Below the pieces are notes generated by a model that was given only the letters and a program-made list of their open reading frames with translations, was not told the origin of the DNA and did no database searches. A program made the translations under genes and the position numbers. DNA of 64,000 nucleotides from an uncultured Gammaproteobacteria bacterium (GTDB lineage Bacteria; Patescibacteriota; Microgenomatia; UBA12405). Numbering within the stretch: position 1 is the first letter of the stretch; every line of letters starts with the position of its first letter. Positions 1 through 64,000 of this stretch are shown here, one piece after another. The stretch lies in NCBI GenBank assembly GCA_964503465.1, contig CAZCYZ010000004.1, positions 16,235 through 80,234 on the forward strand, in the 5' to 3' direction.

Positions 1-72
1 TAAACAAGTACAAGAATTTGTGGGTAATAGTCAGTAGTTACCACGACGTAAATAGTGTTGTTAGAATATCCC

Positions 73-687
73 ATGTGTGGTCGCTATGCCCTTACCCCCG
101 GTGAAGATTTTTTTGATCGATTTTGCCTCGATCCTGATTATGAACGAGGTGGGGATTTTGACCCAAACTTCAATATCGCTCCCGGGTCACTCACTCCTGT
201 TATTACCCAAGACAATCACAACAATCATCTTAGTCTAATGCACTGGGGTTTTATTCCTGCCTGGGCCAAAGACTATAAAGTCCATCACGGGATGATCAAT
301 GCCCGAGCCGACTCAATTGCTATCAAACCATCTTTCAAAAAATCTTTTCAACAACGTCGTTGTCTTGTTCCTGCTAATGGATTTTATGAATGGAAAAAAG
401 ATCATCAAACCAGTACCCCTTTTTATTTTACCCTCAAAGATCAATCCCTGTTTGCTTTCGCCGGATTGTGGGACGAGTGGTTGGACTCCAGTGGCAAAAA
501 ATTTCAATCCTACGCTATTATTACCACCGATCCTAATTCATTGGTTGAACCTATCCATAATCGTATGCCCGTCATTCTCAAACCGGAGGATGAAGCCGTT
601 TGGTTAAATGACGCTACCCCTCAAAGTTCCCTCACTTCACTTCTGACTCCTTATCCTCCGGAGCTAATGACTTTGTCTTCTATCTAG
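73..687 (+). CDS. SOS response-associated peptidase (SRAP/YedK/HMCES family, abasic-site crosslinking)
   Basis: Translation begins MCGRYAL... The N-terminal Met-Cys-Gly-Arg with catalytic Cys2 is the hallmark of the SRAP/DUF159 family, and the length (about 205 aa) fits. The start was trimmed from the ORF-track 55 to the ATG at 73. Confidence 0.8.
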   Translation: MCGRYALTPGEDFFDRFCLDPDYERGGDFDPNFNIAPGSLTPVITQDNHNNHLSLMHWGFIPAWAKDYKVHHGMINARADSIAIKPSFKKSFQQRRCLVPANGFYEWKKDHQTSTPFYFTLKDQSLFAFAGLWDEWLDSSGKKFQSYAIITTDPNSLVEPIHNRMPVILKPEDEAVWLNDATPQSSLTSLLTPYPPELMTLSSI

Positions 688-732
688 TTTGTCCTCATTG
701 ATCTTCGTGTTTTGTTCGGGTAGACTGTCGTT

Positions 733-993
733 ATGCATCTTAAGGTTGATGTCCCCGTTGCCGTTACTTTTGTTTATGATCCCAACGGGGCCAAACTAAC
801 TCCTCAAAAGGTTCGTTGGGATGGTCGGGAATATGACATCACTCGGGTAGGTCTTCATCATCATTTTCGAATTGGTCGTACTCTTCACCACATCTTTTCT
901 GTTGTCTCCCGGGACACTTTTTTCCGTCTCAATCTCAATACCGACAACTTATCCTGGCGGCTCGAGGAGGTCTCTGATGGACTACCCGACTGA
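733..993 (+). CDS. hypothetical small protein (86 aa) upstream of a Y-family polymerase
   Basis: Complete ORF between the SRAP gene and the dinB-like gene, in a cassette-like arrangement. No recognisable motif. Confidence 0.3.
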   Translation: MHLKVDVPVAVTFVYDPNGAKLTPQKVRWDGREYDITRVGLHHHFRIGRTLHHIFSVVSRDTFFRLNLNTDNLSWRLEEVSDGLPD

Positions 994-1024
994 TTTGCCT
1001 TTCAATCCAAAGCCATCGACCATC

Positions 1025-2236
1025 ATGCACATCGATCTTAATTCCTGTTTTGCCACTATCGAGCAACAGGCCAACCCTTTGCTTCGTGGACGTCCCATTG
1101 CTGTTGCCGCCTACACTACTCCCAATGGTTGTATTCTTGCTCCCTCTGTTGAAGCCAAAAAACTTGGTGTCAAAGTTGGCATGCGGGTCAAAGAAGGTAA
1201 GCTCCTTTGTCCTAACCTTCAAATTCTTTCCCCCGACCCATGGAAGTATCGCAACATTCATGTTCAACTTCGCGATTTAATTTCCCGTTACACTGCCAGT
1301 TTCGCTCCCAAATCTATCGACGAGTTTGTTCTAAGTTTTGAAGGTTATCCGGCTTTCAAAATGGGTCTTCATCAAGCCGGTCAAGAAATCAAAACCAAAA
1401 TTAAGCAAGAAATCGGGGATTGGTTAACTGTTTCTATCGGTATTGGTCCAAATCGATTTTTAGCCAAATTGGCTGCAGGTATCAAAAAACCCGATGGTCT
1501 TGAAGAAATCAATCTTGATAATTATCAACAAGTCTACTCTCGACTTACCCTGGTTGATCTAAACGGTATCAAACATGCCAATGCTGTTCGTCTCAATAAC
1601 GTTGGTATCCATACTCTCAAAGATTTTTATCAAGCCCCAGTTGATCAGCTTCACTCTGCCTTCAAGTCGGTTTTGGGTTATTACTGGTATCTTCGTCTTC
1701 GTGGTTGGGAAATTGATGATGTCGAATTTGGTCGTAAGAGTTATGGCAACATGTATTCACTCTCTACCACCCTCTCCGAGCCCGAAGAACTGTCCCCCCT
1801 ACTCCACAAGTTGGTCGAGAAATGTAGTTTCCGTATGCGTCGGGCTGGTTATTCCGCCAAGGGAGTCCATGTCGCCCTTCTCTATCGTGACCATTCTTTC
1901 TGGCACCACGGCTCTGTTCGTCCTCTGCCCCTGTTTAACGCCAACGACATTTATAAATACGCCTATCGCATCATGGTTTATTCTCCTTACCGAAAACCAG
2001 TGGCCAACATCTCCGTCTCTCTGTTTAATTTACAGAAATCTGACTTTTCCCAACTCGATTTATTCAACGAACTGACCCGAAAGATTAAGCTCACCCAAGC
2101 CATTGATGGTATCAACGAAAAGTGGGGTGACTTTGTTATCACTCCGGCCATTATGCTTGGAACCGAAGACAAAGTCCCCGACCGGGTAGCCTTTGGTAAC
2201 ATCAAAGAACTCGAACAGTTTGTTTGTACTGATTGA
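1025..2236 (+). CDS. dinB: Y-family DNA polymerase (DinB/Pol IV-like translesion polymerase)
   Basis: N-terminus MHIDLNSCFATIEQQANPLLRGRPIAV matches the Y-family HVDMDCFFAAVE block, and SIDEFVLSF corresponds to the catalytic SIDEAYLD Asp-Glu pair. The start could alternatively be the ATG at 977. Confidence 0.8.
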   Translation: MHIDLNSCFATIEQQANPLLRGRPIAVAAYTTPNGCILAPSVEAKKLGVKVGMRVKEGKLLCPNLQILSPDPWKYRNIHVQLRDLISRYTASFAPKSIDEFVLSFEGYPAFKMGLHQAGQEIKTKIKQEIGDWLTVSIGIGPNRFLAKLAAGIKKPDGLEEINLDNYQQVYSRLTLVDLNGIKHANAVRLNNVGIHTLKDFYQAPVDQLHSAFKSVLGYYWYLRLRGWEIDDVEFGRKSYGNMYSLSTTLSEPEELSPLLHKLVEKCSFRMRRAGYSAKGVHVALLYRDHSFWHHGSVRPLPLFNANDIYKYAYRIMVYSPYRKPVANISVSLFNLQKSDFSQLDLFNELTRKIKLTQAIDGINEKWGDFVITPAIMLGTEDKVPDRVAFGNIKELEQFVCTD

Positions 2237-2532
2237 GACCTCTGATAAAATCAGTCGTGGAGATTGAAGATCTGGACAAAAGAATCAAAGAGATTGAAAA
2301 ACGCAATCAACGCGTAGAAATAGATAAAGCTTGGGAAACAAGTTTGACCAGAAGATTACTACTTATTATCTTTACCTATCTTAGTATCGGTTTATACATG
2401 AACGCCATTGGTGTCCAGAACCCTTGGCTTAACGCTGTTATTCCCTCACTTGGTTTCCTGCTCTCAACTCTTACCTTGCCATTCTTTAAGAACCTCTGGT
2501 TAACCAAAATTTATAAATATGTCCGAAATTGA
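2233..2532 (+). CDS. small membrane protein (2 TM), stop/start-overlapped with the dinB-like gene
   Basis: Charged N-terminus followed by two hydrophobic helices. The start overlaps the stop of the upstream gene by 4 nt. Confidence 0.4.
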   Translation: MRPLIKSVVEIEDLDKRIKEIEKRNQRVEIDKAWETSLTRRLLLIIFTYLSIGLYMNAIGVQNPWLNAVIPSLGFLLSTLTLPFFKNLWLTKIYKYVRN

Positions 2533-2579
2533 ACGAAAGTTCATCCAACACATTGTCTCAGTGATAATGAAATAACTTT

Positions 2580-3365
2580 ATGGAACAATATCTAGAGTTT
2601 GCAAAAAAATTAGCAAAAAAGGCTGAAGAAATAGCCCTAAAGTATTTCAGTTTTGAAATTGAAAATACCTGGAAAAAAGATAATACCCCATTAACTCAAG
2701 CTGATACAGAAATAAATGATTTGGTTATTAAAAGAATTAATGAAGAATACCCAGAACATAGTATTTATGGAGAGGAAAAAAGCGAGAGGAAAGAAAATTC
2801 AAAATATATTTGGGTTTGTGATCCGATAGATGGAACAATGGCTTTTTCTTGTGGCTTACCTATATTTGTTTTTTCCATAGCCCTAGTTGATCAATCAAAT
2901 GGTTTGCCTGTTCTAGGACTAATAAACGATCCAATAATGAAAAATATGTATTGGGCTTATAAAAACAGTGGAGCATATAGAAATGGCCAAAAAATATCGG
3001 TGTCGACAAGTAGCGATCTAACGAATACGTATTTAAGCACTGGGGCATCGGGAAGAGCAGTAGGTTTTTCAAACTTACCACTAATGAAAACTTTGAGTGA
3101 CAGGAAGTGTGCGGTAATGAGGTACCCTTCTTTTATTTACGGAGGCATCCAGGTAGCTAATGGAAAATATATTGGGGCAGTGTTTTACTCTAAATCTGGT
3201 CATGATGTGGCGGCATTAAAAATTATTACTGAAGAGGCCGGGGGAAAAGTTACGGATTTGAACGGGGAAGAGAGAAGGTATGACGAAGATGGTCTGGGTT
3301 GTGTTGTGTCGAATGGGATATTGCACAATGAATTACTGAAAATTGTTAAGTCTGGAAAAGTATAG
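2580..3365 (+). CDS. inositol monophosphatase family protein (IMPase/SuhB/CysQ-like)
   Basis: WVCDPIDGT motif (the DPIDGT metal-binding signature) and overall IMPase-like length. The gene lies in an AT-rich island. Confidence 0.8.
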   Translation: MEQYLEFAKKLAKKAEEIALKYFSFEIENTWKKDNTPLTQADTEINDLVIKRINEEYPEHSIYGEEKSERKENSKYIWVCDPIDGTMAFSCGLPIFVFSIALVDQSNGLPVLGLINDPIMKNMYWAYKNSGAYRNGQKISVSTSSDLTNTYLSTGASGRAVGFSNLPLMKTLSDRKCAVMRYPSFIYGGIQVANGKYIGAVFYSKSGHDVAALKIITEEAGGKVTDLNGEERRYDEDGLGCVVSNGILHNELLKIVKSGKV

Positions 3366-3403
3366 ATTTGGCAAGTATGGTAGTTTTAAAGGTATAATTT
3401 GGT

Positions 3404-3904
3404 ATGGAACTTAGTGTAAGAAAAATAGCTAAGTATGTTGTGGCTTGTGTTCTTTTTGTTCCAATTTTTTACGTAGTAATTCCTCTTTGGTTAATCCATA
3501 TTGGTAATAATTTTGGTATTCCCATCCTTTCTTTCCCTGGTCAAAAAGTTATTGGGGCCATGATTACTTTAATTGGACTAGCATTATTCCCTTACTGCTC
3601 GTTGATATTTTTTAAGTATGGAAAAAGAACGCCACTATTCACCGAAACTAAAGGTAGTTTCTTTAAGAAAGGTCTTTATCAGTACACCCGAAATCCGATG
3701 TATGTAGGCCATGTTTTAGTAGCCTTGGGAATTTTTGTGTGGAATGGAAGCCTACTTCTTCTTTTGTACACCCTTGCCGGTTGGTTAGTTTTACACTTGT
3801 ATCTAATTCTTGTCGAAGAACCTCAACTAAAGAACAGATATGGTAAGACTTACGAAGAATACAAATATTCAGTCCCTCGCTGGATTGGACTGATTATAAA
3901 ATAG
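3404..3904 (+). CDS. ICMT/PEMT-family membrane methyltransferase (isoprenylcysteine carboxyl methyltransferase-like)
   Basis: Polytopic protein whose C-terminal region reads YQYTRNPMYVGHVLVALG, matching the ICMT/PEMT xRHPxY...G block. Confidence 0.6.
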   Translation: MELSVRKIAKYVVACVLFVPIFYVVIPLWLIHIGNNFGIPILSFPGQKVIGAMITLIGLALFPYCSLIFFKYGKRTPLFTETKGSFFKKGLYQYTRNPMYVGHVLVALGIFVWNGSLLLLLYTLAGWLVLHLYLILVEEPQLKNRYGKTYEEYKYSVPRWIGLIIK

Positions 3905-4083
3905 GCCTTAACGGTTCACTGCCTTCGATATTTCACCAGTGAGAAATAATGGTTAGAACCATTAGGAAAGATGATCGTCCAAATCTCACTTTGACCAGTT
4001 GGTCAAGGGAAATTCCGAAATAGGCACAAATAAATACCACCTTGTTGGCAACAAATGAGAGTATGAAAGGTATAGTAACAGTA

Positions 4084-4653
4084 TCAAGTGACAACCCTTC
4101 TCCGGATGACCAGTAAAATACAAAAACACAGAGTCGCAATTAGGGAATAGGTGGGGAACATTGCTGTTACCAAATTCATTTCTTGCAAAGACAGCAAGAT
4201 GAATCCTTGACGGACCATACCTAGTACCCAAGTAAAGAGAGTTTCTTGTCTCGGTTTGGCCCACGACTTGACGAAAGTGGGCGCAAAGGAAAGGGCATCA
4301 ATGAAAACCACCAGTACCATTGACCAAATTGGCTGGTCAACAATTAACCATAAGGTAATTGCCAATATAGCCATAATTAACGAGGCAATGTCGACCTTTT
4401 TAATTTCCCTAGTACCGTTCTTGAGACTAAACACAAATAAAACCAAACAAATTAAACCCATAGCGAAGTTTGCGTATGATCCTGCCCCAGCACCTTTACT
4501 CCATTGCAATCCAAAGGCGATAAATGATACCAGTGTCCACAGAAACCAACTGATTACGTGTGGTTGGGTTTTCCCTGATATGGTATCTTTAAGGTAGGGA
4601 ACATATCCAATAAATGCCATCACTATCGTCAATATTCCCAACACTTGCTTCAT
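4084..4653 (-). CDS. polytopic membrane protein, function unknown
   Basis: 189-aa protein with 5-6 predicted TM helices. Another ORF (3933-4139) overlaps its 3' end in a different frame, so a frameshift is possible. Confidence 0.35.
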   Translation of the reverse strand: MKQVLGILTIVMAFIGYVPYLKDTISGKTQPHVISWFLWTLVSFIAFGLQWSKGAGAGSYANFAMGLICLVLFVFSLKNGTREIKKVDIASLIMAILAITLWLIVDQPIWSMVLVVFIDALSFAPTFVKSWAKPRQETLFTWVLGMVRQGFILLSLQEMNLVTAMFPTYSLIATLCFCILLVIRRRVVT

Positions 4654-4764
4654 CCAGGAATTATAACAAATACACTTTGTGGTGATCGGCCCCGAGGACG
4701 ATGTATGACCATACCAGAATTTCTTCTGTGATTTGGGACACCAACCAAGCCTTATACTAAAGAT

Positions 4765-5328
4765 ATGTTAGACGCACTCATCCAAAAAATAATCCGAAAG
4801 CGATCTGAAACTGTTGTTGGTCGTGTTTTACCATATCTTGATAATTCTAAAAAAGTTATTGATATTGGTTCCGGTACCGGTGACGTTGCTTATCTTCTTA
4901 AACAACAAGGAATAGATGTCACCCCAGTTGATGTTGCTGATTTCCATGGCCCAAGGTTGGTGAAACCGGTTATTTACGATGGTAGTAAACTTCCGTTTCC
5001 TGACAAGTCCTTTGACATTGCGTTATTACTGATGGTTCTTCACCATACCTCTAACCCGAATGTGGTTTTTTCCGAAGCCGCCAGAGTAGCTAAAGAAATT
5101 ATTGTTATTGAAACCTCTTATACCACCCCAATAAACCGATGGTTTACTATCGTTTCCGATGCCATCGACAACCTCCAAAATATCCATTGGTCATCTTATA
5201 AAACCGACCAAGAGTGGCAGAAGTTTTTTAGGGACAAGGGATTTCAGATTGTTGAAACGCATCGCTATCACGACCACAACTTTGGTCTACCGTTCCTCCA
5301 CATTGCTTACCATCTTAGGAGAAAGTAA
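4765..5328 (+). CDS. class I SAM-dependent methyltransferase
   Basis: VIDIGSGTGDVAYLL glycine-rich motif I, followed by an acidic motif II. Confidence 0.65.
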   Translation: MLDALIQKIIRKRSETVVGRVLPYLDNSKKVIDIGSGTGDVAYLLKQQGIDVTPVDVADFHGPRLVKPVIYDGSKLPFPDKSFDIALLLMVLHHTSNPNVVFSEAARVAKEIIVIETSYTTPINRWFTIVSDAIDNLQNIHWSSYKTDQEWQKFFRDKGFQIVETHRYHDHNFGLPFLHIAYHLRRK

Positions 5329-5329
5329 T

Positions 5330-5965
5330 TTATTTCTTTCTCTTTCTAAATTTCACCCAGACAACATATACCGTCAAAGAAATATAAGCAATTACCCAAC
5401 TTACGACAGTAAATGTCACCGCATTTCTTATTCTCAAAGAGATTAAATACCAGATAACTGTTGCCGGTATCATCCCCAATGTTGATACTACAAAATAGGG
5501 GATAAAGCCCAACTTGGTTAACCCGAAGGCATAAGAGATCACATCGTGAAACTCTTTTAGAAAAAGTCTAAAGACAAATAAAGTTTGTAAACCGTAGTTA
5601 CTTGCCAGTTCATCAATCTTTTCTAAACCGTCTTCACCTGCTAATTTTTTTACTACTCTTCGTCCCCAAATCTTAGCAATCCAAAAATTAGTTATAGATG
5701 CCAACACCGCCGCTGTAAATGCATAAACTACCGACATCTGGCCATAGACATAAAAACCGGCAAACAAAAATGGTGATCCGCTTAGCGGAGCGGCCACATT
5801 GGTAACCCACAAAAAGAAAATCAATAGCATCACCCCCAACGGTCCGGCGTCCTCAATAATTCTTCTAATAGTTTCTTCCGGCACTCTAGCACCAATGATA
5901 ATCATCACTAAAAACACCACCGCAATAAAAACCAGTGGCAAATAACTTTTCTTGATGGCCTTCAT
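5330..5965 (-). CDS. DedA/TVP38-TMEM64-like membrane protein
   Basis: About 210-aa polytopic protein containing the NVAAPLSGSPFLFAGFYVYG glycine/proline segment typical of the DedA family. Confidence 0.4.
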   Translation of the reverse strand: MKAIKKSYLPLVFIAVVFLVMIIIGARVPEETIRRIIEDAGPLGVMLLIFFLWVTNVAAPLSGSPFLFAGFYVYGQMSVVYAFTAAVLASITNFWIAKIWGRRVVKKLAGEDGLEKIDELASNYGLQTLFVFRLFLKEFHDVISYAFGLTKLGFIPYFVVSTLGMIPATVIWYLISLRIRNAVTFTVVSWVIAYISLTVYVVWVKFRKRKK

Positions 5966-6903
5966 AACATTAACTTCCTAATTTCTTCTTCGATATCCGC
6001 CAGTTTCCTTAATTTTTCACTTAATCCCAAGTTGTCTTTTTTCATCAACAAGGTCTGGGCTTCGCCCAACATATCCGCCTGACTGAATTTCAATTTACTT
6101 AGGTTTTCATTATATCTTTTGAAGAAGTTACCATAATCCAATGCTCTTTTAACTCCAAGCGGTAAGGCAAAACCGTTGAGAAAACCGATTTGATAATCTT
6201 TTAGCTCGTTTTTACTAACCAAATCAGCTAAGTGTTTGATCGCTTTACCGTTAATTAAAGCACCGTTGTCTTGTTCTTCCTTATTAGCTTTTTGGTAAAG
6301 CTCCCTAAACCAAACCATCGCTCGCTGGTAGATCTCTTCATCTGTTGGAGAACTGACTCTCGCTGGTTTTGCCCAGTAACGATAGTAACCTCTTTTGTAG
6401 CTGATATCATCTGCTTTCCAAGCTTTAGCTAGTTGATCTTTATTGATAAATACACGAGCAAACCCGGCTGGATCATTAACGTAAACTTTCTCACCCTCAA
6501 TTTTATAAGCCAAAACAAAGTGATCAACTCCAGGTGACTTTGGTCTATCCGGGTTGTAGTCCAAAAAACTCATGTCTAAAGGTCCAATCACCGCCGTTCC
6601 CTCTTTTACCATTTCTCCCAACTCTTCAAATGGAGCCTCACCCGATTCTTTGTTCTTTTCTTCAAATTGAAACCCAAGTATCTCCAGGGCCTTTGATATC
6701 CCCACGTCCGGCTCGCCAGCAACCCCACTAAAAAATGGCAACCCCGATCTTGAGGATACATGGCTACCCAAGCCGACACCGGTTAAGGGTTCAATTAGAT
6801 GTGGTGAAACGTCTTCTCCAATAGACCCCAACATCATCGCTGTTGAGTTGGCATAACAATACCAATAGCCATCAAAGAAGGGAATTTGGTTTGTACAAAA
6901 CAT
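5962..6903 (-). CDS. papain/C39-like peptidase-fold protein (BtrH_N/DUF4872-like)
   Basis: N-terminal YCYANSTAMMLG resembles the C39 dCGpAALAMIL Cys box, and the downstream VDHFVLAY resembles the His box. Confidence 0.35.
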   Translation of the reverse strand: MFCTNQIPFFDGYWYCYANSTAMMLGSIGEDVSPHLIEPLTGVGLGSHVSSRSGLPFFSGVAGEPDVGISKALEILGFQFEEKNKESGEAPFEELGEMVKEGTAVIGPLDMSFLDYNPDRPKSPGVDHFVLAYKIEGEKVYVNDPAGFARVFINKDQLAKAWKADDISYKRGYYRYWAKPARVSSPTDEEIYQRAMVWFRELYQKANKEEQDNGALINGKAIKHLADLVSKNELKDYQIGFLNGFALPLGVKRALDYGNFFKRYNENLSKLKFSQADMLGEAQTLLMKKDNLGLSEKLRKLADIEEEIRKLML

Positions 6904-6924
6904 TACTTATTGTATAACTAATCC

Positions 6925-7362
6925 ATGCCACCTATTTTTTCCAAAAAACTTTCCTGGTTTCTGTTAATTTCTCTTTTTACCTTTGATGCTGTTTTCTCTT
7001 ATTGGGCAGTTGTTTATCGGAACGCCCACGAAGCCAACCCGGCTATTAAAAATATTGTTGAGACCTACCCACTGCTTTATTTTGTTACAGTGCCCGGTCT
7101 TATCCTGATTATGTATCCAGTTTACAAAGGACTATCTCTACTTGCCGGTAAGTTATTCAAGACAGTTGATAAAGAAATAAGAGAAAAAGTTGTTTTAACC
7201 GCTCTAGTAATCTATTGGGTTCTTGGTAACTCATCTGTCAATTTCTCGTTTCTAGCTGGCCACAGACAACCAGCCTACGTTTGGTATTTGACTGCTATTC
7301 TGGCGATTGTCCCAGCTACAATTTATTCTCTTGTTTCCCTTAACCGTAATAATGAGCCATGA
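6925..7362 (+). CDS. membrane protein (4 TM), unknown function
   Basis: Hydrophobic 145-aa ORF; no motif recognised. Confidence 0.4.
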   Translation: MPPIFSKKLSWFLLISLFTFDAVFSYWAVVYRNAHEANPAIKNIVETYPLLYFVTVPGLILIMYPVYKGLSLLAGKLFKTVDKEIREKVVLTALVIYWVLGNSSVNFSFLAGHRQPAYVWYLTAILAIVPATIYSLVSLNRNNEP

Positions 7363-7713
7363 TGAAACACACCGTCTCCACTGGTGGGATAGTCACCAAA
7401 ACAGAAGCTGGTCAAGTAGAACTAGTTCAAACTACATCACTACTTTGAGACACTCCTTTTTTATACTGTCTCATTTGTCTCATTTAGGTACAAAGGGAGA
7501 GTAGAATGAGACAGGGTGTTATAGGGACAGAAAGGTTCCAGACCCACCTGCTCCGCCAAAGTTCGAATGTTCGCGATAGTTCCATGTGATATAGGTAATG
7601 CTATTCCCCTAACCAATAACTCGTTTGTTCCTGCTTAGCTTCAATTTCGTTCCAGACCCATGTCCTCGAGGGGGTGCGACTGATTGTCATACGCGATAGC
7701 AGTATAATTACCC
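7362..7713. promoter_or_regulatory. 352-bp noncoding spacer with TGTCTCATTT x2 / GAGACA inverted repeats and GTTCCAGACCCA x2, at a strand-composition switch point (origin-like)
   Basis: No ORF. Direct repeat tgtctcatttgtctcattt with an inverted partner aatgagaca; the 12-mer gttccagaccca recurs about 105 bp apart. On the + strand C>G to the left and G>>C to the right of this spacer. Confidence 0.35.
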
Positions 7714-8562
7714 ATGACTTGGTATGTATATGCCCTGATTCCCATGGTTTTGTATACGGTTTTCAATATATTGACCAGGGTAGTATTGAGGGACACTGAA
7801 GATACAAAAGCGTTTGCGGTGTTGTTTTATGGCTTAACGGCAATATTTAACTTAGGAATAGGAGTTTTTGAAACCATAGAAGTGGGATCAATTACTCCGT
7901 GGATTGTAATTTTAACCCTGATAGTCTTTGTAAACTGGGGGGTGTTTGGTTTCTTGGAAACAAATGCTAAAAAGTTTACTGAAATATCAACGTTTATGGT
8001 GTTGGTAAAAATTGGGACGGTATTATCGTTCGTATTATCGGTGATTTTTTTGAAAGAGACAATTACGGCAAGAAAGGTGGTGGCACTGGTGATTATGGTG
8101 GGAACAATGGTGGCGCTAATATTGAGAATTTATGGGTCAAGATTGAAGATAGATAGAGGTTTTGCATACTCGGCATTGTTGGGAGTAATACTAGGAATTG
8201 GTTGGACAATTGATAAGGTGGTGGCGGTGGCCTGGGGAGCAGTGCTGTACTCGGCAATTTCGAGTTTTAGCTCAAGTGCATTTGCCATGGCAGTGCCACC
8301 GATTAAGATTGGGTCGCTGAAGAGACAGCTTCGACTGGTAACTCCAATGTTTGTATTTTTGGCAGTGATTAACGCAGTGGCATACTATTTTTTTATGAAA
8401 GCGATGACAGTGGGTGAGGTATCGAAAGTAGTATTAGTGGTGACGTTAAATGAAATATTAACCATAGTTGGGGGAATATGGTTCTTGGGGGAAAAATCGT
8501 TTTGGCTGGAAAAAGTTGTGGCTGGGATAATAATAATCTCGGCATCGTTTCTGCTTTTATAG
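7714..8562 (+). CDS. EamA/DMT-superfamily transporter (10 TM)
   Basis: 282-aa protein with two 5-TM halves, one of four paralogs in the window. Confidence 0.6.
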   Translation: MTWYVYALIPMVLYTVFNILTRVVLRDTEDTKAFAVLFYGLTAIFNLGIGVFETIEVGSITPWIVILTLIVFVNWGVFGFLETNAKKFTEISTFMVLVKIGTVLSFVLSVIFLKETITARKVVALVIMVGTMVALILRIYGSRLKIDRGFAYSALLGVILGIGWTIDKVVAVAWGAVLYSAISSFSSSAFAMAVPPIKIGSLKRQLRLVTPMFVFLAVINAVAYYFFMKAMTVGEVSKVVLVVTLNEILTIVGGIWFLGEKSFWLEKVVAGIIIISASFLLL

Positions 8563-8872
8563 GGGCAAAAAGATTTTTGGGGCACCTGCTTTGCCAATGT
8601 TAGTTATCCTTGTTAGTTAAGGTAATCAACGAAATCGGAACAAAATAAGTTTTGTTAATATTGATGTGATGAATAAAGTAGTTTGGGGAAGCGTGATAAT
8701 GAATGTAACTTTAATGGGGATTGACATAGTGCTGACTGACCGAGCGTTAAGCAATGGTTTCGAGGAAACCATGGTGGCGTTGGCATTAATTGGGGGTTTG
8801 ACGACAGTGGTGGCAAATGCATTTTTGATGGCTAGATTGTATAAAAGACAATAAGCAGATTTATACTAAAGA

Positions 8873-9343
8873 ATGAAAATTTTGGTGGCTTATTATTCAA
8901 AAACTGGTAACACCCGGCGAGTAGCCAAGGAAGTAGCTAAAAGATTAGGGGCTGATATTGATGAAATTAAGGATTTAAAAAACAGAGACGGGATTGGGGG
9001 GTGGATAGGTAGTGGAGTGGATGCATTGAAAGAGAATCTAACAAAAATTGAGGTCAAAAAAGATCCAGGAGAATATGATCTAGTAATAGTAGGGACACCG
9101 GTGTGGGCGGGAAAAACTACTCCAGCAACAAGAACTTATGTAGTCGAAAATAAGAGTAAAATTAGAAAATTAGGAGTGCTGATAACTTCGAGTAACAGCC
9201 AGGCCGAGGAAACAGTGGCCGTGTTTGAAAAACTTTGGAGAGGAAAAATTAATAATTATCAGGGATGGACGAGGGAGGAGCTGAAGAGTGAGAAAATATA
9301 TGAAAGAAAAATGACGGAGTTGGTTAGTGGATTATCTAAATAG
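8873..9343 (+). CDS. flavodoxin-like fold protein (FMN-binding)
   Basis: MKILVAYYSKTGNTRRVAKEVA is the flavodoxin phosphate-binding T/SxTGNT loop. Confidence 0.7.
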   Translation: MKILVAYYSKTGNTRRVAKEVAKRLGADIDEIKDLKNRDGIGGWIGSGVDALKENLTKIEVKKDPGEYDLVIVGTPVWAGKTTPATRTYVVENKSKIRKLGVLITSSNSQAEETVAVFEKLWRGKINNYQGWTREELKSEKIYERKMTELVSGLSK

Positions 9344-9346
9344 GAA

Positions 9347-10192
9347 ATGATCTGGTTACTATCAGCGTTGATAGGGGTGGTAGCGATTTCGGTGGCTAAT
9401 ATCTTCCAAAGAAAATTGATGAAGGATGATAATGGGGACCCAGTGGCGTTGGCAGTAATTTTTCAACTTGGAATAACGGGTTTCACGGCTGTATTTGCGG
9501 TGATCAAGGGGTTTGTGCCGCCGCCGGTGGTTCGATATTGGCCATTTTTCGTGATTAGCGCAATACTTTATGGCCTGGGAACGGTTTTTTATTTTCGAGC
9601 CGCAAAAAAGGTAGAAGCGTCGCAGATAGTAATTTTGTCGACAGTGGGAACTATAGTAGCAATAGTTGCTTCGATAATATTTTTAGGGGAATCATTTTCC
9701 TGGCACCAACTGATTGGAACGGTATTAATTATTGGGGCAATATTAACGGTACAAAAAAGAATCTCACTAACTACTAGCGATGGGGTGTTGGATGCCATTG
9801 TGGGGACATCTTTGTATGGATTGGCAGTAGTAAGTGATACCTACATACTTCACCATTACGACGCAGTGTCGTTTACGCCGATTATGTCGTTATTACCGGG
9901 ACTGGTGTTGATAATACTGAAACCATCAGCGGTAACTAAATTTCCGGGATTGATGTCGATTAAGTACTTAAAAAATATGTTCTGGTATACCTTTTTTTAT
10001 TCTTGTCAGGCGGTAGCTTATTATATGGCCATTGAATTGGGAGCTAATGTATCCCAGATTTCTCCGATATTTCGATCCGAAGTAGTATTAACAATAATTC
10101 TGGCAGCAGTATTCTTAGACGAAAGAGATAACTTGCCAAAAAAGATATTGGCGGCAGGGCTGGCGATTGGTGGTGTGTTATTGATTAAGTAG
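9347..10192 (+). CDS. EamA/DMT-superfamily transporter
   Basis: 10-TM duplicated topology; paralog of the gene at 7714. Confidence 0.6.
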   Translation: MIWLLSALIGVVAISVANIFQRKLMKDDNGDPVALAVIFQLGITGFTAVFAVIKGFVPPPVVRYWPFFVISAILYGLGTVFYFRAAKKVEASQIVILSTVGTIVAIVASIIFLGESFSWHQLIGTVLIIGAILTVQKRISLTTSDGVLDAIVGTSLYGLAVVSDTYILHHYDAVSFTPIMSLLPGLVLIILKPSAVTKFPGLMSIKYLKNMFWYTFFYSCQAVAYYMAIELGANVSQISPIFRSEVVLTIILAAVFLDERDNLPKKILAAGLAIGGVLLIK

Positions 10193-10211
10193 TTAGGCTC
10201 GGCGGTATAAT

Positions 10212-11111
10212 TTGGGAATGGTGAGACCAAAAATGGGTTTAGCGGCGTTGTTCTCGGCGGGAGCGATGTATGGAATGTATGGTATTTACTCCCGAATGAT
10301 TGGAGGTGCTTTTGGAAACTTTAACCAAAACTGGCTGCGGAATATTGCAGTGGCCCTGGTGGCTTTGTTGATAATTTCTATTGGTAAAATAAAGCTTAAA
10401 CCAGTTTACAAAAAGGATATTAAGTGGATTACCCTTTGGTTTTTGTCCAGCTCTTGGGCTACGGTTTTGACATTTATTGCCTTCAACCACTTGAAGGTCG
10501 GCACAGTATATCTTCTGGTTTATTCGGCAATGATTACTTCCGGCTATTTGTCGGGTAAGATATTTTTCGAAGAGAAGATTAATGTAATAAAAATCGTTTC
10601 CCTTTTCCTTGCTTTGGGCGGACTATTGGTGATTTACCGTTTTAGTATCACCAAAGAAGAAGTGCCATATATGATGATGTGCTTGGTTTCAGGTTTAATG
10701 ACTGGTGTCTGGAATACTATTTCCAAAAAGTTTTCTGGTAATTACTCAAATATGCAGCTGGTCTTGATGGATGCCACAGCCATAATTGTTACATCCTTAA
10801 TTGGAGCTATTATTTCCCAAGAGATTTTACCCCAAGTTATTAGCCCTACTAGTTGGGGGTGGCTAGTGGTTTATGCTCTAGCCCAACTTACCAATGTTGG
10901 CCTAGTGGTGTATGGTTTTAAAAATGTAGAAGCACAGATTGGCAGTCTGATCCTGCCGGTTGAGATAATCTTTGCAACACTGTTTGCTTGGTTATTTTTC
11001 GGGGAAAACCCAACAGTGTCCATTGGAGTGGGGGGTATAATGATACTAGGAGCAGCGGCGTGGCCAAGTATGTATTTGATGGCGGAAAAAACAAAAAGGC
11101 CAGTCGGTTAA
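10212..11111 (+). CDS. EamA/DMT-superfamily transporter
   Basis: 10-TM membrane protein in tandem with the previous paralog. Confidence 0.55.
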   Translation: MGMVRPKMGLAALFSAGAMYGMYGIYSRMIGGAFGNFNQNWLRNIAVALVALLIISIGKIKLKPVYKKDIKWITLWFLSSSWATVLTFIAFNHLKVGTVYLLVYSAMITSGYLSGKIFFEEKINVIKIVSLFLALGGLLVIYRFSITKEEVPYMMMCLVSGLMTGVWNTISKKFSGNYSNMQLVLMDATAIIVTSLIGAIISQEILPQVISPTSWGWLVVYALAQLTNVGLVVYGFKNVEAQIGSLILPVEIIFATLFAWLFFGENPTVSIGVGGIMILGAAAWPSMYLMAEKTKRPVG

Positions 11112-11146
11112 CATAGGGGTAAAAGTGTGGTACAAATGCTTACAAA

Positions 11147-12112
11147 ATGAATAATCAGGCATTGGTAGTAGGGTCGGTAGCTTTTGATGTGATCTTTGGG
11201 ATTCATGGTGATATTCGAAAGGAAATTATTGTAAAAAGGGGAAAAATAGATAAAGTAAACATGATGTTTACTGCCAAGGGGAAACAGAGATATTTTGGCG
11301 GGACAGGGGGGAATATTGCTTATGGACTGGGGCTGCTGGGAGAGAAACCATTACTGTTCTCGGTGGCAGGAAAAGATTTTGAACTGGAGTACGGTCCACA
11401 CTTAAAACATAAGCAGGTTGAATTGAGAGTGGTGATTAAAGGTAACGGATACACGGCGTCATACTACGGAATATCAGATGAGAAATATCAACAAATCGGG
11501 ATTTGGCAGCCGGATGTTTATGGGGATAATGTGGAAGAAGTGGGTTTGGCTGACGGTTTGGCTGACGGTGATTTTGAAAAAGTTAAGGTGGCAATTTTTT
11601 CACCCGGAACAGGAATTAGTACCCGAAACCAGATGATGGAACTTAGAAAAAAACAGAGTAAAGCAATAGTGATATTCGACCCGAGCCAGGTGTTGTCAAT
11701 TTTTTATGATAAAACTTTGCTAAAAGAATGTTTGGGAATGACTGATATATTTATTGGCAACGAAACGGAGGTAGCTCAATTGAAAACAGTATTTGGATTG
11801 ACGATTGAAGAAACGTTAGGATTGGGGCTTAGAGCAGTAATTGAAACTAGAGGTGAAGAAGGAAGTGTGATTTATGAAAGATCGGGGGTAACTAAAATAG
11901 GAGCGATTAAGCCAAAAAGATTGGTGGAAACAACCGGAGCAGGAGATGCTTTTCGAGCGGGGTTGATGTATGGTTTGCTAAAAGATAAAACTTTACCTCA
12001 AGCCTGTAAAATCGGGTCTTTTATGGGAGCGAAAAATGTGGAAGAATATGGCGGACAAATGTATCAAACCAACATCAAGGAATTAAATTCGATATTATCT
12101 ATTAAAATTTAA
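11147..12112 (+). CDS. PfkB-family carbohydrate/nucleoside kinase (adenosine kinase-like)
   Basis: GGTGGNIAYGLGLLG (PfkB motif 1) and TTGAGDAFRAGLMYGLL (DTxGAGD motif 2). It lies immediately upstream of ahcY. Confidence 0.75.
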   Translation: MNNQALVVGSVAFDVIFGIHGDIRKEIIVKRGKIDKVNMMFTAKGKQRYFGGTGGNIAYGLGLLGEKPLLFSVAGKDFELEYGPHLKHKQVELRVVIKGNGYTASYYGISDEKYQQIGIWQPDVYGDNVEEVGLADGLADGDFEKVKVAIFSPGTGISTRNQMMELRKKQSKAIVIFDPSQVLSIFYDKTLLKECLGMTDIFIGNETEVAQLKTVFGLTIEETLGLGLRAVIETRGEEGSVIYERSGVTKIGAIKPKRLVETTGAGDAFRAGLMYGLLKDKTLPQACKIGSFMGAKNVEEYGGQMYQTNIKELNSILSIKI

Positions 12113-12118
12113 TCAATA

Positions 12119-13510
12119 ATGAAAGACTACGTTGTTAAAGATATAAAGTTAGCTGATTGGGGAAGAAAAGAAATGATGTTGGCCGAATTAGAGATGCCGG
12201 GGCTGATGGCTTTGAGAAAAAAGTATGGGACCAAAAAACCATTAAAGGGAGCCAGAATTGTAGGGTCACTTCACATGACAATTCAAACAGCGGTATTAAT
12301 TGAGACATTGGTAGAGCTGGGAGCTAAAGTTAGATGGGCAAGTTGTAACATTTTTTCAACCCAAGACCATGCGGCAGCGGCGATCGCCAAAGCGGGAATA
12401 CCGGTGTTTGCGGTTAAAGGGGAAACTTTGGAGGAATATTGGCAATATGTGGATTATATTTTGGACTGGGGGAAGGAAAGTCCCAACATGATCCTGGATG
12501 ATGGCGGGGATCCGACACTATATTTACACTGGGGTTATAGGGCCGAGGAGGAACCGGAGTGGATTGAGAGAAAAGCTGATAATGCCGAAGAGGCCATAAT
12601 TTTAAAACACTTAAAAGAATCGATTAAAAAAGATCCAAAAAGATTCCACGGGTTGATGAAGGAGATTAGGGGGGTGAGTGAGGAAACGACCACGGGGGTA
12701 CATCGGTTGTACCAAATGCAGAAAAAAGGAGAGCTGAAAATACCAGCGATTAATGTGAATGACTCGGTGACTAAGTCAAAATTTGACAACATCTATGGTT
12801 GCCGGCATTCGGCGGTGGATGGGGTAATGAGGGCAACTGATGTAATGATTGCCGGTAAAATTGTAGTGGTGGCGGGATATGGAGACGTGGGGAAAGGAGT
12901 AGCGCAATCGTTTAAAGGGCAGGGGGCGAGAATTGTGGTGACAGAAGTTGACCCGATTTGTGCCCTGCAGGCGGCAATGGAGGGGTACCAAGTGATGAAA
13001 ATGGATGAAGCCTGTAAAATTGGCGATATTTTTATAACGGCGACGGGATGTCAAAAGGTAATAACGGAGCAGCATATGCTACAAATGAAGGACCAAGCGA
13101 TTGTGGGGAATATTGGTCATTTTGATGCGGAAATAGAGGTGGAGGCAATGAGGAAATATAAGTGGGAAAATGTGAAACCACAGGTAGATATAATCCATTT
13201 ACCAAGTAAAAGAAAAATAATTATATTATCCGAGGGGAGGCTGCTGAACTTGGGAAATGCAACTGGCCACCCCAGCTTTGTGATGTCTAATAGTTTTACC
13301 AACCAAGTGTTGGCCCAAATAGAGTTGTTTACTAAAACCAAAAACTATCCGGTGGGAGTGTACACTTTGCCAAAGTTACTTGATGAAGAAGTGGCCAGAT
13401 TACATTTGGCCAAAGTGGGGGCCGAAGTTGATAGACTAACCCAAGAACAAGCTGACTACTTGGGAGTACCGGTATCGGGTCCATTTAAATCGGAAAATTA
13501 TAGATATTAA
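12119..13510 (+). CDS. ahcY: adenosylhomocysteinase (S-adenosyl-L-homocysteine hydrolase)
   Basis: 463 aa with a [11 protein letters not shown]-binding loop and collinear similarity to the AhcY family throughout. Confidence 0.95.
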
Positions 13511-13514
13511 AATA

Positions 13515-14003
13515 ATGACTAATCAACAAAAAGAAACTGAATGCTGTCCAAAGTTTGACCCAAAACCATGGGATGAAAAAATGCTGGAATGGAAGGAGAA
13601 GAAATTTATTAAAGGAAGTGTATGGTGTTTTTGCCATATTCCACTTAACTTTGGCCAAGTGATATCGGGATTGATGAAGAAGGTTGAGACGGCCGGAGCC
13701 AGGGCCGAGGATTGGATGTGCCTGTCGGATCATACTTCAAAATGGAAAATGAATATTTACGTGGCGGTTGATAAAGAAGTGGAGGGAGCGGAAAATGTAG
13801 AATTGTCAGGACAGTTTCTAACCAAAGCTTACGAGGGAGATTTTAAGGACACAGGTAAGTGGTGTGCTGATTTTGAGGAATTTGCCAAAACGAAAAAAGT
13901 AAAAATCGAGAAATTCTATATGTGGTATACCACTTGCCCCAAATGTGCCAAAAAATGGGGCAAGAATTATGTGGTGGTGGTAGGACTAGTCCATGGATTA
14001 TAA
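13515..14003 (+). CDS. Cys-rich hypothetical protein (CCPKFDP...CPKCAKK)
   Basis: 162 aa with an N-terminal CCP and a C-terminal CPKC. No family assigned. Confidence 0.4.
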   Translation: MTNQQKETECCPKFDPKPWDEKMLEWKEKKFIKGSVWCFCHIPLNFGQVISGLMKKVETAGARAEDWMCLSDHTSKWKMNIYVAVDKEVEGAENVELSGQFLTKAYEGDFKDTGKWCADFEEFAKTKKVKIEKFYMWYTTCPKCAKKWGKNYVVVVGLVHGL

Positions 14004-15129
14004 AAAACTATCGTTGCTGAAGCACAAAAAGTGCGCGGGAAAAATTGAAATAAAGAGTAAGTTTGGAAGAGTTAAAAGTAGAAAGGATTTGAGTATTGCC
14101 TATACTCCGGGGGTGGCGGCGGTGTCTGAATTGTTGGCCAAGAACCCAAGAGAGGCAAAGAGGTATTCGATTAAGGGAAATACAATTGCAGTAGTGTCGG
14201 ATGGTTCGGCAGTGTTGGGATTGGGAAATATTGGACCGTTGGGGGCGTTACCAGTAATGGAAGGGAAGGCATTGTTGTTTAAGGAATTTGGCGGGGTGGA
14301 TGCTTACCCGATTGTGCTGGCAACCCAGGAAACAGAGGAAATAATAAAGACAGTTAAAATGATTGCCCCAACTTTCGGAGGGATAAATTTGGAGGATATT
14401 TCGGCACCAAGATGTTTTGAGGTGGAAGAAAGGTTAAAGGCAGAATTGGATATCCCGGTGATGCATGATGATCAACACGGAACGGCAGTGGTGGTGTTGG
14501 CGGCAATAATAAATAGTCTAAAACTGGTAGAAAAAGATAAGGAAATGGTCAGAGTGGTGATTAGCGGAACGGGGGCGGCGGGAGTAGCAGTGGCAAAATT
14601 GTTGTTGAAATATGGGGTCAAAAAAATAGTAATGGTGGATTCAAAAGGAATAATTGGGAAAAAGAGAACTGATCTGAATGAATCAAAACTAGAAATGGTA
14701 AGGTTGACAAATAAAGAAAATTCAAGTGGTGATTTGGCGACGGCATTGGTGGGAGCAGATGTGTTTATTGGGGTGAGTGCTCCGGGAATTGTGACGGCAG
14801 AGATGGTGGCAACAATGGCGGATAAATCAATTGTTTTGGCCATGGCTAACCCAATCCCGGAAATCATGCCTGACAAGGCAAGGAAGGGCGGGGCGTTTAT
14901 TATTGGGACCGGACGAAGCGATTTTCCCAATCAAATAAATAACGTGCTAGCTTTCCCGGGAATTTTTAGGGGGGCGCTGGATCATGGAGTTAAGAAAATT
15001 ACGGATGAGATGAAGTTAGCGGCGGCAGGGGCAATTGCCGGTTATGTAAAGGATATTTCGGTTGACAAGGTTATCCCCTCCCCGCTTGATAAAGGAGTGG
15101 CTAGAGCAGTGGCCAGGGTGATTCGGTGA
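13993..15129 (+). CDS. NAD(P)-dependent malic enzyme (short prokaryotic form)
   Basis: SIAYTPGVAAVSELLAKNP, VVSDGSAVLGLGNIGPLGALPVMEGKALLFKEFGGVD and ISGTGAAGVAVAKLL Rossmann motifs are collinear with short malic enzymes. Confidence 0.9.
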   Translation: MDYKKLSLLKHKKCAGKIEIKSKFGRVKSRKDLSIAYTPGVAAVSELLAKNPREAKRYSIKGNTIAVVSDGSAVLGLGNIGPLGALPVMEGKALLFKEFGGVDAYPIVLATQETEEIIKTVKMIAPTFGGINLEDISAPRCFEVEERLKAELDIPVMHDDQHGTAVVVLAAIINSLKLVEKDKEMVRVVISGTGAAGVAVAKLLLKYGVKKIVMVDSKGIIGKKRTDLNESKLEMVRLTNKENSSGDLATALVGADVFIGVSAPGIVTAEMVATMADKSIVLAMANPIPEIMPDKARKGGAFIIGTGRSDFPNQINNVLAFPGIFRGALDHGVKKITDEMKLAAAGAIAGYVKDISVDKVIPSPLDKGVARAVARVIR

Positions 15130-15656
15130 TAGAATTTTTTATGACTAAAAAACTATTTTTAGTATTAGTGGGCGGGTTGGTGTTAGCTAGCTGTACACAG
15201 GAATCAAAAAAGGAAGAGGCCATGGTGACGCCGACGGCGGTAGAAGAGAAGCAAAAAGAACAACTGGTGGGCGGTGATAGGGACGAACATGGTTGTATCG
15301 GCTCAGCGGGATATAGTTGGTGTGAAGTTAAACAAAAATGTTTGCGGGTGTGGGAAGAAAAGTGTGAGGAAGAAAAAATAGAGGAAACTGTCAAAGAGGC
15401 GGTAACAAAAGCTTTGGTCAAGAAGTATAACTGGGAGGCCAATAAAGTGTCGACACAAGTGAACAAAGAAGTGGGAGATTTTGCCAGCGGATCGATGGGA
15501 TTTGGGGAGGAAATGGGTGGAGGTGGATGGTTGGCCAGGAAGGTGGATGACAAATGGGAAGTGGTTTGGGACGGTAACGGAGCGGTGGATTGCAAACAAT
15601 TACGGAATGAGTTTAAATTCCCGGATGAAATCCTGAAACCGGGGTTTTGTAACTAA
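15126..15656 (+). CDS. lipoprotein (signal peptide plus lipobox LASC)
   Basis: MTKKLFLVLVGGLVLASCTQ; charged Cys-containing mature region. Confidence 0.5.
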   Translation: MIEFFMTKKLFLVLVGGLVLASCTQESKKEEAMVTPTAVEEKQKEQLVGGDRDEHGCIGSAGYSWCEVKQKCLRVWEEKCEEEKIEETVKEAVTKALVKKYNWEANKVSTQVNKEVGDFASGSMGFGEEMGGGGWLARKVDDKWEVVWDGNGAVDCKQLRNEFKFPDEILKPGFCN

Positions 15657-15698
15657 GTTATTGAGAGGTTGATAACTGAGAGAAGATATAATAATCGT

Positions 15699-16097
15699 AT
15701 GAACTTGAAACTTTATCTGATCGCGGTTGGAGTGTTTTTAGTAGTTGATATGGTGTGGCTTCTGGTAATCGCCAAGGGTCTGTATGCCAAACATCTGGGA
15801 TATTTGATGACTAAAACACCAAATTTGGCGGTGGCGGGAATATTTTACTTACTCTATGTGGTTGGATTGGTGATTTTTGTACTGGAGCCGGCGATGGAAA
15901 AGAGTTCGATAATTGAAGCTTTGTGGCGGGGGGCATTATTTGGATTGATTGCCTATGCAACTTATGACCTGACCAATTTGGCAACAATTAGGGATTGGCC
16001 ATTTCTGATAACCATAATCGATTTGATTTGGGGGACAGTACTGTCGGGAAGTGTGGCTTCTATAACTTATTGGATTTCAAAGAAAATTGGACTGTGA
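15699..16097 (+). CDS. DUF2177-like small membrane protein
   Basis: 4-TM protein of about 130 aa with a conserved ...RGALFGL..YATYDLTN... segment. The start was trimmed to the internal ATG. Confidence 0.4.
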   Translation: MNLKLYLIAVGVFLVVDMVWLLVIAKGLYAKHLGYLMTKTPNLAVAGIFYLLYVVGLVIFVLEPAMEKSSIIEALWRGALFGLIAYATYDLTNLATIRDWPFLITIIDLIWGTVLSGSVASITYWISKKIGL

Positions 16098-16135
16098 GTA
16101 GTCTTTTGATATTGGCAATTGATGTTTGGCTTTAT

Positions 16136-16843
16136 ATGAGCCTGTGGTTTGGAATGGCGTGGCTTAAGAAAAGAAATGATTTGGCCGATGTCGCCTGGGG
16201 ATTGGGATTTGTAATAGTGACCTGGATGGCTTGGGTATTGGGGGGACAGAGAACAGAAGTAATAATAATTAACTTGTTGGTAACTATCTGGGGTGGACGG
16301 TTGTCCTGGCATATATATAAGAGAAATGAAGGAAAAACAGAAGATTATCGCTATGCTAATTGGCGGAATGAATGGGGTAAAAACTTTTTACTAAGATCGT
16401 ATTCTCAGGTATTTTTGTTGCAGGGGGTGTTGTTGTATTTAATATCATTGCCAGTGATAGCGATGAATCAGTATGGGATTGGTGAAATAGCGGGAGCGGG
16501 GGTAATGGTATGGTTGGTGGGTTTTTATTTTGAAGTGATAGGAGATTGGCAATTAAAAAAGTTTGTGAATGACCCAAAGAACAAAGGTAAAATTATGCAA
16601 GAAGGCTGGTGGCGTTATAGCCGACATCCAAATTATTTTGGGGAAATGACAATGTGGTGGGGGTTATGGCTGGCGGGATGGTGGAGTAATTGGTGGACAA
16701 TAATTGGCCCACTGACAATCACAATATTGCTAAGGTATGTGTCGGGAGTACCACTGTTGGAAAAAAAGTTTGAAGGAAGAAAGGATTGGGAGGAATACAA
16801 GCGGAAAACGAGCATGCTGATTCCCCTACCACCAAAAAGATGA
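16136..16843 (+). CDS. DUF1295/steroid-5-alpha-reductase-like membrane protein
   Basis: WWRYSRHPNYFGEMTMWWGLW signature of the DUF1295/ICMT-like superfamily. Start is uncertain. Confidence 0.6.
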   Translation: MSLWFGMAWLKKRNDLADVAWGLGFVIVTWMAWVLGGQRTEVIIINLLVTIWGGRLSWHIYKRNEGKTEDYRYANWRNEWGKNFLLRSYSQVFLLQGVLLYLISLPVIAMNQYGIGEIAGAGVMVWLVGFYFEVIGDWQLKKFVNDPKNKGKIMQEGWWRYSRHPNYFGEMTMWWGLWLAGWWSNWWTIIGPLTITILLRYVSGVPLLEKKFEGRKDWEEYKRKTSMLIPLPPKR

Positions 16844-16847
16844 CGAG

Positions 16848-17720
16848 TTGATACAATTGGAAATGAGTTGGTTGGTGTTTACGGCAATGTCGGTTTTGAC
16901 AAGAGCAGTGTATGGGACGATGACGAAGATAATGTCAAACAGAGTTAGAACTTCAAGCTATACACAGGCGGTTTTGTTACCGTTTTCAGCGGCGATATTG
17001 TCTATCTGTTTAACTCCGTTGATTGGAGGAATTAATTTAGACTTTGATGGGACGACTTTGATAATGATGCTACTGGTGATATTTGGTCAAGGATCAGGGA
17101 ATGTAGTTTTTTTTGCAGCGGTAAGACACTTGACAAGCGGTACGGCCCAAATTGCTTTTTCATCAATATTGGTATTCAACGTATTATTGTCCGTGATGCT
17201 TCTGGGACTAAAGTTGAGTCTAATGAACGTGTTGGGGATTGTTTTGTTAATGGCGGGAATTATGCTGGTAGTAAGTGGTAAAGTAGAGTTCAATAAGAAA
17301 GGAGTCGGACTGATGATGGTGTCGGCTTTTTTATTCTCAATTTTTCAATTAGCAACGTCTCAAGTGTCTTCAAGAATAAGCGGTGGAACATATTTGGTAT
17401 TAACTTATACCGGAGCGGCTGGAGTGGTATTGGCAGTCAGGGGTAGAAAAGTGTTAGGTGAAATTATTCAATCGAAGAATAAATCAGAATTGGTGTTTGT
17501 TCCCTTTTTGACGGCTGTCCCAAGTTTGTTAAATTTTATCTTTGCCTATTATGCCTATAGATTGGCACCGGAACCGACCAAGGTGGCAATGATTTTGACC
17601 TCACAAGTGGTGTTTGCGGTGTTGCTGGGTCATGTGTTTTTGGGAGAAAAAAGTGGTTTGTATAGAAAATTGTTAGCGGCAGTAATGGTAATAGTGGCAA
17701 CAGTTATGATCAAAGGGTGA
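16848..17720 (+). CDS. EamA/DMT-superfamily transporter
   Basis: 290 aa, 10 TM; the fourth paralog. Confidence 0.55.
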   Translation: MIQLEMSWLVFTAMSVLTRAVYGTMTKIMSNRVRTSSYTQAVLLPFSAAILSICLTPLIGGINLDFDGTTLIMMLLVIFGQGSGNVVFFAAVRHLTSGTAQIAFSSILVFNVLLSVMLLGLKLSLMNVLGIVLLMAGIMLVVSGKVEFNKKGVGLMMVSAFLFSIFQLATSQVSSRISGGTYLVLTYTGAAGVVLAVRGRKVLGEIIQSKNKSELVFVPFLTAVPSLLNFIFAYYAYRLAPEPTKVAMILTSQVVFAVLLGHVFLGEKSGLYRKLLAAVMVIVATVMIKG

Positions 17721-18232
17721 GAATGAAGAAGATTGTAGTCAATGACAAAATGCAAAAGGGATACGTTTACGAATTGACTGAACCGACAGGAAAGAACTTT
17801 GATACAAAATTTAAACCGGAGCTGACACCAAAGGAAATGCTATCAATGGGAGTATTTGGCGGGAGATATATGAGAGATTGCCAGCAGGAATTTCCAAAAG
17901 ACTGGTTTGGGGGAGTAAAACTTCATCCAGATGGGATACCGGGACATAGTAATCATTTAAATTACTTTGGAGTGGGAGCATCGCTACCACTAAAAGAATG
18001 GCAGAAGAGAGGTTGGATACACATGGACGACCCGAGGGGGTGGTTTCAGTGGTATTGTCGATATTTTATGGGAAGAAGGCATGAGGATGATAGTCGACAA
18101 ATAAAAAGATGGAAAGCAATGAGGCGGCACATGGTTCAGATCAGAAAATACTGCCAACTAGGTGACATGAATTGCCGACGAAGACAGCGTCAGGCATTGT
18201 TGCACTGGGCTTATGATAGCCGGAGGATTTAG
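17717..18232 (+). CDS. hypothetical basic Trp/Cys-containing protein
   Basis: 171-aa soluble ORF (GVFGGRYMRDC...WFQWYCRYF); family not recognised. Confidence 0.4.
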   Translation: MRMKKIVVNDKMQKGYVYELTEPTGKNFDTKFKPELTPKEMLSMGVFGGRYMRDCQQEFPKDWFGGVKLHPDGIPGHSNHLNYFGVGASLPLKEWQKRGWIHMDDPRGWFQWYCRYFMGRRHEDDSRQIKRWKAMRRHMVQIRKYCQLGDMNCRRRQRQALLHWAYDSRRI

Positions 18233-18334
18233 TTGTATAATGTTAATGATGAACAATAAAAAAGTTAGATTAATTGTAATTGGGGTATTAATTTTAGTGG
18301 CCGCTTATATGTTGTATTCAATTTGGTAACAAAT

Positions 18335-18715
18335 ATGGCAATACCAAAAATTCCAAAATTTAAACCATTGGCTGAAGCAAGTACCGGGACAAAGAAGGTG
18401 GCTAAGCCGGTGTTGATGGTGGTGATAGCAATTTTACTGGGGGCTTTCGGACTGGAAGCAAGCAATAATGATTGGGACTTGGGGAAATTAATGTCCGGGT
18501 CATCATTGGAAGAAGCAAAGGTAATGAGAGATAAAGAAGGAAATGTGGTGACTAGTGGAGGAAAGTATACAGATGAGTACAACTGTGATGATTTTGCGAC
18601 CCAAGAGGAAGCGCAAAAATTCTTCAAGAATGCTGGCGGGCCAAGTAAAGATGTGAATAGGCTAGACGGCAACAATGACGGAGTGGCTTGTCAGGACTTG
18701 CCGAAGCAAAAATGA
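18335..18715 (+). CDS. Excalibur calcium-binding domain protein with N-terminal TM anchor
   Basis: C-terminal [41 protein letters not shown] matches the Excalibur DxDxDGxxCE motif. Confidence 0.7.
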
Positions 18716-19167
18716 AAACTGACTGGCTAAGATTAATGTCGGCGGTGGTGGTGACTCAAGGAGTGGGGTTGCTGGGAGCAGTGGCAACTGCACCAAAAAT
18801 TGGGAGTTGGTATGCGGGCTTGGATAAGCCGATTTTTAGTCCACCGAGTTGGTTATTTGGACCGGTGTGGACGGTGCTTTATGTGATGATGGGAGTAGCA
18901 TTGTATTTGGGATGGCAGAAAAAAAGTGATTTAAAATGGTTTTGGATTCAGTTGGGACTAAATACTTTGTGGTCATTTTTGTTCTTCGGACTAGAATCAC
19001 CAGGATTGGCAGTAATAGAAATAATTGTTTTGTGGTTGGCAATTGTGTTGACAATCAAAAGTTTCTGGGTAAAAAATAGAATTGGAGGTTATCTGCTGAT
19101 CCCCTATTTACTGTGGGTAAGTTTTGCCAGTATCCTAAACGGAGCAGTGTGGTGGTTGAATCGATGA
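18688..19167 (+). CDS. tspO: TspO/MBR tryptophan-rich sensory protein
   Basis: [36 protein letters not shown] is the TspO signature; 5 TM, 159 aa. Confidence 0.85.
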
Positions 19168-19180
19168 GTTGTGAGATAAT

Positions 19181-20542
19181 TTGACTGTGAAAAAATGGTG
19201 GCTGTTGGTAATAGGATTAGGGGTGGCTTTGCGGGTGGTGGGGTTGAGTCAAATGCCGGCGGGAGTGATACCAGAGGAAGCGCTGTTGGAATATCGAGCA
19301 GGTTTGCTTAGAACTGAAGGTCGAGATGAAACCGGGCGAAAATGGCCAATAGTGTTTTCATCGTTTGGAGGATATCAGGGACCAGCAACATCGTATTTGG
19401 CAATGCTTGGAGGGACAAGGTGGCCGATGGCATTGGTATCAATAGGCGGATTGATAGCGTTTGGAGTAATTTCAAAAAATGTGGTAGCAGTGGCAGTGTT
19501 GGCCTTATCACCAACAATGATAATGTTGTCCAGATCGGTGTCGGAGTGGAACGCGATGCTAAACATTGGATTAATAGTAGCGACGATAATAATTTGGAGA
19601 GTAAAAAAACAAAGAAGAAAATTTTACTTTGGGATAATGGGACTGTTGGTGATTGCTTGGCTGTGGCTGATGAGGTCACAATTTAACTTTGCTGATGATA
19701 TTTCAATAATTAATGGGATTAATAGGTTTAGGCAAACAGGATCGAGACTGTTTTATAACAAGAGTTACTACGGATTAAGGTTGGTAGAAAATTATTTTGA
19801 CAATATAAAACCCCAATATTGGTTTGTTGGGGGTGATAAAAACTCAATTTATGGTCAGACGAATTATGGAATATTGCTGGCGGGGTTTTTACCGGCATTT
19901 TTGCTAGGCTTACAAAAAATTCTGAAAGAAAAGAAGTGGTGGTTGGTGGGATTGATGTTGATAGGAGTATTGCCATCGGTGGTAAGTTATCCATCACCAA
20001 ACCAGGAAAGGGTGGTAATAGCAACATTGGCGGTAGCAATGATATGTGCGTTGGGGTGGCGACGGTGGATGGCGGTGTTGGTAGCAATTAATTTGGCCTG
20101 GGTGGTGGGGGATGGAATAAAAAATGAAGCGAGGAGAATTGGAGCCCAAAGAAAAACCGAAATAGTGGAATTGGCGAAGTTGGTTGAAAGAGAAATTGAC
20201 AATTATGAAACGATTTATGTGTCGGATGGATATTGTCCGGACGTGGGAGTGGTGTTGGCGGCGAAATTGGGATGGAAAACAAACTTGTGGGGAGAAGGAC
20301 TTAAGAGTAAACAATGGATAAACCAGATAGATAAAATAATAATTGGACAAAAAGATAGCTGGGAACGCGGTGAAGGAAGAATACTGATGATAACTTCGAA
20401 CAATGATGAAATGGAAATGCTAGAAAAATATGAAGTAGTTGACAAAAAGGCGGCCGGAGGATGTTGGCGATCGATGGATAAACTAACTAATTATAAATTG
20501 TGGCAGAAGACAACAACTGAGTGCCGGCCGAGAAAAAAGTGA
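19181..20542 (+). CDS. GT-C fold membrane glycosyltransferase-like protein (ArnT/PMT-like)
   Basis: Polytopic N-terminus with an acidic loop (IPEEALLEYRAGLLRTEGRDETGRKWP), as in the first periplasmic loop of GT39/GT83 enzymes. Confidence 0.5.
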   Translation: MTVKKWWLLVIGLGVALRVVGLSQMPAGVIPEEALLEYRAGLLRTEGRDETGRKWPIVFSSFGGYQGPATSYLAMLGGTRWPMALVSIGGLIAFGVISKNVVAVAVLALSPTMIMLSRSVSEWNAMLNIGLIVATIIIWRVKKQRRKFYFGIMGLLVIAWLWLMRSQFNFADDISIINGINRFRQTGSRLFYNKSYYGLRLVENYFDNIKPQYWFVGGDKNSIYGQTNYGILLAGFLPAFLLGLQKILKEKKWWLVGLMLIGVLPSVVSYPSPNQERVVIATLAVAMICALGWRRWMAVLVAINLAWVVGDGIKNEARRIGAQRKTEIVELAKLVEREIDNYETIYVSDGYCPDVGVVLAAKLGWKTNLWGEGLKSKQWINQIDKIIIGQKDSWERGEGRILMITSNNDEMEMLEKYEVVDKKAAGGCWRSMDKLTNYKLWQKTTTECRPRKK

Positions 20543-22149
20543 AAAATATAATAATTATTAGTTTGGGACTAATCACACTGCTGGCGGGGTGGTTGAGGAT
20601 TTGGAAATTGGGAGAATATCCGGTGTCGTTGAGTTTGGATGAAGTGGTAATCGGTTATGATGCATACTCAATTTTAAAAACAGGGAGGGATCAGCACGGG
20701 AACTGGTTGCCAATAGCTTTTCGCTCGATAGGAGACTATAAAGCACCAACACTGATTTACCTGATGATACCGGCAATTGCAACATTCGGATTGACTGAAT
20801 TTGGAACCAGAATTACGATCGCCGTAATTGGGATGTTGACTCCCCTACTGGCGTATTTGCTGGTAGAGGAAATATTGAAAGGAGTAAAGGAGAGAAAATT
20901 GATTGGGGTGATAACGGCCTTATCGGTGGCAATTAGCCCTTGGCATATTAAGTTTTCCCGATCAACTTTTGAGGCAATACTGGCATTGTTTTTGATGATG
21001 GCGGGAATGTGGTTGTTTTTGAGACTATCGCGATTAAAATCTAGATGGTTTTGGGTGTCGGCAGTGGTACTAGTGGCTTCGGCTTATACTTATCATGCAG
21101 AAAGGGTGTTGGTACCACTGTTGGGATTGGGATTGATAACAATTTGTCGAAAAAGAATTAATGGGAGGTGGTTGGTGGCAGGAGTGATAGCGGCATTACC
21201 ATTATTGTATTTGATGCTTAACCCGCAGGGGAAAACGAGGGCAGTTAACGGTTTTATAGCCAGGGATGTAGAAATCAATAGAGAATACCTGGCAGCGGGA
21301 TGGGATAAGCCGCTAGTGCTGGGAAATTTCTGGTTGAAAAGATATTTGGACTATTGGGATTTGTCGTATCTATTTATCAACGGAGCAGAATTAACAGCAG
21401 TAAAAAGTCCAGGAATAGGACTGTTTTACTTAGTAGAAATAATCCCATTTGTGATGGGGATGTGGATAATATTTATCAGAGGGGTGGTGGGCTGGGATAA
21501 GGAGATGAAGAGCTTGTGGAAATGGTGGCTATTGGTGGGACCAATGGCGGCATCGGTGGCAAATAATGCCCAACACCCATTAAGAAGCCTAACTTGGATA
21601 CCAATGTTGCAAATAGTGGTAGGAATGGGGGTAATTGAGCTGTGGAAGAAGTGGGGGAAGAAAATGCTGGTGGCGGGTGGGCTAGTAGGAATAATATCAC
21701 TTGCCTATTGGAATGATATTTACTTTAGACAGTTTCCGATAAATCAGTCAGAGTTTTGGCAATATGGAATGAAGGAGACGGCCCAATGGGCCTGGGAAAA
21801 CAAAGATAAATATGGGGAAATAGTGTTTGATCCGGTGTTTGGATCAGAAGGACCACATAATTTTGGAATTCCCTATGCTTATGTGTTGTTTTATGGTCAG
21901 TATGATCCGGCAAAATTCCAAACGGCAGAAAGAAGGCGGGTAAAAACTGAAGATTCGGTGGATTTTGAGAACTTTACCTTTAGGTCAACCTATTGGCCGG
22001 ATGATAGAAAAACGAAGAACAGACTGTTTGTGGCCAGTCCGTGGTCGATACCCCAACAGGATATTGCCAATCCAAATCAAATTAAGAAAAAGATATACTT
22101 TAAAAATGGAAGGTTAGCTTTTCTAGCTGTTGAATCGGAAAAACAATGA
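20521..22149 (+). CDS. GT39/GT83-family glycosyltransferase (PMT_2/ArnT-like)
   Basis: SLSLDEVVIGYDAYSILKTGRDQHGNWLPIAF is the DE-motif loop of ArnT/PMT enzymes; 12+ TM. Confidence 0.65.
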   Translation: MPAEKKVKNIIIISLGLITLLAGWLRIWKLGEYPVSLSLDEVVIGYDAYSILKTGRDQHGNWLPIAFRSIGDYKAPTLIYLMIPAIATFGLTEFGTRITIAVIGMLTPLLAYLLVEEILKGVKERKLIGVITALSVAISPWHIKFSRSTFEAILALFLMMAGMWLFLRLSRLKSRWFWVSAVVLVASAYTYHAERVLVPLLGLGLITICRKRINGRWLVAGVIAALPLLYLMLNPQGKTRAVNGFIARDVEINREYLAAGWDKPLVLGNFWLKRYLDYWDLSYLFINGAELTAVKSPGIGLFYLVEIIPFVMGMWIIFIRGVVGWDKEMKSLWKWWLLVGPMAASVANNAQHPLRSLTWIPMLQIVVGMGVIELWKKWGKKMLVAGGLVGIISLAYWNDIYFRQFPINQSEFWQYGMKETAQWAWENKDKYGEIVFDPVFGSEGPHNFGIPYAYVLFYGQYDPAKFQTAERRRVKTEDSVDFENFTFRSTYWPDDRKTKNRLFVASPWSIPQQDIANPNQIKKKIYFKNGRLAFLAVESEKQ

Positions 22150-23993
22150 AAAAAAGAATTTTGCTGATGGGGGTAATGATTTGGTTGGGGACGGTGGGAC
22201 AAGTAGGGGCAAAATCGTACCAGATTGATAAGGTGATAATAGAGGCAACGGTAACAACTGACGGGTCGATGAAAATAGAGGAAGAGAGAAGTTACAACTT
22301 TGATGGGGCATTTAGTTTTGCTTACCAAACGATTGAACGACAAGGTGATCGAGGGGAAAAATATAATTTAAGTAACTGGGCGATATGTGATGAAGACGGA
22401 TGCTATACAAAAACTGAAAGTACGGAGAATGTTCCAGGGAGATTCTATGTGCTGGAAAATGAGAACGAATACTACGTTAAGTGGTTTTATCAGGCGGCAA
22501 ATGAAGTTAAAAAATTTAGATTAAAATATAAGGTTGATAATGCCATAACCCTAAAGGATGACGTGGCGGAACTTTATTGGCAGTTAGTAGGAGACAAATG
22601 GGAGATTAGTCAGAATAATATTGAGGCGACAATTAACTGGCCGGAAGGAATAGGAGGTGAGGAAATTAAGGCTTGGGCGCATGGGCCAACCAGTGGGCAG
22701 GTAAGTATTCCGACTAATAAAATAGTGGAATATAAGTTGGAGAGTTTGACGGCTGGAAAATTCTTTGAGGCGAGAGTGATAGTACCAAAAGGATTATTTA
22801 GCAAAGGAGTGATGGAAACAGGAACACTGGCGGGGATAGAGGCGGAGGAAAAAAGTTTTATAACCAAAAGCGAGATAAAGCAAAAAGGGTTGGGGATGTT
22901 AGCAAACGGGCTGTTGATAGTGTCGATGATAGTAAATTTTTTGATGCTGCGAGTGCTGTGGCGAAGAACAAAAAAATTTTGGCAATACGGGAAGGACGAA
23001 GCGTTACCACGGATAAACTTGTCGGGGAGAGTGTGGGAACCAGTGAGTGATATTGATCCAGCCCAAGTGGAACAGTTATTAACAGCAACAAAGACCTTGA
23101 CACCGAAAGCTTTCACGGCGACAGTGTTACGATTAATTCAAAAAAGATTCTATAAACTGGAACGGAGTGAAGAAAAGGTAGGATTTATTTTTAAAGACTA
23201 TGAATACTTTTTGGGTGAAACTGGAGAGAAGGTGGAACTGTCAGAAATTGAGGAGAAGGTAGTAGATTTTTTGCGGCGAATTGGAACAACAAGAATTAAC
23301 CTGAAAGAAATTGTGAGATGGTGTCGGACTAATAGAACTAGTAGCTATAGTTTTTTTAAAAAATTACCCGAAGTAGTACTGAAAGAAAACCTAAAGGAAG
23401 GGTTTTTTGAAACAGAGGCTCACGAAGTGGTAGAAAAGGACATAAGCGTGTTGTGGCTAGTATTGGGATTGTTTGGTCAGGGAGGGCTAGGAATGTTTTT
23501 TGGACCAATTAGTTTGAACCCGTGGTTAATTTTAAGCGGGATAACAGGGATGATGATGGCCGGAGGAGCAATAGTATTGGTGGCAATAATGGGGGCATTG
23601 GGAGAAAAGCGAACTGAAAAAGGGAAGATGGAGGCGGCGGGATGGATAGCATTTAAAAAACACCTGGAAGAATACCGACAGACCAAAAACGATCCAATTG
23701 GTTCGATTGTGATTTGGGAAAAATATTTGGTTTACGGAACAGTACTGGGGGTGTCGATGAAAACTTTGTCACAACTACCAGTGAAGTTTTTGCCCGAAGA
23801 TGAACAAGTGGCGATGGCTTATTGGGGGGGGAGAGGAAATTTGGGTAGTAGCTTGTCAAATATATCAACAGCAATAGGAAGTATAAGTAGCGCGGCAAGT
23901 AGTAGTTATGGAGCATCGGGGGTAGGATCATCGGGAGGGGCATCGGGCGGCGGTGGTGGCGGTGGTGGCGGAGGCGGAGGCGGAGCCGGGTGA
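22146..23993 (+). CDS. DUF2207-like membrane protein with C-terminal poly-Gly/Ser tail
   Basis: Signal peptide, beta-rich N-domain, central TM helices and a (GGN)n-encoded GGGGGGGGGGGGG tail. Confidence 0.5.
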   Translation: MKKRILLMGVMIWLGTVGQVGAKSYQIDKVIIEATVTTDGSMKIEEERSYNFDGAFSFAYQTIERQGDRGEKYNLSNWAICDEDGCYTKTESTENVPGRFYVLENENEYYVKWFYQAANEVKKFRLKYKVDNAITLKDDVAELYWQLVGDKWEISQNNIEATINWPEGIGGEEIKAWAHGPTSGQVSIPTNKIVEYKLESLTAGKFFEARVIVPKGLFSKGVMETGTLAGIEAEEKSFITKSEIKQKGLGMLANGLLIVSMIVNFLMLRVLWRRTKKFWQYGKDEALPRINLSGRVWEPVSDIDPAQVEQLLTATKTLTPKAFTATVLRLIQKRFYKLERSEEKVGFIFKDYEYFLGETGEKVELSEIEEKVVDFLRRIGTTRINLKEIVRWCRTNRTSSYSFFKKLPEVVLKENLKEGFFETEAHEVVEKDISVLWLVLGLFGQGGLGMFFGPISLNPWLILSGITGMMMAGGAIVLVAIMGALGEKRTEKGKMEAAGWIAFKKHLEEYRQTKNDPIGSIVIWEKYLVYGTVLGVSMKTLSQLPVKFLPEDEQVAMAYWGGRGNLGSSLSNISTAIGSISSAASSSYGASGVGSSGGASGGGGGGGGGGGGGAG

Positions 23994-24487
23994 AAATGCT
24001 ACTGCACGTTTGTTGTGCAGATTGTGGACTGAAAATGCTGGCGTCTGTTGGGGGCGGTGTTGAAGTGACGGTGTATTACTATAACCCCAATATTCACCCC
24101 CGATCAGAATATTTATCACGTTTAGCGGCAGTGCAGAAAATGGTGAAGACAAGAGTGATAGTACCTGATTGGCGACCAGAGGAATATTTTAAGAATGTTA
24201 AGAGCAAAAGTAGGTGTGTTGATTGCTGGAAATTGCGATTAGAAAAGACAGTGGCTTTCGCGCAAAAAAATAATTTTGAACAATTTTCATCGACGTTATT
24301 GACAAGCAAATATCAAGATAAAGAGAAGATAGCAGAAATAGGTAAACAGCTGTCAGTTAAATACGGAGTGAATTTTTGGGTACCAGAAAAGATTAACTAT
24401 GACTTGAAAACTTCTGGCTTTTATAAACAGTTCTTTTGCGGCTGCGTGTACTCACTTCGAGAAAGATTTGAGGAAAAATATGTTTAA
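23990..24487 (+). CDS. queH: epoxyqueuosine reductase QueH (DUF208)
   Basis: LLHVCCADCG...YYYNPNIHP...SRCVDCWKLRLEKTVAFA matches the QueH LLHxCCAPCS/YNPNIHP/RCxxC...LRLEKTA blocks. Confidence 0.8.
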   Translation: MKMLLHVCCADCGLKMLASVGGGVEVTVYYYNPNIHPRSEYLSRLAAVQKMVKTRVIVPDWRPEEYFKNVKSKSRCVDCWKLRLEKTVAFAQKNNFEQFSSTLLTSKYQDKEKIAEIGKQLSVKYGVNFWVPEKINYDLKTSGFYKQFFCGCVYSLRERFEEKYV

Positions 24488-25671
24488 TTCAGGATTGTGT
24501 CAACAAGTTTGTGAGTCAAGGCAGAGGGATCAAAGATCTGTCGTGACTCAAGAGCAATGCTAGCTAATTGACCCCGAATTTGCGGTTGGTCAGCGTAGGC
24601 GGCGACAAAACTCCTGGCTTGTTCAAGACAATCGCTGGGTTTTGGTCCAACAATAATACCTGGATATTGAGTAAATTTATTAAAAATTTCTGTCGAGGCT
24701 GGACAACGACGAGCAATAACTGGAAGACCAAACATGAGTGCTTCGACAGTAGTAAGGCCAAAACCTTCTTGCGGGGACATAGTGACAAAAAGATCATTGG
24801 ATAAATAGGCGTGGCAAAGGTTTGATCCATAAAGTGGGCCTTGGAGACATACTCCAGTTGATTGGGCAAGTTCTTGACAGGCTTGATAATACTTTGAATT
24901 ATGGGCTGGACCAACAAGATTAAATCTAGCGAAGTTGATTGCTTTGGCTAAACTAAAAAATAAATCGGTCCCTTTTTCGGGTGAAAGACGGGAAACAGAG
25001 ATAATACGAGGAGGGGGGGAGAAATTATCAACCAGTCGGGTACCAGTGCAGGTCAAAGAGGTGGGTGGATGACAAACAATGGCTGGCTTTCTTAATCCCT
25101 TGGATTCTAACTGACTGACGATATAATGAGCTACGGCGACTGGCTGGATACGGGTGGTATTCCAAAGTTCAATAGTAGATAGTTGACCAAAGGCACGATA
25201 AAGGTAGCGAGGGAGTTGGCCTGGGCTAAATGAAACTCCGGAGGGACAATAATCAAGATCTCCGTGAACGATTTGAGTAACCTTGGCACTAGACCTAGAA
25301 GCAATGGGGAGTAACGGTAAAAAATATGGATTTAACCCATTAAAAACAATGGATCTGGGTTGGAGATCTTGAATTAATCTGCGAAACTCCATTAATCTTT
25401 GAGGCGATGGTAAACGCTGTCTCAACAGATCCGAATTCGTTAGCTTGTGCTGAACAACTTGTGCTGGCAAAGGATCAGGGTTACTGGTGTCAATTCGATC
25501 ACTCCAAAGAGCAAGATTTAGCCAATCTGTTTCGATCTCTCGATTACATAATTCTGCCGCCACAGCACGACAGACTGTTTCGACACCGCCGGTGTTCCCC
25601 GGCCCACAACCGTTGACCAATAGAACTCTTTCTTGACTAGACATAACAATATCGGCCCAATTGTACGACAT
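24484..25671 (-). CDS. glycosyltransferase family 4 (GT-B, glycos_transf_1)
   Basis: EGFGLTTVEALMFGLPVIA is the EX7E motif of retaining GT4 enzymes. Confidence 0.8.
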   Translation of the reverse strand: MSYNWADIVMSSQERVLLVNGCGPGNTGGVETVCRAVAAELCNREIETDWLNLALWSDRIDTSNPDPLPAQVVQHKLTNSDLLRQRLPSPQRLMEFRRLIQDLQPRSIVFNGLNPYFLPLLPIASRSSAKVTQIVHGDLDYCPSGVSFSPGQLPRYLYRAFGQLSTIELWNTTRIQPVAVAHYIVSQLESKGLRKPAIVCHPPTSLTCTGTRLVDNFSPPPRIISVSRLSPEKGTDLFFSLAKAINFARFNLVGPAHNSKYYQACQELAQSTGVCLQGPLYGSNLCHAYLSNDLFVTMSPQEGFGLTTVEALMFGLPVIARRCPASTEIFNKFTQYPGIIVGPKPSDCLEQARSFVAAYADQPQIRGQLASIALESRQIFDPSALTHKLVDTILN

Positions 25672-25720
25672 ATTAGATACATATGCAAGTTAAATGACGG
25701 ATGATAAAATGGGTTACCAA

Positions 25721-25860
25721 TCCCGGGTGTCCTGGTGTTCCGACGCAAGTTGGGAAGGTTGGTGTTTCGCCAGCCGGGCACGGATGAGTGTCCGTTGAAA
25801 TTAGAACCAATTATTAATAAATCTGCGATTTATCAATAATTGAGGCAGGACACCCGGTAG
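25721..25860 (+). ncRNA. candidate retron msr/msd non-coding RNA
   Basis: Perfect 12-bp inverted repeat CCGGGTGTCCTG (25723-25734) and CAGGACACCCGG (25846-25857), the a1/a2 arrangement, with internal stem-loops, ending 10 nt before the RT ATG. Confidence 0.5.
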
Positions 25861-25866
25861 GTTTTT

Positions 25867-26691
25867 ATGAAATGGTTGATTAATCTATTTGAGGGAGGTA
25901 GGAACCTAGAGAGGTTAAACCAGTGGTTAGGGAAAATTGAGTGGCCAGAGAGTTGGGATTATAGGAGTTTTGAGATTAGAAAGAGGAATGGTGGCAAGAG
26001 ATTGATAGAGGCACCAAATGAAAAATTGAAAGCATTGCAGGTAAGAACTTATGAATTGCTTCTTAAATACCTTAAACCCCATCCGAGCTGTGTGGGATTT
26101 GTACCGAGGCTGTCAATCGTCGAGGCGGCTAAAATACATGTAGACAAAGAGGTAATAATTAACTTGGACTTGAAGGATTTTTTTCACTCGATAACAGAAA
26201 AAAGAGTGTACCGATATTTTCGGGGAATTGGCTGGGGAAGAACAGCGGCAAAAATGCTAACCAAGATCTGTTGTCACAGAGGACGGTTACCGATGGGGGC
26301 ACCGACCAGCCCGATGTTGAGCAATGTAATTAATTATCAAATGGATGAAAGAATTAATAAGTTGGCAGGAAAATTGGGAGGGCAATATACCAGATATGCG
26401 GATGATATAACTTTGTCGTTTGATGAGTTTGGAAGCAAGCAGAAAATAGTTTTAAAAGTATTACCAGGAATATTGAATGATTATGGTTTTGTGATTCAGA
26501 AGAAAAAGAAGGTAAGAATTCAGAGACGACACCAACGACAAACAGTGGTGGGATTGGTGGTTAATAAAAAAGTAAATTTGCCTAGATGGTGGAGAAAGAA
26601 ACTGCGAGCAATGAAACATCAAGGAAAAATTGATAAAAACAAGATGCGGGGGTATGAGGGATTGATGAAAATGGTGGAAATGAGAAGATAA
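25867..26691 (+). CDS. retron-type reverse transcriptase
   Basis: RNGGKRLIEAP, DLKDFFHSI, RLPMGAPTSPMLSN (QGxxxSP-type, not the DGR SQ variant), YTRYADDITLSF (YxDD) and the retron-specific RQTVVGLVVN (VTG region). Confidence 0.8.
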   Translation: MKWLINLFEGGRNLERLNQWLGKIEWPESWDYRSFEIRKRNGGKRLIEAPNEKLKALQVRTYELLLKYLKPHPSCVGFVPRLSIVEAAKIHVDKEVIINLDLKDFFHSITEKRVYRYFRGIGWGRTAAKMLTKICCHRGRLPMGAPTSPMLSNVINYQMDERINKLAGKLGGQYTRYADDITLSFDEFGSKQKIVLKVLPGILNDYGFVIQKKKKVRIQRRHQRQTVVGLVVNKKVNLPRWWRKKLRAMKHQGKIDKNKMRGYEGLMKMVEMRR

Positions 26692-26694
26692 GTG

Positions 26695-27237
26695 CTATTC
26701 CTCCTCGAGGACGTTTTCGTCGGCGGCGGGTTGGGTTTGAATTTTGGTTTGTTTACCGACGGTAGGAGTGGGATAGAAGAATTCAAAAGAAGAGACGATT
26801 TGGTTGAAGAGTTTTTCCTGCGAGAGAGGAGCTTCGATAGTGACCAAAACATCGTTGTCAATAACACCAAGAGTAATTTTGTCAGTGGTTTGAACTTTAA
26901 GAGCTTCCTTATCGCCAAGAACTGTTTCGGTGGCTTTGGAGTTGTTAGCCCAGGCGGTTAGACTTTTGTATTTGTTATCCTGCATTAAAACTTTGACAGA
27001 GTCAAACTCGAGATTGGCGTAATTAACTGAATCCTCGGGGTGGTTGTTGATAGTTAATCCATCGGGATACTGGAAGGTAAAGCCAGCAGGATCGGTCCAG
27101 GTAAGGAGTTTGGCGGCAGGAGAAGAGGTTGGTGGAACCGAAGTAGGAGGAATGGAAGTGGTAGATGGGGAAGTACAAGCGGTAAGAAAAGCAAGGGAAA
27201 AGACAGCGACTAGAAAGGCTTTGTTTTTGAGCATAGA
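26695..27237 (-). CDS. lipoprotein (Pro/Thr-rich linker), convergent on the RT gene
   Basis: Start trimmed to MLKNKAFLVAVFSLAFLTAC (lipobox), followed by a PT-rich linker and a beta-rich domain. Confidence 0.45.
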   Translation of the reverse strand, partial: SMLKNKAFLVAVFSLAFLTACTSPSTTSIPPTSVPPTSSPAAKLLTWTDPAGFTFQYPDGLTINNHPEDSVNYANLEFDSVKVLMQDNKYKSLTAWANNSKATETVLGDKEALKVQTTDKITLGVIDNDVLVTIEAPLSQEKLFNQIVSSFEFFYPTPTVGKQTKIQTQPAADENVLEEE

Positions 27238-27256
27238 TAAGCTATTATACATTGAT

Positions 27257-27673
27257 ATGCGATGGATGTGGATTTGGTTACTTTTGGGATTTTTGATGAT
27301 GCCCGACAAAATAGAGGCGGCAAAACCTCGAAATTGGGCGGGGACGAGGGTAGCGGTAACAGCAACCAGTGGAGGGACACCATGGGTGAGAGCGAAACTA
27401 ACAAAATGGAAACAGTATGTGTTTTTGAGCTTGGGAGGGCTGGGAAATGTTGAGAGTGTCGACTACGAACTGACTTATAGTGGAAATGGAATGGAACAGG
27501 GAGTGTGGGGAACGATAAAGGGAGGGGCTAATGTTAGTCGAGAACTATTTATGGGGACGTGTTCGCATGGTGTGTGTGTGGCCCACAAAAACATTAGTGG
27601 AATTAAATTAGGGCTAACTTATAAAATGAAGGACGGAAAAACAACAGTCAAGAGATATAAGGTTAGATATTAA
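27257..27673 (+). CDS. small secreted protein (signal peptide)
   Basis: MRWMWIWLLLGFLMMP signal sequence; 138 aa. Confidence 0.4.
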   Translation: MRWMWIWLLLGFLMMPDKIEAAKPRNWAGTRVAVTATSGGTPWVRAKLTKWKQYVFLSLGGLGNVESVDYELTYSGNGMEQGVWGTIKGGANVSRELFMGTCSHGVCVAHKNISGIKLGLTYKMKDGKTTVKRYKVRY

Positions 27674-27680
27674 AATATTA

Positions 27681-28283
27681 ATGAATCAGAAAATAATAAT
27701 TGGGGTGTTGGCGGTTAGTTTAATGATAGGGGGATGTACCGGGACAAAAACAGGAAATGGGGTAGTTGGTGATAGACAAGAAGGTGGTGAAAATGGTTTG
27801 CAGAAGTCATTGAAAGAAATAATGGCTGGTGGACAAGCGCAAAAATGCACGGTAAAAATGCAGAGTGAGGAAGAGGGAGGACTGGAAAGCGAGATATGGA
27901 TTAAGGGTAAAAAAATGAAACAAATAACTAAATCGGAAGCGCTGGGAGGAGGGGGTGAGGAGATGACAATATATGTAATCAGCGATGGAGAGTGGATATA
28001 TAACTGGAATAATAAAACGAACCAAGGAATAAAAATGAAAGTTGGAGAATCAGAAAAACAGGATCAAGAAGCGAAAGAAAACTTTAAGGGATCGGCAGTG
28101 GACTGGGATAAAAAGATTGACTATGATTGCAAGGTGACCAGTGTGGCTGATAGTGAGTTTGCGCCGCCGGCATCGATAAAATTTGTTGATTGGGCAGCCG
28201 AGGCGGCAGGAATGCAGGAGAAAATAGAAGAACAGTTGAAAAAGCTGGAGATAACGGGTGTGCCGGAGAGTGAAGAAGAGTAA
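27681..28283 (+). CDS. lipoprotein, acidic
   Basis: MNQKIIIGVLAVSLMIGGCTG lipobox followed by a Glu-rich mature domain. Confidence 0.5.
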   Translation: MNQKIIIGVLAVSLMIGGCTGTKTGNGVVGDRQEGGENGLQKSLKEIMAGGQAQKCTVKMQSEEEGGLESEIWIKGKKMKQITKSEALGGGGEEMTIYVISDGEWIYNWNNKTNQGIKMKVGESEKQDQEAKENFKGSAVDWDKKIDYDCKVTSVADSEFAPPASIKFVDWAAEAAGMQEKIEEQLKKLEITGVPESEEE

Positions 28284-29481
28284 CAGGGAAAAAATTGTTT
28301 GGTTACTACTAGGACTGGTTGGAGTGACGGGATATTTTGGGCTGAGATGGCAAAATTTTGAGGAAAGAATGATTTTTGGAGCTGATGGGGGGGAGCATAT
28401 GCTTGAAAGCTACCAAATGTGGCAGAAAAAAGAATTAAGACTGGTTGGCCCGAAAGTTGGATCACGACAATACCTGGGGCGAGAAGTATTTATAGGACCA
28501 CAATATTATTATTTACTGGCAGGTCTGGGGGTGGTTTTTAACTGGGAGGCGGTGGGGATAACAAAATTTTTTAGCCTGGTGGAGCTGATGGTATTTGGGT
28601 GGTTTGTGATTTGGATAATAAGGAAATATGGCCCAGTAGAGGGAGCGATGGTGGGAACTGGCCTGGTGTTGTCACCATACCTAATTGCTCATAACCGTTT
28701 TATATGGAACCCACATCCGGTGTTGTGGCTGGGATTGATTTTGGTGGCAGTGTTGGAAAAAAAGAGATGGTTTTGGGTGGGGATAGTGTGGGGATTGGCA
28801 ATGTCATTTCACTTTAGTGCTATGTTGTGGGTGGTACCAATAATAGTACTAGTAGCAAAAAATATCAAAGAAAAATGGTGGTTAGTAGGGGCGGGATGGG
28901 TGTTGGCTGAACTACCATATGTGGTTTTTGAACTGAGACACAATTTCTATAACTTAAAAACATTAATAATGATAATGTTGGCTGGAGAAAATAAAGGAAC
29001 AATAGAGTGGCATCATGTCATTAGTCCCCTGCTGGGACTGGGGTTGTGGCTAGTGGCGGCAAAAATAAACAAAATTAAAAAGGTGAGAGTAAAGGTGGTG
29101 GTCGGAATAGTAGTAGTGGGGATAAGCTGTTGGGGACAGAGGGGAATGTTAATTGACCAACCGCGGGGCTGGAATTACCCCGAAAAAACTAAAGCGGTAA
29201 AAATGATTTTGAACAAAGGCTGTCCAACAAATTACAACGTGGCATCAACAGTGGATGGAAATACCAGAGCAAACGATTTGAGATATTTATTGACAACCAA
29301 AAACTGCCCACCAATGGGGCCAGCTGAATACCCAAAAATGAAAAAAATGTTCTTGGTGGCAGCAAATAGTAGGCCAATAGAAAATGAAACGGTTTGGGAA
29401 GTAGCCAGTGGAGGAAAGTTTGAGATACTAAGAAAAGAGAAACTAAACGATGATATTAATTTGTATGAATTAGATTATTAA
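28258..29481 (+). CDS. polytopic membrane protein, GT-C-like
   Basis: About 10 TM with a Trp-rich membrane core. It is paired with the next gene; 1-nt gap. Confidence 0.4.
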   Translation: MCRRVKKSNREKIVWLLLGLVGVTGYFGLRWQNFEERMIFGADGGEHMLESYQMWQKKELRLVGPKVGSRQYLGREVFIGPQYYYLLAGLGVVFNWEAVGITKFFSLVELMVFGWFVIWIIRKYGPVEGAMVGTGLVLSPYLIAHNRFIWNPHPVLWLGLILVAVLEKKRWFWVGIVWGLAMSFHFSAMLWVVPIIVLVAKNIKEKWWLVGAGWVLAELPYVVFELRHNFYNLKTLIMIMLAGENKGTIEWHHVISPLLGLGLWLVAAKINKIKKVRVKVVVGIVVVGISCWGQRGMLIDQPRGWNYPEKTKAVKMILNKGCPTNYNVASTVDGNTRANDLRYLLTTKNCPPMGPAEYPKMKKMFLVAANSRPIENETVWEVASGGKFEILRKEKLNDDINLYELDY

Positions 29482-29482
29482 G

Positions 29483-30895
29483 ATGAAAAAGGCAATAGTG
29501 ATCGGGATAGTGTTGATGGCAGTTTTTTGGAGATTTTACAAGTTTGGTGATAGGTGGGTGCTAAATCAAGACCAGGCAAGAGATGCCATAATCGGACTGT
29601 ACGCGATAAGAAATGGGCAAGTACCAGAGATTGGATCGCCATCATCAGCGGGACCGTTTAATTTTGGACCATGGTATGACTTTGCGATTATGGGTTGGCA
29701 GAAAGTGCTACCAAATGTTGATGGGCCATGGATTGGTTTTGGGGTATTTTCGGTGTTGATAGTGATGGGGATGATGAAAATTGGCCAAATAACGGAAGGA
29801 GGAAGATTAGCGGTGATATTGGGATTAATTACAGCATTTAGTGTGGGTCAGGTGGAAAACGGCGGAGAAATGCTTAACACGGTGCTGGTGGCGACAACCT
29901 CGACAATCGCCCTGGTAGCGATGGCAAAATTGGTAAAAGGAAAAAAGATTTGGTGGGGATTAATGTTGGGGGCGGGAGTGGGATGGTCAATTAATTGTCA
30001 TTTTCAGTCGTGGGGACTCTTGAGCTTGATGTTAACGGCTGGTTTGATTAATGATTTTGACTGGAGAGGAAAAATCAAAAGTAGTATATTAATGGGGGTT
30101 GGTTTCTTGGCAACATTTGTACCAATAATAATGTTTGACATTCGAAACGGAGGGGTGTGGACACAAAGTGTGTTTGAGTACTATACAGTAGGAGTAAAAA
30201 AATTCTATGTACCAGTAAGGTGGTTAACGGAAATTAGGGATTTTTGGCCGAGATTGTTTGGGGTGGTAACAACGGGAGTGCCGGAGATGGGTTATGTAAT
30301 TTTAGGGTTGGGGGTGATAGTGGGAGTGGGACTGACAATTAGAAAAAAGAAAATTGAAAAGTTTTGGTTGGCTTTGGTGGTGTCGTTGCTGATTCAGGTA
30401 TTGCTGATGAGGTTTTATCGCGGAGTACGGTCAAGAGAATACTTGATAGTGTTTCAGGGATACATAATCTTGATGACAGGATGGGTGATGAGCGAAATTT
30501 ATGATAGGCAAAAACTGATAGGAGTAGGGTTGTTGGGGATGTTGTTACTAATATCTGGGAGAAACAACTGGGTGGTGGTGAACAGGAAAAGCCAGATAGA
30601 GGAAATAGTAGCAATTAAAAAAGAAATTGATGAAGAAGCGGGAGATAAAAAGGTAATTTTTTACAACTATGAGCAATCAGACATGGCTTCTTTACCACTG
30701 ATGTATTTGTATTATTGGGAAAACAAAATTGACGAGGAAGGAGTAGCGGTGGGTGTGTGTGACGGAAATAGATACAAATGTCCACCAAGTGATTTTAAAA
30801 GTGGAAGAAACTACAACATTTACTATGATTTGAAAACCGAATGGACCAAACTAACTCCAGAGAATGTTTACCAAAGGTTGAGGGTGAATTACTAA
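29483..30895 (+). CDS. polytopic membrane protein, GT-C-like
   Basis: 470 aa, more than 10 TM, with a C-terminal soluble domain. Confidence 0.4.
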   Translation: MKKAIVIGIVLMAVFWRFYKFGDRWVLNQDQARDAIIGLYAIRNGQVPEIGSPSSAGPFNFGPWYDFAIMGWQKVLPNVDGPWIGFGVFSVLIVMGMMKIGQITEGGRLAVILGLITAFSVGQVENGGEMLNTVLVATTSTIALVAMAKLVKGKKIWWGLMLGAGVGWSINCHFQSWGLLSLMLTAGLINDFDWRGKIKSSILMGVGFLATFVPIIMFDIRNGGVWTQSVFEYYTVGVKKFYVPVRWLTEIRDFWPRLFGVVTTGVPEMGYVILGLGVIVGVGLTIRKKKIEKFWLALVVSLLIQVLLMRFYRGVRSREYLIVFQGYIILMTGWVMSEIYDRQKLIGVGLLGMLLLISGRNNWVVVNRKSQIEEIVAIKKEIDEEAGDKKVIFYNYEQSDMASLPLMYLYYWENKIDEEGVAVGVCDGNRYKCPPSDFKSGRNYNIYYDLKTEWTKLTPENVYQRLRVNY

Positions 30896-31410
30896 TGGAA
30901 ACAAGAGAAGAAAAAATCAAACGGGTAATGAGCCAAAGACATAGTGGAGTGATAGTGCTTGAGGACATACATGATCCGCACAACGCGGCGGCAGTGTGGC
31001 GAAGTTGTGATGCCTTTGGATTTGGAAAAGTGAACTTAATTTTTGAACAGGAAGAAAAGTTTAATCCGAAGCAGGTGGGAAAAGCAAGTTCGTCATCAGC
31101 CAACAAATGGCTTGAATTTGAAACATTTAACTCAACTGAAAAGTGCTTTAACAAACTGAAAAGTGAGGGGTATACAATCTATGCGACAGTGTTGGACCAG
31201 GAGGCCAAAGACCTAAAAGAAATAAACTTTGAGAAAGGTAAAATTGCGATTTGTTTTGGAAATGAACATCGAGGATTATCGGAAACGGCAATCAGGTTGG
31301 CAGACAAAAAAATTTATATTCCAATGCAGGGAATGGTGCAGAGTTTGAACTTATCAGTAACGGCGGGAATTGTGATGTGGGAAGTCGGTCGACAGTGGTC
31401 TAAACGATAA
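30895..31410 (+). CDS. SpoU/TrmH-family RNA 2'-O-methyltransferase
   Basis: VLEDIHDPHNAAAVWRSCDAFG...ICFGNEHRGLS...IPMQGMVQSLNLSV are SPOUT motifs. ATG overlaps the upstream stop (taATGg). Confidence 0.75.
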   Translation: METREEKIKRVMSQRHSGVIVLEDIHDPHNAAAVWRSCDAFGFGKVNLIFEQEEKFNPKQVGKASSSSANKWLEFETFNSTEKCFNKLKSEGYTIYATVLDQEAKDLKEINFEKGKIAICFGNEHRGLSETAIRLADKKIYIPMQGMVQSLNLSVTAGIVMWEVGRQWSKR

Positions 31411-32010
31411 ACGATGGATGGGGCAAGGACCATGGAGTTTTAAGGCAGAAAGGTGTTGTTTGGTGCCATAGCCTTTGTGGTGCTTAAAGCCGTATTGGGG
31501 ATACTGGGAATCAAAACCATCCATAATACAGTCACGAGTAACCTTGGCAACGATGGAAGCGGCGGCGATAGAAAAACATTTTTGATCGCCCTTGACAATG
31601 GACAAACCCCTCCGTCCTACGGACACCTCCCCTTGACAGGGGAGGAATCCGTCCAGAAGATAAAAATCAAACTGGCCTTGGAACGCACGTAATGCTTGAA
31701 TAACGAGTAGATTAATTGTTCGACCTATCCCCTGCTGATCGATATCGACAGAGGCGGCGGAAAATGTTTGGGGACGAAAAGATTGGAGATAGTAAAAAAT
31801 TTTTTGACGTTGACGGGAACTTAGCAATTTGGAATCACGAACAGAGAGATTGATAAACTCTTGGGGATTAAAAGTACCAAGGTCAAGAAGAAAAGCACCG
31901 ATGGTAACCGGACCGGCTAGTGGCCCACGACCAACTTCATCGATACCGAGAAGAAAACGACAACTAGGAGGGAGAAGGGATTTTTCGAAATCAAAATTGG
32001 GACTAATCAT
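31354..32010 (-). CDS. rnhB: ribonuclease HII
   Basis: LGIDEVGRGPLAGPV catalytic motif. The start was trimmed to MISPNF..., and the gene carries an in-frame palindromic element. Confidence 0.85.
   Translation of the reverse strand: MISPNFDFEKSLLPPSCRFLLGIDEVGRGPLAGPVTIGAFLLDLGTFNPQEFINLSVRDSKLLSSRQRQKIFYYLQSFRPQTFSAASVDIDQQGIGRTINLLVIQALRAFQGQFDFYLLDGFLPCQGEVSVGRRGLSIVKGDQKCFSIAAASIVAKVTRDCIMDGFDSQYPQYGFKHHKGYGTKQHLSALKLHGPCPIHRLSFRPLSTDFPHHNSRRY
31603..31653. repeat. palindromic element copy A (double hairpin), in frame within rnhB
   Basis: AAACCCCTCCGTCCTACGGACACCTCCCCTTGACAGGGGAGG; encodes LPCQGEVSVGRRGL in RNase HII. Confidence 0.7.
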
Positions 32011-32025
32011 GTGATAATGAATTAT

Positions 32026-32148
32026 ATGGCAGTAAAAAAAATTGGAGAGAAATACTGTTGCGCGATTTGTGGCAATGAGGTAACGGTAACTAGAGTGGGA
32101 GGGGGAACTTTGATATGTTGCGGACAGGCAATGAAAATTGTAGAGTAG
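32026..32148 (+). CDS. desulforedoxin-like mini-protein (40 aa), not in the ORF track
   Basis: MAVKKIGEKYCCAICGNEVTVTRVGGGTLICCGQAMKIVE versus D. gigas desulforedoxin [37 protein letters not shown]; shared Y.C..CG..V.V...GGGTL.CCG..M. Confidence 0.6.
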   Translation: MAVKKIGEKYCCAICGNEVTVTRVGGGTLICCGQAMKIVE

Positions 32149-32367
32149 ATTGATTGCCAAGAAGCTATTTGGAACGATTGCAGGATGTGTATAAACCTCA
32201 GGAGGGACAACCATTGGTGACTCATAGGCCGTTTGGATTGGGAGCAATATTAAAAGATAGACCATTTGAAAAATTGTCGCCGCGGGAAAAACTAACATTA
32301 GTTAACCATCCGGATCCAGAGATAAGAGAGTGGGCAAGAAATCATAGGTTGGGGTAAAATAAGCGAG

Positions 32368-34134
32368 ATGAAAAAAGATGAACTACGATGGAGACTGGAT
32401 GATTTGTGGCCGATGGACAGTTGGGAGAAGAAGATTGAGAACCTGGAAAATGAATTGAAGGTAATGGAGAAGTGGTTGGGACAACTGGAGCCGGAAATGG
32501 CGGTGGCGGAATTTAAAAAAATAATGCTAGATGATGAGAAGTTGGGGGATATTGTTAGCCGAGTAGGAATGTTGCCAGGGTTGATGGAGGCGGTAAATCA
32601 AAAAGATACCAAGGCCAAACTGTGGCGGCGAAAGATAAGCGATCTGATGCTTAAATTTAATCTGCTGTCGATTCGAATTGGTAGATGGCTGAAGGGTTTG
32701 GAGGTACGGGACAGGAAGCAACTGGATGAGAAAAACGCTAAGAGACTGTTTGCTGGAGTGCCGGAATTGGAAGACAGCTTAAATTTTGGTTGGATGGTGG
32801 GGAAATATAGCTTGGAAGAAAGAGAGGAAGATATTGTGGATAACAAGGATATAAATGGACTGGGAGTGCTGACTGATTTGAGGTCGTTGATGGAGTCGGA
32901 GTATCAATATCAATGGGGTAAAAAAAATATTACCCAATCAGAGTTGATGAAGTTTGTGTATGACAGAAGCGGCGACAAAAGAGAAAGAGCTTATAGACTA
33001 ATGTTAACGAAACACAGAGAGGAAATTGACAAATCGTTTTTGATGTACCAAGCAGTAGTGAAAGACTGGATTTATGAGGCAAAAATTAGGGGCTACAAAT
33101 CGGCAATATCAATGAGGAATATGGGCAACAGAGTAGATGATAAGGTAATTGAGGTATTGCTGGAAGTATGTAAAAGAAAAAGAGGGGTATTTTGGAAGTT
33201 CTTTGACTGGAAGGCAAAATATTTGGGAGTAAAAAAGCTTAATAGGTTTGATTTATATGCATCTTTGGCGGACAAAAAAGGCAGAAGAGTGGTGGATTTT
33301 GAAGAAGCGAAATCGATGGTGTTAGAAACCTTTGATGGTTTTAGTACTGGTTTTGGAATGAGAGCAAGAAAAATATTTGAGGACCAACACATAGATTCCC
33401 ATCCAAGAAGGTTTAAGGAATCGGGAGCGTTTTGTGCGACCGCCAGTCCAGCGGTAACACCTTATATTATGATGAACTACACCGGAACGGTGAGAGATAT
33501 GGCGACGTTGGCCCACGAATTGGGACACGGAATCCACAGTCTGTATGCCAATACAAAATTACCGTCGGTACAACAGGCTGGCTTGCCACTGGCGGAGACT
33601 GCCTCAACACTGGGAGAAATGATAATGTTTGAAAAAATGTTGACGAAAGAAAAGGATGAGAGGCAGAAATCGCTAATGCTGGCGGACAAATTAACTGATG
33701 CTTATGCGACTATTTTGCGTCAAAACTATGTTGTGATGTTTGAGCTGGAAGCATTTAAGAGAATGGAGGGGGCAATAACAGAAAAGGAATTATCTGACTT
33801 GTGGCTTGGACTATTAAAAGAACAGCTTGGGCCAAGAGTAGAAGTTAATCCCCTGTTTCGATATGAATGGGCTTATATATCACATATATTTAACTCACCA
33901 TTCTATTGTTATGCTTATAATTTTGGGGAGCTGTTAAGCTTGGCGCTGTATAAGAGGTACAAGGATGAGGGAAAAAGTTTTGTGGCTAAAATTGAAAAAA
34001 TACTAGCGACGGGGGGATCAAGGGATCCGATGTTGGTGCTGAAAGAAGTGGGAGTGGAAATTGAAAAGGAAAAGTTTTGGGAGGGAGGCTTTGAAATACT
34101 GGAGGAGTGGGTAAGTAGGTTGTGGAAGTTGTAA
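32368..34134 (+). CDS. pepF: oligoendopeptidase F (M3B metallopeptidase)
   Basis: HELGHGIHS HExxH motif plus a downstream Glu, with M3B-typical length (588 aa). Confidence 0.85.
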   Translation: MKKDELRWRLDDLWPMDSWEKKIENLENELKVMEKWLGQLEPEMAVAEFKKIMLDDEKLGDIVSRVGMLPGLMEAVNQKDTKAKLWRRKISDLMLKFNLLSIRIGRWLKGLEVRDRKQLDEKNAKRLFAGVPELEDSLNFGWMVGKYSLEEREEDIVDNKDINGLGVLTDLRSLMESEYQYQWGKKNITQSELMKFVYDRSGDKRERAYRLMLTKHREEIDKSFLMYQAVVKDWIYEAKIRGYKSAISMRNMGNRVDDKVIEVLLEVCKRKRGVFWKFFDWKAKYLGVKKLNRFDLYASLADKKGRRVVDFEEAKSMVLETFDGFSTGFGMRARKIFEDQHIDSHPRRFKESGAFCATASPAVTPYIMMNYTGTVRDMATLAHELGHGIHSLYANTKLPSVQQAGLPLAETASTLGEMIMFEKMLTKEKDERQKSLMLADKLTDAYATILRQNYVVMFELEAFKRMEGAITEKELSDLWLGLLKEQLGPRVEVNPLFRYEWAYISHIFNSPFYCYAYNFGELLSLALYKRYKDEGKSFVAKIEKILATGGSRDPMLVLKEVGVEIEKEKFWEGGFEILEEWVSRLWKL

Positions 34135-34145
34135 AATATGAGACT

Positions 34146-34685
34146 ATGAGAGAGAAACTTTATCGATCAGGAAAAGATAATATAATTACTGGGGTTTGCG
34201 GAGGTTTGGGGGATTATTTTGGAATTGATTCGATATTAATTCGACTAGGATTTGTATTGCTTACCGTGTGGGGTGGAAGCGGGGTAGTGTTGTACATAGT
34301 GATGTCGATACTGATACCCAAGGAAAAAGGTGGATCGGTGACGATGGATAAGGAAAATAAAGTAGAAGAGCTGGTGGAAGACGTAGGAGGCAGGGTAAAA
34401 GATTTGGTGGAAGAAATAAGGGAATCACCAAAAAACACAGGCGGAGGAAAAATAATAATGGGAATTTTGCTGATAATTTGGGGAGGGGTGGAGTTGATTA
34501 AAAAAATGGGATGGCTTGAGGTGGATGTGTGGGAGCTAGTGTGGCGATGGTGGCCAGCAGGAATAATGCTGGCAGGACTGTCGATAATTTTTGGGAAGAG
34601 ATGGTGGGCGGGAGTGATAGGTTTTGTAATAATCGGAGTAGCGGCTTATTTTATTCTCGGCAACAATCTAGGATTTTTCCGATAA
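34146..34685 (+). CDS. PspC-domain membrane protein
   Basis: LYRSGKDNIITGVCGGLGDYFGIDSILIRLGFVL is the PspC domain signature, and a second TM pair is present. Confidence 0.7.
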   Translation: MREKLYRSGKDNIITGVCGGLGDYFGIDSILIRLGFVLLTVWGGSGVVLYIVMSILIPKEKGGSVTMDKENKVEELVEDVGGRVKDLVEEIRESPKNTGGGKIIMGILLIIWGGVELIKKMGWLEVDVWELVWRWWPAGIMLAGLSIIFGKRWWAGVIGFVIIGVAAYFILGNNLGFFR

Positions 34686-35208
34686 CGCCAGACACTTTAC
34701 CCAAGAAATCAGATTTTTTGTAGGGAATAGGGTTTTCTTTGGATTTTGGTTGGGCGTTAAACCCCTCTTGGTCTCCCCTTGACAGGGGAGATTTTTTATC
34801 TGAGTCCATACCGAGATTGATAGCCCAAAAGAGATTATAGAGATCGTAGGATTTTTGAAAAAGATCATAAGCTGTTTTAGTGTCGCCTTTGGTTTGATAT
34901 TTGGTACCAACTTCCATGACCCGCATTGAGGCGGCCAAAAGATGTTTTGAGGTGCACCAAACTTCACCCTCATAATCGGGAATCAACATTTTCATAAGGA
35001 CTTTGCGCATCTCCCGGGCTTCATTTAAAAGTTCGAAATACTTAGTTTTACCAGTTTTGTTGGCATTGAAAAACATATGTTCTTCGATAGCAATCAAGTT
35101 CATAACAGCCATGGAGAGGTCTTCGCCGGAGGCAAGGTCAAACTGATGACCGGACTCGGTTTTTTTAACCTTGTCCATAAATTTCTGGAGGTCAAGAGGA
35201 TTAGTCAT
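34651..35208 (-). CDS. hypothetical protein (C-terminus built partly from a palindromic element)
   Basis: 185-aa ORF; the SPLSRGDQEG segment is encoded by the repeat element at 34759-34790. Confidence 0.35.
   Translation of the reverse strand: MTNPLDLQKFMDKVKKTESGHQFDLASGEDLSMAVMNLIAIEEHMFFNANKTGKTKYFELLNEAREMRKVLMKMLIPDYEGEVWCTSKHLLAASMRVMEVGTKYQTKGDTKTAYDLFQKSYDLYNLFWAINLGMDSDKKSPLSRGDQEGFNAQPKSKENPIPYKKSDFLGKVSGVIGKILDCCRE
34759..34790. repeat. palindromic element copy B
   Basis: AAACCCCTCTTGGTCTCCCCTTGACAGGGGAG; encodes SPLSRGDQEG on the reverse strand. Confidence 0.7.
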
Positions 35209-35246
35209 AGGGTTATTTTATCAATTAAATTTGTTATGCTGGTAAG

Positions 35247-36182
35247 ATGAGCTGGATGTACGTAGTGGGAGTGATTGGAGCGTCAATGATGCTAGCGCTG
35301 GCGACGGAAAAAACTATTAAGTTGTTGGAGCATTTTTGTCAAATAACCGGACTAAAACAGTATGCCGTAACAGCAGTAGTGATTGCTCTGGCGACAAGTT
35401 TGCCGGAACTGGGCGTGTCGGTAATTTCGGCAATGAAGGGTGCTCCGGAAATTGCTTTTGGGAATGGAGTGGGATCTAATATTGTTAACCTAGCTTTGGT
35501 GGCGGGGATGACAGCTGTTTGGAGCCGAGTAATCATGTTTGAACATGATATTGCGGAAAAAAAAATAATTTGGCCAGTTGCCGCGTCGTTTTTGCCTTTT
35601 GTGTTGTTAATAGATGGAAGGATTGGGAGAGGAGATGGAATGTTGCTGCTGTTGACTTACGGAGTTTATGTGTGGAACTTGATAAAGACTAGCAAGACTC
35701 AAAAAACAAATGGAGTGGACTTGAAAAATGGGAAAATGGCAGAGGTACTATTGAGGTTGGGGTGGTGGGTGACGGTGTTATTAATATCGGCTGGTTTGGC
35801 GGTTGATTGGGCAAGGATTTTGGCTGAAGCAGTTAGACTGCCACTGATATTTGTGGGGTTGTTTGTAGTGGCGGTGGGGACCTCCTTGCCAGAGCTGATA
35901 TTTAATCTGGCGGCAGTTAACCACCACCGCAAGAGCCTGGCAATGGGAAATATTATTGGGTCAAACATTACCAATGCCACACTAATAATTGGACTAGCGG
36001 CGATGATGTCACCAATAAATTTGAGCCCAAAGCTGGTGTGGACGACAGGACTGCAGTATCTGTTTGTGGTATTGGCCTTTGTATTGTTCACAATGACAAA
36101 AAAGAAACTGGAAAGATGGGAGGGAGTGGCGTTAATAGGATTGTTTGTCTATTATACGATGGTGGAATTGATTATTAGATAG
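35247..36182 (+). CDS. Ca2+/cation antiporter (CaCA family, YrbG-like)
   Basis: Two alpha-repeats: AVTAVVIALATSLPELGVSV and VGTSLPELIFNLAA (GTSLPE signature). Confidence 0.8.
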   Translation: MSWMYVVGVIGASMMLALATEKTIKLLEHFCQITGLKQYAVTAVVIALATSLPELGVSVISAMKGAPEIAFGNGVGSNIVNLALVAGMTAVWSRVIMFEHDIAEKKIIWPVAASFLPFVLLIDGRIGRGDGMLLLLTYGVYVWNLIKTSKTQKTNGVDLKNGKMAEVLLRLGWWVTVLLISAGLAVDWARILAEAVRLPLIFVGLFVVAVGTSLPELIFNLAAVNHHRKSLAMGNIIGSNITNATLIIGLAAMMSPINLSPKLVWTTGLQYLFVVLAFVLFTMTKKKLERWEGVALIGLFVYYTMVELIIR

Positions 36183-36652
36183 AAGACAAGGGTAATAGTA
36201 AGCACGGAGGTAACTGGAAAAACAACTTTGGCATAGGGAAAGGGGGTGTGACCGAGGCGTTTTTTGATAAACAAATAGAAGTGATTGCCCGTAGCCATGG
36301 CGATGAGACCAAGAATCTGGCCAAGAACTATTTTGTCAACACCAAAAAGAGTGGCGCCGCCAGTTTGATCGGTGAAGTAAAAATAGGCCAAGGTGGTAAC
36401 CAAAAGAATGGCGGCTAAAATATGACCATTGTTAAGAAATTTGGTCTTGAGTTTAGGCGCCAGCCAAAAGGAGATGGCGGTGTTGAGAGCAGAAATCCAG
36501 ATCGAAACCAGTAAATCATCGATGCCAAGCTTTTTGGCAATCAGCATTCCCCCGCCGACAGTAACAATACAGACGGGACACTGGGCAAGTGCAGGACGGG
36601 CAAAAGATAAAAAGTTGAAAGTCAAAAATAAAAAAGAAAATAAAAAAGACAT
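36152..36652 (-). CDS. membrane protein with signal peptide and CPVC motif (possible A24 prepilin-peptidase-like)
   Basis: MSFLFSFLFLTFNFLSFARPALAQCPVC...; G.DD and GVDK segments loosely recall A24 Asp motifs. Weak call. Confidence 0.25.
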   Translation of the reverse strand: MSFLFSFLFLTFNFLSFARPALAQCPVCIVTVGGGMLIAKKLGIDDLLVSIWISALNTAISFWLAPKLKTKFLNNGHILAAILLVTTLAYFYFTDQTGGATLFGVDKIVLGQILGLIAMATGNHFYLFIKKRLGHTPFPYAKVVFPVTSVLTITLVFYLIINSTIV

Positions 36653-36738
36653 AGGATTATGGTAACAGAAAAAAGGTCGGGGCCAAAGTCAAAGTCCCCC
36701 CGCAGTGGCGGGAAGAACCTTGACTTCGAGGAAATAAA

Positions 36739-36828
36739 TTATTTTTTGTGGCAACCGCAAGTACATTCTGGGCCACAATTACATTTGGGACCGCAACCGC
36801 AGGCACAACATTGTTTTTGATTGTCCAT
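36739..36828 (-). CDS. metallothionein-like Cys-rich peptide (29 aa, 9 Cys), not in the ORF track
   Basis: Reverse-strand translation MDNQKQCCACGCGPKCNCGPECTCGCHKK with an ATG start and TAA stop. The listed ORF 36657-36842 is in a different frame. Confidence 0.4.
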   Translation of the reverse strand: MDNQKQCCACGCGPKCNCGPECTCGCHKK

Positions 36829-36928
36829 GTTTGGTTAAACAATAATTACTACAATTGTAGTAGGATGATGGGATGATGTCAAGAGGGTGATTATGAAGAC
36901 TTGATATGTCAAGTGATAGAATACACCG

Positions 36929-37636
36929 ATGATTAGGTATTTTGAAGCACAAAAGTGCCAGTTTCAATTTGAAGTTGAGACAGGCTTCCCGGTTCTTAAA
37001 AACGAAGACAAGACAGAAGTGGTGAAGGCATGGCGAGAATTGATAGCCAAAAAACCAGGAATATTTAATGGTGGAGTGTGGAGTTGTCATCGAATAGCCG
37101 AGAATGATACCGGCATAACGATGGGAGTCAATACCACCGACTATGCAACATATTTGTGGGCCAGAAGTGGGAGGCGAATAGTACCGGGAGCCTGGACTAT
37201 AGGGACAGGAGCTTTGATTTTTGACGAGGATGACAATTTAATACTCGTGCAAAGAACGATGAAAGTAGCAACTGATCCAGGAAAAATATCGGTTATCGGG
37301 GGAGTAGTTGATATAGAAACTGGAATTATGGAGGGTGATTTTGTGGGAATGATTAGAAGACAGATTCAAAAGGAAATAAATGAAGAAATAGATTTAGAAG
37401 AGATAAAAGAAACTGAATTTCTTGGAGTGGCGATAGACGCAGAGACTTTGAAGGTCGAATTTGGATTTAGAGTGGATGCAGGCGGAAGAATAAATATTAA
37501 GGACAAAGATGAGAGTAGAGAATTGGTGAGGGTTAAGGGTGAGGAGATTGGTAGATTCATTAGAAAACATCGAAACGAGTTGGAGTTATCGACAAGATGG
37601 CACTTGGAACACTGGTTTGAAGGGAATAACAGCTAG
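36929..37636 (+). CDS. hypothetical protein, possible divergent Nudix-like
   Basis: GGVVDIETGIMEGDFVGMIRRQIQKEINEEI loosely fits GX5EX7REUXEEXGU. Confidence 0.3.
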   Translation: MIRYFEAQKCQFQFEVETGFPVLKNEDKTEVVKAWRELIAKKPGIFNGGVWSCHRIAENDTGITMGVNTTDYATYLWARSGRRIVPGAWTIGTGALIFDEDDNLILVQRTMKVATDPGKISVIGGVVDIETGIMEGDFVGMIRRQIQKEINEEIDLEEIKETEFLGVAIDAETLKVEFGFRVDAGGRINIKDKDESRELVRVKGEEIGRFIRKHRNELELSTRWHLEHWFEGNNS

Positions 37637-38203
37637 CTAAATACTACCAAGTGAATGAAGGTATTGAAGGAGAACAGCAACGGAACGACCTTCTTGCATT
37701 TTACCTGAAAGACAAATATCGACAACCTCGGGAATTGGTGTCCAAGTGGGAGTGATTTTTTCGTCTTCAGTTAACTGTTGATGGCCTGAATCAGAAAAAT
37801 CGGTGGCGACGAAATAATACATATCGAAATTAATGGTAGGCGCACCACTAGTGGCGATAGTAAACAAACGAGGGTTGGTGGATACATATCCAGTTTCTTC
37901 GCGCATTTCGCGAATGGCGGCTTGGGTGATAAGTTGGTCAACAGCAGAGTTGTTCTTCATTGCATCCCACTCGGTATTAGTTTCGCAAACTTTACCCCCC
38001 GGAAGACGAATATCGTCACCAACATCAAGACGGACCTCACGGTTTAGGAGAATGTGGTCATCAGCTAAACGGTGAATAATAATTCGAGTACCGGGTGGAC
38101 GAACGGCAGTTTCGTGAATACGACCATCGGGCTGGTGTTTCTCGACAACTCGAATAATGTGACCATCGTAGGTGGTAACACTTTGAGAATAAGAACCAGA
38201 CAT
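37637..38203 (-). CDS. NUDIX hydrolase
   Basis: LPGGKVCETNTEWDAMKNNSAVDQLITQAAIREMREETGY is a canonical Nudix box. Confidence 0.8.
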   Translation of the reverse strand: MSGSYSQSVTTYDGHIIRVVEKHQPDGRIHETAVRPPGTRIIIHRLADDHILLNREVRLDVGDDIRLPGGKVCETNTEWDAMKNNSAVDQLITQAAIREMREETGYVSTNPRLFTIATSGAPTINFDMYYFVATDFSDSGHQQLTEDEKITPTWTPIPEVVDICLSGKMQEGRSVAVLLQYLHSLGSI

Positions 38204-38217
38204 GGGTGCATTATACC

Positions 38218-39270
38218 CTAGTTAACAACTTCGATAGTGCCAGTAATCATACCCATCCAACAGGAAAAACGATAAGTACCGGGAGTGGCGGGAGCGGTGA
38301 ATTCCTTGATTGAAGTGGTACCGGGGACCAAATTGATGGCACCAGTAAATAACTTGCGGGCAATGATGGCATTGGTACAACCGCTGGTGCCGCGGTCGGT
38401 AATCTCCCAACGAACTGGCTGACCAGCTTTGACGGTAAAATAGTTTGGGGAATAACCGGCACTGGTGGCATCCATACGAAGAATTGTTTGTGGTGCAACG
38501 GTAGTGTGGTTGACGATGGCAAAAGAAGGTGCTAGACCAAGAACGACCGACTGTGAATAAAAGTGATAAAGGGAGAAAAGAAGAAGAAGAAGACCAGTGA
38601 TTTGGGAAAAATAACTGGAGAAAGTGGGGTTTTGAAGTGATTTGGCCTGAAGGAAAGAAATTAGAAGAAGAGGAATGAAAGTGCCGAGAGCAAAAGAGAT
38701 CATAATTAATCCGCCAGTAATGGCATGACCAGAGGCAAGAGCGAGACTTTGGGCAGTAAGAGTGAAACCACAGGGAATAAAAAAAGTGGCAAGTCCAAGA
38801 ATAAATGAGGATTTGGGAAGAGTGGAGAGTGAGAGAAAACTGAGACGTGGGAGAACGGAGGGAAGGAGCATGGTGATGGCAAGATAAAGAAGAAATAGCG
38901 AGACAAAGATGTTGATTAGAGCACTAATGTCGGGAGAAAGTTGAAATAAGTTGCCAAACTGTCCAAGAAGGGCACCAAAGGTAGCAAAGGAAAGGAAACG
39001 TCCAAGATGAAATTGAGAGAGCTTGCTAGTCCCCTGCTGAGTGAGAGCAATAACCAAACCACCAAGGGTGGCAGAACAGGTAGAAAAACCGGCCAGGAGG
39101 CCAAAAAGAATAAAAATTGGAAATGAGGAATTGGAGCTGACCGAGACAAAACTAAAAACACCTGAACGTTGAAACAAGTAAATAGCAAGAAAGACGATGA
39201 CAACGGCAACGAGGGAGATAACCAGATTGGGACGAGGGGCATTGGGGTGACAAGAACAAGAAGAGGACAT
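38218..39270 (-). CDS. polytopic membrane protein with N-terminal Cys cluster, intramembrane Cys pairs and C-terminal cupredoxin-like domain (putative metal/redox handling)
   Basis: MSSSCSCHPN N-terminus; TM Cys motifs FSTCSATLGG and FIPCGFT (CcdA/DsbD_2-like); C-terminal beta-domain ...GTYRFSCWMGM. Confidence 0.35.
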   Translation of the reverse strand: MSSSCSCHPNAPRPNLVISLVAVVIVFLAIYLFQRSGVFSFVSVSSNSSFPIFILFGLLAGFSTCSATLGGLVIALTQQGTSKLSQFHLGRFLSFATFGALLGQFGNLFQLSPDISALINIFVSLFLLYLAITMLLPSVLPRLSFLSLSTLPKSSFILGLATFFIPCGFTLTAQSLALASGHAITGGLIMISFALGTFIPLLLISFLQAKSLQNPTFSSYFSQITGLLLLLFSLYHFYSQSVVLGLAPSFAIVNHTTVAPQTILRMDATSAGYSPNYFTVKAGQPVRWEITDRGTSGCTNAIIARKLFTGAINLVPGTTSIKEFTAPATPGTYRFSCWMGMITGTIEVVN

Positions 39271-39297
39271 ACTACGAGTGTAGTATAGAATAGCGAA

Positions 39298-40005
39298 TTG
39301 TCAATGATAAAATTGGGGGTGTTGGAAATAGTAGAGAAAAAATTAAGGGACGAGGGGAGGTTTTGGGTTGCATTTGTGGGCGATTCACTAACAAGTTGCG
39401 AATGGGTGCATCCAAATTGGCGAGAGATAGTGGAATATGTATTGAAAGATAGATTACAAAGGACTTTTAAAGACTGGAAGGTCCCCTCTTGGGGAATTAG
39501 ATGTTTTAATTGTGGTTATGATGGAGCGACAACACGAGATATAGTGGACAAAACGGAGGAGATCTTGACACTAAAACCAGACATAATAATAACAATGATC
39601 GGGTCAAATGATGCAATTCTGGGGGTGTCAGTGGGGGAACATGGACAAAACGTGGAGGAAATTGCAAAAAAGCTAGGTGGAGTGGTGGTCAACGAGTTTA
39701 GTCCATTAAACGAAACAGCGACTAATAGATATAAGCCTTACGTTGAAAAAGACAGACAATTAGGATTAAGCAACTTCGTTGATATGGAGAAAGAATTCAA
39801 GCCAGAGTGGAGATTTTTTACTTTTAAATCGGAAGAGAATCCGGAAGAAGGGATAAAGGAAGGAGAACCAGATTATTGGCATCCCAACCAGCTGGGAAAT
39901 GCCTATTTAGCGAAAATAATTTTGGAGAAGGTGTTTAGAATTAGTTTTGACCCAGAAAAATTTTGGCGAGAGACGTTAGAAGGTAAAAAATATCCGGGGT
40001 ATTAA
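39298..40005 (+). CDS. SGNH/GDSL hydrolase
   Basis: Block I FVGDSLT, block III GSND, block V DYWHPN. Confidence 0.7.
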   Translation: MSMIKLGVLEIVEKKLRDEGRFWVAFVGDSLTSCEWVHPNWREIVEYVLKDRLQRTFKDWKVPSWGIRCFNCGYDGATTRDIVDKTEEILTLKPDIIITMIGSNDAILGVSVGEHGQNVEEIAKKLGGVVVNEFSPLNETATNRYKPYVEKDRQLGLSNFVDMEKEFKPEWRFFTFKSEENPEEGIKEGEPDYWHPNQLGNAYLAKIILEKVFRISFDPEKFWRETLEGKKYPGY

Positions 40006-40006
40006 G

Positions 40007-40351
40007 ATGAACAAGCAAGAATTGATTAGGCAACTCGAAAACAGACTTAAACAGGTCAGGTTGAAAGTAGAAAAAAGACGGTTGGACATGGTTAACCAGG
40101 ACGGACCAAATGAATCGAGATACATTACAGCCACGAGGTGGTTGGTGGAGCAAGAAATTGAAAGTTTGGATAGGGAGGTTGCAAGACTGACTAATGGACT
40201 AAAAGAAGTGTCGCGATTGGTCGAGGATCAAACAAGATTTTCTGACAAATATTTCGTAAGTGACAGTTTCGAGTGTGTTGACCTGGGTATAATCTCAAAG
40301 AAGACTGAAATCGGCAAGAAAATTGTTGAGTCAAACACGGCTAAGACTTGA
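40007..40351 (+). CDS. hypothetical coiled-coil protein
   Basis: 114-aa charged ORF whose 3' end overlaps the convergent repressor gene. Confidence 0.3.
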   Translation: MNKQELIRQLENRLKQVRLKVEKRRLDMVNQDGPNESRYITATRWLVEQEIESLDREVARLTNGLKEVSRLVEDQTRFSDKYFVSDSFECVDLGIISKKTEIGKKIVESNTAKT

Positions 40352-40691
40352 GAGATTTGGAGACACGACGAAAGGAGTCGAGAGCATATTGGCCATAAGA
40401 AGAGAGAACGCGGGAAAAGAGATCGTCAAGGCACTGGCAAGCAAATTTATCCTTAGTCTGGACAGGAGAATAAAGATAAGCATTGCCGGAAAGATGGCGT
40501 TTGACGATTTTTTTGTCGGACATGCGCTTGAGAACAGTCATAATGGTGGTGTAGGCGTGCCTACCTTTGAGTTTGGTCAAAACTTCGGCTGGTTTGAGGG
40601 GTGAAGATGAGGCCCAGAGAACTTCCATGATTTGTTGTTCTAGACCGCCCAAAAGACCACATTTGCCGTTACAATGACAGTTACAGTTCAT
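40341..40691 (-). CDS. BlaI/MecI/CopY-family transcriptional repressor with N-terminal Cys cluster
   Basis: EQQIMEVLWASSSPLKPAEVLTKL...AYTTIMTVLKRMSDKKIVKR winged-helix region, preceded by MNCNCHCNGKCG. Confidence 0.65.
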   Translation of the reverse strand: MNCNCHCNGKCGLLGGLEQQIMEVLWASSSPLKPAEVLTKLKGRHAYTTIMTVLKRMSDKKIVKRHLSGNAYLYSPVQTKDKFACQCLDDLFSRVLSSYGQYALDSFRRVSKSLKS

Positions 40692-40709
40692 GCTACGACA
40701 AGTGTAGCA

Positions 40710-41012
40710 TTAAGGCTTCTTTTTGTCGATTTTGTCAAGCTTGAGGCCCTTGACACCAAAGTAGACGACAGTGGCAACAACGAGAAAATCGATAAGAGTA
40801 GAGAGAAAATTACCATAGAGAACTTTGGCTGGACCAATTTGGAGAAAGGCATCTTTGAGGTTGCCAGTGAGACCAAGAAAAATACCCAAAATTGGATTAA
40901 TAATATCGGTAATGAGGGAACTGACTAGTTGTTTGACAGCACCGCCGAGAATAAAACCAACAGCTAGACCGACAATCCCCTGCTCGCGAACAAAATTAAG
41001 AAAGTCTTTCAT
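40710..41012 (-). CDS. mscL: large-conductance mechanosensitive channel MscL
   Basis: MKDFLNFVREQGIVGLAVGFILGGAVKQLVSSLITDIINP matches the MscL N-terminus and TM1; 100 aa. Confidence 0.85.
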   Translation of the reverse strand: MKDFLNFVREQGIVGLAVGFILGGAVKQLVSSLITDIINPILGIFLGLTGNLKDAFLQIGPAKVLYGNFLSTLIDFLVVATVVYFGVKGLKLDKIDKKKP

Positions 41013-41107
41013 AAACTAGTTTATCAAGTAAAATAAGATATGAATCAAATCCCGATGCTCCACTTCGTTTCGATCGGGATGTCGGATTATTAATTATATA
41101 AAAAATA

Positions 41108-41668
41108 ATGACCTCCACTCAACAAAATCTCTTAAAGGCTTTTGCGGGCGAGAGCCAGGCGAGAAATAAATATCAGACCTTTGCCAAAATAGCCAGGAAA
41201 GAGAACCTGGAGTGGGTGGCAAGAGTGTTTGAGGAGACGGCAGACAATGAGCGAGCCCATGCAGAGGAGTTGTTTGAATTGATTACCGAGCCAGTGCAAA
41301 CAGAAGGGAACTTGGGAATTATCCCATTTTATAAAACAACAGTGGAAAATTTGGAAGTAGCGGCAGAAGGAGAAAGATATGAATGGACAAAGATGTATCC
41401 TGATTTTGAGCAAATCGCCAAACAGGATGGGGACACAGAGGCGACGAGACTTTTTGGAGAATTAAAAGAAGTGGAGGAGAAACACGAAGAAAGGTATATT
41501 ATATTGGCCAAGAAACTGGACAGTAAAACACTTTATAGTTCCGACGTTGAGCTGGAGTGGAAGTGTGTAAATTGTGGATATATCCATAAGGGAAAAACAC
41601 CACCGGTGACATGTCCAGTGTGCAAAAAGCCAATGACTTGGTATATGCCGATAGGGCTAGTAAGATAA
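41108..41668 (+). CDS. rbr: rubrerythrin (ferritin-like diiron domain plus C-terminal rubredoxin-like CxxC...CxxC)
   Basis: LKAFAGESQARNKY...ERAHAEE diiron motifs and CVNCGYIH...CPVCKKP. Confidence 0.9.
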   Translation: MTSTQQNLLKAFAGESQARNKYQTFAKIARKENLEWVARVFEETADNERAHAEELFELITEPVQTEGNLGIIPFYKTTVENLEVAAEGERYEWTKMYPDFEQIAKQDGDTEATRLFGELKEVEEKHEERYIILAKKLDSKTLYSSDVELEWKCVNCGYIHKGKTPPVTCPVCKKPMTWYMPIGLVR

Positions 41669-41671
41669 AAT

Positions 41672-41709
41672 CCACCCCCTACCCCCTCCCTTGAAGAATG
41701 GAGGGGGAG
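41672..41709. repeat. palindromic element copy G (variant), between convergent rbr and the HAD gene
   Basis: CCACCCCCTACCCCCTCCCTTGAAGAATGGAGGGGGAG; supplies the last codons of the HAD ORF and is terminator-like. Confidence 0.55.
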
Positions 41710-42296
41710 ATTGATTCTAGGTCGAGAATTAGCTTGTTGTAATTCTCAAAGATGATGCCGTGAATGCCAAGGGCTTGGGCGCCGTGAATATTGGCAGGTC
41801 TATCGTCAATAAAAATTGTTTCCGAGGCGGCCAGAGAATGGCGAGAAAGTAACTGCTGGTAAATAGCCGGATCGGGCTTACGAAGACCAAGCTGCCAACT
41901 ACAGTAACCAAAACTAAAAATACCGATAATTTTTTGTTGAATATAGGGATAGAGATAGTTTTCGGCATTACTTAAATAAGCGACAGTGAAGTGACGACGA
42001 AGCCGAGCAACAAGGTCGACAACTTCGGGATTGTAGAATGATTCGAATTCGGGAGTGTGATAAACGGAATCAAGAATGCGAAGGTACGGCGCAACATCTT
42101 TGACCGGCAAGAGTTTGACAAACTGCTCCAGGGTAAGGTGGTTGTCTTCGAGAGATTTATAGTGCTGGTCGTAAATAGAACAAAAATGAACGAAGGTGTA
42201 GTGGTTGAGCTGGGCGGCTTGTTGCTTGAAACGATCGAGAAGTAACTGGTAGCGCCAAACGACATTGCCGATGTCGAAAATGAAATTTTTGATCAT
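41679..42296 (-). CDS. HAD-IA hydrolase, YihX-like (DxGNV variant)
   Basis: MIKNFIFDIGNVVW matches the FDLGNV motif I of YihX-type phosphatases. The C-terminal residues are encoded by palindromic element G. Confidence 0.65.
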   Translation of the reverse strand: MIKNFIFDIGNVVWRYQLLLDRFKQQAAQLNHYTFVHFCSIYDQHYKSLEDNHLTLEQFVKLLPVKDVAPYLRILDSVYHTPEFESFYNPEVVDLVARLRRHFTVAYLSNAENYLYPYIQQKIIGIFSFGYCSWQLGLRKPDPAIYQQLLSRHSLAASETIFIDDRPANIHGAQALGIHGIIFENYNKLILDLESISPSILQGRG

Positions 42297-42316
42297 TGAG
42301 GTAGAATACAGGAGAA

Positions 42317-42841
42317 ATGACAGACGAGGAAGTGATTAGGCGGGTACAGGAGGGGGACAAAGAGATGTTTGGAGAGATAGTGGAGAGATATTGGGGTAAA
42401 CTGGCGAGTTATATTAGACGGATGACAAATCAGCCAGAGGAAGAAGTAGAGGATCTGTTGGAAAACGTGTTAGTAAGCGCATATGTCAACATACAGGGAT
42501 TTGATACGGGTAAAAAATTTAGTAGTTGGATTTATAGAATTGCCCACAATAAGTCAGTTGATTATTTTAAAAAAAATAAACCAAAAAGACTGGAGGATGA
42601 CGAAATGCTGGCAGACAGCAAAAAACTAATGGAAGAGATGGAGATAGATAAAGAAGAGCGGAACAGGATAAGAAAGGCGGTGGAAAGATTGGAGGTAAAA
42701 TATAGGGAAGTAATATTACTTTATTATTTTGAGGACAAAAACTACGAAGAAATAAGTGATATTTTACATGTGCCCGTTGACAACGTGGGGGTGATGCTGT
42801 TTAGAGCGAAAAATAAACTGAGACAGATTTATGAAGTATGA
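42317..42841 (+). CDS. ECF-subfamily RNA polymerase sigma-70 factor
   Basis: Region 2 (VQEGDKEMFGEIVERYWGKL...YRIAHNKSVDYFKK) and region 4 HTH. Confidence 0.8.
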   Translation: MTDEEVIRRVQEGDKEMFGEIVERYWGKLASYIRRMTNQPEEEVEDLLENVLVSAYVNIQGFDTGKKFSSWIYRIAHNKSVDYFKKNKPKRLEDDEMLADSKKLMEEMEIDKEERNRIRKAVERLEVKYREVILLYYFEDKNYEEISDILHVPVDNVGVMLFRAKNKLRQIYEV

Positions 42842-42851
42842 ATCATGAAAT

Positions 42852-43277
42852 ATGAATAAAACCAAAAAAGAGATATTGGAAAAAATTAGGAAAAACGAAA
42901 TAAAGATGAAGCCGAAATGGTGGTTTGTGGCTAAAACGATGGGGCTAAGAAGCGGGGTGGGGTTAATTTGGCTGTTGGGAGCACTGGCGGCATCGGGATT
43001 ATGGTATTGGTGGGACATTAACAACCCAATAGAGTTGGCGGGGGTGGGAGACGTTGGGTGGGAAGTGATAAAAGATAAACTTCCTTACTGGCTGGTGGTA
43101 GGACTAGGGTTACTGCTGGGAGGAGGAGGGATGCTTTATTTGAAAACCGGGGAAAATTATAAGAAAACAACAAGAACGATAGTGTTAATTGTGGCCGGGG
43201 CGATGATTGGGTTGACAATACTAATGACCTGGTGGCGGTATCAAAACGAACTGGAATTATTACTAAAATTTAGTTGA
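42852..43277 (+). CDS. membrane protein, putative anti-sigma factor partner
   Basis: Immediately downstream of the ECF sigma gene, with 3-4 TM. Confidence 0.35.
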   Translation: MNKTKKEILEKIRKNEIKMKPKWWFVAKTMGLRSGVGLIWLLGALAASGLWYWWDINNPIELAGVGDVGWEVIKDKLPYWLVVGLGLLLGGGGMLYLKTGENYKKTTRTIVLIVAGAMIGLTILMTWWRYQNELELLLKFS

Positions 43278-43554
43278 GTTCGTTTTCGAGGTTCTTGAGT
43301 TCTGATTCGGAGCCGTCGTCGCTGTTGAGTTCGTCTAATAATTGTTGGTCAGTGGGGTCATCGGCTTTAACTTGGTCTTCCTGACGTTCTTCGTCGATCT
43401 TGTCATTAATCTTGTCGCCGGTTTCGATAACTTTTTCTTCGACTTGATCAACTTTTTGCTCAACTTCGTCAAGAACTTTATTTTTGAGATCCTGTTTGGC
43501 TTGACAGCCGGTGAGAATAAAAACACTAAGGAGAATGAGGACGAATGTTTTCAT
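43270..43554 (-). CDS. acidic lipoprotein
   Basis: MKTFVLILLSVFILTGC lipobox. Confidence 0.45.
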   Translation of the reverse strand: MKTFVLILLSVFILTGCQAKQDLKNKVLDEVEQKVDQVEEKVIETGDKINDKIDEERQEDQVKADDPTDQQLLDELNSDDGSESELKNLENELN

Positions 43555-43567
43555 GGAATAAGGGTAC

Positions 43568-43601
43568 CAAAAACCCGTCCCGATGCCAAGACCGGGACGG
43601 G
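43568..43601 (-). terminator. rho-independent terminator hairpin for gene 43623-44162
   Basis: 9-bp GC stem CCCGTCCCG/CGGGACGGG with a 10-nt loop. The minus-strand RNA then runs into a U-tract (+ strand aaaaa at 43569-43573). Confidence 0.5.
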
Positions 43602-43622
43602 AGGGATTAGTGTCTACCTAAA

Positions 43623-44162
43623 TTACATTTTCCAAAACTGACGAAGAACTTCAACCTCAACCTGACGGATTTGAGTGTTGACTTCGGTAACCGCCTTGCG
43701 AGCATCAAAAAGTTTTTGAATACTGGCCAGTGGTTGGTCGAGAGCTAAAAGTTCCTGATAGGCTTTATCGAGGTCGGCCATTTTGGCGGTAAAATCATCG
43801 GCAAAGTCAGAAATGCTATTGAGTTTGGTTTTGAGAGCAGTGAGGTCGACCATTTTAGCTTTTTCCTTGGCCTCGATACGAGCCATAATTTTATTCTTGG
43901 CGGTGGTGGTTAACCAATCGTAGCGTTTTTGAAGTTTAGCCTTAGCACGATTGTAAATATTGCCAACAACTTTCTTTTTGGCCTCGGTCCAAAAAGACTT
44001 ACGTTCTTGGGCGATAGTGCCACGCAACTCACCGCGTTCTTCACGAGCTTGCTGACGAAGAGCGGCATTGGTGGGATTGGGGCTAACAATAGCTAGAGAT
44101 GGGGCGGCGGTAGCCAAAAAAGTAGCGCCGACAAAAACAAAAGCGAGTTTGGTTGATTTCAT
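43623..44162 (-). CDS. secreted coiled-coil protein
   Basis: Signal peptide MKSTKLAFVFVGATFLATAAPSLA followed by an alpha-helical region. Confidence 0.45.
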   Translation of the reverse strand: MKSTKLAFVFVGATFLATAAPSLAIVSPNPTNAALRQQAREERGELRGTIAQERKSFWTEAKKKVVGNIYNRAKAKLQKRYDWLTTTAKNKIMARIEAKEKAKMVDLTALKTKLNSISDFADDFTAKMADLDKAYQELLALDQPLASIQKLFDARKAVTEVNTQIRQVEVEVLRQFWKM

Positions 44163-44213
44163 GGATTTAATAATTAGTAATTCACTTAGTAATACGAAGA
44201 AGGGAGGAGAATA

Positions 44214-45062
44214 TTACAGTTTTTGACACTGGGGGCAGAAAAAGGTACCGCGACCGCCGATAACGATGCGTTTAATGGGGATGTGGCAGATGGGGCAGGG
44301 CTCCCCCATTCGCTGGTAGACCTTAAAAAAATACTGATGGGAACCTTTGGTGCCGTCGGGAAGGATGTATTGGTCGTCGGCAGCGGTGGAACCTTGGTGG
44401 AAGATAGCCTCGGAAATAACGCTGATAACAGCTTGATGAAGTGTTTTGATTTGAGACGGTTGAAGTTGGTTGGCTTTGGAGGAAGGATGAATGCCGGCCA
44501 GAAAAAGGGAATCGTTGGCATAGATATTGCCAATACCGGCAAAACGGTTTTGATCAAGAAGGACGAATTTGATGGGGCGGGAGGAGTGGAGCTGGGAGGA
44601 AAAGTAGTCAATAGAAAAGGATGGATCGAGAATGTCGCGGCCAAGATGTAGTTGGAATTGATGAAGTTCGTCGGGAGAAAAAAGTTTAATCCAACCAAAC
44701 TTACGTTGGTCGTTGAAGTATAAAATCTCCCCCCGATCCCCTCTTTGACAAGAGGGGGAGAGATAAAAAATTACTCTAGTTGATTTGGAGTTAATGGTTG
44801 AGGTTGGATGACCCAGCTGCTGACCTTGGTAAACGATTTGACCGGTCATTTTGAGGTGGAAATGAAGGATTAAATCGTTTTGAAGATGAAGGGAAAGCTG
44901 TTTACCAAGACGGGTCAATTTGACAATTTTTTGCCCCTCGACGAGCTTGGGATCACCAACGAAAGATTTGGGGGTGAGAATGTCAACTTTTTGAATAGTT
45001 AGACCAACGAGACAAGGTTCAAGAAAGCGTCGGATAGTTTCGACTTCAGGAAGTTCGGGCAC
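44214..45062 (-). CDS. mutM: formamidopyrimidine-DNA glycosylase (Fpg/MutM; Nei not excluded)
   Basis: MPELPEVETIRR N-terminus (catalytic Pro2, Glu3) and a C-terminal zinc finger CPICHIPIKRIVIGGRGTFFCPQCQ. It contains a palindromic-element insertion. Confidence 0.85.
   Translation of the reverse strand: MPELPEVETIRRFLEPCLVGLTIQKVDILTPKSFVGDPKLVEGQKIVKLTRLGKQLSLHLQNDLILHFHLKMTGQIVYQGQQLGHPTSTINSKSTRVIFYLSPSCQRGDRGEILYFNDQRKFGWIKLFSPDELHQFQLHLGRDILDPSFSIDYFSSQLHSSRPIKFVLLDQNRFAGIGNIYANDSLFLAGIHPSSKANQLQPSQIKTLHQAVISVISEAIFHQGSTAADDQYILPDGTKGSHQYFFKVYQRMGEPCPICHIPIKRIVIGGRGTFFCPQCQKL
44726..44763. repeat. palindromic element copy C (variant), in frame within mutM
   Basis: ATCTCCCCCCGATCCCCTCTTTGACAAGAGGGGGAGAG; encodes SPSCQRGDRGE. 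Confidence 0.6.
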
Positions 45063-45076
45063 GATAGTATTTTAGC

Positions 45077-46012
45077 TCAAATCAAATCATCAAGATCTAG
45101 GACAGAGACTGAATTATTGGCGGCAAGACGACGAAGACCGATCATCATGTCGGTAAGACTGTCCTTGATTTGGGAAAAGGAATTTAGATGGGTTTGAACT
45201 TGAGAAACGTAGCCAGTGATGAGAACTAGTTCGGAGATATCCATTCGACCAGCGGTGACCCGGTAGCCAAGATAAAGAAGAATAATGGAGTAAAAGAAAA
45301 CAGCACTGTTTTGAAGATAGGCCCACTCGGTATAACCCCAATGACAAAGACGGTTGTAGTGACGGCTCCAAGAATGCTGTTCTAAATCGAAATCATTACT
45401 GTCTTGAAGTTTGCCATAATAACGTTCGGTTTTGGTATAGAGATGATCCTTGAGAAGAGCATAACGCTGGGTGGTGTAGATATCGATGAAATAATAAATA
45501 AGAATATAAGCAGTGGTGAGAATAAAAGCACTCCAATCACGAGTGAGAAGGATAACCGGGATAGTAATGAGAGAAACGAGACTGTCGATACCAGGCTGCT
45601 TAAAAAGGGATAGGGTAAGAACAGAGGCATCGGAAAAATTTCGAACCGCCTGGACGGTAGCATGGCGCTCTTCTTTGGAATCAGTTTTCAAGTCAGAGAG
45701 AAAATAGTTTTGGATATCAAAACCGATATTACTAATGGCATTGTCGAGCCGAGTGGTGGACTTGAGGCGAAGATAATTGTCAAGTAGACGGATAACAAAG
45801 AGAGCGACAATGGTGGTAAGTAGAGTGGGTAGGGATGATTGAAGTTCCAGATGGCGAATAACCAGCGAAAACTGATAAACGGTAATCAGGGGGAGAATGG
45901 CTGAGATAAACCTGATTAAGAGCCAAAAAAAGAAGGCGGATTTGTCGGTTATGATTTTGAGAATAAAAAAAAGAACTCGATGAGCTTCGGTGGTCACAGG
46001 ATTAATTATCAA
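45077..46012 (-). CDS. ABC-exporter-type transmembrane domain protein with no NBD (possibly degenerate)
   Basis: 6-TM protein of 311 aa resembling an ABC_membrane domain. It has no Walker motifs. Confidence 0.35.
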   Translation of the reverse strand: MIINPVTTEAHRVLFFILKIITDKSAFFFWLLIRFISAILPLITVYQFSLVIRHLELQSSLPTLLTTIVALFVIRLLDNYLRLKSTTRLDNAISNIGFDIQNYFLSDLKTDSKEERHATVQAVRNFSDASVLTLSLFKQPGIDSLVSLITIPVILLTRDWSAFILTTAYILIYYFIDIYTTQRYALLKDHLYTKTERYYGKLQDSNDFDLEQHSWSRHYNRLCHWGYTEWAYLQNSAVFFYSIILLYLGYRVTAGRMDISELVLITGYVSQVQTHLNSFSQIKDSLTDMMIGLRRLAANNSVSVLDLDDLI

Positions 46013-46055
46013 TTATCAATTACGAATTAGCAATTGGATTGAGGTAAAATTGGCT

Positions 46056-47051
46056 ATGAATAATGAGATATATGACACGGTAATTATCGGTTCGGGGCCG
46101 GCAGGGTTGACGGCAGCGATTTACAACATTAGGGCAAACCTAAAAACAGTGGTGGTGGCTGGGAATCAACCGGGAGGGCAACTAACGATTACAACCTTGG
46201 TGGATAACTATCCTGGATTTCCAAACGGAATTGGAGGAGTGAAGTTGATGATGGACATGATGGAACAGGTGAAGAATTTAGGAGGAGAGATAAAAAATGG
46301 AGTTGTTTTGAAAATAAACCCCTCTAAATCTCCCCTTGACAGAGGAGACTTTGAAATTACGCTGGAAAATGACGAGATAATAAAAACTAAGGCAGTAATA
46401 ATAGCGACGGGGGCAAAACACAGATGGTTGGGGCTACCAAAGGAACAGGATTTAATTGGCAAAGGGGTGTCGGGGTGTGCAACTTGTGATGGAATGTTTT
46501 TTAGGGACAAAGTGGTGGCAATTGTGGGTGGAGGTGATTCGGCTTGTACCGAGGCAGATTTTTTGACCAGGTTTGCATCGAAAGTGTATATGATTCACAG
46601 GAGGGATAGTTTGAGGGCAACAGTAGCGGAACAAAGACCAGTGTTGGAGAATCCCAAAATTGAAATGGTGTGGAACACGGAAGTGATTGAATTAAACCCC
46701 TTAAACCCCTCTCCCGCGGTAGCGGGATCTCCCCTTGATGAAGGGGAGACTTTAAAACAGATTAAAATAAGAAACAATAAAACTGGGGAGGAGAAAATAT
46801 CAGAAGTAGAAGGATTGTTTGTGGCAATAGGAGGAGATCCGGTGACTGAATTTGTAACAGACCTAGTAGAAAGGAAAGAAGGAGGACAAATTGTGGTGGG
46901 GAAGAATACAGAATATTTGACTATGAGTTCGATGCCGGGAATTTTTGCGGCGGGAGATTGCGTCAACGATAAATACATGCAGGCGATAATAGCGGCCGGT
47001 GACGGAGCTAGAGCGGCGTTGGACGCAGAGAAATGGCTAAAACAAAGATAA
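46056..47051 (+). CDS. trxB: thioredoxin-disulfide reductase
   Basis: IIGSGPAGLTAAIY (FAD), GCATCDGMFF (redox CxxC) and GGGDSA (NADPH). The start was trimmed to MNNEIYD. The gene carries two in-frame palindromic elements. Confidence 0.9.
   Translation: MNNEIYDTVIIGSGPAGLTAAIYNIRANLKTVVVAGNQPGGQLTITTLVDNYPGFPNGIGGVKLMMDMMEQVKNLGGEIKNGVVLKINPSKSPLDRGDFEITLENDEIIKTKAVIIATGAKHRWLGLPKEQDLIGKGVSGCATCDGMFFRDKVVAIVGGGDSACTEADFLTRFASKVYMIHRRDSLRATVAEQRPVLENPKIEMVWNTEVIELNPLNPSPAVAGSPLDEGETLKQIKIRNNKTGEEKISEVEGLFVAIGGDPVTEFVTDLVERKEGGQIVVGKNTEYLTMSSMPGIFAAGDCVNDKYMQAIIAAGDGARAALDAEKWLKQR
46316..46349. repeat. palindromic element copy D, in frame within trxB
   Basis: AAACCCCTCTAAATCTCCCCTTGACAGAGGAGAC; encodes NPSKSPLDRGD. 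Confidence 0.7.
46693..46750. repeat. palindromic element copy E (double hairpin), in frame within trxB
   Basis: AAACCCCTTAAACCCCTCTCCCGCGGTAGCGGGATCTCCCCTTGATGAAGGGGAGAC; encodes NPLNPSPAVAGSPLDEGE. Confidence 0.7.
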
Positions 47052-47350
47052 GTTACTTTCCTTGCGACCAACGTCGGTGACGAGAATTTTTGGGTATTTC
47101 CGAACTACGGCCATCAAAGGCCTGAGCAGGAACCAAAAAGGGACAATGTTGCCTGTCACGACAATAACAACCAGCCTTGGTGGGGGTAAAGTGTTTTTGA
47201 TCTCTTTTTCCGTGAGTACAAATAAGTTCTTCAGGAGGAATTTCATTCAAATATTTTTCTAACATTTCTGGGAACACGAACGGATGATACCAGAAAGGAA
47301 AGAAATATATTGTAGCAAGATGATGATGGATTTATAATTTCCCATACTTT

Positions 47351-49159
47351 ATGAAGAAAAAATTAGCGGTGATGCAAAATTTGGCGGTCAACCTGGGACG
47401 GATGTTAAAACTGGCCTGGGAGACTGACAGGTGGTTGACAGTTGGCTATTATTTGGCGGCAATTATTGGATCATTGATGCCAATAGGAGCAGGAATAGCT
47501 TCAAAATTTTTGATTGATTATTTAATTAAAAACCAGGGACGGATTGGGGAGATATTTGGATTAGCAATGGCGTTGGTAGTAATGCGGCTGTTGTTGCCAT
47601 TGGGAGAAACTTTAAGTTATTGGGTACTTAATGTGTCGTATTTGGACTATCTGTTTAGGTCGAAGTTGCAGAATGAAATTAACTATCGTTTTTATGCCAA
47701 AATGGCCAGTTTAGATGCGGCCTATTTTGAGGATCCAAAAACGCAGAACTTAATCACCAAGACTAAAGACACCAAAACCTGGAGGCTTCCGGATGTAATT
47801 AGAGGCCTATCATATACCACTCGATCAGTGACAATAGCAATTGGAGCAACGGGGGTGTTGATGGGATACGGCTGGTGGGTGCCGGTGGTGGTAATAGCGG
47901 CCTGTATACCAAGATTAATTAGTCAAGCAAAACAGGGTGATGTGCAGTGGTCGATATATGGATCGGGAGCACCGAAGGCGAGAAGGCTGTGGTATTTTGA
48001 GTGGTTGTTGTCGGAACCAGTAGTGCTGAAGGAAGTCAAAATATTTCAGTCGGGGGGATATTTACTTGGAAAGTTGAAACAGACCCAAAGCGACTTATTT
48101 AAAATCTATCGTAAGTCGCTTGATGATTTTGTGGGATTGTGGTTGGTACTACCGTTTATTGAGACAGCGGTGTTGATAATAGTGGCTTATTTAAAGATGG
48201 GCGAGGTGGTGACAGGGGCAATGACGGTGGGCGGATTGGCATTGTTTTTGGAAATGCTATTGTACCTTAAGGGTAATATTGTCGAAATGGCGGCCAACTT
48301 GGGATGGTTGTATGGTAACAACTTGTATGTCAATGATTTTTACAAGGTGATGAAGTTGCCGGATTTAATTAAAGAAAGAGCAAAACCAAAAAAAATCGAA
48401 ACTGACAAACCGCCAAAGATTGAATTCAAAAATGTGGGATTTGGATATCCAGGAAGCAAAAGAAGAGTGCTGGAAAAAATTAACATGGTGATTGAGCCGG
48501 GAAAAAATGTAGCAATGGTGGGAATAAATGGAGCAGGGAAAACAACAATCATTAAACTAATGTGTAGATTTTATGATGTAACCGAGGGGGAAATTTTGAT
48601 TAACGGGATAAATATAAAAGAAATTCGAAAAAGTGATTTGTATAGACTAATGGGAACCCTGTTTCAGGAATTTGCCCATTACCACTTCACAGTAGAAGAG
48701 AATATTGCCATGGGGAATCCAGGAAAGAAAAATAGTCAGAAGATGATAGTGGCGGCGAAACAAGCCGGAGCGGATAAGTTTATTGAGGGCTTGCCAAACA
48801 AATACAAGCAATTGCTGGGGCGAGAATTTGATGACGGTGAGGACATTTCGGGGGGACAGTGGCAAAAACTGGCAATTGCCAGGGCGTTTTATGAGCAGGC
48901 GCCACTGTTGATACTGGACGAGCCAACAAGTGCAATTGACGCTGAAGCAGAATTTGAAATATTTACTAACTTACAGAAGGTGTACAGGGATAAAACATTA
49001 ATACTGGTATCACATCGATTCTCGACGGTAAGGAATGCGGATATGATTTATGTGATTGAAGAAGGAAAGGTTAGCGAGGAAGGAAGTCATTGGGAACTAC
49101 TGGAGAAAAATGGTAAATATGCGTCGATGTTTAAAGCCCAAGCGAAGGGATATGAGTAA
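47351..49159 (+). CDS. ABC transporter, fused permease/ATP-binding protein (exporter type)
   Basis: 6-TM N-domain; Walker A GINGAGKTT; signature ISGGQWQKLAIARA; Walker B LILDEPTSAID. Confidence 0.85.
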   Translation: MKKKLAVMQNLAVNLGRMLKLAWETDRWLTVGYYLAAIIGSLMPIGAGIASKFLIDYLIKNQGRIGEIFGLAMALVVMRLLLPLGETLSYWVLNVSYLDYLFRSKLQNEINYRFYAKMASLDAAYFEDPKTQNLITKTKDTKTWRLPDVIRGLSYTTRSVTIAIGATGVLMGYGWWVPVVVIAACIPRLISQAKQGDVQWSIYGSGAPKARRLWYFEWLLSEPVVLKEVKIFQSGGYLLGKLKQTQSDLFKIYRKSLDDFVGLWLVLPFIETAVLIIVAYLKMGEVVTGAMTVGGLALFLEMLLYLKGNIVEMAANLGWLYGNNLYVNDFYKVMKLPDLIKERAKPKKIETDKPPKIEFKNVGFGYPGSKRRVLEKINMVIEPGKNVAMVGINGAGKTTIIKLMCRFYDVTEGEILINGINIKEIRKSDLYRLMGTLFQEFAHYHFTVEENIAMGNPGKKNSQKMIVAAKQAGADKFIEGLPNKYKQLLGREFDDGEDISGGQWQKLAIARAFYEQAPLLILDEPTSAIDAEAEFEIFTNLQKVYRDKTLILVSHRFSTVRNADMIYVIEEGKVSEEGSHWELLEKNGKYASMFKAQAKGYE

Positions 49160-49445
49160 TCAGTAAGTAACAGTATGCTATACTACAAGATAATATGACC
49201 GAAGCAAAAGTAACCGTAATTATGCCCGGTGGAAACGAGCGGGCGGTGGTGGTGAGTGGAGTATATGGGCTAAAATTAGTTCCGGGAGTCAAAGGTTTTG
49301 GGGTCGTGGGCGTAACCCATGTTCAAGACGGGGATGGATTAGATGAAGTAATAGTGACAGCAGGGATAGGGGCAAGACACGAAGTAAGACGGAGATTTGG
49401 ATGTCCTACAAAGGAAATGGTTGACATTGGGAAAGGAGTTGCGGT

Positions 49446-50585
49446 TCAAGTAGAACACTTAAAATAGGTTCTTACCTTTTTGATGAAATTTTTGGTGGAG
49501 AATTGTTGGGCGTGTTGGATGCAGACAGCGGGATTGATTTTAAGTTTTTGAAGTTTTTGGATAGCAGCGGCACAGGACTCGGGAGTAAGCTCGTTAAATA
49601 GAATTCCGGTTTGACCATCAATAACAGTTTCAGCAATGCCACCGGAGTTGTAACCAACCACCGGACAACCGTAACTTTGGGCTTCGACAGAAACAATACC
49701 AAAATCTTCTTGATCAGAACAAAAGATGTAACTTCTGGCCTGGGAAAAAAGTTGGGTTTTTTGTTCTTGGGTGACTTCACCAACAAATTCAATGGTGGGA
49801 CCGGCGATAGATTTGAGATAAGCAAGAGTACCGGCAAAATCGCGACCAAAAACCTTAAGAGGGAGTTTGAGTTGGTTGCAGGCTTCAATGGCGATATCGT
49901 AGCGTTTGGCGGCAGCAAGACGACCACCGGTGAGGAAAAACCCCTCCGTCCTACGGACAACTCCCCTTGACAGGGAAGGAGTTAATTTAGGAATATCGAC
50001 TGGGGGGTTAATGACAATTGAATCACGATCGTAGAATTTTTTGACACGGGAGGCAGTAGTAGAGGAATTGGCAAGGTATTGATCGACGTTTTGGGAAAAC
50101 TTTTTATCAAGAGGACGGAAGGTGTGATTGAGGATCCAGGAAACAAGAGAAATGACGGGGAAGCGTGATAGGTCACGAGCAGTGGGAAGTCCATAAAGAT
50201 AACGAGGTGGAGTGTGACAGTAACAGATTAGTTTGGCGGTTTGTTTGTTGAGAGCGTTGGGGAAATAGGCACCGGTGGCACTGGAAATTAAAAGATCAAA
50301 ATTGGAAAAATCAAAAAGTTGAAAGGCTAAGGGCGACAGAAGACGAAGAGGAGAAATTAGTTTGTGGGCATAAGGAATAAATCGGAAAAAACTTTGATGA
50401 ACGCGATGGGACCATTTTTTTTCAAGACGTTGTCGATGGGGACCAAAAAACTCTGGGGTATAAAGAGTAGTGTAGATAGGGGCATTGGGAAAAATGTCGG
50501 ACAGAACTTCGAGAACCGATTCGGCGCCACCATATTCTTTGAGATAGTCGTGGATGAGGGCTACTTTGGGTGAATTTGTAGTCAA
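49446..50585 (-). CDS. glycosyltransferase family 4
   Basis: EDFGIVSVEAQSYGCPVVG (EX7E). It contains palindromic element F in frame. Confidence 0.75.
   Translation of the reverse strand: MTTNSPKVALIHDYLKEYGGAESVLEVLSDIFPNAPIYTTLYTPEFFGPHRQRLEKKWSHRVHQSFFRFIPYAHKLISPLRLLSPLAFQLFDFSNFDLLISSATGAYFPNALNKQTAKLICYCHTPPRYLYGLPTARDLSRFPVISLVSWILNHTFRPLDKKFSQNVDQYLANSSTTASRVKKFYDRDSIVINPPVDIPKLTPSLSRGVVRRTEGFFLTGGRLAAAKRYDIAIEACNQLKLPLKVFGRDFAGTLAYLKSIAGPTIEFVGEVTQEQKTQLFSQARSYIFCSDQEDFGIVSVEAQSYGCPVVGYNSGGIAETVIDGQTGILFNELTPESCAAAIQKLQKLKINPAVCIQHAQQFSTKNFIKKVRTYFKCST
49938..49981. repeat. palindromic element copy F (double hairpin, near-identical to A), in frame within the GT4 gene
   Basis: AAACCCCTCCGTCCTACGGACAACTCCCCTTGACAGGGAAGGAG; encodes SLSRGVVRRTEGF on the reverse strand. 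Confidence 0.7.
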
Positions 50586-50603
50586 TTTCGAATGAATTAA
50601 TTC

Positions 50604-51524
50604 TTAAAACAAAGAACCTTGGTTGGTGTCAACTTCTGGTTTGGTTATTAATTTTAAACCGTATTGCTTGTTAAGACGGGAAGAAAGCGATTTAAAGTGA
50701 TATTGGTCAAAAAGAGTAAGTAGACCTTGAACTTGAACATCAGACCAGAGGGAAGACTTTAGGGAAAACTTAAGAGGAATGTTATCGATGAGGGTGGCAA
50801 GTTTTTGGCTAAGATAGGCATTGTCACGATCGCGGGTCAATTTTTCAGCGATGGCAGGTTTGATATCGGCAAGATGAGAATAAATGTTGTCGAGATGGTG
50901 ATACTGGGTAAGAAGATCGGTGGCAACGACTGGACCGATACCGGTGACACCAGGATAATTGTCGGACATGTCCCCCATCAGAGCTTTAAGATCGATAACC
51001 TGGTCGGGGGTAACACCTAGTTTTTCTTTGACTTCGATGGAGCCAAAAGTTTTGGTTTCGGAAAGGCCACGAAGGGGCATAAAAAGTTTGACCCTATCCC
51101 CCACCAACTGCATTAGGTCTTTGTCGCCAGTAATGATGGTGACAGTTAAGTTTTTGTTTTTCTTGAGGCTACGGCGAACCACAGTGGCAATAAGATCATC
51201 GGCCTCGTAACCACCGATGGCAAAACTAGTAATGTTGGCAATTTCGAGGGTTTGAGGAAGGAGAGGAAGTTGGGAAATAAGATTATACTCCGGGGCTTTA
51301 CGTTTGGCGCGGTAACCGATAAATTCGGTTTGACGAAAGGTTGGACCGGGAGAATCAAGACAAACAATAAGGTATTTGGGTTGAAGTTGGTCGAGAGCTG
51401 AAAGGAGCATAGAATAGAAACCGTAAATAGCATTGACCGGTTGACCATTGGTGGTTAGGGGCGGAATAGAGTGATAGGCCCGGTGAAGAACGGCGTGGGC
51501 ATCGATGATAAGCAGATTATTCAT
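50604..51524 (-). CDS. 5'-3' exonuclease (FEN-like, Pol I N-terminal-domain family)
   Basis: MNNLLIIDAHAVLHRAYHSIPPLTTNGQPVNAIYGF matches the 5'-3' exonuclease N-terminus, and H3TH motifs follow. Confidence 0.85.
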   Translation of the reverse strand: MNNLLIIDAHAVLHRAYHSIPPLTTNGQPVNAIYGFYSMLLSALDQLQPKYLIVCLDSPGPTFRQTEFIGYRAKRKAPEYNLISQLPLLPQTLEIANITSFAIGGYEADDLIATVVRRSLKKNKNLTVTIITGDKDLMQLVGDRVKLFMPLRGLSETKTFGSIEVKEKLGVTPDQVIDLKALMGDMSDNYPGVTGIGPVVATDLLTQYHHLDNIYSHLADIKPAIAEKLTRDRDNAYLSQKLATLIDNIPLKFSLKSSLWSDVQVQGLLTLFDQYHFKSLSSRLNKQYGLKLITKPEVDTNQGSLF

Positions 51525-51602
51525 GATTTAAGAAGTATGAAGTATGATTTATGAATAAGAGATTATAACTTAAGTAACTCTATTTACTGGTAAAATTTAA
51601 TA

Positions 51603-52520
51603 ATGGAACAGCATCCGATACCCCAACAGATAAGCTCGTATGAGTTCAAGCTGGTGGGAGAGATGACACTGAAGCAATTCTTGAAAGCGGCAGGAGGAAT
51701 AATACTGGCCTTATTAATTAACTCAACAAAATTAGTATTCTTTGTTAAGTGGCCGTTAATGTTGACTTTTGGAGCGGGTGGGTTGGCGCTGGCTTTTGTC
51801 CCATTTCAGGATAGGCCGCTGGAAACATGGGTAAAAGCTTTTATTAAATCAATATATTCACCAACGATATTTATCTATCATAAAGTGGCACCAAAGAACT
51901 GGTTGGATTTGGATCCGTCAAAAGTGATAGCTTTACCAAAGGAAGAAGAGGAAGAAGAAAAAACGTTACCAATAAAGGAAAAATCGAAGGTAAAGGAATT
52001 TATCGGATCACTACCATCGGTTAAAAGAGAAATACAAAAGGAAGAGATCAATGAACAGCCAACAGTGAACAGTAAGATAAAACCAGAAGAAATGGTCAAC
52101 AAAGACCAAATTGCGGTTGAAACAGTCAAGTCAACAGCAGGGATAGTGGTCGAAGATGAACAAAAAATAGAAAAGGCTGGTTTGGGGTTAAAAACACAAA
52201 AATTGGAGGCAACAGGTGAGGTGAAGTTTGGAAGTATTCCGATGCCCGATATACCGGAAATCCCAAACATCATTGTGGGGATGGTGATGAATACTCAGGG
52301 GAAAATCATTGAAGGAGCAATAATTGAAGTTCAAGATGAAAAAGGAAATCCAACCAGAGTGTTTAAAACAAATTCATTGGGTCAATTTAAAACATCGACA
52401 CCGCTAGCGAGTGGAAGATATTTGGTGGTAGTAGAAAAAGAGGGATTAAGTTTTGACCGAGTGAATATTGACCTTAAGGGAGAAATTGTTCAGCCAATTA
52501 AGGTGACAGCGACAGGATAG
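51603..52520 (+). CDS. PrgI/VirB3-like T4SS membrane protein with C-terminal transthyretin/CarboxypepD_reg-like domain
   Basis: IPQQISSYEFKLVGEMTLKQF followed by two TM helices matches the PrgI family. The C-terminus reads GKIIEGAIIEVQDEKGNPTRVFKTNSLGQFKT...GRYLVVVEKEG. Confidence 0.5.
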   Translation: MEQHPIPQQISSYEFKLVGEMTLKQFLKAAGGIILALLINSTKLVFFVKWPLMLTFGAGGLALAFVPFQDRPLETWVKAFIKSIYSPTIFIYHKVAPKNWLDLDPSKVIALPKEEEEEEKTLPIKEKSKVKEFIGSLPSVKREIQKEEINEQPTVNSKIKPEEMVNKDQIAVETVKSTAGIVVEDEQKIEKAGLGLKTQKLEATGEVKFGSIPMPDIPEIPNIIVGMVMNTQGKIIEGAIIEVQDEKGNPTRVFKTNSLGQFKTSTPLASGRYLVVVEKEGLSFDRVNIDLKGEIVQPIKVTATG

Positions 52521-52539
52521 AATGGGTTATTATTAATCT

Positions 52540-53229
52540 ATGGCGGTTGATCCACTGAAAGTAGCGATTAAGGGAACGACACAAGAACATCTTCCGATTG
52601 AGGATGTGGTGGAAGGGATAGTGATTCTAAAAGATGGATCGTGTGCAATGGTGGTGGCAATTTCGTCGGTAAACTTTGATTTACTGTCAGAGAGGGAACA
52701 ATCGGCTTTAATTTTTGCTTATGGAGGAATTCTTAACTCACTTAACTTCCCGGTTGAGATAGTAATCCGATCGGAGACCAAAGACGTAAGCTCTTACTTG
52801 AAAAGATTGTCTGAAGCCCAAGAAAAACAGACTAATCCCCTACTACGAGACAAAATTGCGTCTTATCGAAAATTTATTGAAGAGGTAGTTAAGAAAAACG
52901 ACGTCTTGGCAAAGAACTTTTACCTGGTAGTACCGTTTTCGATTCTTGAACTGGGAATCAAGAGTGCAACTAAAATGTTGCCAATAGGGAAAAGTGGTGG
53001 AGGGTTGCCGTATTCAAAAGAATATATTTTGGAAAAAGCGAGAGCTAGCCTTGAGCCTAAAAGAGATCATTTGATGAGATTGTTTGCCAGATTGGGACTG
53101 GAAGTGAAACCGTTAACAACAAAAGAGCTAATTGAGTTGTTCTACAAAATTTACAACGAAGAAACAGCAATGAACCAGAAGGTTCAATCACTTAATTATT
53201 CGGCACCAACGGTGACAACCAAGGCGTGA
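52540..53229 (+). CDS. VirB4/TrsE-family ATPase, N-terminal domain fragment (separated from the ATPase body by an in-frame TGA)
   Basis: LPIEDVVEGIVILKDGSCAMVVAISSVNFDLLSEREQSALIFAYGGILNSLNFPVEIVI matches Gram-positive VirB4 N-termini. The downstream ORF is in the same frame. Confidence 0.6.
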   Translation: MAVDPLKVAIKGTTQEHLPIEDVVEGIVILKDGSCAMVVAISSVNFDLLSEREQSALIFAYGGILNSLNFPVEIVIRSETKDVSSYLKRLSEAQEKQTNPLLRDKIASYRKFIEEVVKKNDVLAKNFYLVVPFSILELGIKSATKMLPIGKSGGGLPYSKEYILEKARASLEPKRDHLMRLFARLGLEVKPLTTKELIELFYKIYNEETAMNQKVQSLNYSAPTVTTKA

Positions 53230-53232
53230 TTT

Positions 53233-55845
53233 ATGAACATATTGAGTAAACTAATAAAGAAAAAAGAGGGAAAGGCGGAAGTGAAGCCCGTTGATAACCA
53301 GAGCAGTCAGACAAGCAAACCGTTTGTGGAGGGATTGGTGTCAACCAAAGATATTATTGCACCATCGGCTTTGGAGGTGGATTTTAATCATATTAGAGTA
53401 AACGAAAGATACTACCGAACTATCTTTGTGGCTGGATATCCAAGATTTGTGGGAATAAATTGGTTATCAAACTTAATCAATTTTGACGCCTCGTTGACAA
53501 CAGCGATGTACATTTACCCAACCGACGGCAAAGAAATATTGGATGATTTGCGAAGAAAGATTGCCGAAATGGAGGCAGAAATTAGTACTGATATGCAACG
53601 TGGAAGAGTAGTTAATCCGGCAACATCAGCCAAACTTGAAGACGCATTGAATTTACAGGCTGATTTGGTAAAAGGGGAAGAAAGATTTTTTCAGTTTGGA
53701 CTGTACGTAACCATTGGAACGGACTCAAAAGAGGAAGTAGAAAGGATAACAAAGAACTTGGAGGCGGGGTTGGGGGCGCTAATGATTATTAGCAAAAAAG
53801 CAACATTGCAGATGGAAGAGGGGTTTGTAACAACCCTACCGATATGCAGTGACAGGCTGCAAATAACTAGAAACATGGACACAACCTCGCTGGCAACCAC
53901 TTTTCCCTTTGTATCATCTGATTTATCGGATGATAAGGGAATAATGTATGGAATTAATGAGCATAACGGAAGTCTAGTGATCTTTGACCGATTTTCAATG
54001 CCAAATTACAATTCAGTGGTTTTTGCAACAGCCGGGGCAGGGAAATCGTATTTAATTAAACTTGAAGTATTGCGATCACTAATGCTAGGGACAGAGATAA
54101 TAGTAATTGATCCGGAAAATGAGTATAAGGATCTGTGTGAGGCGGTTGGGGGGCAATATATCGCGTTTGGTTATGGAGAGGCGTCAAAAATTAACCCGTT
54201 TGACTTGTCGCTGGTGGAAGAAGAGGGAGAAAACGCTTTAAACTCAAAAATTTTATCATTGCACAAGTTGTTTAAAATCATGCTGGGAGAAATGGATCCG
54301 ATTGAAGAATCGATACTCGATAAGGCGATAATGGATGCCTACAAGATGAAAGGGATAACTCCGGATCCGGAAAGTCAGAAAAAAGAGCCACCACTAATTG
54401 AGGATTTGTATAAGTCGTTGGTGGGGATGGAAGAGGAAAAGTCAAAAGGATTGGCGGCAAGACTGGAAAAATATATCAAGGGGTCGTTTGCGGGAATTTT
54501 TAACCAAAAAACAACAGTGAATTTGAACAACAAATTTGTGGTTTTTGGAATTAGAAACCTGGAGGATAGTTTGCGGCCGGTAGCAATGCATATAGTACTT
54601 GATCATATTTGGACAGTGGTTAAGAAAGATCTAAAAAGGAGAATTATGGTAGTGGATGAGGCTTGGTACTTGATGCAATATCCTGATTCAGCATCTTTCT
54701 TGAGGGGGATTGTGAAACGAGGGCGAAAATATTATTTGGGAGTGACGACAATTACTCAGGATGTGGATGATTTTCTGGAAACTCCGTTTGGAAAGGAAAT
54801 TGTAACGAATAGTGCGATTCAAATACTACTAAAGCAACACAGCGCAGCAATTGAACAGGTGGGAGAGGTGTTCTATTTGTCGGAAGGTGAGAAGCAATTA
54901 TTGCTGGCGGCCGACAAAGGAGAAGGAATATTCTTTGCTGGCCAGAACCATGTGGCTTTACGAGTGATTGCCTCGGAGGAAGAGCACAAACTGATAACTT
55001 CAAATCCAGAGGAGGTAATGAAGTGGAAAGCTCAAAAGTCGAGCCTGAAAACAGAAGAGTCAACTGTTAAGACTAAAGTGGAAATAAAACAGGCAGAACC
55101 AACAATAAATATTGTTGGTGATCAATCGACTAAACCGATAACAGGGACACAAGCACAGACAAACTTGCCGACAACGACATCAGTACCACCAACGACGGTG
55201 GTATCTCCACCAACGGGATTAATACCGACAACAAAACCGACACTGGAAGAACCGAAGGTGTTGTTTAAAGCGGAAGTAGTTGAAAACGAAACAGAAAAAG
55301 CATTGGGGGAAAAGATTAAACAAATGGAAGAAGAAGAGAAAAAAGAAATTGAGGCACATCAAAAAAAAGTCGAAGAGGAAAAAAAGAAGAAAGAGGAAGA
55401 AGAAAAGAAAAAATTATCAGGAACATTTAATGGATTTGGTGGTTCACCAATGGGAGGATTGCCGAAATACGGCGAGTTGTTTAAATCATCAAGTGCAGGA
55501 AAACTTCCACCGTTGCCACCATTACCACCGTTACCAAAGGTTCCAGCAAACCAGAACTCGCCACTGCCAAAATTTGAACCACCTAAAGCGATGGTGGCTG
55601 ACCCAATTTTAAGTAAACCGGCAATAGGTAAACCAATTTTTGTAAACCAGCCAGAACCAAAAATTCCTCAACCGCCACAATTTGCCAAAATCAAAAATCA
55701 AAATTCAAATACCCGCCTGTCGGACGGGCAGGTCAAAAATGAACAACAGGGAAGTCAAACCCAAAGTGATCAAAATAAAAAAAACTTAAGTTATGAGGAG
55801 CTGTTTGGTCCACCGGCTGGCGGAGGAGATAAGGGACAAAAATAG
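53233..55845 (+). CDS. VirB4/TrsE/CagE-family T4SS ATPase body with long Pro/Lys/Glu-rich C-terminal extension
   Basis: Walker A FATAGAGKSYLIK and the Walker B/VirB4 motif IMVVDEAWYLM. The C-terminal approximately 300 aa are low complexity (PPLPPLPPLP). Confidence 0.8.
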   Translation: MNILSKLIKKKEGKAEVKPVDNQSSQTSKPFVEGLVSTKDIIAPSALEVDFNHIRVNERYYRTIFVAGYPRFVGINWLSNLINFDASLTTAMYIYPTDGKEILDDLRRKIAEMEAEISTDMQRGRVVNPATSAKLEDALNLQADLVKGEERFFQFGLYVTIGTDSKEEVERITKNLEAGLGALMIISKKATLQMEEGFVTTLPICSDRLQITRNMDTTSLATTFPFVSSDLSDDKGIMYGINEHNGSLVIFDRFSMPNYNSVVFATAGAGKSYLIKLEVLRSLMLGTEIIVIDPENEYKDLCEAVGGQYIAFGYGEASKINPFDLSLVEEEGENALNSKILSLHKLFKIMLGEMDPIEESILDKAIMDAYKMKGITPDPESQKKEPPLIEDLYKSLVGMEEEKSKGLAARLEKYIKGSFAGIFNQKTTVNLNNKFVVFGIRNLEDSLRPVAMHIVLDHIWTVVKKDLKRRIMVVDEAWYLMQYPDSASFLRGIVKRGRKYYLGVTTITQDVDDFLETPFGKEIVTNSAIQILLKQHSAAIEQVGEVFYLSEGEKQLLLAADKGEGIFFAGQNHVALRVIASEEEHKLITSNPEEVMKWKAQKSSLKTEESTVKTKVEIKQAEPTINIVGDQSTKPITGTQAQTNLPTTTSVPPTTVVSPPTGLIPTTKPTLEEPKVLFKAEVVENETEKALGEKIKQMEEEEKKEIEAHQKKVEEEKKKKEEEEKKKLSGTFNGFGGSPMGGLPKYGELFKSSSAGKLPPLPPLPPLPKVPANQNSPLPKFEPPKAMVADPILSKPAIGKPIFVNQPEPKIPQPPQFAKIKNQNSNTRLSDGQVKNEQQGSQTQSDQNKKNLSYEELFGPPAGGGDKGQK

Positions 55846-55869
55846 AAACAGAATTGAGTATAATCAGAT

Positions 55870-58800
55870 GTGGTTGGCGTAAAAGAAAAAAAAAGGACAA
55901 ATTTGTTTGCCTTTGGTGATAATACTCCGGTAGCTTATGCAACAATTGGAGATCTAATTTCGGCACTCGAGGAATTAAGAGATATACGGGCTAGAGGAGA
56001 ATATGTGTATGATGCCCAATACGAAGATCTACGAAGAATGGTGGGGCGGGTGTTGGGAAGAGGCGATGTAAAACTTTTTGGGGAAATAAAAAAAGTTGAT
56101 GAATATATTTGGGACTTAAAAGCACTAGGAAATCCTGAAACACCAATTGCAGAAGAACCAGTGGTAGTGGAGACAGAGAAAGAGTTAGGGTCGAAAGCAG
56201 TAGACCCATATGTATTAAGACAATTACTGAGGGACTTGGATGAACACGAAGCAAAACTTGATTTGGAAGCGGAATCGGAAAGGTTGGGGAGAAGATATGG
56301 GGTACCAAAGCAAACAGTAAAGGATTTGATTGCTGAAAAACTGAAAATACAAGCTCGACTGAAAGAGGAATTGCTAAGAGAAAATCCAACAATGGAGCCA
56401 GAAATGGCAGAGATTGTAGCCGACGAACAGAGCGAAATGGAGATGGCGGTGAGGGCAGAGTTGGAAGAAGCAATGGTGGCGGGAGGACAAGTAGAGGAAG
56501 TAATAAGAGTCACAGAAGAGACGGTGGCAAAACTGGTGGAAGAGCCAGAGGCGGAATGGATACAGATAGAAAAGGAGGGTCTGAGGAAATTAAAATTAAC
56601 CGAAGCACAGCGGGAACAGATTAGGGAATTAATAGAAGAAGTAGCAATAGAAACCGTGGTGGCCCAGAAAACCGAAAAAACGGTTGAAGGGCTGTTAAAT
56701 AGAGTGGGGGAAGGAGAGTTATTACCAGGGGTGGTAATAAGTCCAACTTTGAAAGACGACTTGACGGAGATTGTGGAAACAGCAATAAACAATGACCCAA
56801 CAGCGGCGGAAATGGAGATGGTTCAGATGTTGGAAACGCAGGCTGGAAAAGTAATACCTGAGGCGGTGAAAGTGGAAGTAAGGGTGGCGGTAGCTGAAAT
56901 GAGACGATTTGGAGAGGAACACCCAAGAATAGCCGAAGAGCACGAGTTGATAGAGACAAGAAAAGAGGTGATAGCGGATTTTGTAGCGGTAAATGGAGAG
57001 TTGGACGAAGAACAAAGATCATTGGTGGAAGAATATGTGGATGGTTATGTCGGGTGGTGTAGAGCGATTGAGCCAATACGAATAAAAACAGAAGAGGTTG
57101 AGACAACAGATAAAGAAACGGAAGAATCAGAGGGGGGAGGGAGATTAACGAAGACGCAAATAGAACAAGGAATACCAAGAGTGGAAACACTAATGCGAGT
57201 AATAAGGACACCCCAAAATATTTATCAAAAATTGATAAATATCAGAACAAGATTGGAACGGGCCGGGGTGAAAGTTCCGGCGGTTTTTAACAAAAATATC
57301 CGATTCGAAACGTTTGAACGAATAAACAAGATGGTAATGGAAAACCCGGCGGTGGAGAAATTACTTTACTTTGCTCAAAAAAGAGAGGCCTTGGGGCTAG
57401 CAATACGGACTGGAGTAAGAGTGGCAGCGGTTAATACGCTATTAAAAATAGGGGCACCGGCGATGGCAGGAAAGGTGTTGGGCTGGGTTGGGGTTGAAAC
57501 TATTGGAAAATGGACCGTGGAGGGGTTTGTCAAGTTGTCATTGCGAGCAATAAGAAGATATGGAGTGGAGCAAGGGGTTGGTTTGATGATAAAAGCAGTG
57601 GCAACAAGGACAGCGGCAAAAATGGCGGCAGGGACGGTGGGAAAGGTGGCATTGGAAGCAGTAATAGTGGCCTTGGGAGGAGCAACGGGGCCTCCGGGAT
57701 GGGTAATAACACTAATACTAATAGGATTGGATATTGCCTGGCAGGCGGTGAAATTTGTTTTCAAAAGAGTAAAAGCATTTTTTGATAAAATTTCGGAAGG
57801 ATTGGGTCTTGACACTCCATGGCTTGACAGTTTGCTGAGAGACAATTTTGGAAAATTTGGAGGATCAATAGTAAAGAATGTGGGAACAATGGCAGCGATG
57901 GCAGTTGGCCTACTGGTGGCAATTCCAACAGCGTTAATGGCAATACCATCGACAATAATAGGATTAATAGTAGTACTAGTAATAGTGGTGCCATTGGTGG
58001 CTACCCAATTGTTGACAGCGCCGCAAGTAGCGATGCTGGTGCCACCACCAATGGGTGGAGGGTGTGTAAGAGTAATTGATGGCGCGGCAGAAAACGGAGA
58101 AGCAAACTGCCCAAGGGGGCTACCAGAACAGACGGCAGAGGGGGTAGACAGAGAAAACTATTTTAGATTGGCAGATCAGTGGAAGAGTGGTAAAAATCAT
58201 GCCAGAGAGTGCTTCGATGCAGTGGTGTGCAAGTCGAAAGCAGCAGGAATTCTGCCGGCTTGGTCGTTATGGGCCTGGTTGCATGAATCGGATGCAAGTA
58301 ATTATTCGCACGGGGAAGTAGAAGATTTTGGAATACACACTGGAGGGGTACCAAACAATGATTTCAATGCTCAACTAGAAAAGTTTTTGGAAATGGATCA
58401 TGGAGCATCGTGTGGTGGGGATTATTGGCTGGGGTTTGCGTCGATGTATTTGAATGGGACATGTGACCCAGACCAACCACATGTAACAAGTGGTCAAACA
58501 GGAAGACAATATTATGAGGAACTACAACAAACATGGGCCTGGGTAACAAACGGAGCACCACTACCAAACTCGATTCATGTATCACCAAGTGGAGGAAGTT
58601 GTGAGGGTGACACAAACCTAGCCAGAGGTGGAGTGCGAATAACGGATGAAAATGGACAAGAATGGTTGTGTGCTGATGAAGAAACGGCAGGAGGAATGAG
58701 TAATAGTATCGTAGCACCACCATGGGTACCAATGGGAGAGATCCCCGAAGGGTGTCCAAATAGGCTGCCGGCCAATAGCGGATACTTTACCCAAGGACCA

Positions 58801-59214
58801 TTTGCGCCTAACTGTAGTCATGAACACATGAGTTCGGCGGCGATCGATATTGGAATTGGAGGCGGATCGGAAATCGTAGCCACACATCCAGGAATAGTTA
58901 AGTTTGGTGAGAGTTATGATGCGATTTATGGTTATTATGTTGACGTGTTGGGTAAATGTGAGGGGAAAGAGTTCTTTACTAGATATGCTCACATGCCAAG
59001 TTTTCCGAATATTCAAAATGGAGCGCAAGTAAATGCAGGAGATTACATTGGGCAGGTTGACACTACGGGCTCATCAACAGGGAACCATATTCACTATCAC
59101 ATTAACGGGCTGGACAAATCTTATTTTGGACAATATTTGGGGTTGGATGAGGCGACAACGGCACAATTGTGGGGATGTTGTGGAGTGGAATGGAATGGAA
59201 AAGCCTGTCCCTGA
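55870..59214 (+). CDS. giant T4SS-associated protein: acidic coiled-coil N-region, polytopic TM block, C-terminal M23 (LytM-like) peptidoglycan peptidase
   Basis: C-terminus FTRYAHMPS...GDYIGQVDTTGSSTGNHIHYHI matches the M23 YAHL...G.TG.STGPHLHFE block. An upstream WLHESDASNYSHG may be lysozyme/SLT-like. About 6 TM between aa 480 and 720. Confidence 0.65.
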   Translation: MVGVKEKKRTNLFAFGDNTPVAYATIGDLISALEELRDIRARGEYVYDAQYEDLRRMVGRVLGRGDVKLFGEIKKVDEYIWDLKALGNPETPIAEEPVVVETEKELGSKAVDPYVLRQLLRDLDEHEAKLDLEAESERLGRRYGVPKQTVKDLIAEKLKIQARLKEELLRENPTMEPEMAEIVADEQSEMEMAVRAELEEAMVAGGQVEEVIRVTEETVAKLVEEPEAEWIQIEKEGLRKLKLTEAQREQIRELIEEVAIETVVAQKTEKTVEGLLNRVGEGELLPGVVISPTLKDDLTEIVETAINNDPTAAEMEMVQMLETQAGKVIPEAVKVEVRVAVAEMRRFGEEHPRIAEEHELIETRKEVIADFVAVNGELDEEQRSLVEEYVDGYVGWCRAIEPIRIKTEEVETTDKETEESEGGGRLTKTQIEQGIPRVETLMRVIRTPQNIYQKLINIRTRLERAGVKVPAVFNKNIRFETFERINKMVMENPAVEKLLYFAQKREALGLAIRTGVRVAAVNTLLKIGAPAMAGKVLGWVGVETIGKWTVEGFVKLSLRAIRRYGVEQGVGLMIKAVATRTAAKMAAGTVGKVALEAVIVALGGATGPPGWVITLILIGLDIAWQAVKFVFKRVKAFFDKISEGLGLDTPWLDSLLRDNFGKFGGSIVKNVGTMAAMAVGLLVAIPTALMAIPSTIIGLIVVLVIVVPLVATQLLTAPQVAMLVPPPMGGGCVRVIDGAAENGEANCPRGLPEQTAEGVDRENYFRLADQWKSGKNHARECFDAVVCKSKAAGILPAWSLWAWLHESDASNYSHGEVEDFGIHTGGVPNNDFNAQLEKFLEMDHGASCGGDYWLGFASMYLNGTCDPDQPHVTSGQTGRQYYEELQQTWAWVTNGAPLPNSIHVSPSGGSCEGDTNLARGGVRITDENGQEWLCADEETAGGMSNSIVAPPWVPMGEIPEGCPNRLPANSGYFTQGPFAPNCSHEHMSSAAIDIGIGGGSEIVATHPGIVKFGESYDAIYGYYVDVLGKCEGKEFFTRYAHMPSFPNIQNGAQVNAGDYIGQVDTTGSSTGNHIHYHINGLDKSYFGQYLGLDEATTAQLWGCCGVEWNGKACP

Positions 59215-59232
59215 TAGCGTAAACTAGAGAAG

Positions 59233-60186
59233 ATGAGGAACAAAAAAGTGGTGGTCATAACAATGCTAGCGGTAGTGGTGGTGTTGGCGATAATTAGTTT
59301 GATGGCGAGGAAGAAAAACGGAGGACAAAAAGAAACACCAGTGGCGATGCCAACAGTAATCAGAAAAAGATTACCAACAAAGTTTGACTTTTCACAACCA
59401 AAAAGTATTGGCTGGAACTTTAAAGAACCAAACAGAGTGGAAAAAATAGACAAGTTGGCGATAGAGAAAGCTGCAATTAACCTTCAAATAATAAAAAAAA
59501 TGTTGGCAATAGTGGGCTTAAATGAGGGTCAGAAAACTTTGGAAAAAAATGGATTAATAAACTTTGGTGACGGAAAAAATAAAAGCGCTTATTTTGACGT
59601 ATATAACAATAAGTTTAGCTATAGCGAGATAATTAGTAGTCGTGATCAGATAAAAGACAAGGGCGAACCGATGGCGGGTGATTGGGAAAACAAAATTAGA
59701 AAGACAATGGGATTGGAAGGGGTAGAAATCAGGGTGGTGTCAAGAGAATATAAGAAGATTGTTAACCCAAGGTGGGTAACAACAACCGAGAGCGAAGCGG
59801 AGGCAACGGAAATCAGGGCTAATTACTATTGGGGTGATTATCCCCTACTGGGTTTTGCGGGCGAACCGATGACAGTATTAGTGTCAAAGACTGGAAGAAT
59901 ATTGAAGATGGAGGTAGAGATACTTGGTAAAGTGACGATGAATGAAGAGACAGAATTGATAACAGGTGAAGATCTAAAAAAAATTGGGGCAAGTGGAGCG
60001 TGGCTGTGGAAGGTTGATGGAGATACGGAAAACGAAGACGTGGGGGCGGTGACAATAACTGGGGTGAGTTTGGGGTATATTTACAACCCAGAGGGAGTGG
60101 TGGGAGCATATTGGATAGGAGAAGGAAATGGAATATTGGGATCAAAACCAGTAAAAGTTAAAGTGATCGTACCAGCAGAAAAATGA
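59233..60186 (+). CDS. bitopic membrane protein (N-terminal TM plus extracytoplasmic domain), possible VirB8-like
   Basis: MRNKKVVVITMLAVVVVLAIISL anchor; operonic with the T4SS genes. Confidence 0.3.
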   Translation: MRNKKVVVITMLAVVVVLAIISLMARKKNGGQKETPVAMPTVIRKRLPTKFDFSQPKSIGWNFKEPNRVEKIDKLAIEKAAINLQIIKKMLAIVGLNEGQKTLEKNGLINFGDGKNKSAYFDVYNNKFSYSEIISSRDQIKDKGEPMAGDWENKIRKTMGLEGVEIRVVSREYKKIVNPRWVTTTESEAEATEIRANYYWGDYPLLGFAGEPMTVLVSKTGRILKMEVEILGKVTMNEETELITGEDLKKIGASGAWLWKVDGDTENEDVGAVTITGVSLGYIYNPEGVVGAYWIGEGNGILGSKPVKVKVIVPAEK

Positions 60187-60530
60187 AAAAATATGGATTG
60201 GTAATATGGCTGATGATGGTAGTAGTAACAATGGCGGTGGTTAAGTGGCGTTATGGGTCGTCGAGAGGTGAAGAGGTGGTTCAAATAACACCAACACCGA
60301 CACCAATAATGGAGCCAACGACATCAATTAAAGAAGAGGATTACCCATTGTGGAAACTGCTCCCCTACTCGGGAGTGGGTTTTACGGTCGACAGATATAT
60401 AGAGCCATTGACATTGGTGGTGCTAATTAAAGGATTGGATAAACAAATTGTGACTGAAGAGATTGGAAAATGGATGGAGGAAAACGGGGTGAATCCAGAA
60501 ACACATAAGATAGTAATTAGTAATCAGTGA
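60183..60530 (+). CDS. small bitopic membrane protein
   Basis: N-terminal TM; overlaps the upstream stop. Confidence 0.35.
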   Translation: MKKYGLVIWLMMVVVTMAVVKWRYGSSRGEEVVQITPTPTPIMEPTTSIKEEDYPLWKLLPYSGVGFTVDRYIEPLTLVVLIKGLDKQIVTEEIGKWMEENGVNPETHKIVISNQ

Positions 60531-60554
60531 TCAATTAACAGTTAAAATAAAATA

Positions 60555-60839
60555 ATGAAAAAAATAATGCTAGCAGCAATAATAATTAGTGGTTTAATGT
60601 TTGGTGGGTGTGGAACAACGACCGAGAACAGTCAACAGAGGATAGAACAAAATGTAGTAACAAAAGAAGGAGTGGTACAGACAAAAATTGGGGACGAATA
60701 CGTACTAAAGACGGATTCGGAATTAGTTAATATGACGAGTAACAAAGTAAACCTTGACGACTATATGAAGAAACAGGTAAAGGTAACAGGGATGTTTTCT
60801 GGATCGACGCTGTATGTGGACAGGGTAGAAGAAAACTAG
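60555..60839 (+). CDS. small lipoprotein
   Basis: MKKIMLAAIIISGLMFGGCG lipobox. Confidence 0.45.
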   Translation: MKKIMLAAIIISGLMFGGCGTTTENSQQRIEQNVVTKEGVVQTKIGDEYVLKTDSELVNMTSNKVNLDDYMKKQVKVTGMFSGSTLYVDRVEEN

Positions 60840-61435
60840 AGAGGAACTTCTGTTGGAGCAGAAGAGGGATTGAGTATCCGCTGAAGTTCTGCGAGGAGAA
60901 TATCAGCTTTTTCGCCGGAGAGAGGCAGTCCGTTATTTTGCCCGAGAGCAGTGATATTCATAGCCTGAGTTGACGAATCAAGAAGATCAATCCTAAAAGC
61001 ACTCTTTGAAAGCGAGGTGTCGACACCTTCAAGTTTAATAGTTGTGACACCAGGACTGGAGGTTGGATTTCTACCAATAACTACACTTAACTCCGAGGTG
61101 GTGGGGCAATAATGTTGCTGGACCGCAAGAGTGTTAGGATGGTCCTGGTTGCCTGGAAAGATTGATAGAATGGAAAGTCCGGGAGCGGATGAATCTGGTA
61201 AAAATACAGGCTGAAGAATCAGTAGACCTTTTTGGTCAGCGAGTGGAACCGAGATGGCGGTGGTTTTGAGGGGGAGCAACTTAGGCTGATGATCGATACC
61301 AGATATCCATGAGCCCGCCTCTTCTTCATAAGAGAATATCCCGGTAATGGCTCTGGTAATACCTATCCAGGCTGAAACATCAATGCCCGCAACTGTATCA
61401 CCCGAGATGAAGCGCTGTTCGGAATATGTCAACAT
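60836..61435 (-). CDS. hypothetical protein downstream of dnaN
   Basis: Start trimmed to MLTYSEQRF so that it does not overlap dnaN. No family assigned and no RecF Walker A. Confidence 0.35.
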   Translation of the reverse strand: MLTYSEQRFISGDTVAGIDVSAWIGITRAITGIFSYEEEAGSWISGIDHQPKLLPLKTTAISVPLADQKGLLILQPVFLPDSSAPGLSILSIFPGNQDHPNTLAVQQHYCPTTSELSVVIGRNPTSSPGVTTIKLEGVDTSLSKSAFRIDLLDSSTQAMNITALGQNNGLPLSGEKADILLAELQRILNPSSAPTEVPL

Positions 61436-61442
61436 AGAATTA

Positions 61443-62570
61443 TTAATCTTGTAACCTAACAGGCATGATGATGTGGGTGAAAGAGGGGTCGGAGGTGTCG
61501 TGAAAAAAACCTGGAGTGAGGGCTTGATTGAGCTCGATGACAACATCCTTGCCTTGATTGATGGCTAAGAAGTCGGTAATAAATTTGTAATTAAAAGCAA
61601 TTTCGAGTGGTTCACCTTCAAGTTTTGATTCAAGAGTAACTTGGTTTTGGCCAACCTGAGGAGCATTAGCAGATAACTCAAGAGAAGATTTTTTGATTTT
61701 AAAGCGAACAACATTGGCCGACTGACGAGCAAAAACAGATGCAATTTTAATTGATTGAGAAAATTCTTCACGGTCAAGGGTAATTTTGGTAGTGTAACTG
61801 TCGGGGATAATACGTTGATAATCGGGAAACTCACCTTCGATAAGACGAGAAACTAATTCAACGTCATTAAGAACAAAAACAATTTGATGTTCATCGGTGG
61901 TAGGTCCGAGAGTAATTTTTTGGGTGCCTTTGCTTAACTTGGTGACTTCAGAGAGACTGCGGGCTGGAATAAGATACGAAACACCATTGGTGGCTCCATC
62001 TTTTAATTTGAGAGGGTTGGTGAGGTGGATGGTTTTGAGAGAAAGACGAAAACCATCAGTGGCAACTAAAGTAAGACTGTCGGCCGTAAAATGACAAAGG
62101 ACAGCAGTGAGAACTGGACGAGAGTCGTCAGTGGCGGCAGCAAAAACGACTTGGGATATAGCCCTGTCAATAAGAGAAAGATCAAGATCAAAACTAGTTT
62201 TGGGGTTGATAGAAGGAATGAGAGGAAAATCAGCAGGAGGAGTAGTAGTAAAAGAGGATTGTGATTTGGAAGACGAAAGATGGAGGAGATGATGATCGTC
62301 TAGTTCAAGGTCGACACGACCGGTAGGAAGATAGGAAACATACTCGGCAATTTCGTGAGAAGGAAGAGTGAATTGGCCTTCGGAGTCTATTTTGGCACCA
62401 ATCCAGTAATTAATACCAAGTTCAAGGTTGGTGGCAGATAGTTTGAGACGGCCAGAATCAGTAGAGAGAAGAATGTTGCCCAAGATTGGAAGTTGGGGTC
62501 GAGAAGCAGTAAAACGAGAAACATTTTGAAGAGCAAGATTGAAATTTTCTTGAAGAAGGGAAAGTTTCAT
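61443..62570 (-). CDS. dnaN: DNA polymerase III beta sliding clamp
   Basis: 375 aa; MKLSLLQENFNLALQNVSRF N-terminus with a three-domain beta-clamp architecture. Confidence 0.9.
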   Translation of the reverse strand: MKLSLLQENFNLALQNVSRFTASRPQLPILGNILLSTDSGRLKLSATNLELGINYWIGAKIDSEGQFTLPSHEIAEYVSYLPTGRVDLELDDHHLLHLSSSKSQSSFTTTPPADFPLIPSINPKTSFDLDLSLIDRAISQVVFAAATDDSRPVLTAVLCHFTADSLTLVATDGFRLSLKTIHLTNPLKLKDGATNGVSYLIPARSLSEVTKLSKGTQKITLGPTTDEHQIVFVLNDVELVSRLIEGEFPDYQRIIPDSYTTKITLDREEFSQSIKIASVFARQSANVVRFKIKKSSLELSANAPQVGQNQVTLESKLEGEPLEIAFNYKFITDFLAINQGKDVVIELNQALTPGFFHDTSDPSFTHIIMPVRLQD

Positions 62571-62852
62571 GCTGGTTAATTCTAATTAATAAGTAATATA
62601 AAGAACAGTAGTGGTATTAGTAGGTGGAGTGGATATGTGAGAGAGTGGAGGCATTAGGTCTTAAGTTTTGGATGAATTAATGAAAACGAATGTTGATAAT
62701 GAACAAAAGGCGGTAAGTTTGTTTTGGAGAAGTAGGTATTGGCTTATAAGTAGTGATGGGTTTTGGGAAAACTTCGGGGGAAAAGATGGAGGGCAATGGT
62801 GGAAAAATCGGTGGATAAGTAAGTTTATTGGTGGAAAAGTGGAGAGAATCAT
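62571..62852. promoter_or_regulatory. dnaA-dnaN intergenic region with DnaA-box-like sites and an AT-rich tract
   Basis: GGTGGATAAG (about 62809-62818; TTATCCACC on the dnaA strand, 8/9 to TTATCCACA) and AGTGGATAT; AT-rich ctaattaataagtaatataaag. Confidence 0.4.
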
Positions 62853-64000
62853 TTAGAGAAGTTGTTTGAGACGGTGGATAAGTTGTTGAGTTTGGGGATT
62901 AGTGGAAAGTTCGGATTGGATTTTGTCACGAGCGTGCATAATGCTGGTGTGGTCGCGACCGCCGAGAAGGTGGCCAACTTCGTCCAAGGGTAGTTTGAGT
63001 TCGGTAAGAAGAAGGTAGGCAGTGAAGTGACGGGCGGTAACCAAGTCTTTTTGACGGATTTTCCCACAAAGATCCCCTGTTTTTAGATTGAAAAACTTGG
63101 CACAAACGGAGATAAGGTGACGAGGGGTGAGGGAAACTGATTGTCGAATATCGATTGTTGATGATGGGTGCAGAAATGATTGAATAAATTCGAGGGAGAC
63201 AGGATTGATTTTCCGAGATTGGGCCTGGAGAAACAATTGTTGAAGTTGGCCTTCAAGTTCGCGAATATTGGAATTGGTGTTTTGGGCCAAGGTTTCGGTG
63301 GCTTCGGGTGAAATATTAACATGAAGTTCGTCAGCCTTTTGGCGAATAATGGCAATTCTGGTTTCGAGATCAGGAGGTTGAATGTCGACGGTTAGACCGC
63401 CAGTGAAACGGGAGACAAGTCGATCTTGAAGATCCTTGATGTCTTGGGGCTTGCGATCGGAGGTAAGAATGATTTGGCGACCGGAGAGATAAAGGGCGTT
63501 GAAAGTGTGAAAAAACTCTTCTTGGATATACTCTTTGCCAGCAATGAACTGAACGTCGTCGACAAGAATACAGTCAGCAGAACGATATTTGTCTTTGAAT
63601 TGGTTGATATTTTTTGAGCGAAGAGCGGAAACAAGTTCATTACCGAAAGTTTCGGCAGGAAAGTACTTGATTTTGAATTGGGGATTACTTTTGAGAAGTT
63701 CCCAACCAATGGCTTGCATGAGGTGGGTTTTGCCGACACCAACGCCGCCCCAAACAAAGAAGGGGTTGTAACTGTTGCCAGGATTTTTGACGATACCTTG
63801 TGCAGCGGCAAAAGCGAAATTGTTGCTGTTGCCAACAATGAAGTTGTCGAAGGTGTAGTGGGGATGAAGGCCAGTTTTGATTCCAGCGTTGGCGGGAGCA
63901 GGACTGAGGTGAGGGGCTTGGGTTTGAGAAAATAAAGGGACAGATGAGAGAGAGTTGTTTTTGATGGGTTCTTGAATAATAAACTCGATAGTGGTGTTGA
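62853..64000 (-). CDS. dnaA: chromosomal replication initiator DnaA (5'-truncated by the window edge)
   Basis: Reverse-frame translation gives ...HPHYTFDNFIVGNSNNFAFAAAQGIVKNPGNSYNPFFVWGGVGVGKTHLMQAIG (Walker A), a sensor region and a C-terminal DNA-binding domain. The frame is open to position 64000. Confidence 0.9.
   Translation of the reverse strand, partial: NTTIEFIIQEPIKNNSLSSVPLFSQTQAPHLSPAPANAGIKTGLHPHYTFDNFIVGNSNNFAFAAAQGIVKNPGNSYNPFFVWGGVGVGKTHLMQAIGWELLKSNPQFKIKYFPAETFGNELVSALRSKNINQFKDKYRSADCILVDDVQFIAGKEYIQEEFFHTFNALYLSGRQIILTSDRKPQDIKDLQDRLVSRFTGGLTVDIQPPDLETRIAIIRQKADELHVNISPEATETLAQNTNSNIRELEGQLQQLFLQAQSRKINPVSLEFIQSFLHPSSTIDIRQSVSLTPRHLISVCAKFFNLKTGDLCGKIRQKDLVTARHFTAYLLLTELKLPLDEVGHLLGGRDHTSIMHARDKIQSELSTNPQTQQLIHRLKQLL

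What the first reader, a model, noticed from the sequence alone, without database searches (positions are those of the whole stretch)
7362..7713. Strand-composition (GC-skew) switch at a repeat-bearing 352-bp spacer: origin-like signature 55 kb from dnaA
To the right (7.7-64 kb) the + strand is conspicuously G-rich whatever the gene orientation. Minus-strand genes such as dnaN, the 5'-3' exonuclease and the GT4 at 24484 have pyrimidine-rich coding strands. To the left (dinB, SRAP, 4765-7362) the + strand is C-rich, except for the AT-rich island at 2580-3904. A C>G to G>C transition along the top strand marks diverging leading strands, i.e. a replication origin or the breakpoint of a large inversion. 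The spacer has direct and inverted repeats (TGTCTCATTT x2 with a complementary AATGAGACA; GTTCCAGACCCA x2) but no canonical DnaA-box cluster. If it is the origin, dnaA and dnaN (62-64 kb, transcribed leftwards) lie 55 kb away and head-on to replication.
Basis: partly seen in the sequence, partly recalled or inferred. Interest (0 to 1): 0.6.

Follow-up and report, generated by a model that had tools for sequence, protein, structure and literature searches.

The report
Mobile-island edge, not replication origin
The sharp change in G-versus-C strand bias is most likely the edge of a strain-variable block of mobile DNA, inserted at recombinase target sites in a Shapirobacteria chromosome whose own DNA is G-rich on one strand throughout; the likely replication origin lies 55 kb away, between dnaA and dnaN.

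Summary
The + strand changes from slightly C-rich to 28% G / 14% C within about 300 bp at 7.5-7.8 kb. On the right, third-codon-position skew is about +0.5 for genes on either strand.

It does not look like an origin:
- The spacer has no 9-mer within 2 mismatches of the DnaA box and no AT-rich tract.
- With 17 kb more sequence on the left, the left side is a gene-by-gene mosaic with net skew near 0, not a mirrored replichore.
- Two near-identical strains diverge from the window inside the spacer, at 7559/7560 and 7682/7683. Each runs straight into a large serine recombinase gene.
- The first site resembles the 3' end of tRNA-Ser, which two homologous recombinase genes examined overlap.

The uniform G>C bias matches the whole-chromosome strand disparity published for related Microgenomates. 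In 67 Shapirobacteria dnaN loci, 98.7% of 1-kb bins keep one sign, with dnaA-dnaN on the C-rich strand.

A conserved set of DnaA boxes, a DnaA-trio-like repeat and an AT-rich tract lies between dnaA and dnaN (62571-62852). That is the better origin candidate.

Verdict: an ordinary island and attachment-site boundary within an unusual but already described genome-wide bias.

The parts
1..7473 (.). Right-hand 7.5 kb of a strain-variable mosaic block at least 25 kb long (the 'left arm'). Genes: SRAP, dinB, inositol monophosphatase, PEMT-like, methyltransferase, DedA/VTT, YobF_C-like, and a 145-aa protein of unknown function.
   Evidence: Pfam. Per-gene third-position skew ranges from -0.42 to +0.33. 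Logan contig SRR8925802_4568 is 100% identical and ends at 7473. Its extension to -17.2 kb carries a type I restriction enzyme (HsdR), DUF2130, DUF2726 and an M23 peptidase, and net skew is near 0.
2580..3904 (+). Nested AT-rich segment (inositol monophosphatase and a PEMT-like gene) whose skew is opposite to that of its neighbours.
   Evidence: GC 0.32-0.38, skew +0.2 to +0.4. Third-position skew +0.33 and -0.04.
7466..7514 (.). Hairpin with arms CTGTCTCATT / AATGAGACAG. The left arm is duplicated in tandem (TGTCTCATT x2, 7467-7484). It lies between the 145-aa gene and the recombinase reading frame seen in strain L004. Its role is unknown.
   Evidence: z = -3.7 on the + strand, -3.9 on the - strand. 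No T-tract terminator was called. Logan contigs break on both sides of 7474-7515.
7524..7559 (+). Attachment site 1: a remnant resembling the 3' end of tRNA-Ser (degenerate T-arm, acceptor strand, CCA). The strain breakpoint is at 7559/7560.
   Evidence: The ENA contig L004 matches window 6205-7559 at 99%, then continues into a 502-aa large serine recombinase gene. Alignments A1 and A4 place it against real tRNA-Ser 3' ends that homologous recombinase genes overlap in L086 and L126. No tRNA is called here.
7484..7559 (-). Stretch that supplies the last 24 codons and the stop codon of the recombinase reading frame in strain L004. In the window only this tail is present.
   Evidence: tblastn: recombinase residues 479-502 match window 7558-7487 at 100%. 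The closest homologue, P0001, is 487 aa and lacks this tail.
7590..7682 (+). Attachment site 2 (seg2). It contains the second GTTCCAGACCCA copy and an imperfect palindrome at 7653-7682. The strain breakpoint is at 7682/7683.
   Evidence: The sister-strain Logan contig SRR8925812_55511 starts with a 91%-identical copy of 7590-7682. It then diverges into a phage-derived block: a 459-aa serine recombinase, an HTH protein, an HNH nuclease, large and small terminase subunits, and a ParB-methyltransferase. The palindrome is I1.
7683..7713 (+). Native flank just upstream of the first EamA gene. It contains the second CGCGATAG copy and a TATAAT hexamer.
   Evidence: Sequence. Strong positive skew starts from here.
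7714..64000 (+). Native chromosome with extreme G>C on the + strand whatever the gene orientation (28.15% G, 14.16% C).
   Evidence: Gene order over about 44-64 kb is conserved with other Shapirobacteria.
62571..62881 (-). Best origin (oriC) candidate. Reading from dnaA towards dnaN:
- DnaA-box-like 9-mers at 62881-62873, 62838-62830, 62818-62810 and 62806-62798
- CCCCCGAAG at 62780-62772
- boxes at 62699-62691 and 62636-62628
- a DnaA-trio-like repeat, CTACTAATACCACTACTG, at 62623-62606
- an AT-rich 30-mer at 62605-62576
- the dnaN ATG at 62570
   Evidence: The module is conserved in order and sequence in 11 aligned Shapirobacteria relatives (A2). It is the densest DnaA-box cluster of the locus in 21 of 24 relatives. 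There is no skew switch at it.

Best explanation
The spacer is most likely the right-hand boundary of a strain-variable block of mobile and accessory DNA, about 26 kb long, abutting native Shapirobacteria chromosome.

The native DNA carries a lineage-wide mutational bias of about 2:1 G over C on one strand, the same for genes on either strand. Acquired DNA arrives with little bias of its own, or with the lineage's bias in either orientation. The skew therefore breaks exactly where native DNA starts (7683 onward).

The spacer holds two target sites for large serine recombinases:
- Site 1 (7524-7559) is a decayed copy of the 3' end of tRNA-Ser. In a 99%-identical strain it is occupied by an element whose 502-aa recombinase gene reads across the junction.
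- Site 2 (7590-7682) is joined, in a sister strain, to a phage-derived block carrying a 459-aa recombinase.

The two GTTCCAGACCCA copies are the shared left portions of these two sites. The hairpin lies between the 145-aa gene and the recombinase frame.

Shown: the skew values, the two breakpoints, the recombinase genes next to them, the tRNA-Ser similarity, and the lack of origin features.

Inferred: that recombination at these sites built the block; that the block is integrated rather than misjoined by the assembler; and that replication starts between dnaA and dnaN and proceeds rightward through the window.
For: 1. Breakpoints.
- L004 is 99% identical to window 6205-7559, then diverges into a recombinase gene with Resolvase, Recombinase and Zn_ribbon domains.
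- L088 matches 7590-7682, then diverges into a recombinase, HTH, HNH, TerL (PHROG 38, E = 1e-84), TerS and ParB-methyltransferase.

2. Target site. In both examined homologues of the 502-aa recombinase, the gene overlaps the 3' end of a tRNA-Ser gene (L086 UGA, L126 GCU). Window 7524-7559 aligns to those ends (A4).

3. Circular permutation. The sister contig (25,812 bp) starts with seg2, runs through the phage block and then into the window's left-arm genes, collinear at 96%. The unit is therefore circular or flanked by repeats.

4. The left side is a mosaic.
- Per-gene third-position skew runs from -0.45 to +0.36.
- Net skew is near 0 over 24.7 kb.
- The dip in cumulative skew is about 200 G-minus-C counts, against a rise of about 7,700 on the right.
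- Its content is restriction-modification and other accessory genes.
- The homologous block in another species from the same sample also has skew near 0, with a tRNA-Asn gene about 100 bp upstream of the contig's near-zero-skew stretch.

5. No origin features in the spacer. It has 0 box-like 9-mers within 2 mismatches (1.7 expected) and is 44% GC.

6. Native bias.
- Skew is 0.331 on the right arm, the same value I compute from the 29.83% C / 14.97% G reported for the closed Microgenomates genome Ch65, where the bias spans the whole chromosome (PMC7143001).
- 98.7% of 919 1-kb bins in 67 Shapirobacteria dnaN loci share one sign.

7. A conserved origin-type module lies between dnaA and dnaN. The same architecture is seen in L078, and box clusters are seen in the distant relatives L073, L074 and L082, whose cumulative skew minimum falls at the 5' end of dnaA, about 1-1.5 kb upstream of the dnaA-dnaN spacer.
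Against: - I never saw the left end of the block, an empty site, or both junctions of either element.
- The 24.7 kb of the block seen in the window's own strain carries no recombinase gene.
- The switch has origin polarity (C-rich to G-rich), and I could not read beyond -17 kb. An origin somewhere in or left of the mosaic is not excluded.
- Part of the block (the M23 cluster) has a 75%-identical counterpart in another Shapirobacteria species, so some of it may be conserved chromosome rather than mobile DNA.
- Exact crossover positions are not defined. The palindrome in site 2 is centred about 15 bp left of the observed breakpoint.
- The link between left arm and right arm rests on short overlaps (7516-7559) in a region where the assembly graph branches.
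Confidence: 0.68

Rival explanations
1. The spacer, or the mosaic next to it, is the replication origin. It could be the place where origin and terminus adjoin in a chromosome replicated almost entirely in one direction. The 8-kb C-rich block (-0.4 to 7.5 kb) would then be the short counter-replichore.
For: - The polarity is right for an origin, and the change is sharp.
- 75% of coding bases right of the switch lie on the G-rich strand.
- Kadnikov et al. proposed closely spaced origin and terminus for related genomes (PMC7143001).
- Pseudoalteromonas chromids have their terminus next to their origin, and foreign DNA was proposed to have inserted between the two (PMC7858055).
Against: - The spacer has no DnaA-box-like 9-mer even at 2 mismatches, no AT-rich tract and no trio-like repeat.
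- Third-position skew in the block is heterogeneous and about half the native magnitude. Beyond it the sequence is mosaic, not strongly G-rich as an arriving fork would predict.
- The spacer sequence is accounted for by two recombinase-linked breakpoints.
- A conserved origin-type module exists elsewhere.
Confidence: 0.07
2. The switch is one end of an inversion of native DNA. The -0.4 to 7.5 kb block was flipped, possibly by recombination between inverted sites, with no foreign DNA involved.
For: - SRAP, dinB, DedA and the methyltransferase have third-position skew of -0.27 to -0.42. That is the sign expected for native genes turned round.
- Recombinase target sites lie at the boundary.
Against: - The magnitude is lower than native (+0.5).
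- The block is interrupted by segments of other sign and GC content.
- No inverted copy of the spacer repeats is found at the other end or anywhere in the 81 kb.
- Further left is also non-native in composition.
- The strain differences seen are insertions or replacements, not inversions.
Confidence: 0.1
3. The join is an assembly artefact. The left arm would be a separate molecule of about 26 kb (circular) or a locus elsewhere, stitched to the chromosome through a short shared repeat in the spacer.
For: - Logan contigs from the same run stop at 7473 and restart at 7516.
- The sister contig is circularly permuted relative to the window, and its length fits one unit to within about 0.7 kb.
- Two contigs of similar size (26,291 and 25,812 bp) both end in this region.
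Against: - L004 (another study) carries left arm, hairpin and site 1 contiguously to 7559.
- Logan contig _333515 carries 7516-10241 contiguously, and the sister contig carries about 7530-7682. Every piece of the path is therefore seen at least twice.
- The contig breaks are equally well explained by strain polymorphism within 7474-7515.
Confidence: 0.1

Closest known systems
Whole-chromosome G/C strand disparity in Microgenomates: Ca. Chazhemtobacterium aquaticus Ch65, Ca. Collierbacteria, Ca. Beckwithbacteria (Kadnikov et al. 2020, PMC7143001)
   Same: One strand has about twice as much G as C. Skew here is 0.331; 0.33 is what I compute from Ch65's 29.83% C / 14.97% G. In both cases the bias does not come from gene orientation. 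Here there is no sign change at dnaA; the paper does not mention dnaA.
   Different: - Here only 56 kb, plus 21-kb dnaN loci of relatives, could be read, so whole-chromosome extent is not shown.
- Shapirobacteria are not among the lineages reported in that paper.
- Here 75% of coding bases lie on the G-rich strand, whereas Ch65 has no such gene bias.
- The paper reports no local breaks and no mobile elements.
Genomic islands and prophages integrated at the 3' ends of tRNA genes
   Same: - Strain-variable block with deviating composition.
- A recombinase gene at the very end of the element.
- A tRNA-3'-end-like sequence at the junction, and repeated copies of that sequence.
   Different: - The recombinases are large serine recombinases. 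To my knowledge most tRNA-targeting integrases are tyrosine recombinases.
- The site in the window is a decayed remnant, not a functional tRNA gene.
- The recombinase reading frame runs into the tRNA or remnant.
Attachment sites of large serine integrases such as phiC31, Bxb1, A118 and SPbeta (from my own knowledge)
   Same: The recombinase gene lies next to the attachment site at the element's end. There is a sharp breakpoint with no long homology between partners. Site 2 has an imperfect palindrome.
   Different: No attP/attB pair or central dinucleotide could be defined. Only one junction per element was seen.
Unidirectionally replicating Pseudoalteromonas chromids (PMC7858055)
   Same: A replicon with one-signed skew, where origin and terminus adjoin and foreign DNA was proposed to have inserted between them.
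   Different: Those are RepA-type secondary replicons with experimental coverage data. Here it is a main chromosome with dnaA, and there are no coverage data.
Bacillus subtilis-type origin between dnaA and dnaN: DnaA boxes, DnaA-trios and an AT-rich tract (Richardson et al. 2016, from my own knowledge)
   Same: Window 62571-62881 has the same order of elements next to the dnaN start, and this order is conserved in relatives.
   Different: Skew does not change sign there, and dnaA and dnaN lie on the C-rich strand.

Membership tests
DnaA-dependent bacterial origin (oriC), tested on the spacer 7362-7713 | Cluster of DnaA boxes | tested here: not met
   0 nine-mers within 2 mismatches of TTATCCACA; the window's density predicts 1.7.
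DnaA-dependent bacterial origin (oriC), tested on the spacer 7362-7713 | AT-rich unwinding element | tested here: not met
   Spacer GC is 44.3% against 42.1% for the window. The lowest 40-nt GC is 0.30, a value reached or undercut by 10% of all 40-nt windows.
DnaA-dependent bacterial origin (oriC), tested on the spacer 7362-7713 | Genome-scale extremum of cumulative GC skew, with mirrored arms | tested here: inconclusive
   It is only a local minimum in the 81 kb available. The left 24.7 kb has net skew near 0 rather than about -0.33. The rest of the genome could not be read.
DnaA-dependent bacterial origin (oriC), tested on the spacer 7362-7713 | Peak of read coverage (marker frequency) | not testable with these tools
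   No read data were available.
Large serine recombinase attachment site | The breakpoint between strains lies directly next to a large serine recombinase gene | tested here: met
   7559/7560 is next to the 502-aa recombinase gene. 7682/7683 is about 340 bp from the 3' end of the 459-aa recombinase gene.
Large serine recombinase attachment site | Homologous recombinases sit at equivalent target sequences elsewhere | tested here: met
   L086 (94% identical recombinase) lies on tRNA-Ser(UGA), and L126 (58% identical) on tRNA-Ser(GCU). Alignment A4 covers these and the window site. Only two homologues were examined.
Large serine recombinase attachment site | Imperfect dyad symmetry around a central crossover dinucleotide | tested here: inconclusive
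   There is a palindrome at 7653-7682 (72% complementary), but the breakpoint is at its edge. No clear dyad surrounds 7559/7560.
Large serine recombinase attachment site | Both junctions of the element, or the empty site, are observed | tested here: not met
   Only one junction per element was found. The contigs end within or just past the recombinase gene.
Genomic island / plasticity zone | Content varies between close strains | tested here: met
   L087 and L088 are 96% identical in shared parts, but L087's HsdR block is replaced by a phage block in L088. L004 has an extra element.
Genomic island / plasticity zone | Composition departs from the host chromosome | tested here: met
   Per-gene third-position skew is -0.45 to +0.36, against a uniform value of about +0.5 in native DNA.
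Genomic island / plasticity zone | Bounded by direct repeats or a tRNA gene at both ends | tested here: inconclusive
   The right end has a tRNA-Ser-like remnant and two related sites. The left end was not reached. The sister contig begins with a copy of site 2.
Whole-chromosome strand disparity of Microgenomates (Kadnikov 2020) | About 2:1 G:C on one strand, independent of gene orientation | tested here: met
   28.15% G and 14.16% C. Third-position skew is +0.52 for plus-strand genes and +0.48 for minus-strand genes.
Whole-chromosome strand disparity of Microgenomates (Kadnikov 2020) | Same sign over the entire chromosome (monotonic cumulative skew) | not testable with these tools
   Only 56 kb could be read here. 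In 67 relatives, 945 kb around dnaN has 98.7% of 1-kb bins with one sign. Whole contigs could not be fetched.
Origin of the DnaA-box / DnaA-trio / AT-rich type, tested on 62571-62881 | DnaA-box cluster, then a trio repeat, then an AT-rich tract, conserved in relatives | tested here: met
   There are 8 box-like 9-mers within 2 mismatches, all on one strand; CTACTAATACCACTACTG; and a 30-mer in the lowest-GC part of the spacer (lowest 40-nt GC 0.20). The order is conserved in alignment A2. Reading the repeat as DnaA-trios rests on my own knowledge of that motif.
Origin of the DnaA-box / DnaA-trio / AT-rich type, tested on 62571-62881 | Skew changes sign at the origin | tested here: not met
   Skew has the same sign on both sides in the window and in 24 relatives.

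The most novel reading that the evidence does not exclude
Shapirobacteria chromosomes, like the Microgenomates genomes of Kadnikov et al., are copied essentially in one direction. If so, the start point can be named: the conserved module of DnaA boxes, trio-like repeat and AT-rich tract between dnaA and dnaN. The productive fork would leave towards and through dnaA, against the transcription of dnaA and dnaN. The fork towards dnaN would be blocked or never set up. Mobile islands such as the one ending at 7.5 kb would then be the only places where the strand rule is broken.
Probability: 0.35. Interest if true: 0.65.

Novelty: new member of a known kind. Interest (0 to 1): 0.35.

Why it matters
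For the finding itself, little. A skew break at the edge of mobile DNA is routine, and calling it an origin would mis-set the genome start and any growth-rate estimate based on coverage.

The context matters more. It extends the published one-strand G/C disparity of some Microgenomates to Shapirobacteria (67 genomes sampled around dnaN). It also shows that an origin-type module sits inside uniform skew, with dnaA and dnaN on the C-rich strand. That gives a concrete, testable place and direction for the proposed one-directional replication of these small genomes.

Tried and rejected
- AdoHcyase as a synteny anchor in metagenome contigs: it returned mostly 61-65% identical sequences, many from TARA and other marine datasets, and the closest hits were on very short contigs.
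- A chimeric 2,391-aa query built from ten junction-proximal proteins: it returned nothing and used the last homologue search. As a result I could not fetch the region syntenic to the junction from relatives with long contigs.
- Exact look-up of dinB from its TTG start: not on record, because the called gene starts later.
- IMG/VR scans: no relatives of the terminase or the 459-aa recombinase. The 502-aa recombinase gave only two contig-end fragments.
- Rfam and ARAGORN on the spacer: no tRNA or other RNA family, only chance-level hits.
- Promoter and terminator scan of the spacer: nothing above chance.
- PADLOC on left-arm proteins of unknown function: no hits.
- Hairpin as an invertible loop, or a change in copy number of TGTCTCATT, as the cause of the Logan contig breaks: neither predicts the first differing base at 7474, so the cause of the breaks stays open.
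- A terminus reading: rejected, because the polarity (C-rich to G-rich) is the opposite of a terminus.

Full report
**Observation**

The skew change is real, sharp and at the stated place.
- In 2-kb windows the + strand has GC skew of -0.10 to -0.24 over 4-8 kb, and +0.2 to +0.47 from 7 kb to the window's end.
- At 300-bp resolution it goes from -0.13 (7201-7500) to +0.41 (7801-8100).
- It does not come from gene orientation. Right of 7.7 kb, third-codon-position skew on the + strand averages +0.52 for 40 plus-strand genes and +0.48 for 15 minus-strand genes. dnaN is +0.71 and dnaA +0.75.
- The right arm is 28.15% G and 14.16% C, skew 0.331.
- There is no DnaA-box cluster.

**Organism and context**

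DnaN is 60-68% identical to that of many Candidatus Shapirobacteria MAGs (Microgenomates, Patescibacteria/CPR). Gene order from dnaA-dnaN through a VirB4/TraC/PrgI-like cluster, the 5'-3' exonuclease, a GT4 and thioredoxin reductase is conserved in those genomes. The right arm is therefore native chromosome.

**The left side is not a mirrored replichore**

Logan contigs from run SRR8925802 are 100% identical to the window. One of them let me read 17.2 kb further left.
- Over the 24.7 kb left of the spacer, net skew is about 0.
- Per-gene third-position skew scatters from -0.45 to +0.36.
- The dip in cumulative skew that ends at 7.5 kb is about 200 G-minus-C counts, against a rise of about 7,700 on the right.
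- The content is a type I restriction enzyme (HsdR), DUF2130, DUF2726, an M23 peptidase, glyoxalase, HAD and other hydrolases, methyltransferases, SRAP, dinB, and an AT-rich nested segment.
- A homologous block in another Shapirobacteria species from the same sample also has skew near 0. A tRNA-Asn gene lies about 100 bp upstream of that contig's near-zero-skew stretch.

**The spacer holds two recombinase-linked breakpoints**

Breakpoint 1, at 7559/7560:
- An ENA contig from another study (L004) matches window 6205-7559 at 99%. It then continues into a 502-aa large serine recombinase gene whose last 24 codons are window 7558-7487.
- The closest homologue (94% identical, 487 aa) lacks that tail. 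It ends inside a tRNA-Ser(UGA) gene instead.
- A 58%-identical homologue ends inside tRNA-Ser(GCU).
- Window 7524-7559 aligns with those tRNA 3' ends (GGTTC.A..CCCACCT.CTCCGCCAA; A4). It is not a functional tRNA.

Breakpoint 2, at 7682/7683:
- A sister-strain contig (SRR8925812_55511, 25,812 bp) begins with a 91%-identical copy of window 7590-7682 and diverges exactly at 7682/7683.
- It diverges into a 459-aa serine recombinase, an HTH protein, an HNH nuclease, the large and small terminase subunits and a ParB-methyltransferase.
- That block then runs into the window's own left-arm genes, collinear at 96%.
- So the sequence that lies right of the left arm in the window lies left of (phage block + left arm) in the sister strain. 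The unit is therefore circular or flanked by copies of the spacer. Its length fits one such unit to within about 0.7 kb.

The strong native skew starts at 7683.

**Origin features**

The spacer has none:
- no 9-mer within two mismatches of TTATCCACA (1.7 expected);
- 44% GC, with no unusual AT-rich tract.

The dnaA-dnaN spacer has them:
- Together with the 3' end of dnaA (62571-62881), it has eight box-like 9-mers on one strand, a CCCCCGAAG element, a CTACTAATACCACTACTG repeat next to a box, and a 30-nt AT-rich tract abutting the dnaN start. I read the repeat as DnaA-trios on my own knowledge of that motif.
- This order is conserved in 11 aligned relatives (A2).
- It is the densest DnaA-box cluster of the 21-kb locus in 21 of 24 relatives.
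- The same full architecture occurs in L078. Box clusters in the dnaA-dnaN spacer occur in the distant Patescibacteria L073, L074 and L082, whose weak skew has its cumulative minimum at the 5' end of dnaA, about 1-1.5 kb upstream of that spacer.

**Yet skew does not switch there in Shapirobacteria**

- In 24 full-length loci, skew is -0.2 to -0.6 on the dnaN coding strand on both sides.
- Over 67 loci (945 kb), 98.7% of 1-kb bins are negative and 0.1% exceed +0.1.
- The position of dnaA and dnaN on the C-rich strand, far from any switch, is therefore lineage-wide.

**Link to the literature**

- Kadnikov et al. 2020 (PMC7143001) described closed Microgenomates genomes (Ch65, a Collierbacteria and a Beckwithbacteria genome) in which one strand has 29.83% C and 14.97% G along the whole chromosome. 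The cumulative skew is monotonic. They proposed closely spaced origin and terminus, or unidirectional theta replication. I compute a skew of 0.33 from those percentages, the same as here.
- Unidirectional replication with the terminus next to the origin is experimentally shown for Pseudoalteromonas chromids (PMC7858055).
- The right arm of the window is thus an instance of a described phenomenon in a lineage not named in that paper.

**Conclusion**

- The switch is best explained as the edge of a mobile or accessory block, at serine-recombinase target sites, abutting native DNA that carries a genome-wide strand bias (confidence about 0.68).
- An origin at the spacer is unlikely (about 0.07).
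- A plain inversion (about 0.1) and an assembly misjoin through the short shared repeat (about 0.1) remain possible. Logan contigs break at 7473 and 7516.
- The most interesting open reading is that these chromosomes replicate in one direction from the dnaA-dnaN module, with the fork running against dnaA and dnaN transcription. Coverage analysis of the public reads would settle it.

Noticed in passing
window 62571-62881; L013-L070 at about 9600-10000: A conserved origin-type module between dnaA and dnaN: several same-strand DnaA boxes, CCCCCGAAG, a TAG-repeat (trio-like) element and an AT-rich tract at the dnaN start. It sits inside uniformly signed skew, with dnaA and dnaN on the C-rich strand, in every Shapirobacteria locus examined.
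   Followed up: yes
L078 and L083 (dnaN 37% identical; GC 0.46-0.47): Another Patescibacteria lineage also has uniform strong skew (+0.2 to +0.3) across 21 kb around dnaN. There dnaA and dnaN lie on the G-rich strand, the opposite relation to Shapirobacteria. L078 has the same origin-type module (boxes, trio-like repeat, AT-rich tract); for L083 only the boxes were checked.
   Followed up: partly
window 25867-26691 (+): A 274-aa retron-type reverse transcriptase (Pfam RVT_1; PADLOC retron RT families, E down to 3e-77). Its skew is native-strength, so it has been resident for a long time. The 196 bp upstream (25672-25866) could encode its non-coding RNA; I did not examine it.
   Followed up: partly
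L086 2304-2390; L126 11432-11520: In both members examined of this widespread family of large serine recombinases (more than 7,000 database hits), the reading frame runs 30-54 nt into the 3' end of a tRNA-Ser gene on the opposite strand. In L126 the element carries a restriction-modification system, an OLD-family nuclease and a transposase.
   Followed up: partly
window 2580-3904: An AT-rich segment (GC 0.32-0.38) with inositol monophosphatase and a PEMT-like gene. Its positive skew contrasts with the C-rich block around it, which suggests a nested, separate acquisition.
   Followed up: partly
window 51603-59214; relatives' loci at about 12-20 kb: A PrgI-like, TraC-like and VirB4-like (870 aa) gene cluster plus a 1,114-aa M23 peptidase protein. 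The PrgI-like, TraC-like and VirB4-like genes are conserved in position next to dnaN across Shapirobacteria (VirB4 about 80% identical). The M23 protein was detected in only some relatives, at 31-43% identity.
   Followed up: partly
window 63363: The Logan contig that covers 10215-63363 ends inside dnaA, not at a gene boundary. The cause is unknown; strain variation or a repeat are possibilities.
   Followed up: no
window 7714-11111 and 16848-17720: Four EamA-family transporter paralogues. Three lie directly right of the junction with a flavodoxin gene between them. A Logan contig break falls at the start of the third (about 10215-10241).
   Followed up: no
L088 145-8482: The phage-derived block of the sister strain has lysogeny and packaging genes (recombinase, HTH, HNH, TerS, TerL, ParB-methyltransferase), but I recognised no structural genes in its 8.4 kb. 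It may be a remnant or a satellite-like element.
   Followed up: partly

What the first reader, a model, noticed from the sequence alone, without database searches (positions are those of the whole stretch)
25672..26691. Retron-like RT plus upstream structured ncRNA with perfect a1/a2 inverted repeats and no recognisable effector
The 274-aa ORF carries retron-diagnostic motifs: NGGKRLIEAP, DFFHSI, LPMGAPTSPMLSN, YADD and RQTVVGL-VN (the VTG region). Directly upstream, a 12-bp perfect inverted repeat (CCGGGTGTCCTG at 25723-34, CAGGACACCCGG at 25846-57) brackets about 111 nt containing further stem-loops (e.g. ACGGATGAGTGTCCGT, ATAAATctgcgATTTAT). This is the geometry of a retron msr/msd RNA ending just before the ret start codon. 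Known retrons are tripartite toxin/antitoxin-like defence systems. Here the flanking genes are a divergent GT4 glycosyltransferase and a convergent lipoprotein, and none is a known effector class. This may be an orphan or streamlined retron, or one with a novel (secreted/lipoprotein) partner. The RT gene has host-like composition, so it is probably long resident.
Basis: partly seen in the sequence, partly recalled or inferred. Interest (0 to 1): 0.85.

Follow-up and report, generated by a model that had tools for sequence, protein, structure and literature searches.

The report
Two-part retron without an effector gene
This is a compact retron, made of a reverse transcriptase gene preceded by its structured template RNA, from a widespread and previously unmodelled lineage related to protease-fused (type XI) retrons; almost all members of that lineage carry no linked effector gene, so it bears on the open question of what effector-less retrons do.

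Summary
ORF 25867-26691 (274 aa) is a retron-clade reverse transcriptase. Retron models score 207-258 bits, against 47 bits for group II intron RT and 41 for Drt2.

A 143-nt structured RNA lies directly upstream at 25719-25861. It has a 12-bp a1/a2 closing stem, an invariant unpaired G, three msr-like hairpins and one msd-like hairpin. It folds far better than shuffled sequence (z = -6.5). A covariance model built from 5 relatives finds the same RNA upstream of the RT, on the same strand, in about 90 further loci. These come from candidate-phyla-radiation bacteria (CPR), Planctomycetota, Methylomirabilota and other groups, and the alignment shows strong covariation.

These RTs form one clade (NJ bootstrap 97), separate from the type XIII RTs I fetched. 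Median length is 316 aa. A few members carry C-terminal trypsin-like or CHAT protease domains, and these fall in the window's own subclade.

No neighbouring gene is conserved. The GT4 gene is absent from the two closest syntenic relatives. Homologues of the lipoprotein occur elsewhere with no RT nearby.

RT and RNA are both under strong constraint. The best reading is a functional two-component retron, a protease-less relative of type XI. msDNA synthesis and the biological role remain untested.

The parts
25702..25710 (+). Promoter-like extended -10 element (TGATAAAAT), 12 nt upstream of a1
   Evidence: Read directly from the sequence. Comparable TGnTAnAAT or TATAAT elements sit at the equivalent place in L001, L002, L003 and L005 (alignment A1). 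The strict sigma-70 scan did not call it, so this is an inference.
25719..25861 (+). Retron ncRNA (msr-msd), full extent of the covariance-model match
   Evidence: The R1 model scores 139.6 bits here and this is its only hit in the 64-kb window. Fold z = -6.5. There is no Rfam family match.
25723..25734 (+). a1 arm of the closing stem
   Evidence: 12/12 complementary to 25846-25857. 10 of the 12 pairs show changes on both sides across 83 loci, with 95% of cells paired.
25735..25735 (+). Unpaired G directly 3' of a1; candidate 2'-OH branching/priming guanosine
   Evidence: The U-G-G motif at the end of a1 is at least 97% conserved in the 83-sequence alignment. The G is unpaired in the MFE and consensus structures. 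Its priming role is inferred by analogy with canonical retrons.
25738..25755 (+). msr-like stem-loop 1
   Evidence: MFE structure. This is helix 3 of the model: all 5 pairs show changes on both sides and 95% of cells are paired.
25757..25775 (+). msr-like stem-loop 2, the sequence-conserved hairpin GGUUGGUGUUUCGCCAGCC (family consensus GGcnGaUGuUUCGuCngCC)
   Evidence: Helix 4 is 99.7% paired and several positions are nearly invariant. It aligns to the Ec86 msr hairpin GGAUGUUGUUUCGGCAUCC, which is the best R1 hit in the 5-kb Ec86 locus (9.8 bits, E 0.1).
25776..25793 (+). msr-like stem-loop 3 (the weakest helix)
Evidence: MFE structure. Helix 5 is 78.5% paired across the family.
25808..25842 (+). 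msd-like hairpin (15-16 bp, triloop UGC); presumed reverse-transcription template
   Evidence: Found as an inverted repeat. In helix 6 all 16 pairs show changes on both sides and 95% of cells are paired. Across the family the length varies from 12 to 57 nt (median 19), and 55 of 83 sequences have a UGC, CGC, UAC or UUC triloop. The template role is inferred.
25846..25857 (+). a2 arm of the closing stem, followed by AGG and the RT start codon 9 nt later
25867..26691 (+). Retron-type reverse transcriptase gene (274 aa, RT domain only, no fused effector)
   Evidence: Pfam RVT_1 1e-20. PADLOC retron RT models score up to 258 bits and NCBIfam retron models 207-217 bits. The closest solved structure is the Ec86 RT, 7e-40. 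pN is 0.10-0.12 against pS 0.68-0.76 versus L001 and L002.

Best explanation
This is a functional, minimal retron made of only two parts: a 143-nt msr-msd ncRNA (25719-25861) and a 274-aa RT (25867-26691). The whole unit is about 1 kb. It belongs to a large, coherent RT + ncRNA lineage that sits beside the protease-fused type XI retrons but normally has no fused or linked effector.

Proposed mechanism:
- Transcription starts from an extended -10 element just upstream of a1, giving one msr-msd-ret RNA (inferred).
- The a1/a2 duplex and the conserved msr hairpin (GGnnGAUGUUUCGUCnnCC, the counterpart of the Ec86 msr hairpin) dock the RT (inferred).
- The RT primes from the 2'-OH of the invariant unpaired G25735 and copies the msd hairpin leftwards from about 25845, with host RNase H trimming the template (inferred).
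- The product would be a short hairpin msDNA of roughly 40-50 nt, 2'-5' linked to the msr RNA (inferred).

What is shown: the RT family assignment, the conserved and covarying RNA, the absence of any conserved neighbouring gene, and strong purifying selection on both parts.

The biological output is unknown. My best guess is that the RT-msDNA complex acts as a phage sensor or guard that works through an unlinked host factor, or acts by itself.
For: RT family: all 25 PADLOC matches listed (of 63) are retron RT models, 173-258 bits. NCBIfam retron models score 207-217 bits, against 47.5 for group II intron RT, 41 for Drt2 and 33.5 for Drt3a. The nearest solved structure is the Ec86 RT.

ncRNA: fold z = -6.5. 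In five relatives, 19 of 48 predicted pairs are kept through changes on both sides. The covariance model R1 hits directly upstream of the RT, on the same strand, in about 90 of about 170 fetched loci, with E from 1e-4 to 1e-35. On 83 sequences, 93.5% of cells are paired against 31-52% when partners are slid. There are 989 cells with changes on both sides against 129-165 in the slid controls, and 0 of 500 shuffles reach the observed score. The UGG motif at the end of a1 is invariant. The conserved hairpin aligns to the Ec86 msr hairpin.

Clade: one bipartition with NJ bootstrap 97 holds 88 of 89 ncRNA-positive RTs and 0 of 19 type XIII RTs. Median length is 316 aa and 180 of 199 are 350 aa or shorter.

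No effector:
- In L001 the unit is bounded by the QueH stop 15 nt upstream and the convergent gene 1 nt downstream.
- The GT4 gene is absent from L001 and L002.
- The CPR-type relatives sit in five unrelated contexts.
- Among 129 immediate neighbours of about 72 non-redundant loci, the commonest Pfam family, generic ABC/AAA ATPases, occurs only 5-6 times.
- The window has no homologue of the fused effector domains and no defence-model hit among 50 ORFs other than three models, mad3, mad8 and DndH, each matching one ORF that I did not identify.

Constraint: RT amino-acid identity is 79-82% against 70-74% for QueH. pN is about 0.1 with synonymous sites saturated, and the ncRNA is 81-93% identical.
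Against: No experiment shows msDNA, a 2'-5' branch or any phenotype. The alignment used for the covariation counts was fitted to the model, which inflates pairing. The Ec86 hairpin match is only 9.8 bits (E 0.1). The G is preceded by UG rather than the TTA often seen in functional retrons (PMC10849725). The window RT has AAxxH and VVG in place of the retron NAxxH and VTG motifs. The msd-like hairpin is very short in most family members (median 19 nt), shorter than I recall for any characterised msd. The template may therefore be placed differently, or the product may be unusual. An effector encoded elsewhere in the genome cannot be excluded from a 64-kb window. My neighbour analysis used crude ORF calls and only the +/-1 genes for the domain census.
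Confidence: 0.72

Rival explanations
1. This is a normal tripartite retron whose effector is encoded elsewhere in the genome (in trans), outside the window. The RT-msDNA complex holds or activates that unlinked toxin, as in characterised retrons.
For: All characterised retrons act through an effector (PMC7736814). Close relatives in the same 22-member subclade carry fused trypsin-like or CHAT protease domains, so this lineage does use effectors. Mestre et al. raise trans effectors as a possibility for orphan retrons.
Against: The fused effector domains have no homologue anywhere in the 64-kb window. 180 of 199 clade members lack a fusion, and none of about 72 non-redundant loci shows a recurrent neighbour. 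Defence toxin/antitoxin pairs are normally tightly linked. Mestre et al. report that most genomes with orphan retrons lack homologues of known retron-associated proteins.
Confidence: 0.2
2. One of the adjacent genes, the convergent lipoprotein 26695-27234 (-) or the divergent GT4 glycosyltransferase 24484-25671 (-), is a novel retron effector.
For: The lipoprotein abuts the RT stop codon (3 nt away) in the window, and the same arrangement occurs in L001 and L002. The GT4 gene gives a weak, sub-threshold match to Pfam 'GT4-conflict' (21 bits, cut-off 26).
Against: The GT4 gene is absent between QueH and the retron in L001 and L002. The lipoprotein is absent from all other RT contexts. Its homologues occur in three other contexts with no RT or R1 hit within 5-6 kb. 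In the RT-less L177 it keeps its divergent 136-aa partner gene. Neither gene hits any PADLOC model.
Confidence: 0.03
3. This is a decaying remnant: a type XI-like retron that lost its protease domain and is now a non-functional relic.
For: The RT is the shortest in its clade (274 aa against a median of 316). It has substitutions in both retron-specific motifs (NAxxH to AAxxH, VTG to VVG). Protease-fused relatives sit in the same subclade.
Against: The ORF is intact and keeps YADD. pN is 0.10-0.12 against saturated pS, and the RT is more conserved than the neighbouring housekeeping gene QueH. The ncRNA is 81-93% identical and retains every helix. The same short form and motif variants are shared by P0002, P0003 and P0004 at 68-82% identity, so they are selected features and not decay.
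Confidence: 0.04
4. The RT and RNA work together but not as a classical msDNA-producing retron. The RNA could be a scaffold or regulatory leader. Alternatively, the RT could make another product, such as a repetitive or concatemeric cDNA as in DRT2, DRT3 or DRT9, in which case the cDNA itself would be the effector.
For: The effector-less RT + ncRNA architecture resembles DRT2, which from my own knowledge of the literature needs only an RT and an ncRNA. The template-like hairpin is unusually short and has a conserved triloop. The G context is not the common TTA-G (PMC10849725).
Against: The RT scores 41 bits on the Drt2 model and 33.5 on Drt3a, against more than 207 bits on retron models. The a1/a2 stem, unpaired G, msr hairpins and terminal hairpin follow the canonical retron layout. 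One hairpin matches the Ec86 msr. The variable hairpin is too short and too variable to encode a product.
Confidence: 0.1

Closest known systems
Type XI retrons (Mestre et al. [quoted passage not shown]
   Same: RT-Protease_XI is the window RT's best PADLOC model (258 bits). RT-Trypsin_2 fusions (P0017/L167 with Trypco1 downstream; L087) fall in the window's 22-member subclade (bootstrap 90). They also carry an R1-type ncRNA upstream.
   Different: The window RT has no protease or any other C-terminal domain. Even the fused relative P0017 scores only 277 bits on the type XI model, against 248 on type XIII, so the whole clade is divergent from the modelled type XI. No ncRNA could be predicted for type XI in 2020 (PMC7736814).
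[quoted passage not shown]
   Same: Both are type XI-related RTs that lack the protease and have a de novo predicted a1/a2-flanked ncRNA upstream. This gives the same picture of a conserved RT-ncRNA core with variable accessories.
   Different: Those lineages are in Bacteroidota and Bacillota and are defined by recurrent WYL (37%) or DnaB_C (69%) accessory genes. Their ncRNAs have 2-3 stem-loops and 23-25 base pairs. Here the hosts are CPR, Planctomycetota and others. No WYL or DnaB_C appears in the 25 most frequent of 81 Pfam families matched by 129 neighbours; that list ends at 2 members each. The RNA has 4 stem-loops plus the closing stem, 48 pairs in all. I could not compare sequences directly.
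Orphan retrons of the Ec107 (Retron-Eco5) branch and clade 11 (Mestre et al. 2020)
   Same: These are an RT plus msr-msd with no specifically associated protein, and their function is unresolved.
   Different: The RT lineage is different. PADLOC RT_Ec107-like scores 190 bits against 258 for the best model.
Retron-Eco1 (Ec86), type II-A, the best-characterised retron with solved structures
   Same: It is the closest solved RT (7v9u, E 7e-40). The RNA layout is the same: a1, G, msr hairpins, msd hairpin, a2. The conserved msr hairpin aligns to Ec86 GGAUGUUGUUUCGGCAUCC.
   Different: Ec86 has a linked effector gene, annotated in RefSeq as 'retron St85 family effector protein', immediately upstream. 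Its msd is also much longer. R1 does not detect the Ec86 ncRNA as a whole.
Type XIII retrons (Mx162-like; SWIM/winged-helix plus HEAT/ARM-repeat partners)
   Same: RT_XIII is the second-best model for the window RT and the best for several clade members.
   Different: True type XIII RTs, identified by SWIM and HEAT neighbours, score 423 bits with a 140-bit margin. They fall outside the window's clade and lack convincing R1 hits; the only one is a minus-strand match in L054 (E 0.0015). The window has no N-terminal extension and no SWIM or HEAT neighbour.

Membership tests
Retron (general) | RT belongs to the retron/retron-like RT clade and not to group II intron, DGR, Abi or UG/DRT clades | tested here: met
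   All 25 PADLOC matches listed are retron RT models, up to 258 bits. NCBIfam retron models score 207-217 bits against 47.5 for group II, 41 for Drt2 and 33.5 for Drt3a. There is no TR/VR-like repeat in the window.
Retron (general) | [quoted passage not shown] | tested here: inconclusive
   The window has AAKIH and VVG. Many clade members have NAxxH and VTG. The variant forms are shared by P0002-P0006. The catalytic YADD is present.
Retron (general) | Adjacent ncRNA with a1/a2 inverted repeats enclosing msr stem-loops and an msd hairpin, with a conserved G at the end of a1 | tested here: met
   The closing stem covaries (10 of 12 pairs), the UGG motif is invariant, and there are three msr-like helices and one variable hairpin.
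Retron (general) | Production of 2'-5' branched msDNA | not testable with these tools
   This needs RT-dependent small-DNA extraction and debranching.
Retron (tripartite defence system sensu Mestre/Millman) | A specifically associated effector protein or fused effector domain | tested here: not met
   The RT is 274 aa with no extra domain. No neighbour is conserved across about 72 non-redundant loci. GT4 and the lipoprotein are excluded.
Type XI retron | [quoted passage not shown] | tested here: not met
   There is no protease domain in the ORF, and phmmer finds no trypsin, CHAT or Trypco1 homologue in the six-frame translation of the window. RT affinity to type XI is real but loose.
Type XIII retron | Clade 10 RT with an N-terminal extension plus SWIM/winged-helix and HEAT/ARM partner genes | tested here: not met
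   A true type XIII RT scores 423 bits against 251 for the window. The two fall in separate clades. There are no such neighbours.
TXI_C2like / TXI_noncan_h (Toro 2026) | Protease-less type XI-like RT with recurrent WYL or DnaB_C accessory genes within +/-2 genes; Bacteroidota or Bacillota hosts | tested here: not met
   Neither WYL nor DnaB_C appears in the 25 most frequent of the 81 Pfam families that the 129 +/-1 neighbours match; that list ends at 2 members each, so any occurrence would be in at most 2 neighbours. The window's neighbours are QueH, GT4 and a lipoprotein. I could not make a direct RT or ncRNA sequence comparison with that dataset.
DRT2-like RT + ncRNA systems | UG2-clade RT matching the Drt2 model | tested here: not met
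   Drt2 scores 41 bits against a curated cut-off of 390.
NCBIfam 'retron St85 family RNA-directed DNA polymerase' (NF038233) | Score at or above the curated cut-off of 235 bits | tested here: not met
   The score is 212.5 bits, just below the cut-off. Relatives P0009 and P0012 are named this way by NCBI.

The most novel reading that the evidence does not exclude
The window's retron represents a large, ancient family of autonomous two-component retrons (RT + ncRNA only). In this family the RT-msDNA ribonucleoprotein is itself the functional unit and not the antitoxin or sensor of a linked toxin. The family is inherited vertically and kept under strong selection even in the streamlined genomes of CPR bacteria. 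Fused proteases (trypsin-like, CHAT) would then be occasional later add-ons. If so, 'tripartite toxin-antitoxin-like defence' is not the ancestral or only retron logic, and the very short hairpin msDNA with its conserved triloop has a direct role, for example as a decoy or ligand for a phage or host nucleic-acid enzyme.
Probability: 0.25. Interest if true: 0.8.

Novelty: new variant of a known kind. Interest (0 to 1): 0.55.

Why it matters
Retrons are currently understood as three-part abortive-infection systems. What effector-less retrons do has been open since Mestre et al. (2020).

This locus is a clean case for that question. The unit is about 1 kb and tightly bounded, and it is under strong purifying selection. 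It belongs to a clade in which 180 of 199 sampled RTs (at most 350 aa) have no room for a fused effector domain, and no neighbouring gene recurs across the roughly 72 non-redundant loci examined. A covariance model now finds its ncRNA across several phyla, including protease-fused relatives.

That gives an experimentally tractable set for three tests: whether RT + ncRNA alone has a phenotype, what the unusually short msDNA looks like, and how fused proteases were added.

It also puts retrons in CPR/Patescibacteria-type genomes, which are small. My searches of the paper library found no report of retrons there. Compact RT/ncRNA pairs of this size are also of practical interest for retron-based genome editing.

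Tried and rejected
- Rfam found nothing. The evalue scan of 25000-27500 gave only a chance hit, and the gathering scan of the whole window gave no match.
- My DNA search pattern for the inverted repeat used a gap of 50-80 nt instead of 111 and is uninformative.
- The batch fold of upstream regions failed on the length limit, so I used alignment folding instead.
- The strict sigma-70 scan found no + strand promoter. The extended -10 element is my reading by eye.
- A genome-contig scan did not recover the source genome or the Shapirobacteria genome. It returned only relatives of 47% identity or less, so the window's taxonomy rests on the nearest named RT (Candidatus Shapirobacteria) and on gene content.
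- Literature searches for retrons in Patescibacteria and for effector-less retrons found nothing specific.
- I considered and rejected six readings:
  1. A DGR: no TR/VR repeat.
  2. A group II intron or DRT: model scores.
  3. Type XIII.
  4. The lipoprotein or GT4 as effector.
  5. The 274-aa ORF in L178 being an RT: no similarity.
  6. The GT4 in L177 being orthologous to the window's GT4: only 30% identity over 107 aa.
- R1 does not detect the Ec86 ncRNA as a whole, only one hairpin.
- I did not run structure prediction or the representative-protein search, because they would not discriminate between the explanations.
Full report
**1. The observation**

The perfect 12-bp inverted repeat 25723-25734 / 25846-25857, with 111 nt between the arms, is real. 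So is the inner AT-rich hairpin 25808-25842. Region 25715-25866 folds at -68.6 kcal/mol, against -41.0 +/- 4.2 for dinucleotide shuffles (z = -6.5, 0 of 200 as good). The fold is a closing stem that encloses three small hairpins and one longer hairpin. The flanking genes are a divergent GT4-type glycosyltransferase (Glycos_transf_1, 7.5e-16) and a convergent ORF with a lipobox.

**2. What the protein is**

Pfam sees only RVT_1. All 25 PADLOC matches listed (of 63) are retron RT models. The best are RT-Protease_XI (258 bits), RT_XIII (251) and RT-TIR_XII (242), and each matches over its RT part only. NCBIfam gives three retron models at 207-217 bits:
- retron_Ec67_fus scores 217.5 bits.
- retron_St85_RT scores 212.5 bits, just below its cut-off of 235.
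- Retron_TIR_antiphage scores 206.8 bits.

For comparison, group II intron RT scores 47.5 bits, Drt2 41 and Drt3a 33.5. The nearest solved structure is the Ec86 RT (7v9u, E 7e-40). The ncRNA region has no repeat elsewhere in the window that could act as a DGR template/variable pair. The RT is therefore a retron-type RT.

As a calibration, a bona fide type XIII RT (locus L047, identified by its SWIM and HEAT-repeat neighbours) scores 423 bits on RT_XIII with a 140-bit margin. The window RT and four relatives score 258-304 bits, with types XI, XII and XIII within 3-30 bits of each other. The RT is therefore not a member of any type that PADLOC models.

**3. What the upstream RNA is**

The closest homologues are P0002 (82%) and P0003 (79%). 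More distant ones are P0009 (54%, Candidatus Shapirobacteria), P0007 (52%), P0005 (56%) and P0013 (50%). All of them have a gap of about 140-160 nt upstream of the RT.

These regions align, and the a1/a2 stem is kept by compensatory changes:
- window: CCGGGTGTCCTG / CAGGACACCCGG
- L003: TCAGGCGCTTTG / CAAAGCGCCTGA
- L005: CCAGGCGTTTTG / CAAAACGCCTGG

In this five-sequence alignment, 19 of 48 predicted pairs are kept through changes on both sides.

A covariance model built from these five sequences (R1) gave a single hit in the 64-kb window. In about 1.4 Mb of fetched loci it hit about 90 loci, nearly always directly upstream of the RT on the same strand, with E from 1e-4 to 1e-16 for sequences not used to build it.

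On an 83-sequence alignment:
- 93.5% of cells are paired, against 31-52% when partners are slid by 1-3 columns.
- 41 of 48 pairs have changes on both sides.
- 989 cells have changes on both sides, against 129-165 in the slid controls.
- 0 of 500 shuffles reach the observed covariation score.

The caveat is that this alignment was fitted to the model.

Conserved features are the UG at the end of a1 paired with CA at the start of a2, the next unpaired G (window G25735), and a hairpin with consensus GGcnGaUGuUUCGuCngCC (window 25757-25775).

I retrieved the Ec86 retron locus from E. coli B and searched it with R1 with the speed filters off. The best hit in 5 kb, on either strand, was the Ec86 msr hairpin GGAUGUUGUUUCGGCAUCC, aligned to exactly that model hairpin (9.8 bits, E 0.1). 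This is weak on its own. It is consistent with the hairpin being a homologous msr element. The overall layout is the canonical retron one: a1, G, msr hairpins, variable hairpin, a2, then the RT gene.

The variable msd-like hairpin is 33-35 nt in the window's sub-lineage. Its median is only 19 nt (7 bp) across the family, and 55 of 83 sequences have a UGC, CGC, UAC or UUC triloop. No Rfam family matches the RNA.

**4. Where the RT sits among retrons**

I built a neighbour-joining tree of 265 non-redundant RTs with 100 bootstraps. It included the ncRNA-positive loci, 19 type XIII loci identified by their SWIM and HEAT neighbours, other retron RTs from the genome scan, and the top 120 protein hits.

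One bipartition with 97% support contains 88 of 89 ncRNA-positive RTs and none of the type XIII RTs. Of the 7 ncRNA-negative loci inside it, several have the upstream region cut off by a contig end. Within this 199-member clade the median RT length is 316 aa, and 180 are 350 aa or shorter.

The window falls in a 22-member subclade (bootstrap 90) with its CPR-type relatives. The same subclade holds RT fusions to a trypsin-like protease (P0017/L167, with a Trypco1 gene downstream; L087), to a CHAT caspase-like protease (L100, L109; Pfam CHAT 30-33 bits, above the cut-off of 24), and to other C-terminal regions. These fused relatives also have R1 hits upstream.

The window's retron is therefore best described as a protease-less relative of type XI-like retrons, in a clade where the unfused state is the rule.

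**5. Is there an effector?**

The evidence against a cis-encoded effector is as follows.
- In L001 and L002 the retron sits directly after QueH and the GT4 gene is absent.
- In L001 the ncRNA starts 15 nt after the QueH stop. In both L001 and L002 the convergent minus-strand ORF begins 1 nt after the RT gene ends. The unit is about 986 bp with no room for another ORF.
- More distant relatives lie in unrelated contexts: RRM protein and lactate permease; sortase and shikimate dehydrogenase; NfeD/Band_7 and Exo_endo_phos; response regulators.
- I clustered all ORFs within 4 kb of the RT across 167 loci. The only large non-RT clusters were the type XIII SWIM and HEAT genes, in ncRNA-negative loci, and a generic ABC ATPase family (11 loci, variable position).
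- A domain census of 129 immediate neighbours of about 72 non-redundant ncRNA-positive loci found AAA_21/ABC_tran in 5-6 of them. No WYL, DnaB_C, protease, TIR or Toprim family appears in the 25 most frequent families listed, and that list ends at 2 members each.
- The lipoprotein is conserved only in the syntenic trio. Its homologues in three other contexts have no RT or R1 hit within 5-6 kb. In the RT-less L177 it keeps its divergent 136-aa partner gene.
- The fused effector domains of relatives have no homologue in the six-frame translation of the window.
- Fifty window ORFs hit no defence model other than mad3, mad8 and DndH, one ORF each; I did not identify which ORFs these are.

A trans effector outside the window cannot be excluded.

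**6. Is it functional?**

Between the window, L001 and L002, synonymous sites are saturated (pS 0.68-0.76) while pN is 0.10-0.12. Where dS can be calculated, dN/dS is about 0.06. The RT is 79-82% identical at the amino-acid level, against 70-74% for the adjacent QueH, and the ncRNA is 81-93% identical. YADD is intact.

The retron-specific motifs are variant in this sub-lineage (AAxxH and VVG instead of NAxxH and VTG). These variants are shared at 56-82% identity, so they are selected features. An extended -10-like element (TGATAAAAT, 25702-25710) lies 12 nt upstream of a1. Similar elements are at the same place in relatives. This is my reading by eye; the strict scan did not call it.

**7. Mechanism**

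The retron RT family, the conserved covarying RNA, the lack of any conserved neighbour, and the selective constraint are shown. The following steps are inferred by analogy with Ec86 and other characterised retrons:
- A single msr-msd-ret transcript is made.
- The RT binds the conserved msr hairpin and the a1/a2 duplex.
- The RT primes from the 2'-OH of G25735 and copies the msd hairpin from about 25845 leftwards.
- Host RNase H trims the template. An ORF at 31354-32298 (-) carries a GIDEVGRGPLAGPV motif that I read, from memory, as RNase HII-like; I did not confirm this with a model search.
- The product is a hairpin msDNA of about 40-50 nt.

The downstream biology is unknown. I rank the options in this order: an RT-msDNA complex that acts alone or with an unlinked host factor; then a classical toxin encoded in trans; then a non-msDNA mode.

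**8. Comparison with the literature**

Mestre et al. (PMC7736814) define type XI as a clade 8 RT fused to a trypsin-like protease, and could not find its ncRNA. They also note orphan retrons in clades 2 (Ec107) and 11, whose function is open. Khan et al. (PMC10849725) validated some clade 8 / type XI ncRNAs experimentally. They report that the branching G is often preceded by TTA; here it is preceded by UG.

Toro (bioRxiv 10.64898/2026.05.14.725207) reports that 207 of 232 type XI-like RTs in SPIRE lack the protease. That paper describes two lineages in Bacteroidota and Bacillota with WYL or DnaB_C accessory genes and 2-3-stem-loop ncRNAs.

The present clade differs from those in three ways. 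Its hosts are CPR, Planctomycetota, Methylomirabilota and others. It has no recurrent accessory gene. Its RNA architecture is different. I could not compare sequences with those datasets, so overlap with their unassigned type XI-like candidates is possible. Literature searches found no report of retrons in Patescibacteria.

**9. Verdict**

It is a new variant of a known kind: a two-component, protease-less, type XI-related retron with a newly modelled ncRNA family. Interest is moderate (0.55). [quoted passage not shown] What is new is the size and coherence of this effector-less clade, its tight 1-kb unit under strong selection in small genomes, the very short msd-like hairpin, and the mix of trypsin- and CHAT-fused relatives. 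Together these make it a good system for asking what effector-less retrons do.

Noticed in passing
window 1-64000 (switch near 7667): The + strand has an extreme positive GC skew, +0.22 to +0.40 in 4-kb bins from 8 kb to 64 kb. The cumulative skew minimum is at about 7.67 kb, and skew is slightly negative before that. The skew stays positive over minus-strand genes. A DnaA Walker motif (GVGKTHL) lies on the minus strand at about 63.74 kb, at the far right end and about 56 kb from the skew switch. NCBIfam also finds a DnaN match in the window, and I assign it to ORF 61443-62570 (-) by its size and its position next to dnaA.
   Followed up: partly
window 1-64000: There are no tRNA genes and no Rfam family at gathering threshold anywhere in the 64 kb. 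This is unusual for a stretch of this length.
   Followed up: no
L100:846-2474 (+) and L109:1437-2990 (+) (approximate RT ORFs): These retron RTs of the same clade are fused at the C-terminus to a CHAT/caspase-like protease domain (Pfam CHAT 29.8 and 33.4 bits, above the cut-off of 24; HFSGHG and NACYS motifs), and each has an R1-type ncRNA upstream. RT-CHAT fusions are not among the fused effectors listed by Mestre et al. (Toprim, TIR, trypsin-like protease).
   Followed up: partly
P0050, P0060, P0061, P0091, P0111 (412-431 aa): These clade members carry a C-terminal extension of about 120 aa that JGI labels 'TIGR03067 family'. Pfam sees only RVT_1 in P0050. This may be another fused module.
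   Followed up: no
L167:4638-4762 (+), upstream of RT-Trypsin_2 gene 5001-6431 and Trypco1 gene 6470-6802: A type XI-like RT-protease locus has an R1-type ncRNA hit (31.9 bits, E 2e-6) about 240 nt upstream of the RT, overlapping the end of a pentapeptide-repeat gene. This may supply an ncRNA for a protease-fused type XI-like retron.
   Followed up: partly
window 26695-27309 (-) and 27044-27673 (+): Two overlapping ORFs are both conserved in L001 and L002. The overlap disappears if the lipoprotein starts at the internal Met near 27234 (signal peptide MLKNKAFLVAV...LTAC) and the + strand gene is the 136-aa version starting near 27263. Gene callers missed or truncated the minus-strand lipoprotein in L001 and L002.
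   Followed up: yes
window 53233-55845 (+) and 55870-59214 (+): NCBIfam finds a VirB4-like conjugal-transfer ATPase (CD1110 family, 1.8e-113) in the window. By size I assign it to ORF 53233-55845 (870 aa), which is followed by a 1114-aa ORF. This suggests a type IV secretion-like or conjugative module about 27 kb from the retron.
   Followed up: no
window 19181-22149 and 28258-30895 (+): Four large polytopic membrane ORFs flank the retron region. Their counterparts in L001 carry weak PMT_2 (GT39-like glycosyltransferase) hits. With the small syntenic genomes and the Shapirobacteria relative, this suggests a CPR/Microgenomates-type host, but I did not establish the taxonomy directly.
   Followed up: partly

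What the first reader, a model, noticed from the sequence alone, without database searches (positions are those of the whole stretch)
31603..49981. Family of palindromic elements inserted IN FRAME inside essential genes (RPE-like), encoding SPL(D/S)RGD-type peptides
At least seven copies of a 35-55 bp element have the consensus AAACCCCTC-(optional second hairpin TCCGTCCTACGGA or TCCCGCGGTAGCGGGA)-CTCCCCTTGACAGGGGAG. Five sit inside ORFs without breaking the frame: rnhB (31603), the hypothetical 34651-35208, mutM (44726), trxB twice (46316 and 46693) and a GT4 gene (49938). One more forms the 3' end of the HAD gene next to rbr (41672). Because the core is palindromic, both orientations translate to S-P-L-(D/S)-R-G-D/E (KSPLDRGD, SPLSRGDQEG, SPSCQRGDRGE, SPLDEGE). 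A different frame is used in rnhB and the GT4 gene (LPCQGEV, SLSRGVVRRTEGF). This mirrors Rickettsia palindromic elements, a rare case of selfish or structural DNA colonising protein-coding sequence as surface loops. A related solitary hairpin (CCCCGCAGTGGCGGG) occurs at 36706-36720.
Basis: seen in the sequence. Interest (0 to 1): 0.8.

Follow-up and report, generated by a model that had tools for sequence, protein, structure and literature searches.

The report
Triplex-forming DNA repeats inside genes
Seven copies of a 30-55 bp repeat (a short C-rich box, an optional mini-hairpin and a conserved hairpin) sit in this Shapirobacteria-like genome, six of them translated in frame as extra loops of ordinary enzymes. 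The repeat has the architecture of the known "potential intrastrand triplex" (BoxC/PIT) DNA motifs, occurs in many bacterial phyla, and here always points the same way relative to the G-rich DNA strand.

Summary
Five canonical copies and two divergent ones lie at 31.6-50 kb. The core 18-mer matches 4 times against 0.02 expected. Six copies lie in frame inside rnhB, a hypothetical gene, mutM, trxB (two) and a GT4 gene; one forms the 3' end of a HAD gene. Syntenic relatives and 120 TrxB orthologues show empty and filled sites, so these are lineage-specific insertions, placed in beta-hairpin loops or a domain linker.

- The box CCCCTC is the mirror image of the hairpin arm CTCCCC. When the arm varies, the box varies with it. 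This is the architecture of potential intrastrand triplex motifs (BoxC/PIT/TMECO; Holder 2015).
- The same element, often base for base, occurs in Bacillota, Desulfobacterota, Betaproteobacteria, Bifidobacterium and several CPR lineages. There it is mostly a singlet or an inverted dimer.
- In the low-GC, mostly CPR loci, the C-box strand lies on the G-rich strand (38 to 4; 3 of the 4 are spurious). It is sense or antisense to host genes equally often (16 to 17).

This points to a DNA-level, replication-linked repeat, not a peptide or an RNA signal. The comparison with Rickettsia palindromic elements holds as an analogy, not as membership. How the repeat spreads is unknown.

The parts
31604..31644 (+). 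Canonical copy with a mini-hairpin: AAACCCCTC / CGTCCTACGGACAC / CTCCCC-TTGACA-GGGGAG. It lies inside rnhB (31354-32010, - strand), antisense to the gene, and is read as LPCQGEVSVGRRG between the catalytic DG and the KGD motif.
   Evidence: two-hairpin DNA fold, z = -4.5; 5 residues more than T. maritima RNase HII
34759..34790 (+). Minimal copy without a mini-hairpin: AAACCCCTC / TTGGT / CTCCCC-TTGACA-GGGGAG. It lies inside the hypothetical gene 34651-35208 (- strand) and is read as KSPLSRGDQEGF.
   Evidence: (absent in L123; present and 100% identical in L122)
41672..41709 (+). Divergent copy that keeps the mirror: box CCACCCCC / TA / arm CCCCCTCC - loop - GGAGGGGG. It forms the last codons of the HAD hydrolase gene (41679-42296, - strand), in the 10-bp gap to the convergent rubrerythrin gene.
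   Evidence: (C-terminal extension absent in L123)
44726..44762 (+). Divergent copy that keeps the mirror: box TCTCCCC / CCGAT / arm CCCCTCT(T) - TGAC - (A)AGAGGGG. It lies inside mutM (44214-45062, - strand) and is read as SPSCQRGDRGE.
   Evidence: 8-9 extra residues in a beta-turn relative to solved MutM; 7 residues absent in L123
46316..46347 (+). Minimal copy: AAACCCCTC / TAAAT / CTCCCC-TTGACA-GAGGAG. This is trxB site 1 (trxB 46056-47051, + strand, sense), read as NPSKSPLDRGDF.
   Evidence: between strands 84-89 and 99-103 of the model
46694..46748 (+). Copy with a duplicated box and a mini-hairpin: AAACCCCTT AAACCCCTC / TCCCGCGGTAGCGGGAT / CTCCCC-TTGATGAA-GGGGAG. This is trxB site 2 (sense), read as NPLNPSPAVAGSPLDEGE.
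   Evidence: 39-nt gap in L122 and a slightly longer gap in L123; coil 214-234, pLDDT about 53
49938..49978 (+). Canonical copy with the same mini-hairpin as the rnhB copy: AAACCCCTC / CGTCCTACGGACAA / CTCCCC-TTGACA-GGGAAG. It lies inside the GT4 glycosyltransferase (49446-50585, - strand), in the linker between the two Rossmann-like domains, and is read as TPSLSRGVVRRTEGFF.

Best explanation
**What it is.** The elements are short, non-coding, DNA-level repeats of the 'potential intrastrand triplex' kind. This kind has been described in E. coli as BoxC, PIT elements or TMECO.

**Parts of one unit:**
- a pyrimidine box (CCCCTC);
- a linker, which is either 5-7 nt or a covarying mini-hairpin;
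- a hairpin whose 5' arm (CTCCCC) is the mirror image of the box and whose 3' arm is GGGGAG, closed by a TTGACA-type loop.

**Predicted fold.** On the strand as written, the box can lie in the major groove of the hairpin, parallel to GGGGAG (C+.G-C and T.A-T triads; class IV). On the complementary strand, 5'-CTCCCC-TGTCAA-GGGGAG-linker-GAGGGG-3' is a perfect class II purine-motif triplex, the type shown to fold in vitro for TMECO.

**Shown here:**
- the architecture;
- mirror covariation of box and arm;
- covariation in the mini-hairpin and in the seventh stem pair;
- presence in many phyla;
- lineage-specific presence or absence in orthologous genes;
- loop placement in the host proteins;
- orientation tied to the G-rich strand and not to transcription.

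**Inferred:**
- The repeats spread as selfish or neutral DNA by an unknown route that probably involves single-stranded DNA or replication.
- In gene-dense CPR genomes many copies land in ORFs. Only copies that keep the frame, carry no stop and fall in tolerant surface loops or linkers survive. Five of the six frames of the core are open. The survivors are translated as 10-18-residue loops that have no function of their own.
- The uniform orientation keeps the strand that folds most stably off the lagging-strand template. That strand carries the purine-motif triplex and the GNA-type mini-hairpin loops. The bias could arise from strand-specific insertion or from loss of copies in the replication-blocking orientation.
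For: **Significance and positions:**

**Mirror box and arm**
- Of 142 exact-core matches in 120 genome loci, 101 carry an exact CCCCTC within 48 nt upstream and only 2 downstream.
- Variant arms carry the matching mirrored box: TCCCTCT/TCTCCCT, CCCTCTC/CTCTCCC, TCTCCCC/CCCCTCT, TCCTCC/CCTCCT, CCCCCCT/TCCCCCC. The two divergent window copies do the same.
- For arms other than CTCCCC, the mirror lies upstream in 185 of 480 cases. A direct repeat lies upstream in 80 and the mirror lies downstream in 27.

**Hairpin structure**
- 46 of 56 distinct linkers of 11 nt or more form a perfect hairpin of at least 4 bp, against 18% of shuffled linkers.
- 31 of 46 loops are C-TNC-G, which is C-GNA-G on the other strand.
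- The pair flanking the core covaries: C-G 36, G-C 27, T-A 8.
- DNA folds give the two-hairpin structure with z-scores down to -5.2.

**Lineage-specific insertion in loops:**

**Orientation**
- All 7 window copies face the same way, although 5 are antisense and 2 sense to their host genes.
- GC skew of the + strand is positive in every gene, whichever strand codes.
- The + strand carries 41 of 60 ORFs from 7.3 kb onward.
- In low-GC loci, 38 elements lie on the G-rich strand against 4. Of the 4, 3 are spurious reverse readings and 1 is a dimer partner. 16 in-ORF elements are sense and 17 antisense.

**Known class:** PMC4666352 describes BoxC/PIT/TMECO as pyrimidine stem - loop - purine stem - loop - purine stem. 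It reports class II triplex formation in vitro and also 'palindromic' inverted pairs. I saw similar inverted dimers in Geobacter, Gallionella and Nitrosomonadales.
Against: - Triplex formation is inferred from sequence only. The stems have just 6-8 triads, the shortest that the ITxF criteria accept.
- For TMECO, no triplex was detected in double-stranded DNA or by in vivo footprinting (PMC4666352).
- The TTGACA loop and the exact box sequence are conserved across phyla. Triplex geometry alone does not require this, so a sequence-specific partner (protein or enzyme) may exist that I did not find.
- No transposase or other mobilising gene was found, so mobility is inferred from distribution only.
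- Net insert lengths (9-39 nt) are shorter than the elements. Divergence prevented exact boundaries or target duplications from being defined.
- That the G-rich strand is the leading strand is a standard assumption. Gene-strand bias supports it, but no mapped origin proves it.
- Copy conservation is uneven. The copy in the hypothetical gene is 100% identical to its L122 orthologue, while trxB site 1 has decayed.
Confidence: 0.68

Rival explanations
1. An RPE- or MITE-like selfish palindromic transposon. A transposase supplied in trans moves it; for example a REP-associated tyrosine transposase (RAYT) or an IS200/IS605 Y1 enzyme acting on single-stranded hairpins at the replication fork. The triplex-like mirror would then be incidental or a recognition feature.
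For: - The repeat is multi-copy and polymorphic among orthologues.
- Two window copies in different genes share the same mini-hairpin.
- It has a conserved 5' tag plus hairpin, like GTAG+REP, and occurs as singlets and inverted doublets like REP and REPIN.
- Orientation is tied to the replication strand, as I recall being reported for IS200/IS605 elements.
- It is in frame in ORFs, like RPEs.
Against:
- The gene between two inverted copies in L072 carries a plasma-membrane-unrelated regulator sequence that I read as a Crp/Fnr-type regulator from its translation, not a RAYT.
- No target duplication is visible.
- For BoxC/TMECO, no link to transposons, phages or plasmids was found (PMC4666352).
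- Mirror covariation of box and arm is not a feature of REP or IS200 ends.
Confidence: 0.2
2. An RNA-level element whose structure works in the transcript: an intrinsic terminator, an mRNA-stabilising 3' hairpin, a pyrimidine-motif RNA triplex or a regulatory motif.
For: - In Oscillospiraceae and in phage contigs the core hairpin is often followed by a T run, like a terminator.
- One window copy scores as terminator-like.
- Copies at the HAD 3' end (window) and at the 3' end of a NUDIX-like ORF in L063 sit where terminators sit.
- Pyrimidine-motif triplexes can form in RNA (PMC4666352).
Against: - Orientation is independent of transcription: 5 antisense and 2 sense in the window, 17 and 16 in the low-GC loci. 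It is nearly invariant relative to GC skew.
- Copies sit in the middle of ORFs, including sense copies in trxB, where a terminator would be harmful.
- Mini-hairpin loops are C-TNC-G/C-GNA-G triloops. They are not the C-UUCG-G or GNRA tetraloops typical of stable RNA hairpins.
- No Rfam family matches.
- PIT elements showed no promoter or terminator activity (PMC4666352).
Confidence: 0.07
3. The peptide is the selected product. An SPL(D/S)RGD-type surface loop, for example an RGD adhesion-like motif, has been recruited repeatedly into proteins.
For: The peptides SPLDRGD, SPLSRGD and CQRGDRGE recur. Many TrxB orthologues carry SPLDKGD at the same loops.
Against: - Three different reading frames and both orientations are used. 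rnhB reads LPCQGEV and GT4 reads SLSRGVVRRTEGF.
- About half of the elements in the low-GC loci (28 of 61) lie outside any ORF of 90 residues or more.
- The same DNA is widespread in other phyla, many copies lying outside long ORFs.
- The host proteins are cytoplasmic enzymes.
- The inserted loops have low model confidence.
Confidence: 0.02
4. A replication-related functional signal, such as a fork-pausing, priming or chromosome-organisation site. Function, not tolerance, would maintain its fixed polarity.
For: The polarity relative to GC skew is extreme. The loop sequence TTGACA and the box are conserved across phyla beyond what structure needs. The copy in the hypothetical gene is 100% conserved in a gene that is 85% identical.
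Against: - Presence is patchy among close relatives, and copies decay.
- Copies are clustered and irregularly spaced: seven within 18.4 kb and none in the other 45 kb of the window.
- E. coli TMECO shows no strand bias (PMC4666352).
- No sigma-70-type promoter is predicted at any copy.
Confidence: 0.08

Closest known systems
BoxC / PIT (potential intrastrand triplex) elements / TMECO of E. coli and other Proteobacteria (Hoyne & Maher 2000 as cited in, and Holder et al. 2015 = PMC4666352)
   Same: - Same three-block architecture on one strand: pyrimidine stem - loop - purine stem - loop - mirrored purine stem. This is class II, with the complementary class IV on the other strand.
- G/C-rich stems.
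- Many nearly identical copies per genome.
- Single units and 'palindromic' inverted pairs.
- Variable presence among relatives.
- No associated transposase.
   Different: - Stems are 6-8 nt (CTCCCC/GGGGAG/GAGGGG) against 9 nt (CCCTCNCCC).
- The first loop is a conserved TTGACA.
- The second loop often holds a covarying mini-hairpin of 12-28 nt, which the published search (loops of 1-6 nt) would miss.
- The element is found in Patescibacteria, Bacillota, Desulfobacterota and Actinomycetota, not only in Proteobacteria and Cyanobacteria.
- TMECO is 'always intergenic with no strand bias'. Here about half of the copies in the low-GC loci are inside ORFs, and orientation follows GC skew almost without exception.
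Rickettsia palindromic elements (RPE); from my own knowledge (Ogata et al. 2000)
   Same: A repeated, structure-forming DNA element inserted in frame in housekeeping genes. It is translated as extra peptide segments that sit on protein surfaces or loops without destroying function.
   Different: - RPEs are about 100-150 bp and restricted to Rickettsia and relatives.
- They are simple palindromes without a mirrored third block.
- Here the elements are 30-55 bp, span phyla, form potential triplexes and are polarised relative to the replication strand.
- No sequence similarity was tested or is expected.
REP/BIME and REPIN elements with RAYT transposases (PMC3333891 and PMC3479197 listed; details from my own knowledge)
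   Same: Imperfect palindromes of 20-40 nt with a conserved 5' tag. They occur as singlets and inverted doublets in high copy number and are thought to act as single-stranded DNA hairpins.
   Different: - REPs are extragenic and carry GTAG, not a mirrored box.
- REPs flank a RAYT gene. No Y1 transposase was found next to these elements.
d(GCGAAGC)-type GNA-triloop DNA mini-hairpins (from my own knowledge: Hirao and co-workers, 1990s)
   Same: On the purine-motif strand, most mini-hairpin loops are C-GNA-G (GAA, GCA, GTA, GGA). This is the loop type known for unusually stable DNA hairpins.
   Different: That is a structural motif, not a genomic element family. Stability was not measured here, and nearest-neighbour folding gave similar energies for both strands.

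Membership tests
Potential intrastrand triplex motif (PIT / ITxF class II, with class IV on the opposite strand) | Three consecutive blocks on one strand with compatible triads: a pyrimidine stem, its Watson-Crick purine stem, and a third stem that mirrors the purine stem (G.G-C, A.A-T) or the pyrimidine stem (C+.G-C, T.A-T) | tested here: met
   CCCCTC / CTCCCC / GGGGAG gives 6 of 6 triads in three canonical copies; copies 46316 and 49938 each carry one mismatch in the purine arm. The divergent copies keep the mirror with changed sequence. Box and arm covary across variants.
Potential intrastrand triplex motif (PIT / ITxF class II, with class IV on the opposite strand) | Operational ITxF limits: stems of 6-15 nt and both loops of 1-6 nt (PMC4666352) | tested here: inconclusive
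   One minimal copy (34759) meets them exactly: loops of 6 and 5 nt, 6-nt stems with no mismatch. The other minimal copy (46316) has the same loops but one mismatch in a 6-nt stem. Copies with a 14-17-nt mini-hairpin in the second loop do not meet them. The architecture is the same.
Potential intrastrand triplex motif (PIT / ITxF class II, with class IV on the opposite strand) | Actual triplex formation by the single strand (CD, NMR, melting) | not testable with these tools
   The folding tools model Watson-Crick pairs only.
TMECO / BoxC sequence family of Enterobacteria | Consensus CCCTCNCCC-N3-6-GGGNGAGGG-N3-GGGNGAGGG | tested here: not met
   The window copies have 6-nt CTCCCC-type stems. 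blastn of a betaproteobacterial dimer (from L080) found nothing in 5,426 E. coli genomes. An Aeromonas relative shows an intermediate form.
TMECO / BoxC sequence family of Enterobacteria | Intergenic location without strand bias (a described property) | tested here: not met
   Six of seven window copies are in ORFs. 38 of 42 clearly skewed low-GC-locus copies lie on the G-rich strand.
Rickettsia palindromic elements (RPE) | Palindromic repeat of about 100-150 bp belonging to the RPE sequence families of Rickettsia | tested here: not met
   Size is 32-55 bp. The element is present in at least eight phyla. Sequence similarity to RPE consensus sequences was not tested.
Rickettsia palindromic elements (RPE) | In-frame insertion in protein-coding genes, translated as surface segments | tested here: met
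REP / REPIN with RAYT | A RAYT (Y1 transposase) gene flanked by the repeats, and a GTAG-type 5' tag | tested here: not met
   tblastn with an IS200 TnpA found one unlinked IS200 copy in about 1 Mb of element-centred DNA and none in CPR loci. L072 carries an ordinary regulator gene between inverted copies.
Curated structured RNA families (Rfam 15) | A match to a covariance model | tested here: not met
   No relevant hit in window 30-52 kb at E up to 10, nor in 14 element-rich loci at gathering thresholds.

The most novel reading that the evidence does not exclude
A single, sequence-conserved triplex-forming DNA element is shared by distant bacterial phyla (box CCCCTC, TTGACA loop, optional GNA mini-hairpin). 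It propagates by a strand-specific process coupled to replication that needs no element-encoded transposase. In CPR bacteria it routinely rewrites protein loops. That would make it a new type of mobile or self-propagating non-B DNA, and a general source of protein insertions in reduced genomes.
Probability: 0.25. Interest if true: 0.8.

Novelty: new variant of a known kind. Interest (0 to 1): 0.62.

Why it matters
- **Two phenomena joined.** Triplex-forming BoxC/PIT repeats have no known function. In-frame colonisation of genes by repeats was known mainly from Rickettsia. This finding links the two.
- **A natural test of in vivo folding.** The near-absolute polarity relative to GC skew in the low-GC, mostly CPR loci bears on whether such motifs fold during replication. 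Holder et al. (PMC4666352) could not detect folding in vivo in E. coli.
- **Practical consequences.**
  - The repeats explain part of the length variation and low-confidence loops in CPR proteins.
  - They can mislead gene callers and homology-based alignments.
  - They offer markers of recent insertion for strain-level population genetics.
- **An open question.** Cross-phylum identity of 30-36 nt raises the question of what recognises or copies the element.

Tried and rejected
- **Rfam.** Scans of the window and of 14 element-rich loci matched no family.
- **Literature search for the core sequence.** No paper holds it. Searches for palindromic or REP elements in Patescibacteria/CPR found nothing relevant. 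The Geobacter genome paper mentions multicopy sequences but not this one in its main text.
- **Transposase search.** tblastn with an IS200 TnpA found only one unlinked IS200. A weak hit next to an element in L063 falls in ordinary coding sequence that I read as tRNA-synthetase-like, not a Y1 transposase. The gene between inverted copies in L072 reads as a Crp-type regulator.
- **Promoter idea.** The TTGACA loop is not used as a -35 box: no predicted promoter uses it.
- **Terminator idea.** Only one copy qualifies.
- **Phage vector idea.** 12 viral contigs carry the core, but 10 are bare hairpin-plus-T-run terminators without the box.
- **Plasmids and E. coli.** One match, in an Aeromonas replicon of chromosome size, and none in E. 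coli.
- **RNA tetraloop reading of the mini-hairpin.** Rejected, because the loops are C-TNC-G triloops.
- **Exact insertion boundaries or target duplications.** Not resolvable at 77-85% DNA identity to the closest relative.
- **First mirror test.** Allowing one mismatch confounded it. I replaced it with an exact-match test.

Full report
**1. The observation**

- The core CTCCCCTTGACAGGGGAG with up to 3 mismatches occurs 4 times in the window, against 0.02 expected.
- A relaxed pattern of box plus hairpin gives 7 matches against 0.12 in Markov controls; 5 of the 7 are the canonical copies.
- The five canonical copies are 31604-31644, 34759-34790, 46316-46347, 46694-46748 and 49938-49978.
- The two divergent copies are 41672-41709 and 44726-44762.
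- All seven are written in the same direction on the + strand.
- Pfam confirms the host genes: RNase HII, HAD hydrolase (next to rubrerythrin), Fpg/MutM, thioredoxin reductase and a GT4/GT1 glycosyltransferase. The sixth host has no family.
- The hairpin at 36695-36716 has no mirrored box and looks like an ordinary terminator on the - strand. I do not count it as a member.

**2. The segments are insertions in protein loops**

The window's TrxB is identical to a protein from a 107-kb NCBI contig. Its nearest relatives are labelled Candidatus Shapirobacteria.

TrxB orthologues:
- Among 120 TrxB orthologues of 61-78% identity (plus the window's own protein), length runs from 310 to 374 residues.
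- Most of the internal length variation falls at the two element sites.
- Empty sites read as canonical turns (KKINKTEN-LEI and VEIKGEEKLEAI). Filled sites read NPS...SPLDKGDF, with or without a segment encoded by the mini-hairpin.

Two syntenic contigs were recovered:
- L123, the more distant, is empty at the hypothetical gene, GT4, mutM and both trxB sites.
- L122, the closest, shares the copies in the hypothetical gene and GT4. It has a decayed trxB site 1 and lacks trxB site 2 (a 39-nt gap).

Placement in the proteins:
- Against solved structures, the segments fall in alignment gaps between beta-strands in TrxB and MutM. In RNase HII they fall between the catalytic DG and KGD motifs.
- In an AlphaFold model of the window TrxB (mean pLDDT 83.7), insert 1 lies between strands 84-89 and 99-103. 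Insert 2 is a coil at 214-234 with pLDDT near 53.
- The GT4 copy lies in the linker between the two domains.

Three reading frames and both orientations are used. The recurring peptides are therefore consequences of the DNA sequence.

**3. The element is not lineage-specific**

The loci come from:
- Oscillospiraceae, Ruminococcus and Selenomonadales;
- Geobacter and Desulfuromonadales;
- Gallionella, Nitrosomonadales, Zoogloeaceae, Uliginosibacterium and Propionivibrio;
- Bifidobacterium;
- Cloacimonadota, Spirochaetes, Phycisphaerae, Ignavibacteriales and Nitrospirae;
- several CPR lineages: Shapirobacteria, Collierbacteria, Peribacteria and UBA1372.

The box was not part of the search pattern, yet 101 of 142 matches have an exact CCCCTC within 48 nt upstream and only 2 downstream. 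Some variants are identical over 30 nt or more between Shapirobacteria and Geobacteraceae, for example CCCCTCTAAATCTCCCCTTGACAGGGGAGACT.

In Geobacter and the Betaproteobacteria the unit occurs as an inverted dimer of box-hairpin ... hairpin-box'. In Oscillospiraceae it occurs as singlets or convergent pairs.

**4. Anatomy**

The unit is modular: an (A)ACCCCTC box, then a linker, then the core hairpin.
- The linker is 5-7 nt (CCAAC, CAAAC, TAAAT, TTGGT) or contains a hairpin.
- 46 of 56 distinct linkers of 11 nt or more form a perfect stem of at least 4 bp, against 18% of shuffled linkers. Stem sequences differ freely between copies.
- 31 of 46 loops are C-TNC-G, that is C-GNA-G on the other strand.
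- The base pair flanking the core covaries (C-G 36, G-C 27, T-A 8), so the core stem is at least 7 bp.
- DNA folding gives the two-hairpin structure.

The key point is that the box is the mirror image of the 5' arm: CCCCTC | CTCCCC. When the arm differs, the box differs in the same mirrored way:
- TCCCTCT/TCTCCCT
- CCCTCTC/CTCTCCC
- TCTCCCC/CCCCTCT
- TCCTCC/CCTCCT
- CCCCCCT/TCCCCCC

The two divergent window copies follow the same rule: CCACCCCC|TA|CCCCCTCC and TCTCCCC|CCGAT|CCCCTCT. For arms other than CTCCCC, an exact mirror lies upstream in 185 of 480 hairpins. A direct repeat lies upstream in 80, and the mirror lies downstream in 27.

**5. What this architecture is**

A pyrimidine block that mirrors the pyrimidine arm of a pyrimidine/purine hairpin is the definition of a potential intrastrand triplex.
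- On the written strand, 5'-CCCCTC runs parallel to 5'-GGGGAG (C+.G-C and T.A-T triads; class IV).
- On the complement, 5'-CTCCCC-loop-GGGGAG-linker-GAGGGG-3' is a perfect class II purine-motif triplex.

This class is known. BoxC repeats of E. coli were re-described as PIT elements and then as TMECO. Holder et al. 2015 (PMC4666352) report that:
- the motif is CCCTCNCCC-N3-6-GGGNGAGGG-N3-GGGNGAGGG;
- it occurs 3610 times in 262 proteobacterial genomes;
- the single strand folds as a class II triplex in vitro;
- no triplex was detected in duplex DNA or in vivo;
- PIT elements showed no promoter or terminator activity in an earlier study they cite;
- the motif is not associated with transposons, phages or plasmids;
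- it is linked to local genomic variability;
- 'palindromic' inverted pairs also occur.

An Aeromonas element found by blastn is intermediate in form between TMECO and the present family.

**6. What differs here**

(a) Location. In the low-GC, mostly CPR loci, 33 of 61 elements found with the generalised definition lie inside ORFs of 90 residues or more.

(b) Orientation.
- The + strand of the window has positive GC skew in every gene of the 30-52 kb region, whichever strand codes (0.05-0.56).
- The + strand carries 41 of 60 ORFs from 7.3 kb onward.
- Skew changes sign near 7-7.7 kb. So the + strand is most likely the leading strand, which means it serves as the lagging-strand template.
- All seven window copies have the C-box strand on it.
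- Across the low-GC loci from both replichores, 38 elements lie on the locally G-rich strand against 4. Of the 4, three are spurious reverse readings of a genuine copy and one is the partner in a dimer.
- Relative to the host ORF, the split is 16 sense to 17 antisense.
- The box is C-rich on the G-rich strand, so composition does not explain the bias.

(c) Conserved detail. The first loop is a conserved TTGACA-type sequence even when the arms change. The second loop often holds a mini-hairpin, which the published search (loops of 1-6 nt) would not detect.

**7. How it most likely works**

Shown: the architecture, the covariation, insertion into loops, the phylum-spanning distribution and the polarity.

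Inferred:
- The repeats are DNA-level passengers.
- In compact CPR genomes they often land in genes.
- Only frame-preserving copies without stops, in tolerant loops, linkers or gene ends, persist. Five of the six frames of the core are open; only TCC CCT TGA has a stop.
- The fixed orientation fits a single-strand or replication-linked process.
  - One option is strand-specific insertion, as I recall for IS200/IS605 elements.
  - The other is loss of copies whose more stably folding strand lies on the lagging-strand template. That strand carries the purine-motif triplex, GNA triloops and a GTCA loop. R-type triplexes are reported to arrest polymerases (cited in PMC4666352).
  - I cannot separate these two options.
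- Copies decay at uneven rates. The copy in the hypothetical gene is 100% identical to L122 in a gene of 85% identity. The GT4 copy has 5 differences. trxB site 1 has decayed.

**8. Rivals**

- *A transposase-driven REP/RPE-like element* remains possible, but no enzyme was found.
- *An RNA-level role* is contradicted by orientation, by mid-ORF sense copies, by loop types and by the lack of any Rfam match.
- *A peptide-level role* is contradicted by frame usage.
- *A replication signal* is not excluded, but patchy presence and clustering argue against it.

**9. Verdict**

The element is best filed as a new variant of the BoxC/PIT intrastrand-triplex repeats that behaves like Rickettsia palindromic elements in CPR genomes. 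It is not an RPE relative.

The new points are the coding-sequence colonisation, the near-absolute strand polarity, the nested mini-hairpin and the cross-phylum sequence identity. The mechanism of spread and the reason for the conserved TTGACA loop remain unexplained.

Noticed in passing
window 6904-7713 (skew switch at about 7000-7700): GC skew of the + strand changes from about -0.25 to +0.4, and cumulative skew has its minimum here. The switch falls in an 800-bp stretch without an ORF of 150 residues or more. This is a candidate replication origin (or terminus). No dnaA was seen among the translated ORFs nearby.
   Followed up: partly
window 30000-52000: Strand composition bias is strong enough to shape proteins. 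The + strand is G-rich in every gene whichever strand codes. By eye, genes coded on the - strand look rich in S, P, L, F, Q and H, and + strand genes rich in G, E, K and V; I did not count residues.
   Followed up: partly
window 55-2236: An SRAP (SOS-response-associated peptidase) gene is followed by a Y-family polymerase (IMS/IMS_C) gene. Both are on the + strand, but in a stretch with negative skew and slightly higher GC than the neighbouring stretch at 2.0-4.0 kb.
   Followed up: no
window 2580-3904: Two + strand genes have positive skew (+0.19 to +0.27) and low GC (0.35-0.38). They lie inside the otherwise negatively skewed left part of the window. This may be an inversion or acquired DNA.
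   Followed up: no
window 36695-36716 (- strand): A hairpin TCTTCCCGCCACTGCGGGGGGA is followed by CTTTGACTTT. It is terminator-like and has no mirrored box.
   Followed up: yes
window 46694-46711: The pyrimidine box is tandemly duplicated (AAACCCCTT AAACCCCTC) at trxB site 2. This adds NPL to the inserted peptide and suggests slippage at the box.
   Followed up: no
window 31613-31626 and 49947-49960: The rnhB and GT4 copies share the same mini-hairpin (CGTCCTACGGACA). The orthologous GT4 copy in L122 differs (TGTCCGACGGACA). This hints at recent copying or gene conversion between copies within one genome.
   Followed up: partly
L078 3020-3048; L018, L035, L056; window 46316-46347: The variant with the TAAAT linker is identical over about 32 nt between Shapirobacteria and Geobacteraceae/Desulfuromonadaceae MAGs. 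Structure alone does not explain this.
   Followed up: partly
L123 14010-17188 and L122 19211-19903: The syntenic relatives carry TraC-like and TraG/VirB4-like P-loop genes just beyond the GT4 and 5'-3' exonuclease genes. One element (L123 17081-17121) sits in frame near the end of the TraG-like gene.
   Followed up: no
L124, L126, L127, L132, L134 (viral contigs): A group of related phage contigs uses the bare core hairpin CTCCCCTTGACAGGGGAG followed by TTTTTTT, without the box. It looks like an ordinary intrinsic terminator, so the 18-mer alone is not diagnostic of the element.
   Followed up: yes
L021 (7.3 kb) and L084 (5.3 kb): Some CPR contigs carry four to six elements in 5-7 kb, all in the same orientation. 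That is roughly one per 1-2 kb and much denser than in the window.
   Followed up: partly
L122 7455-9945: The closest relative has only short called genes where the window and L123 have mutM and the neighbouring 311-residue gene. This may be gene loss or decay in that lineage.
   Followed up: no
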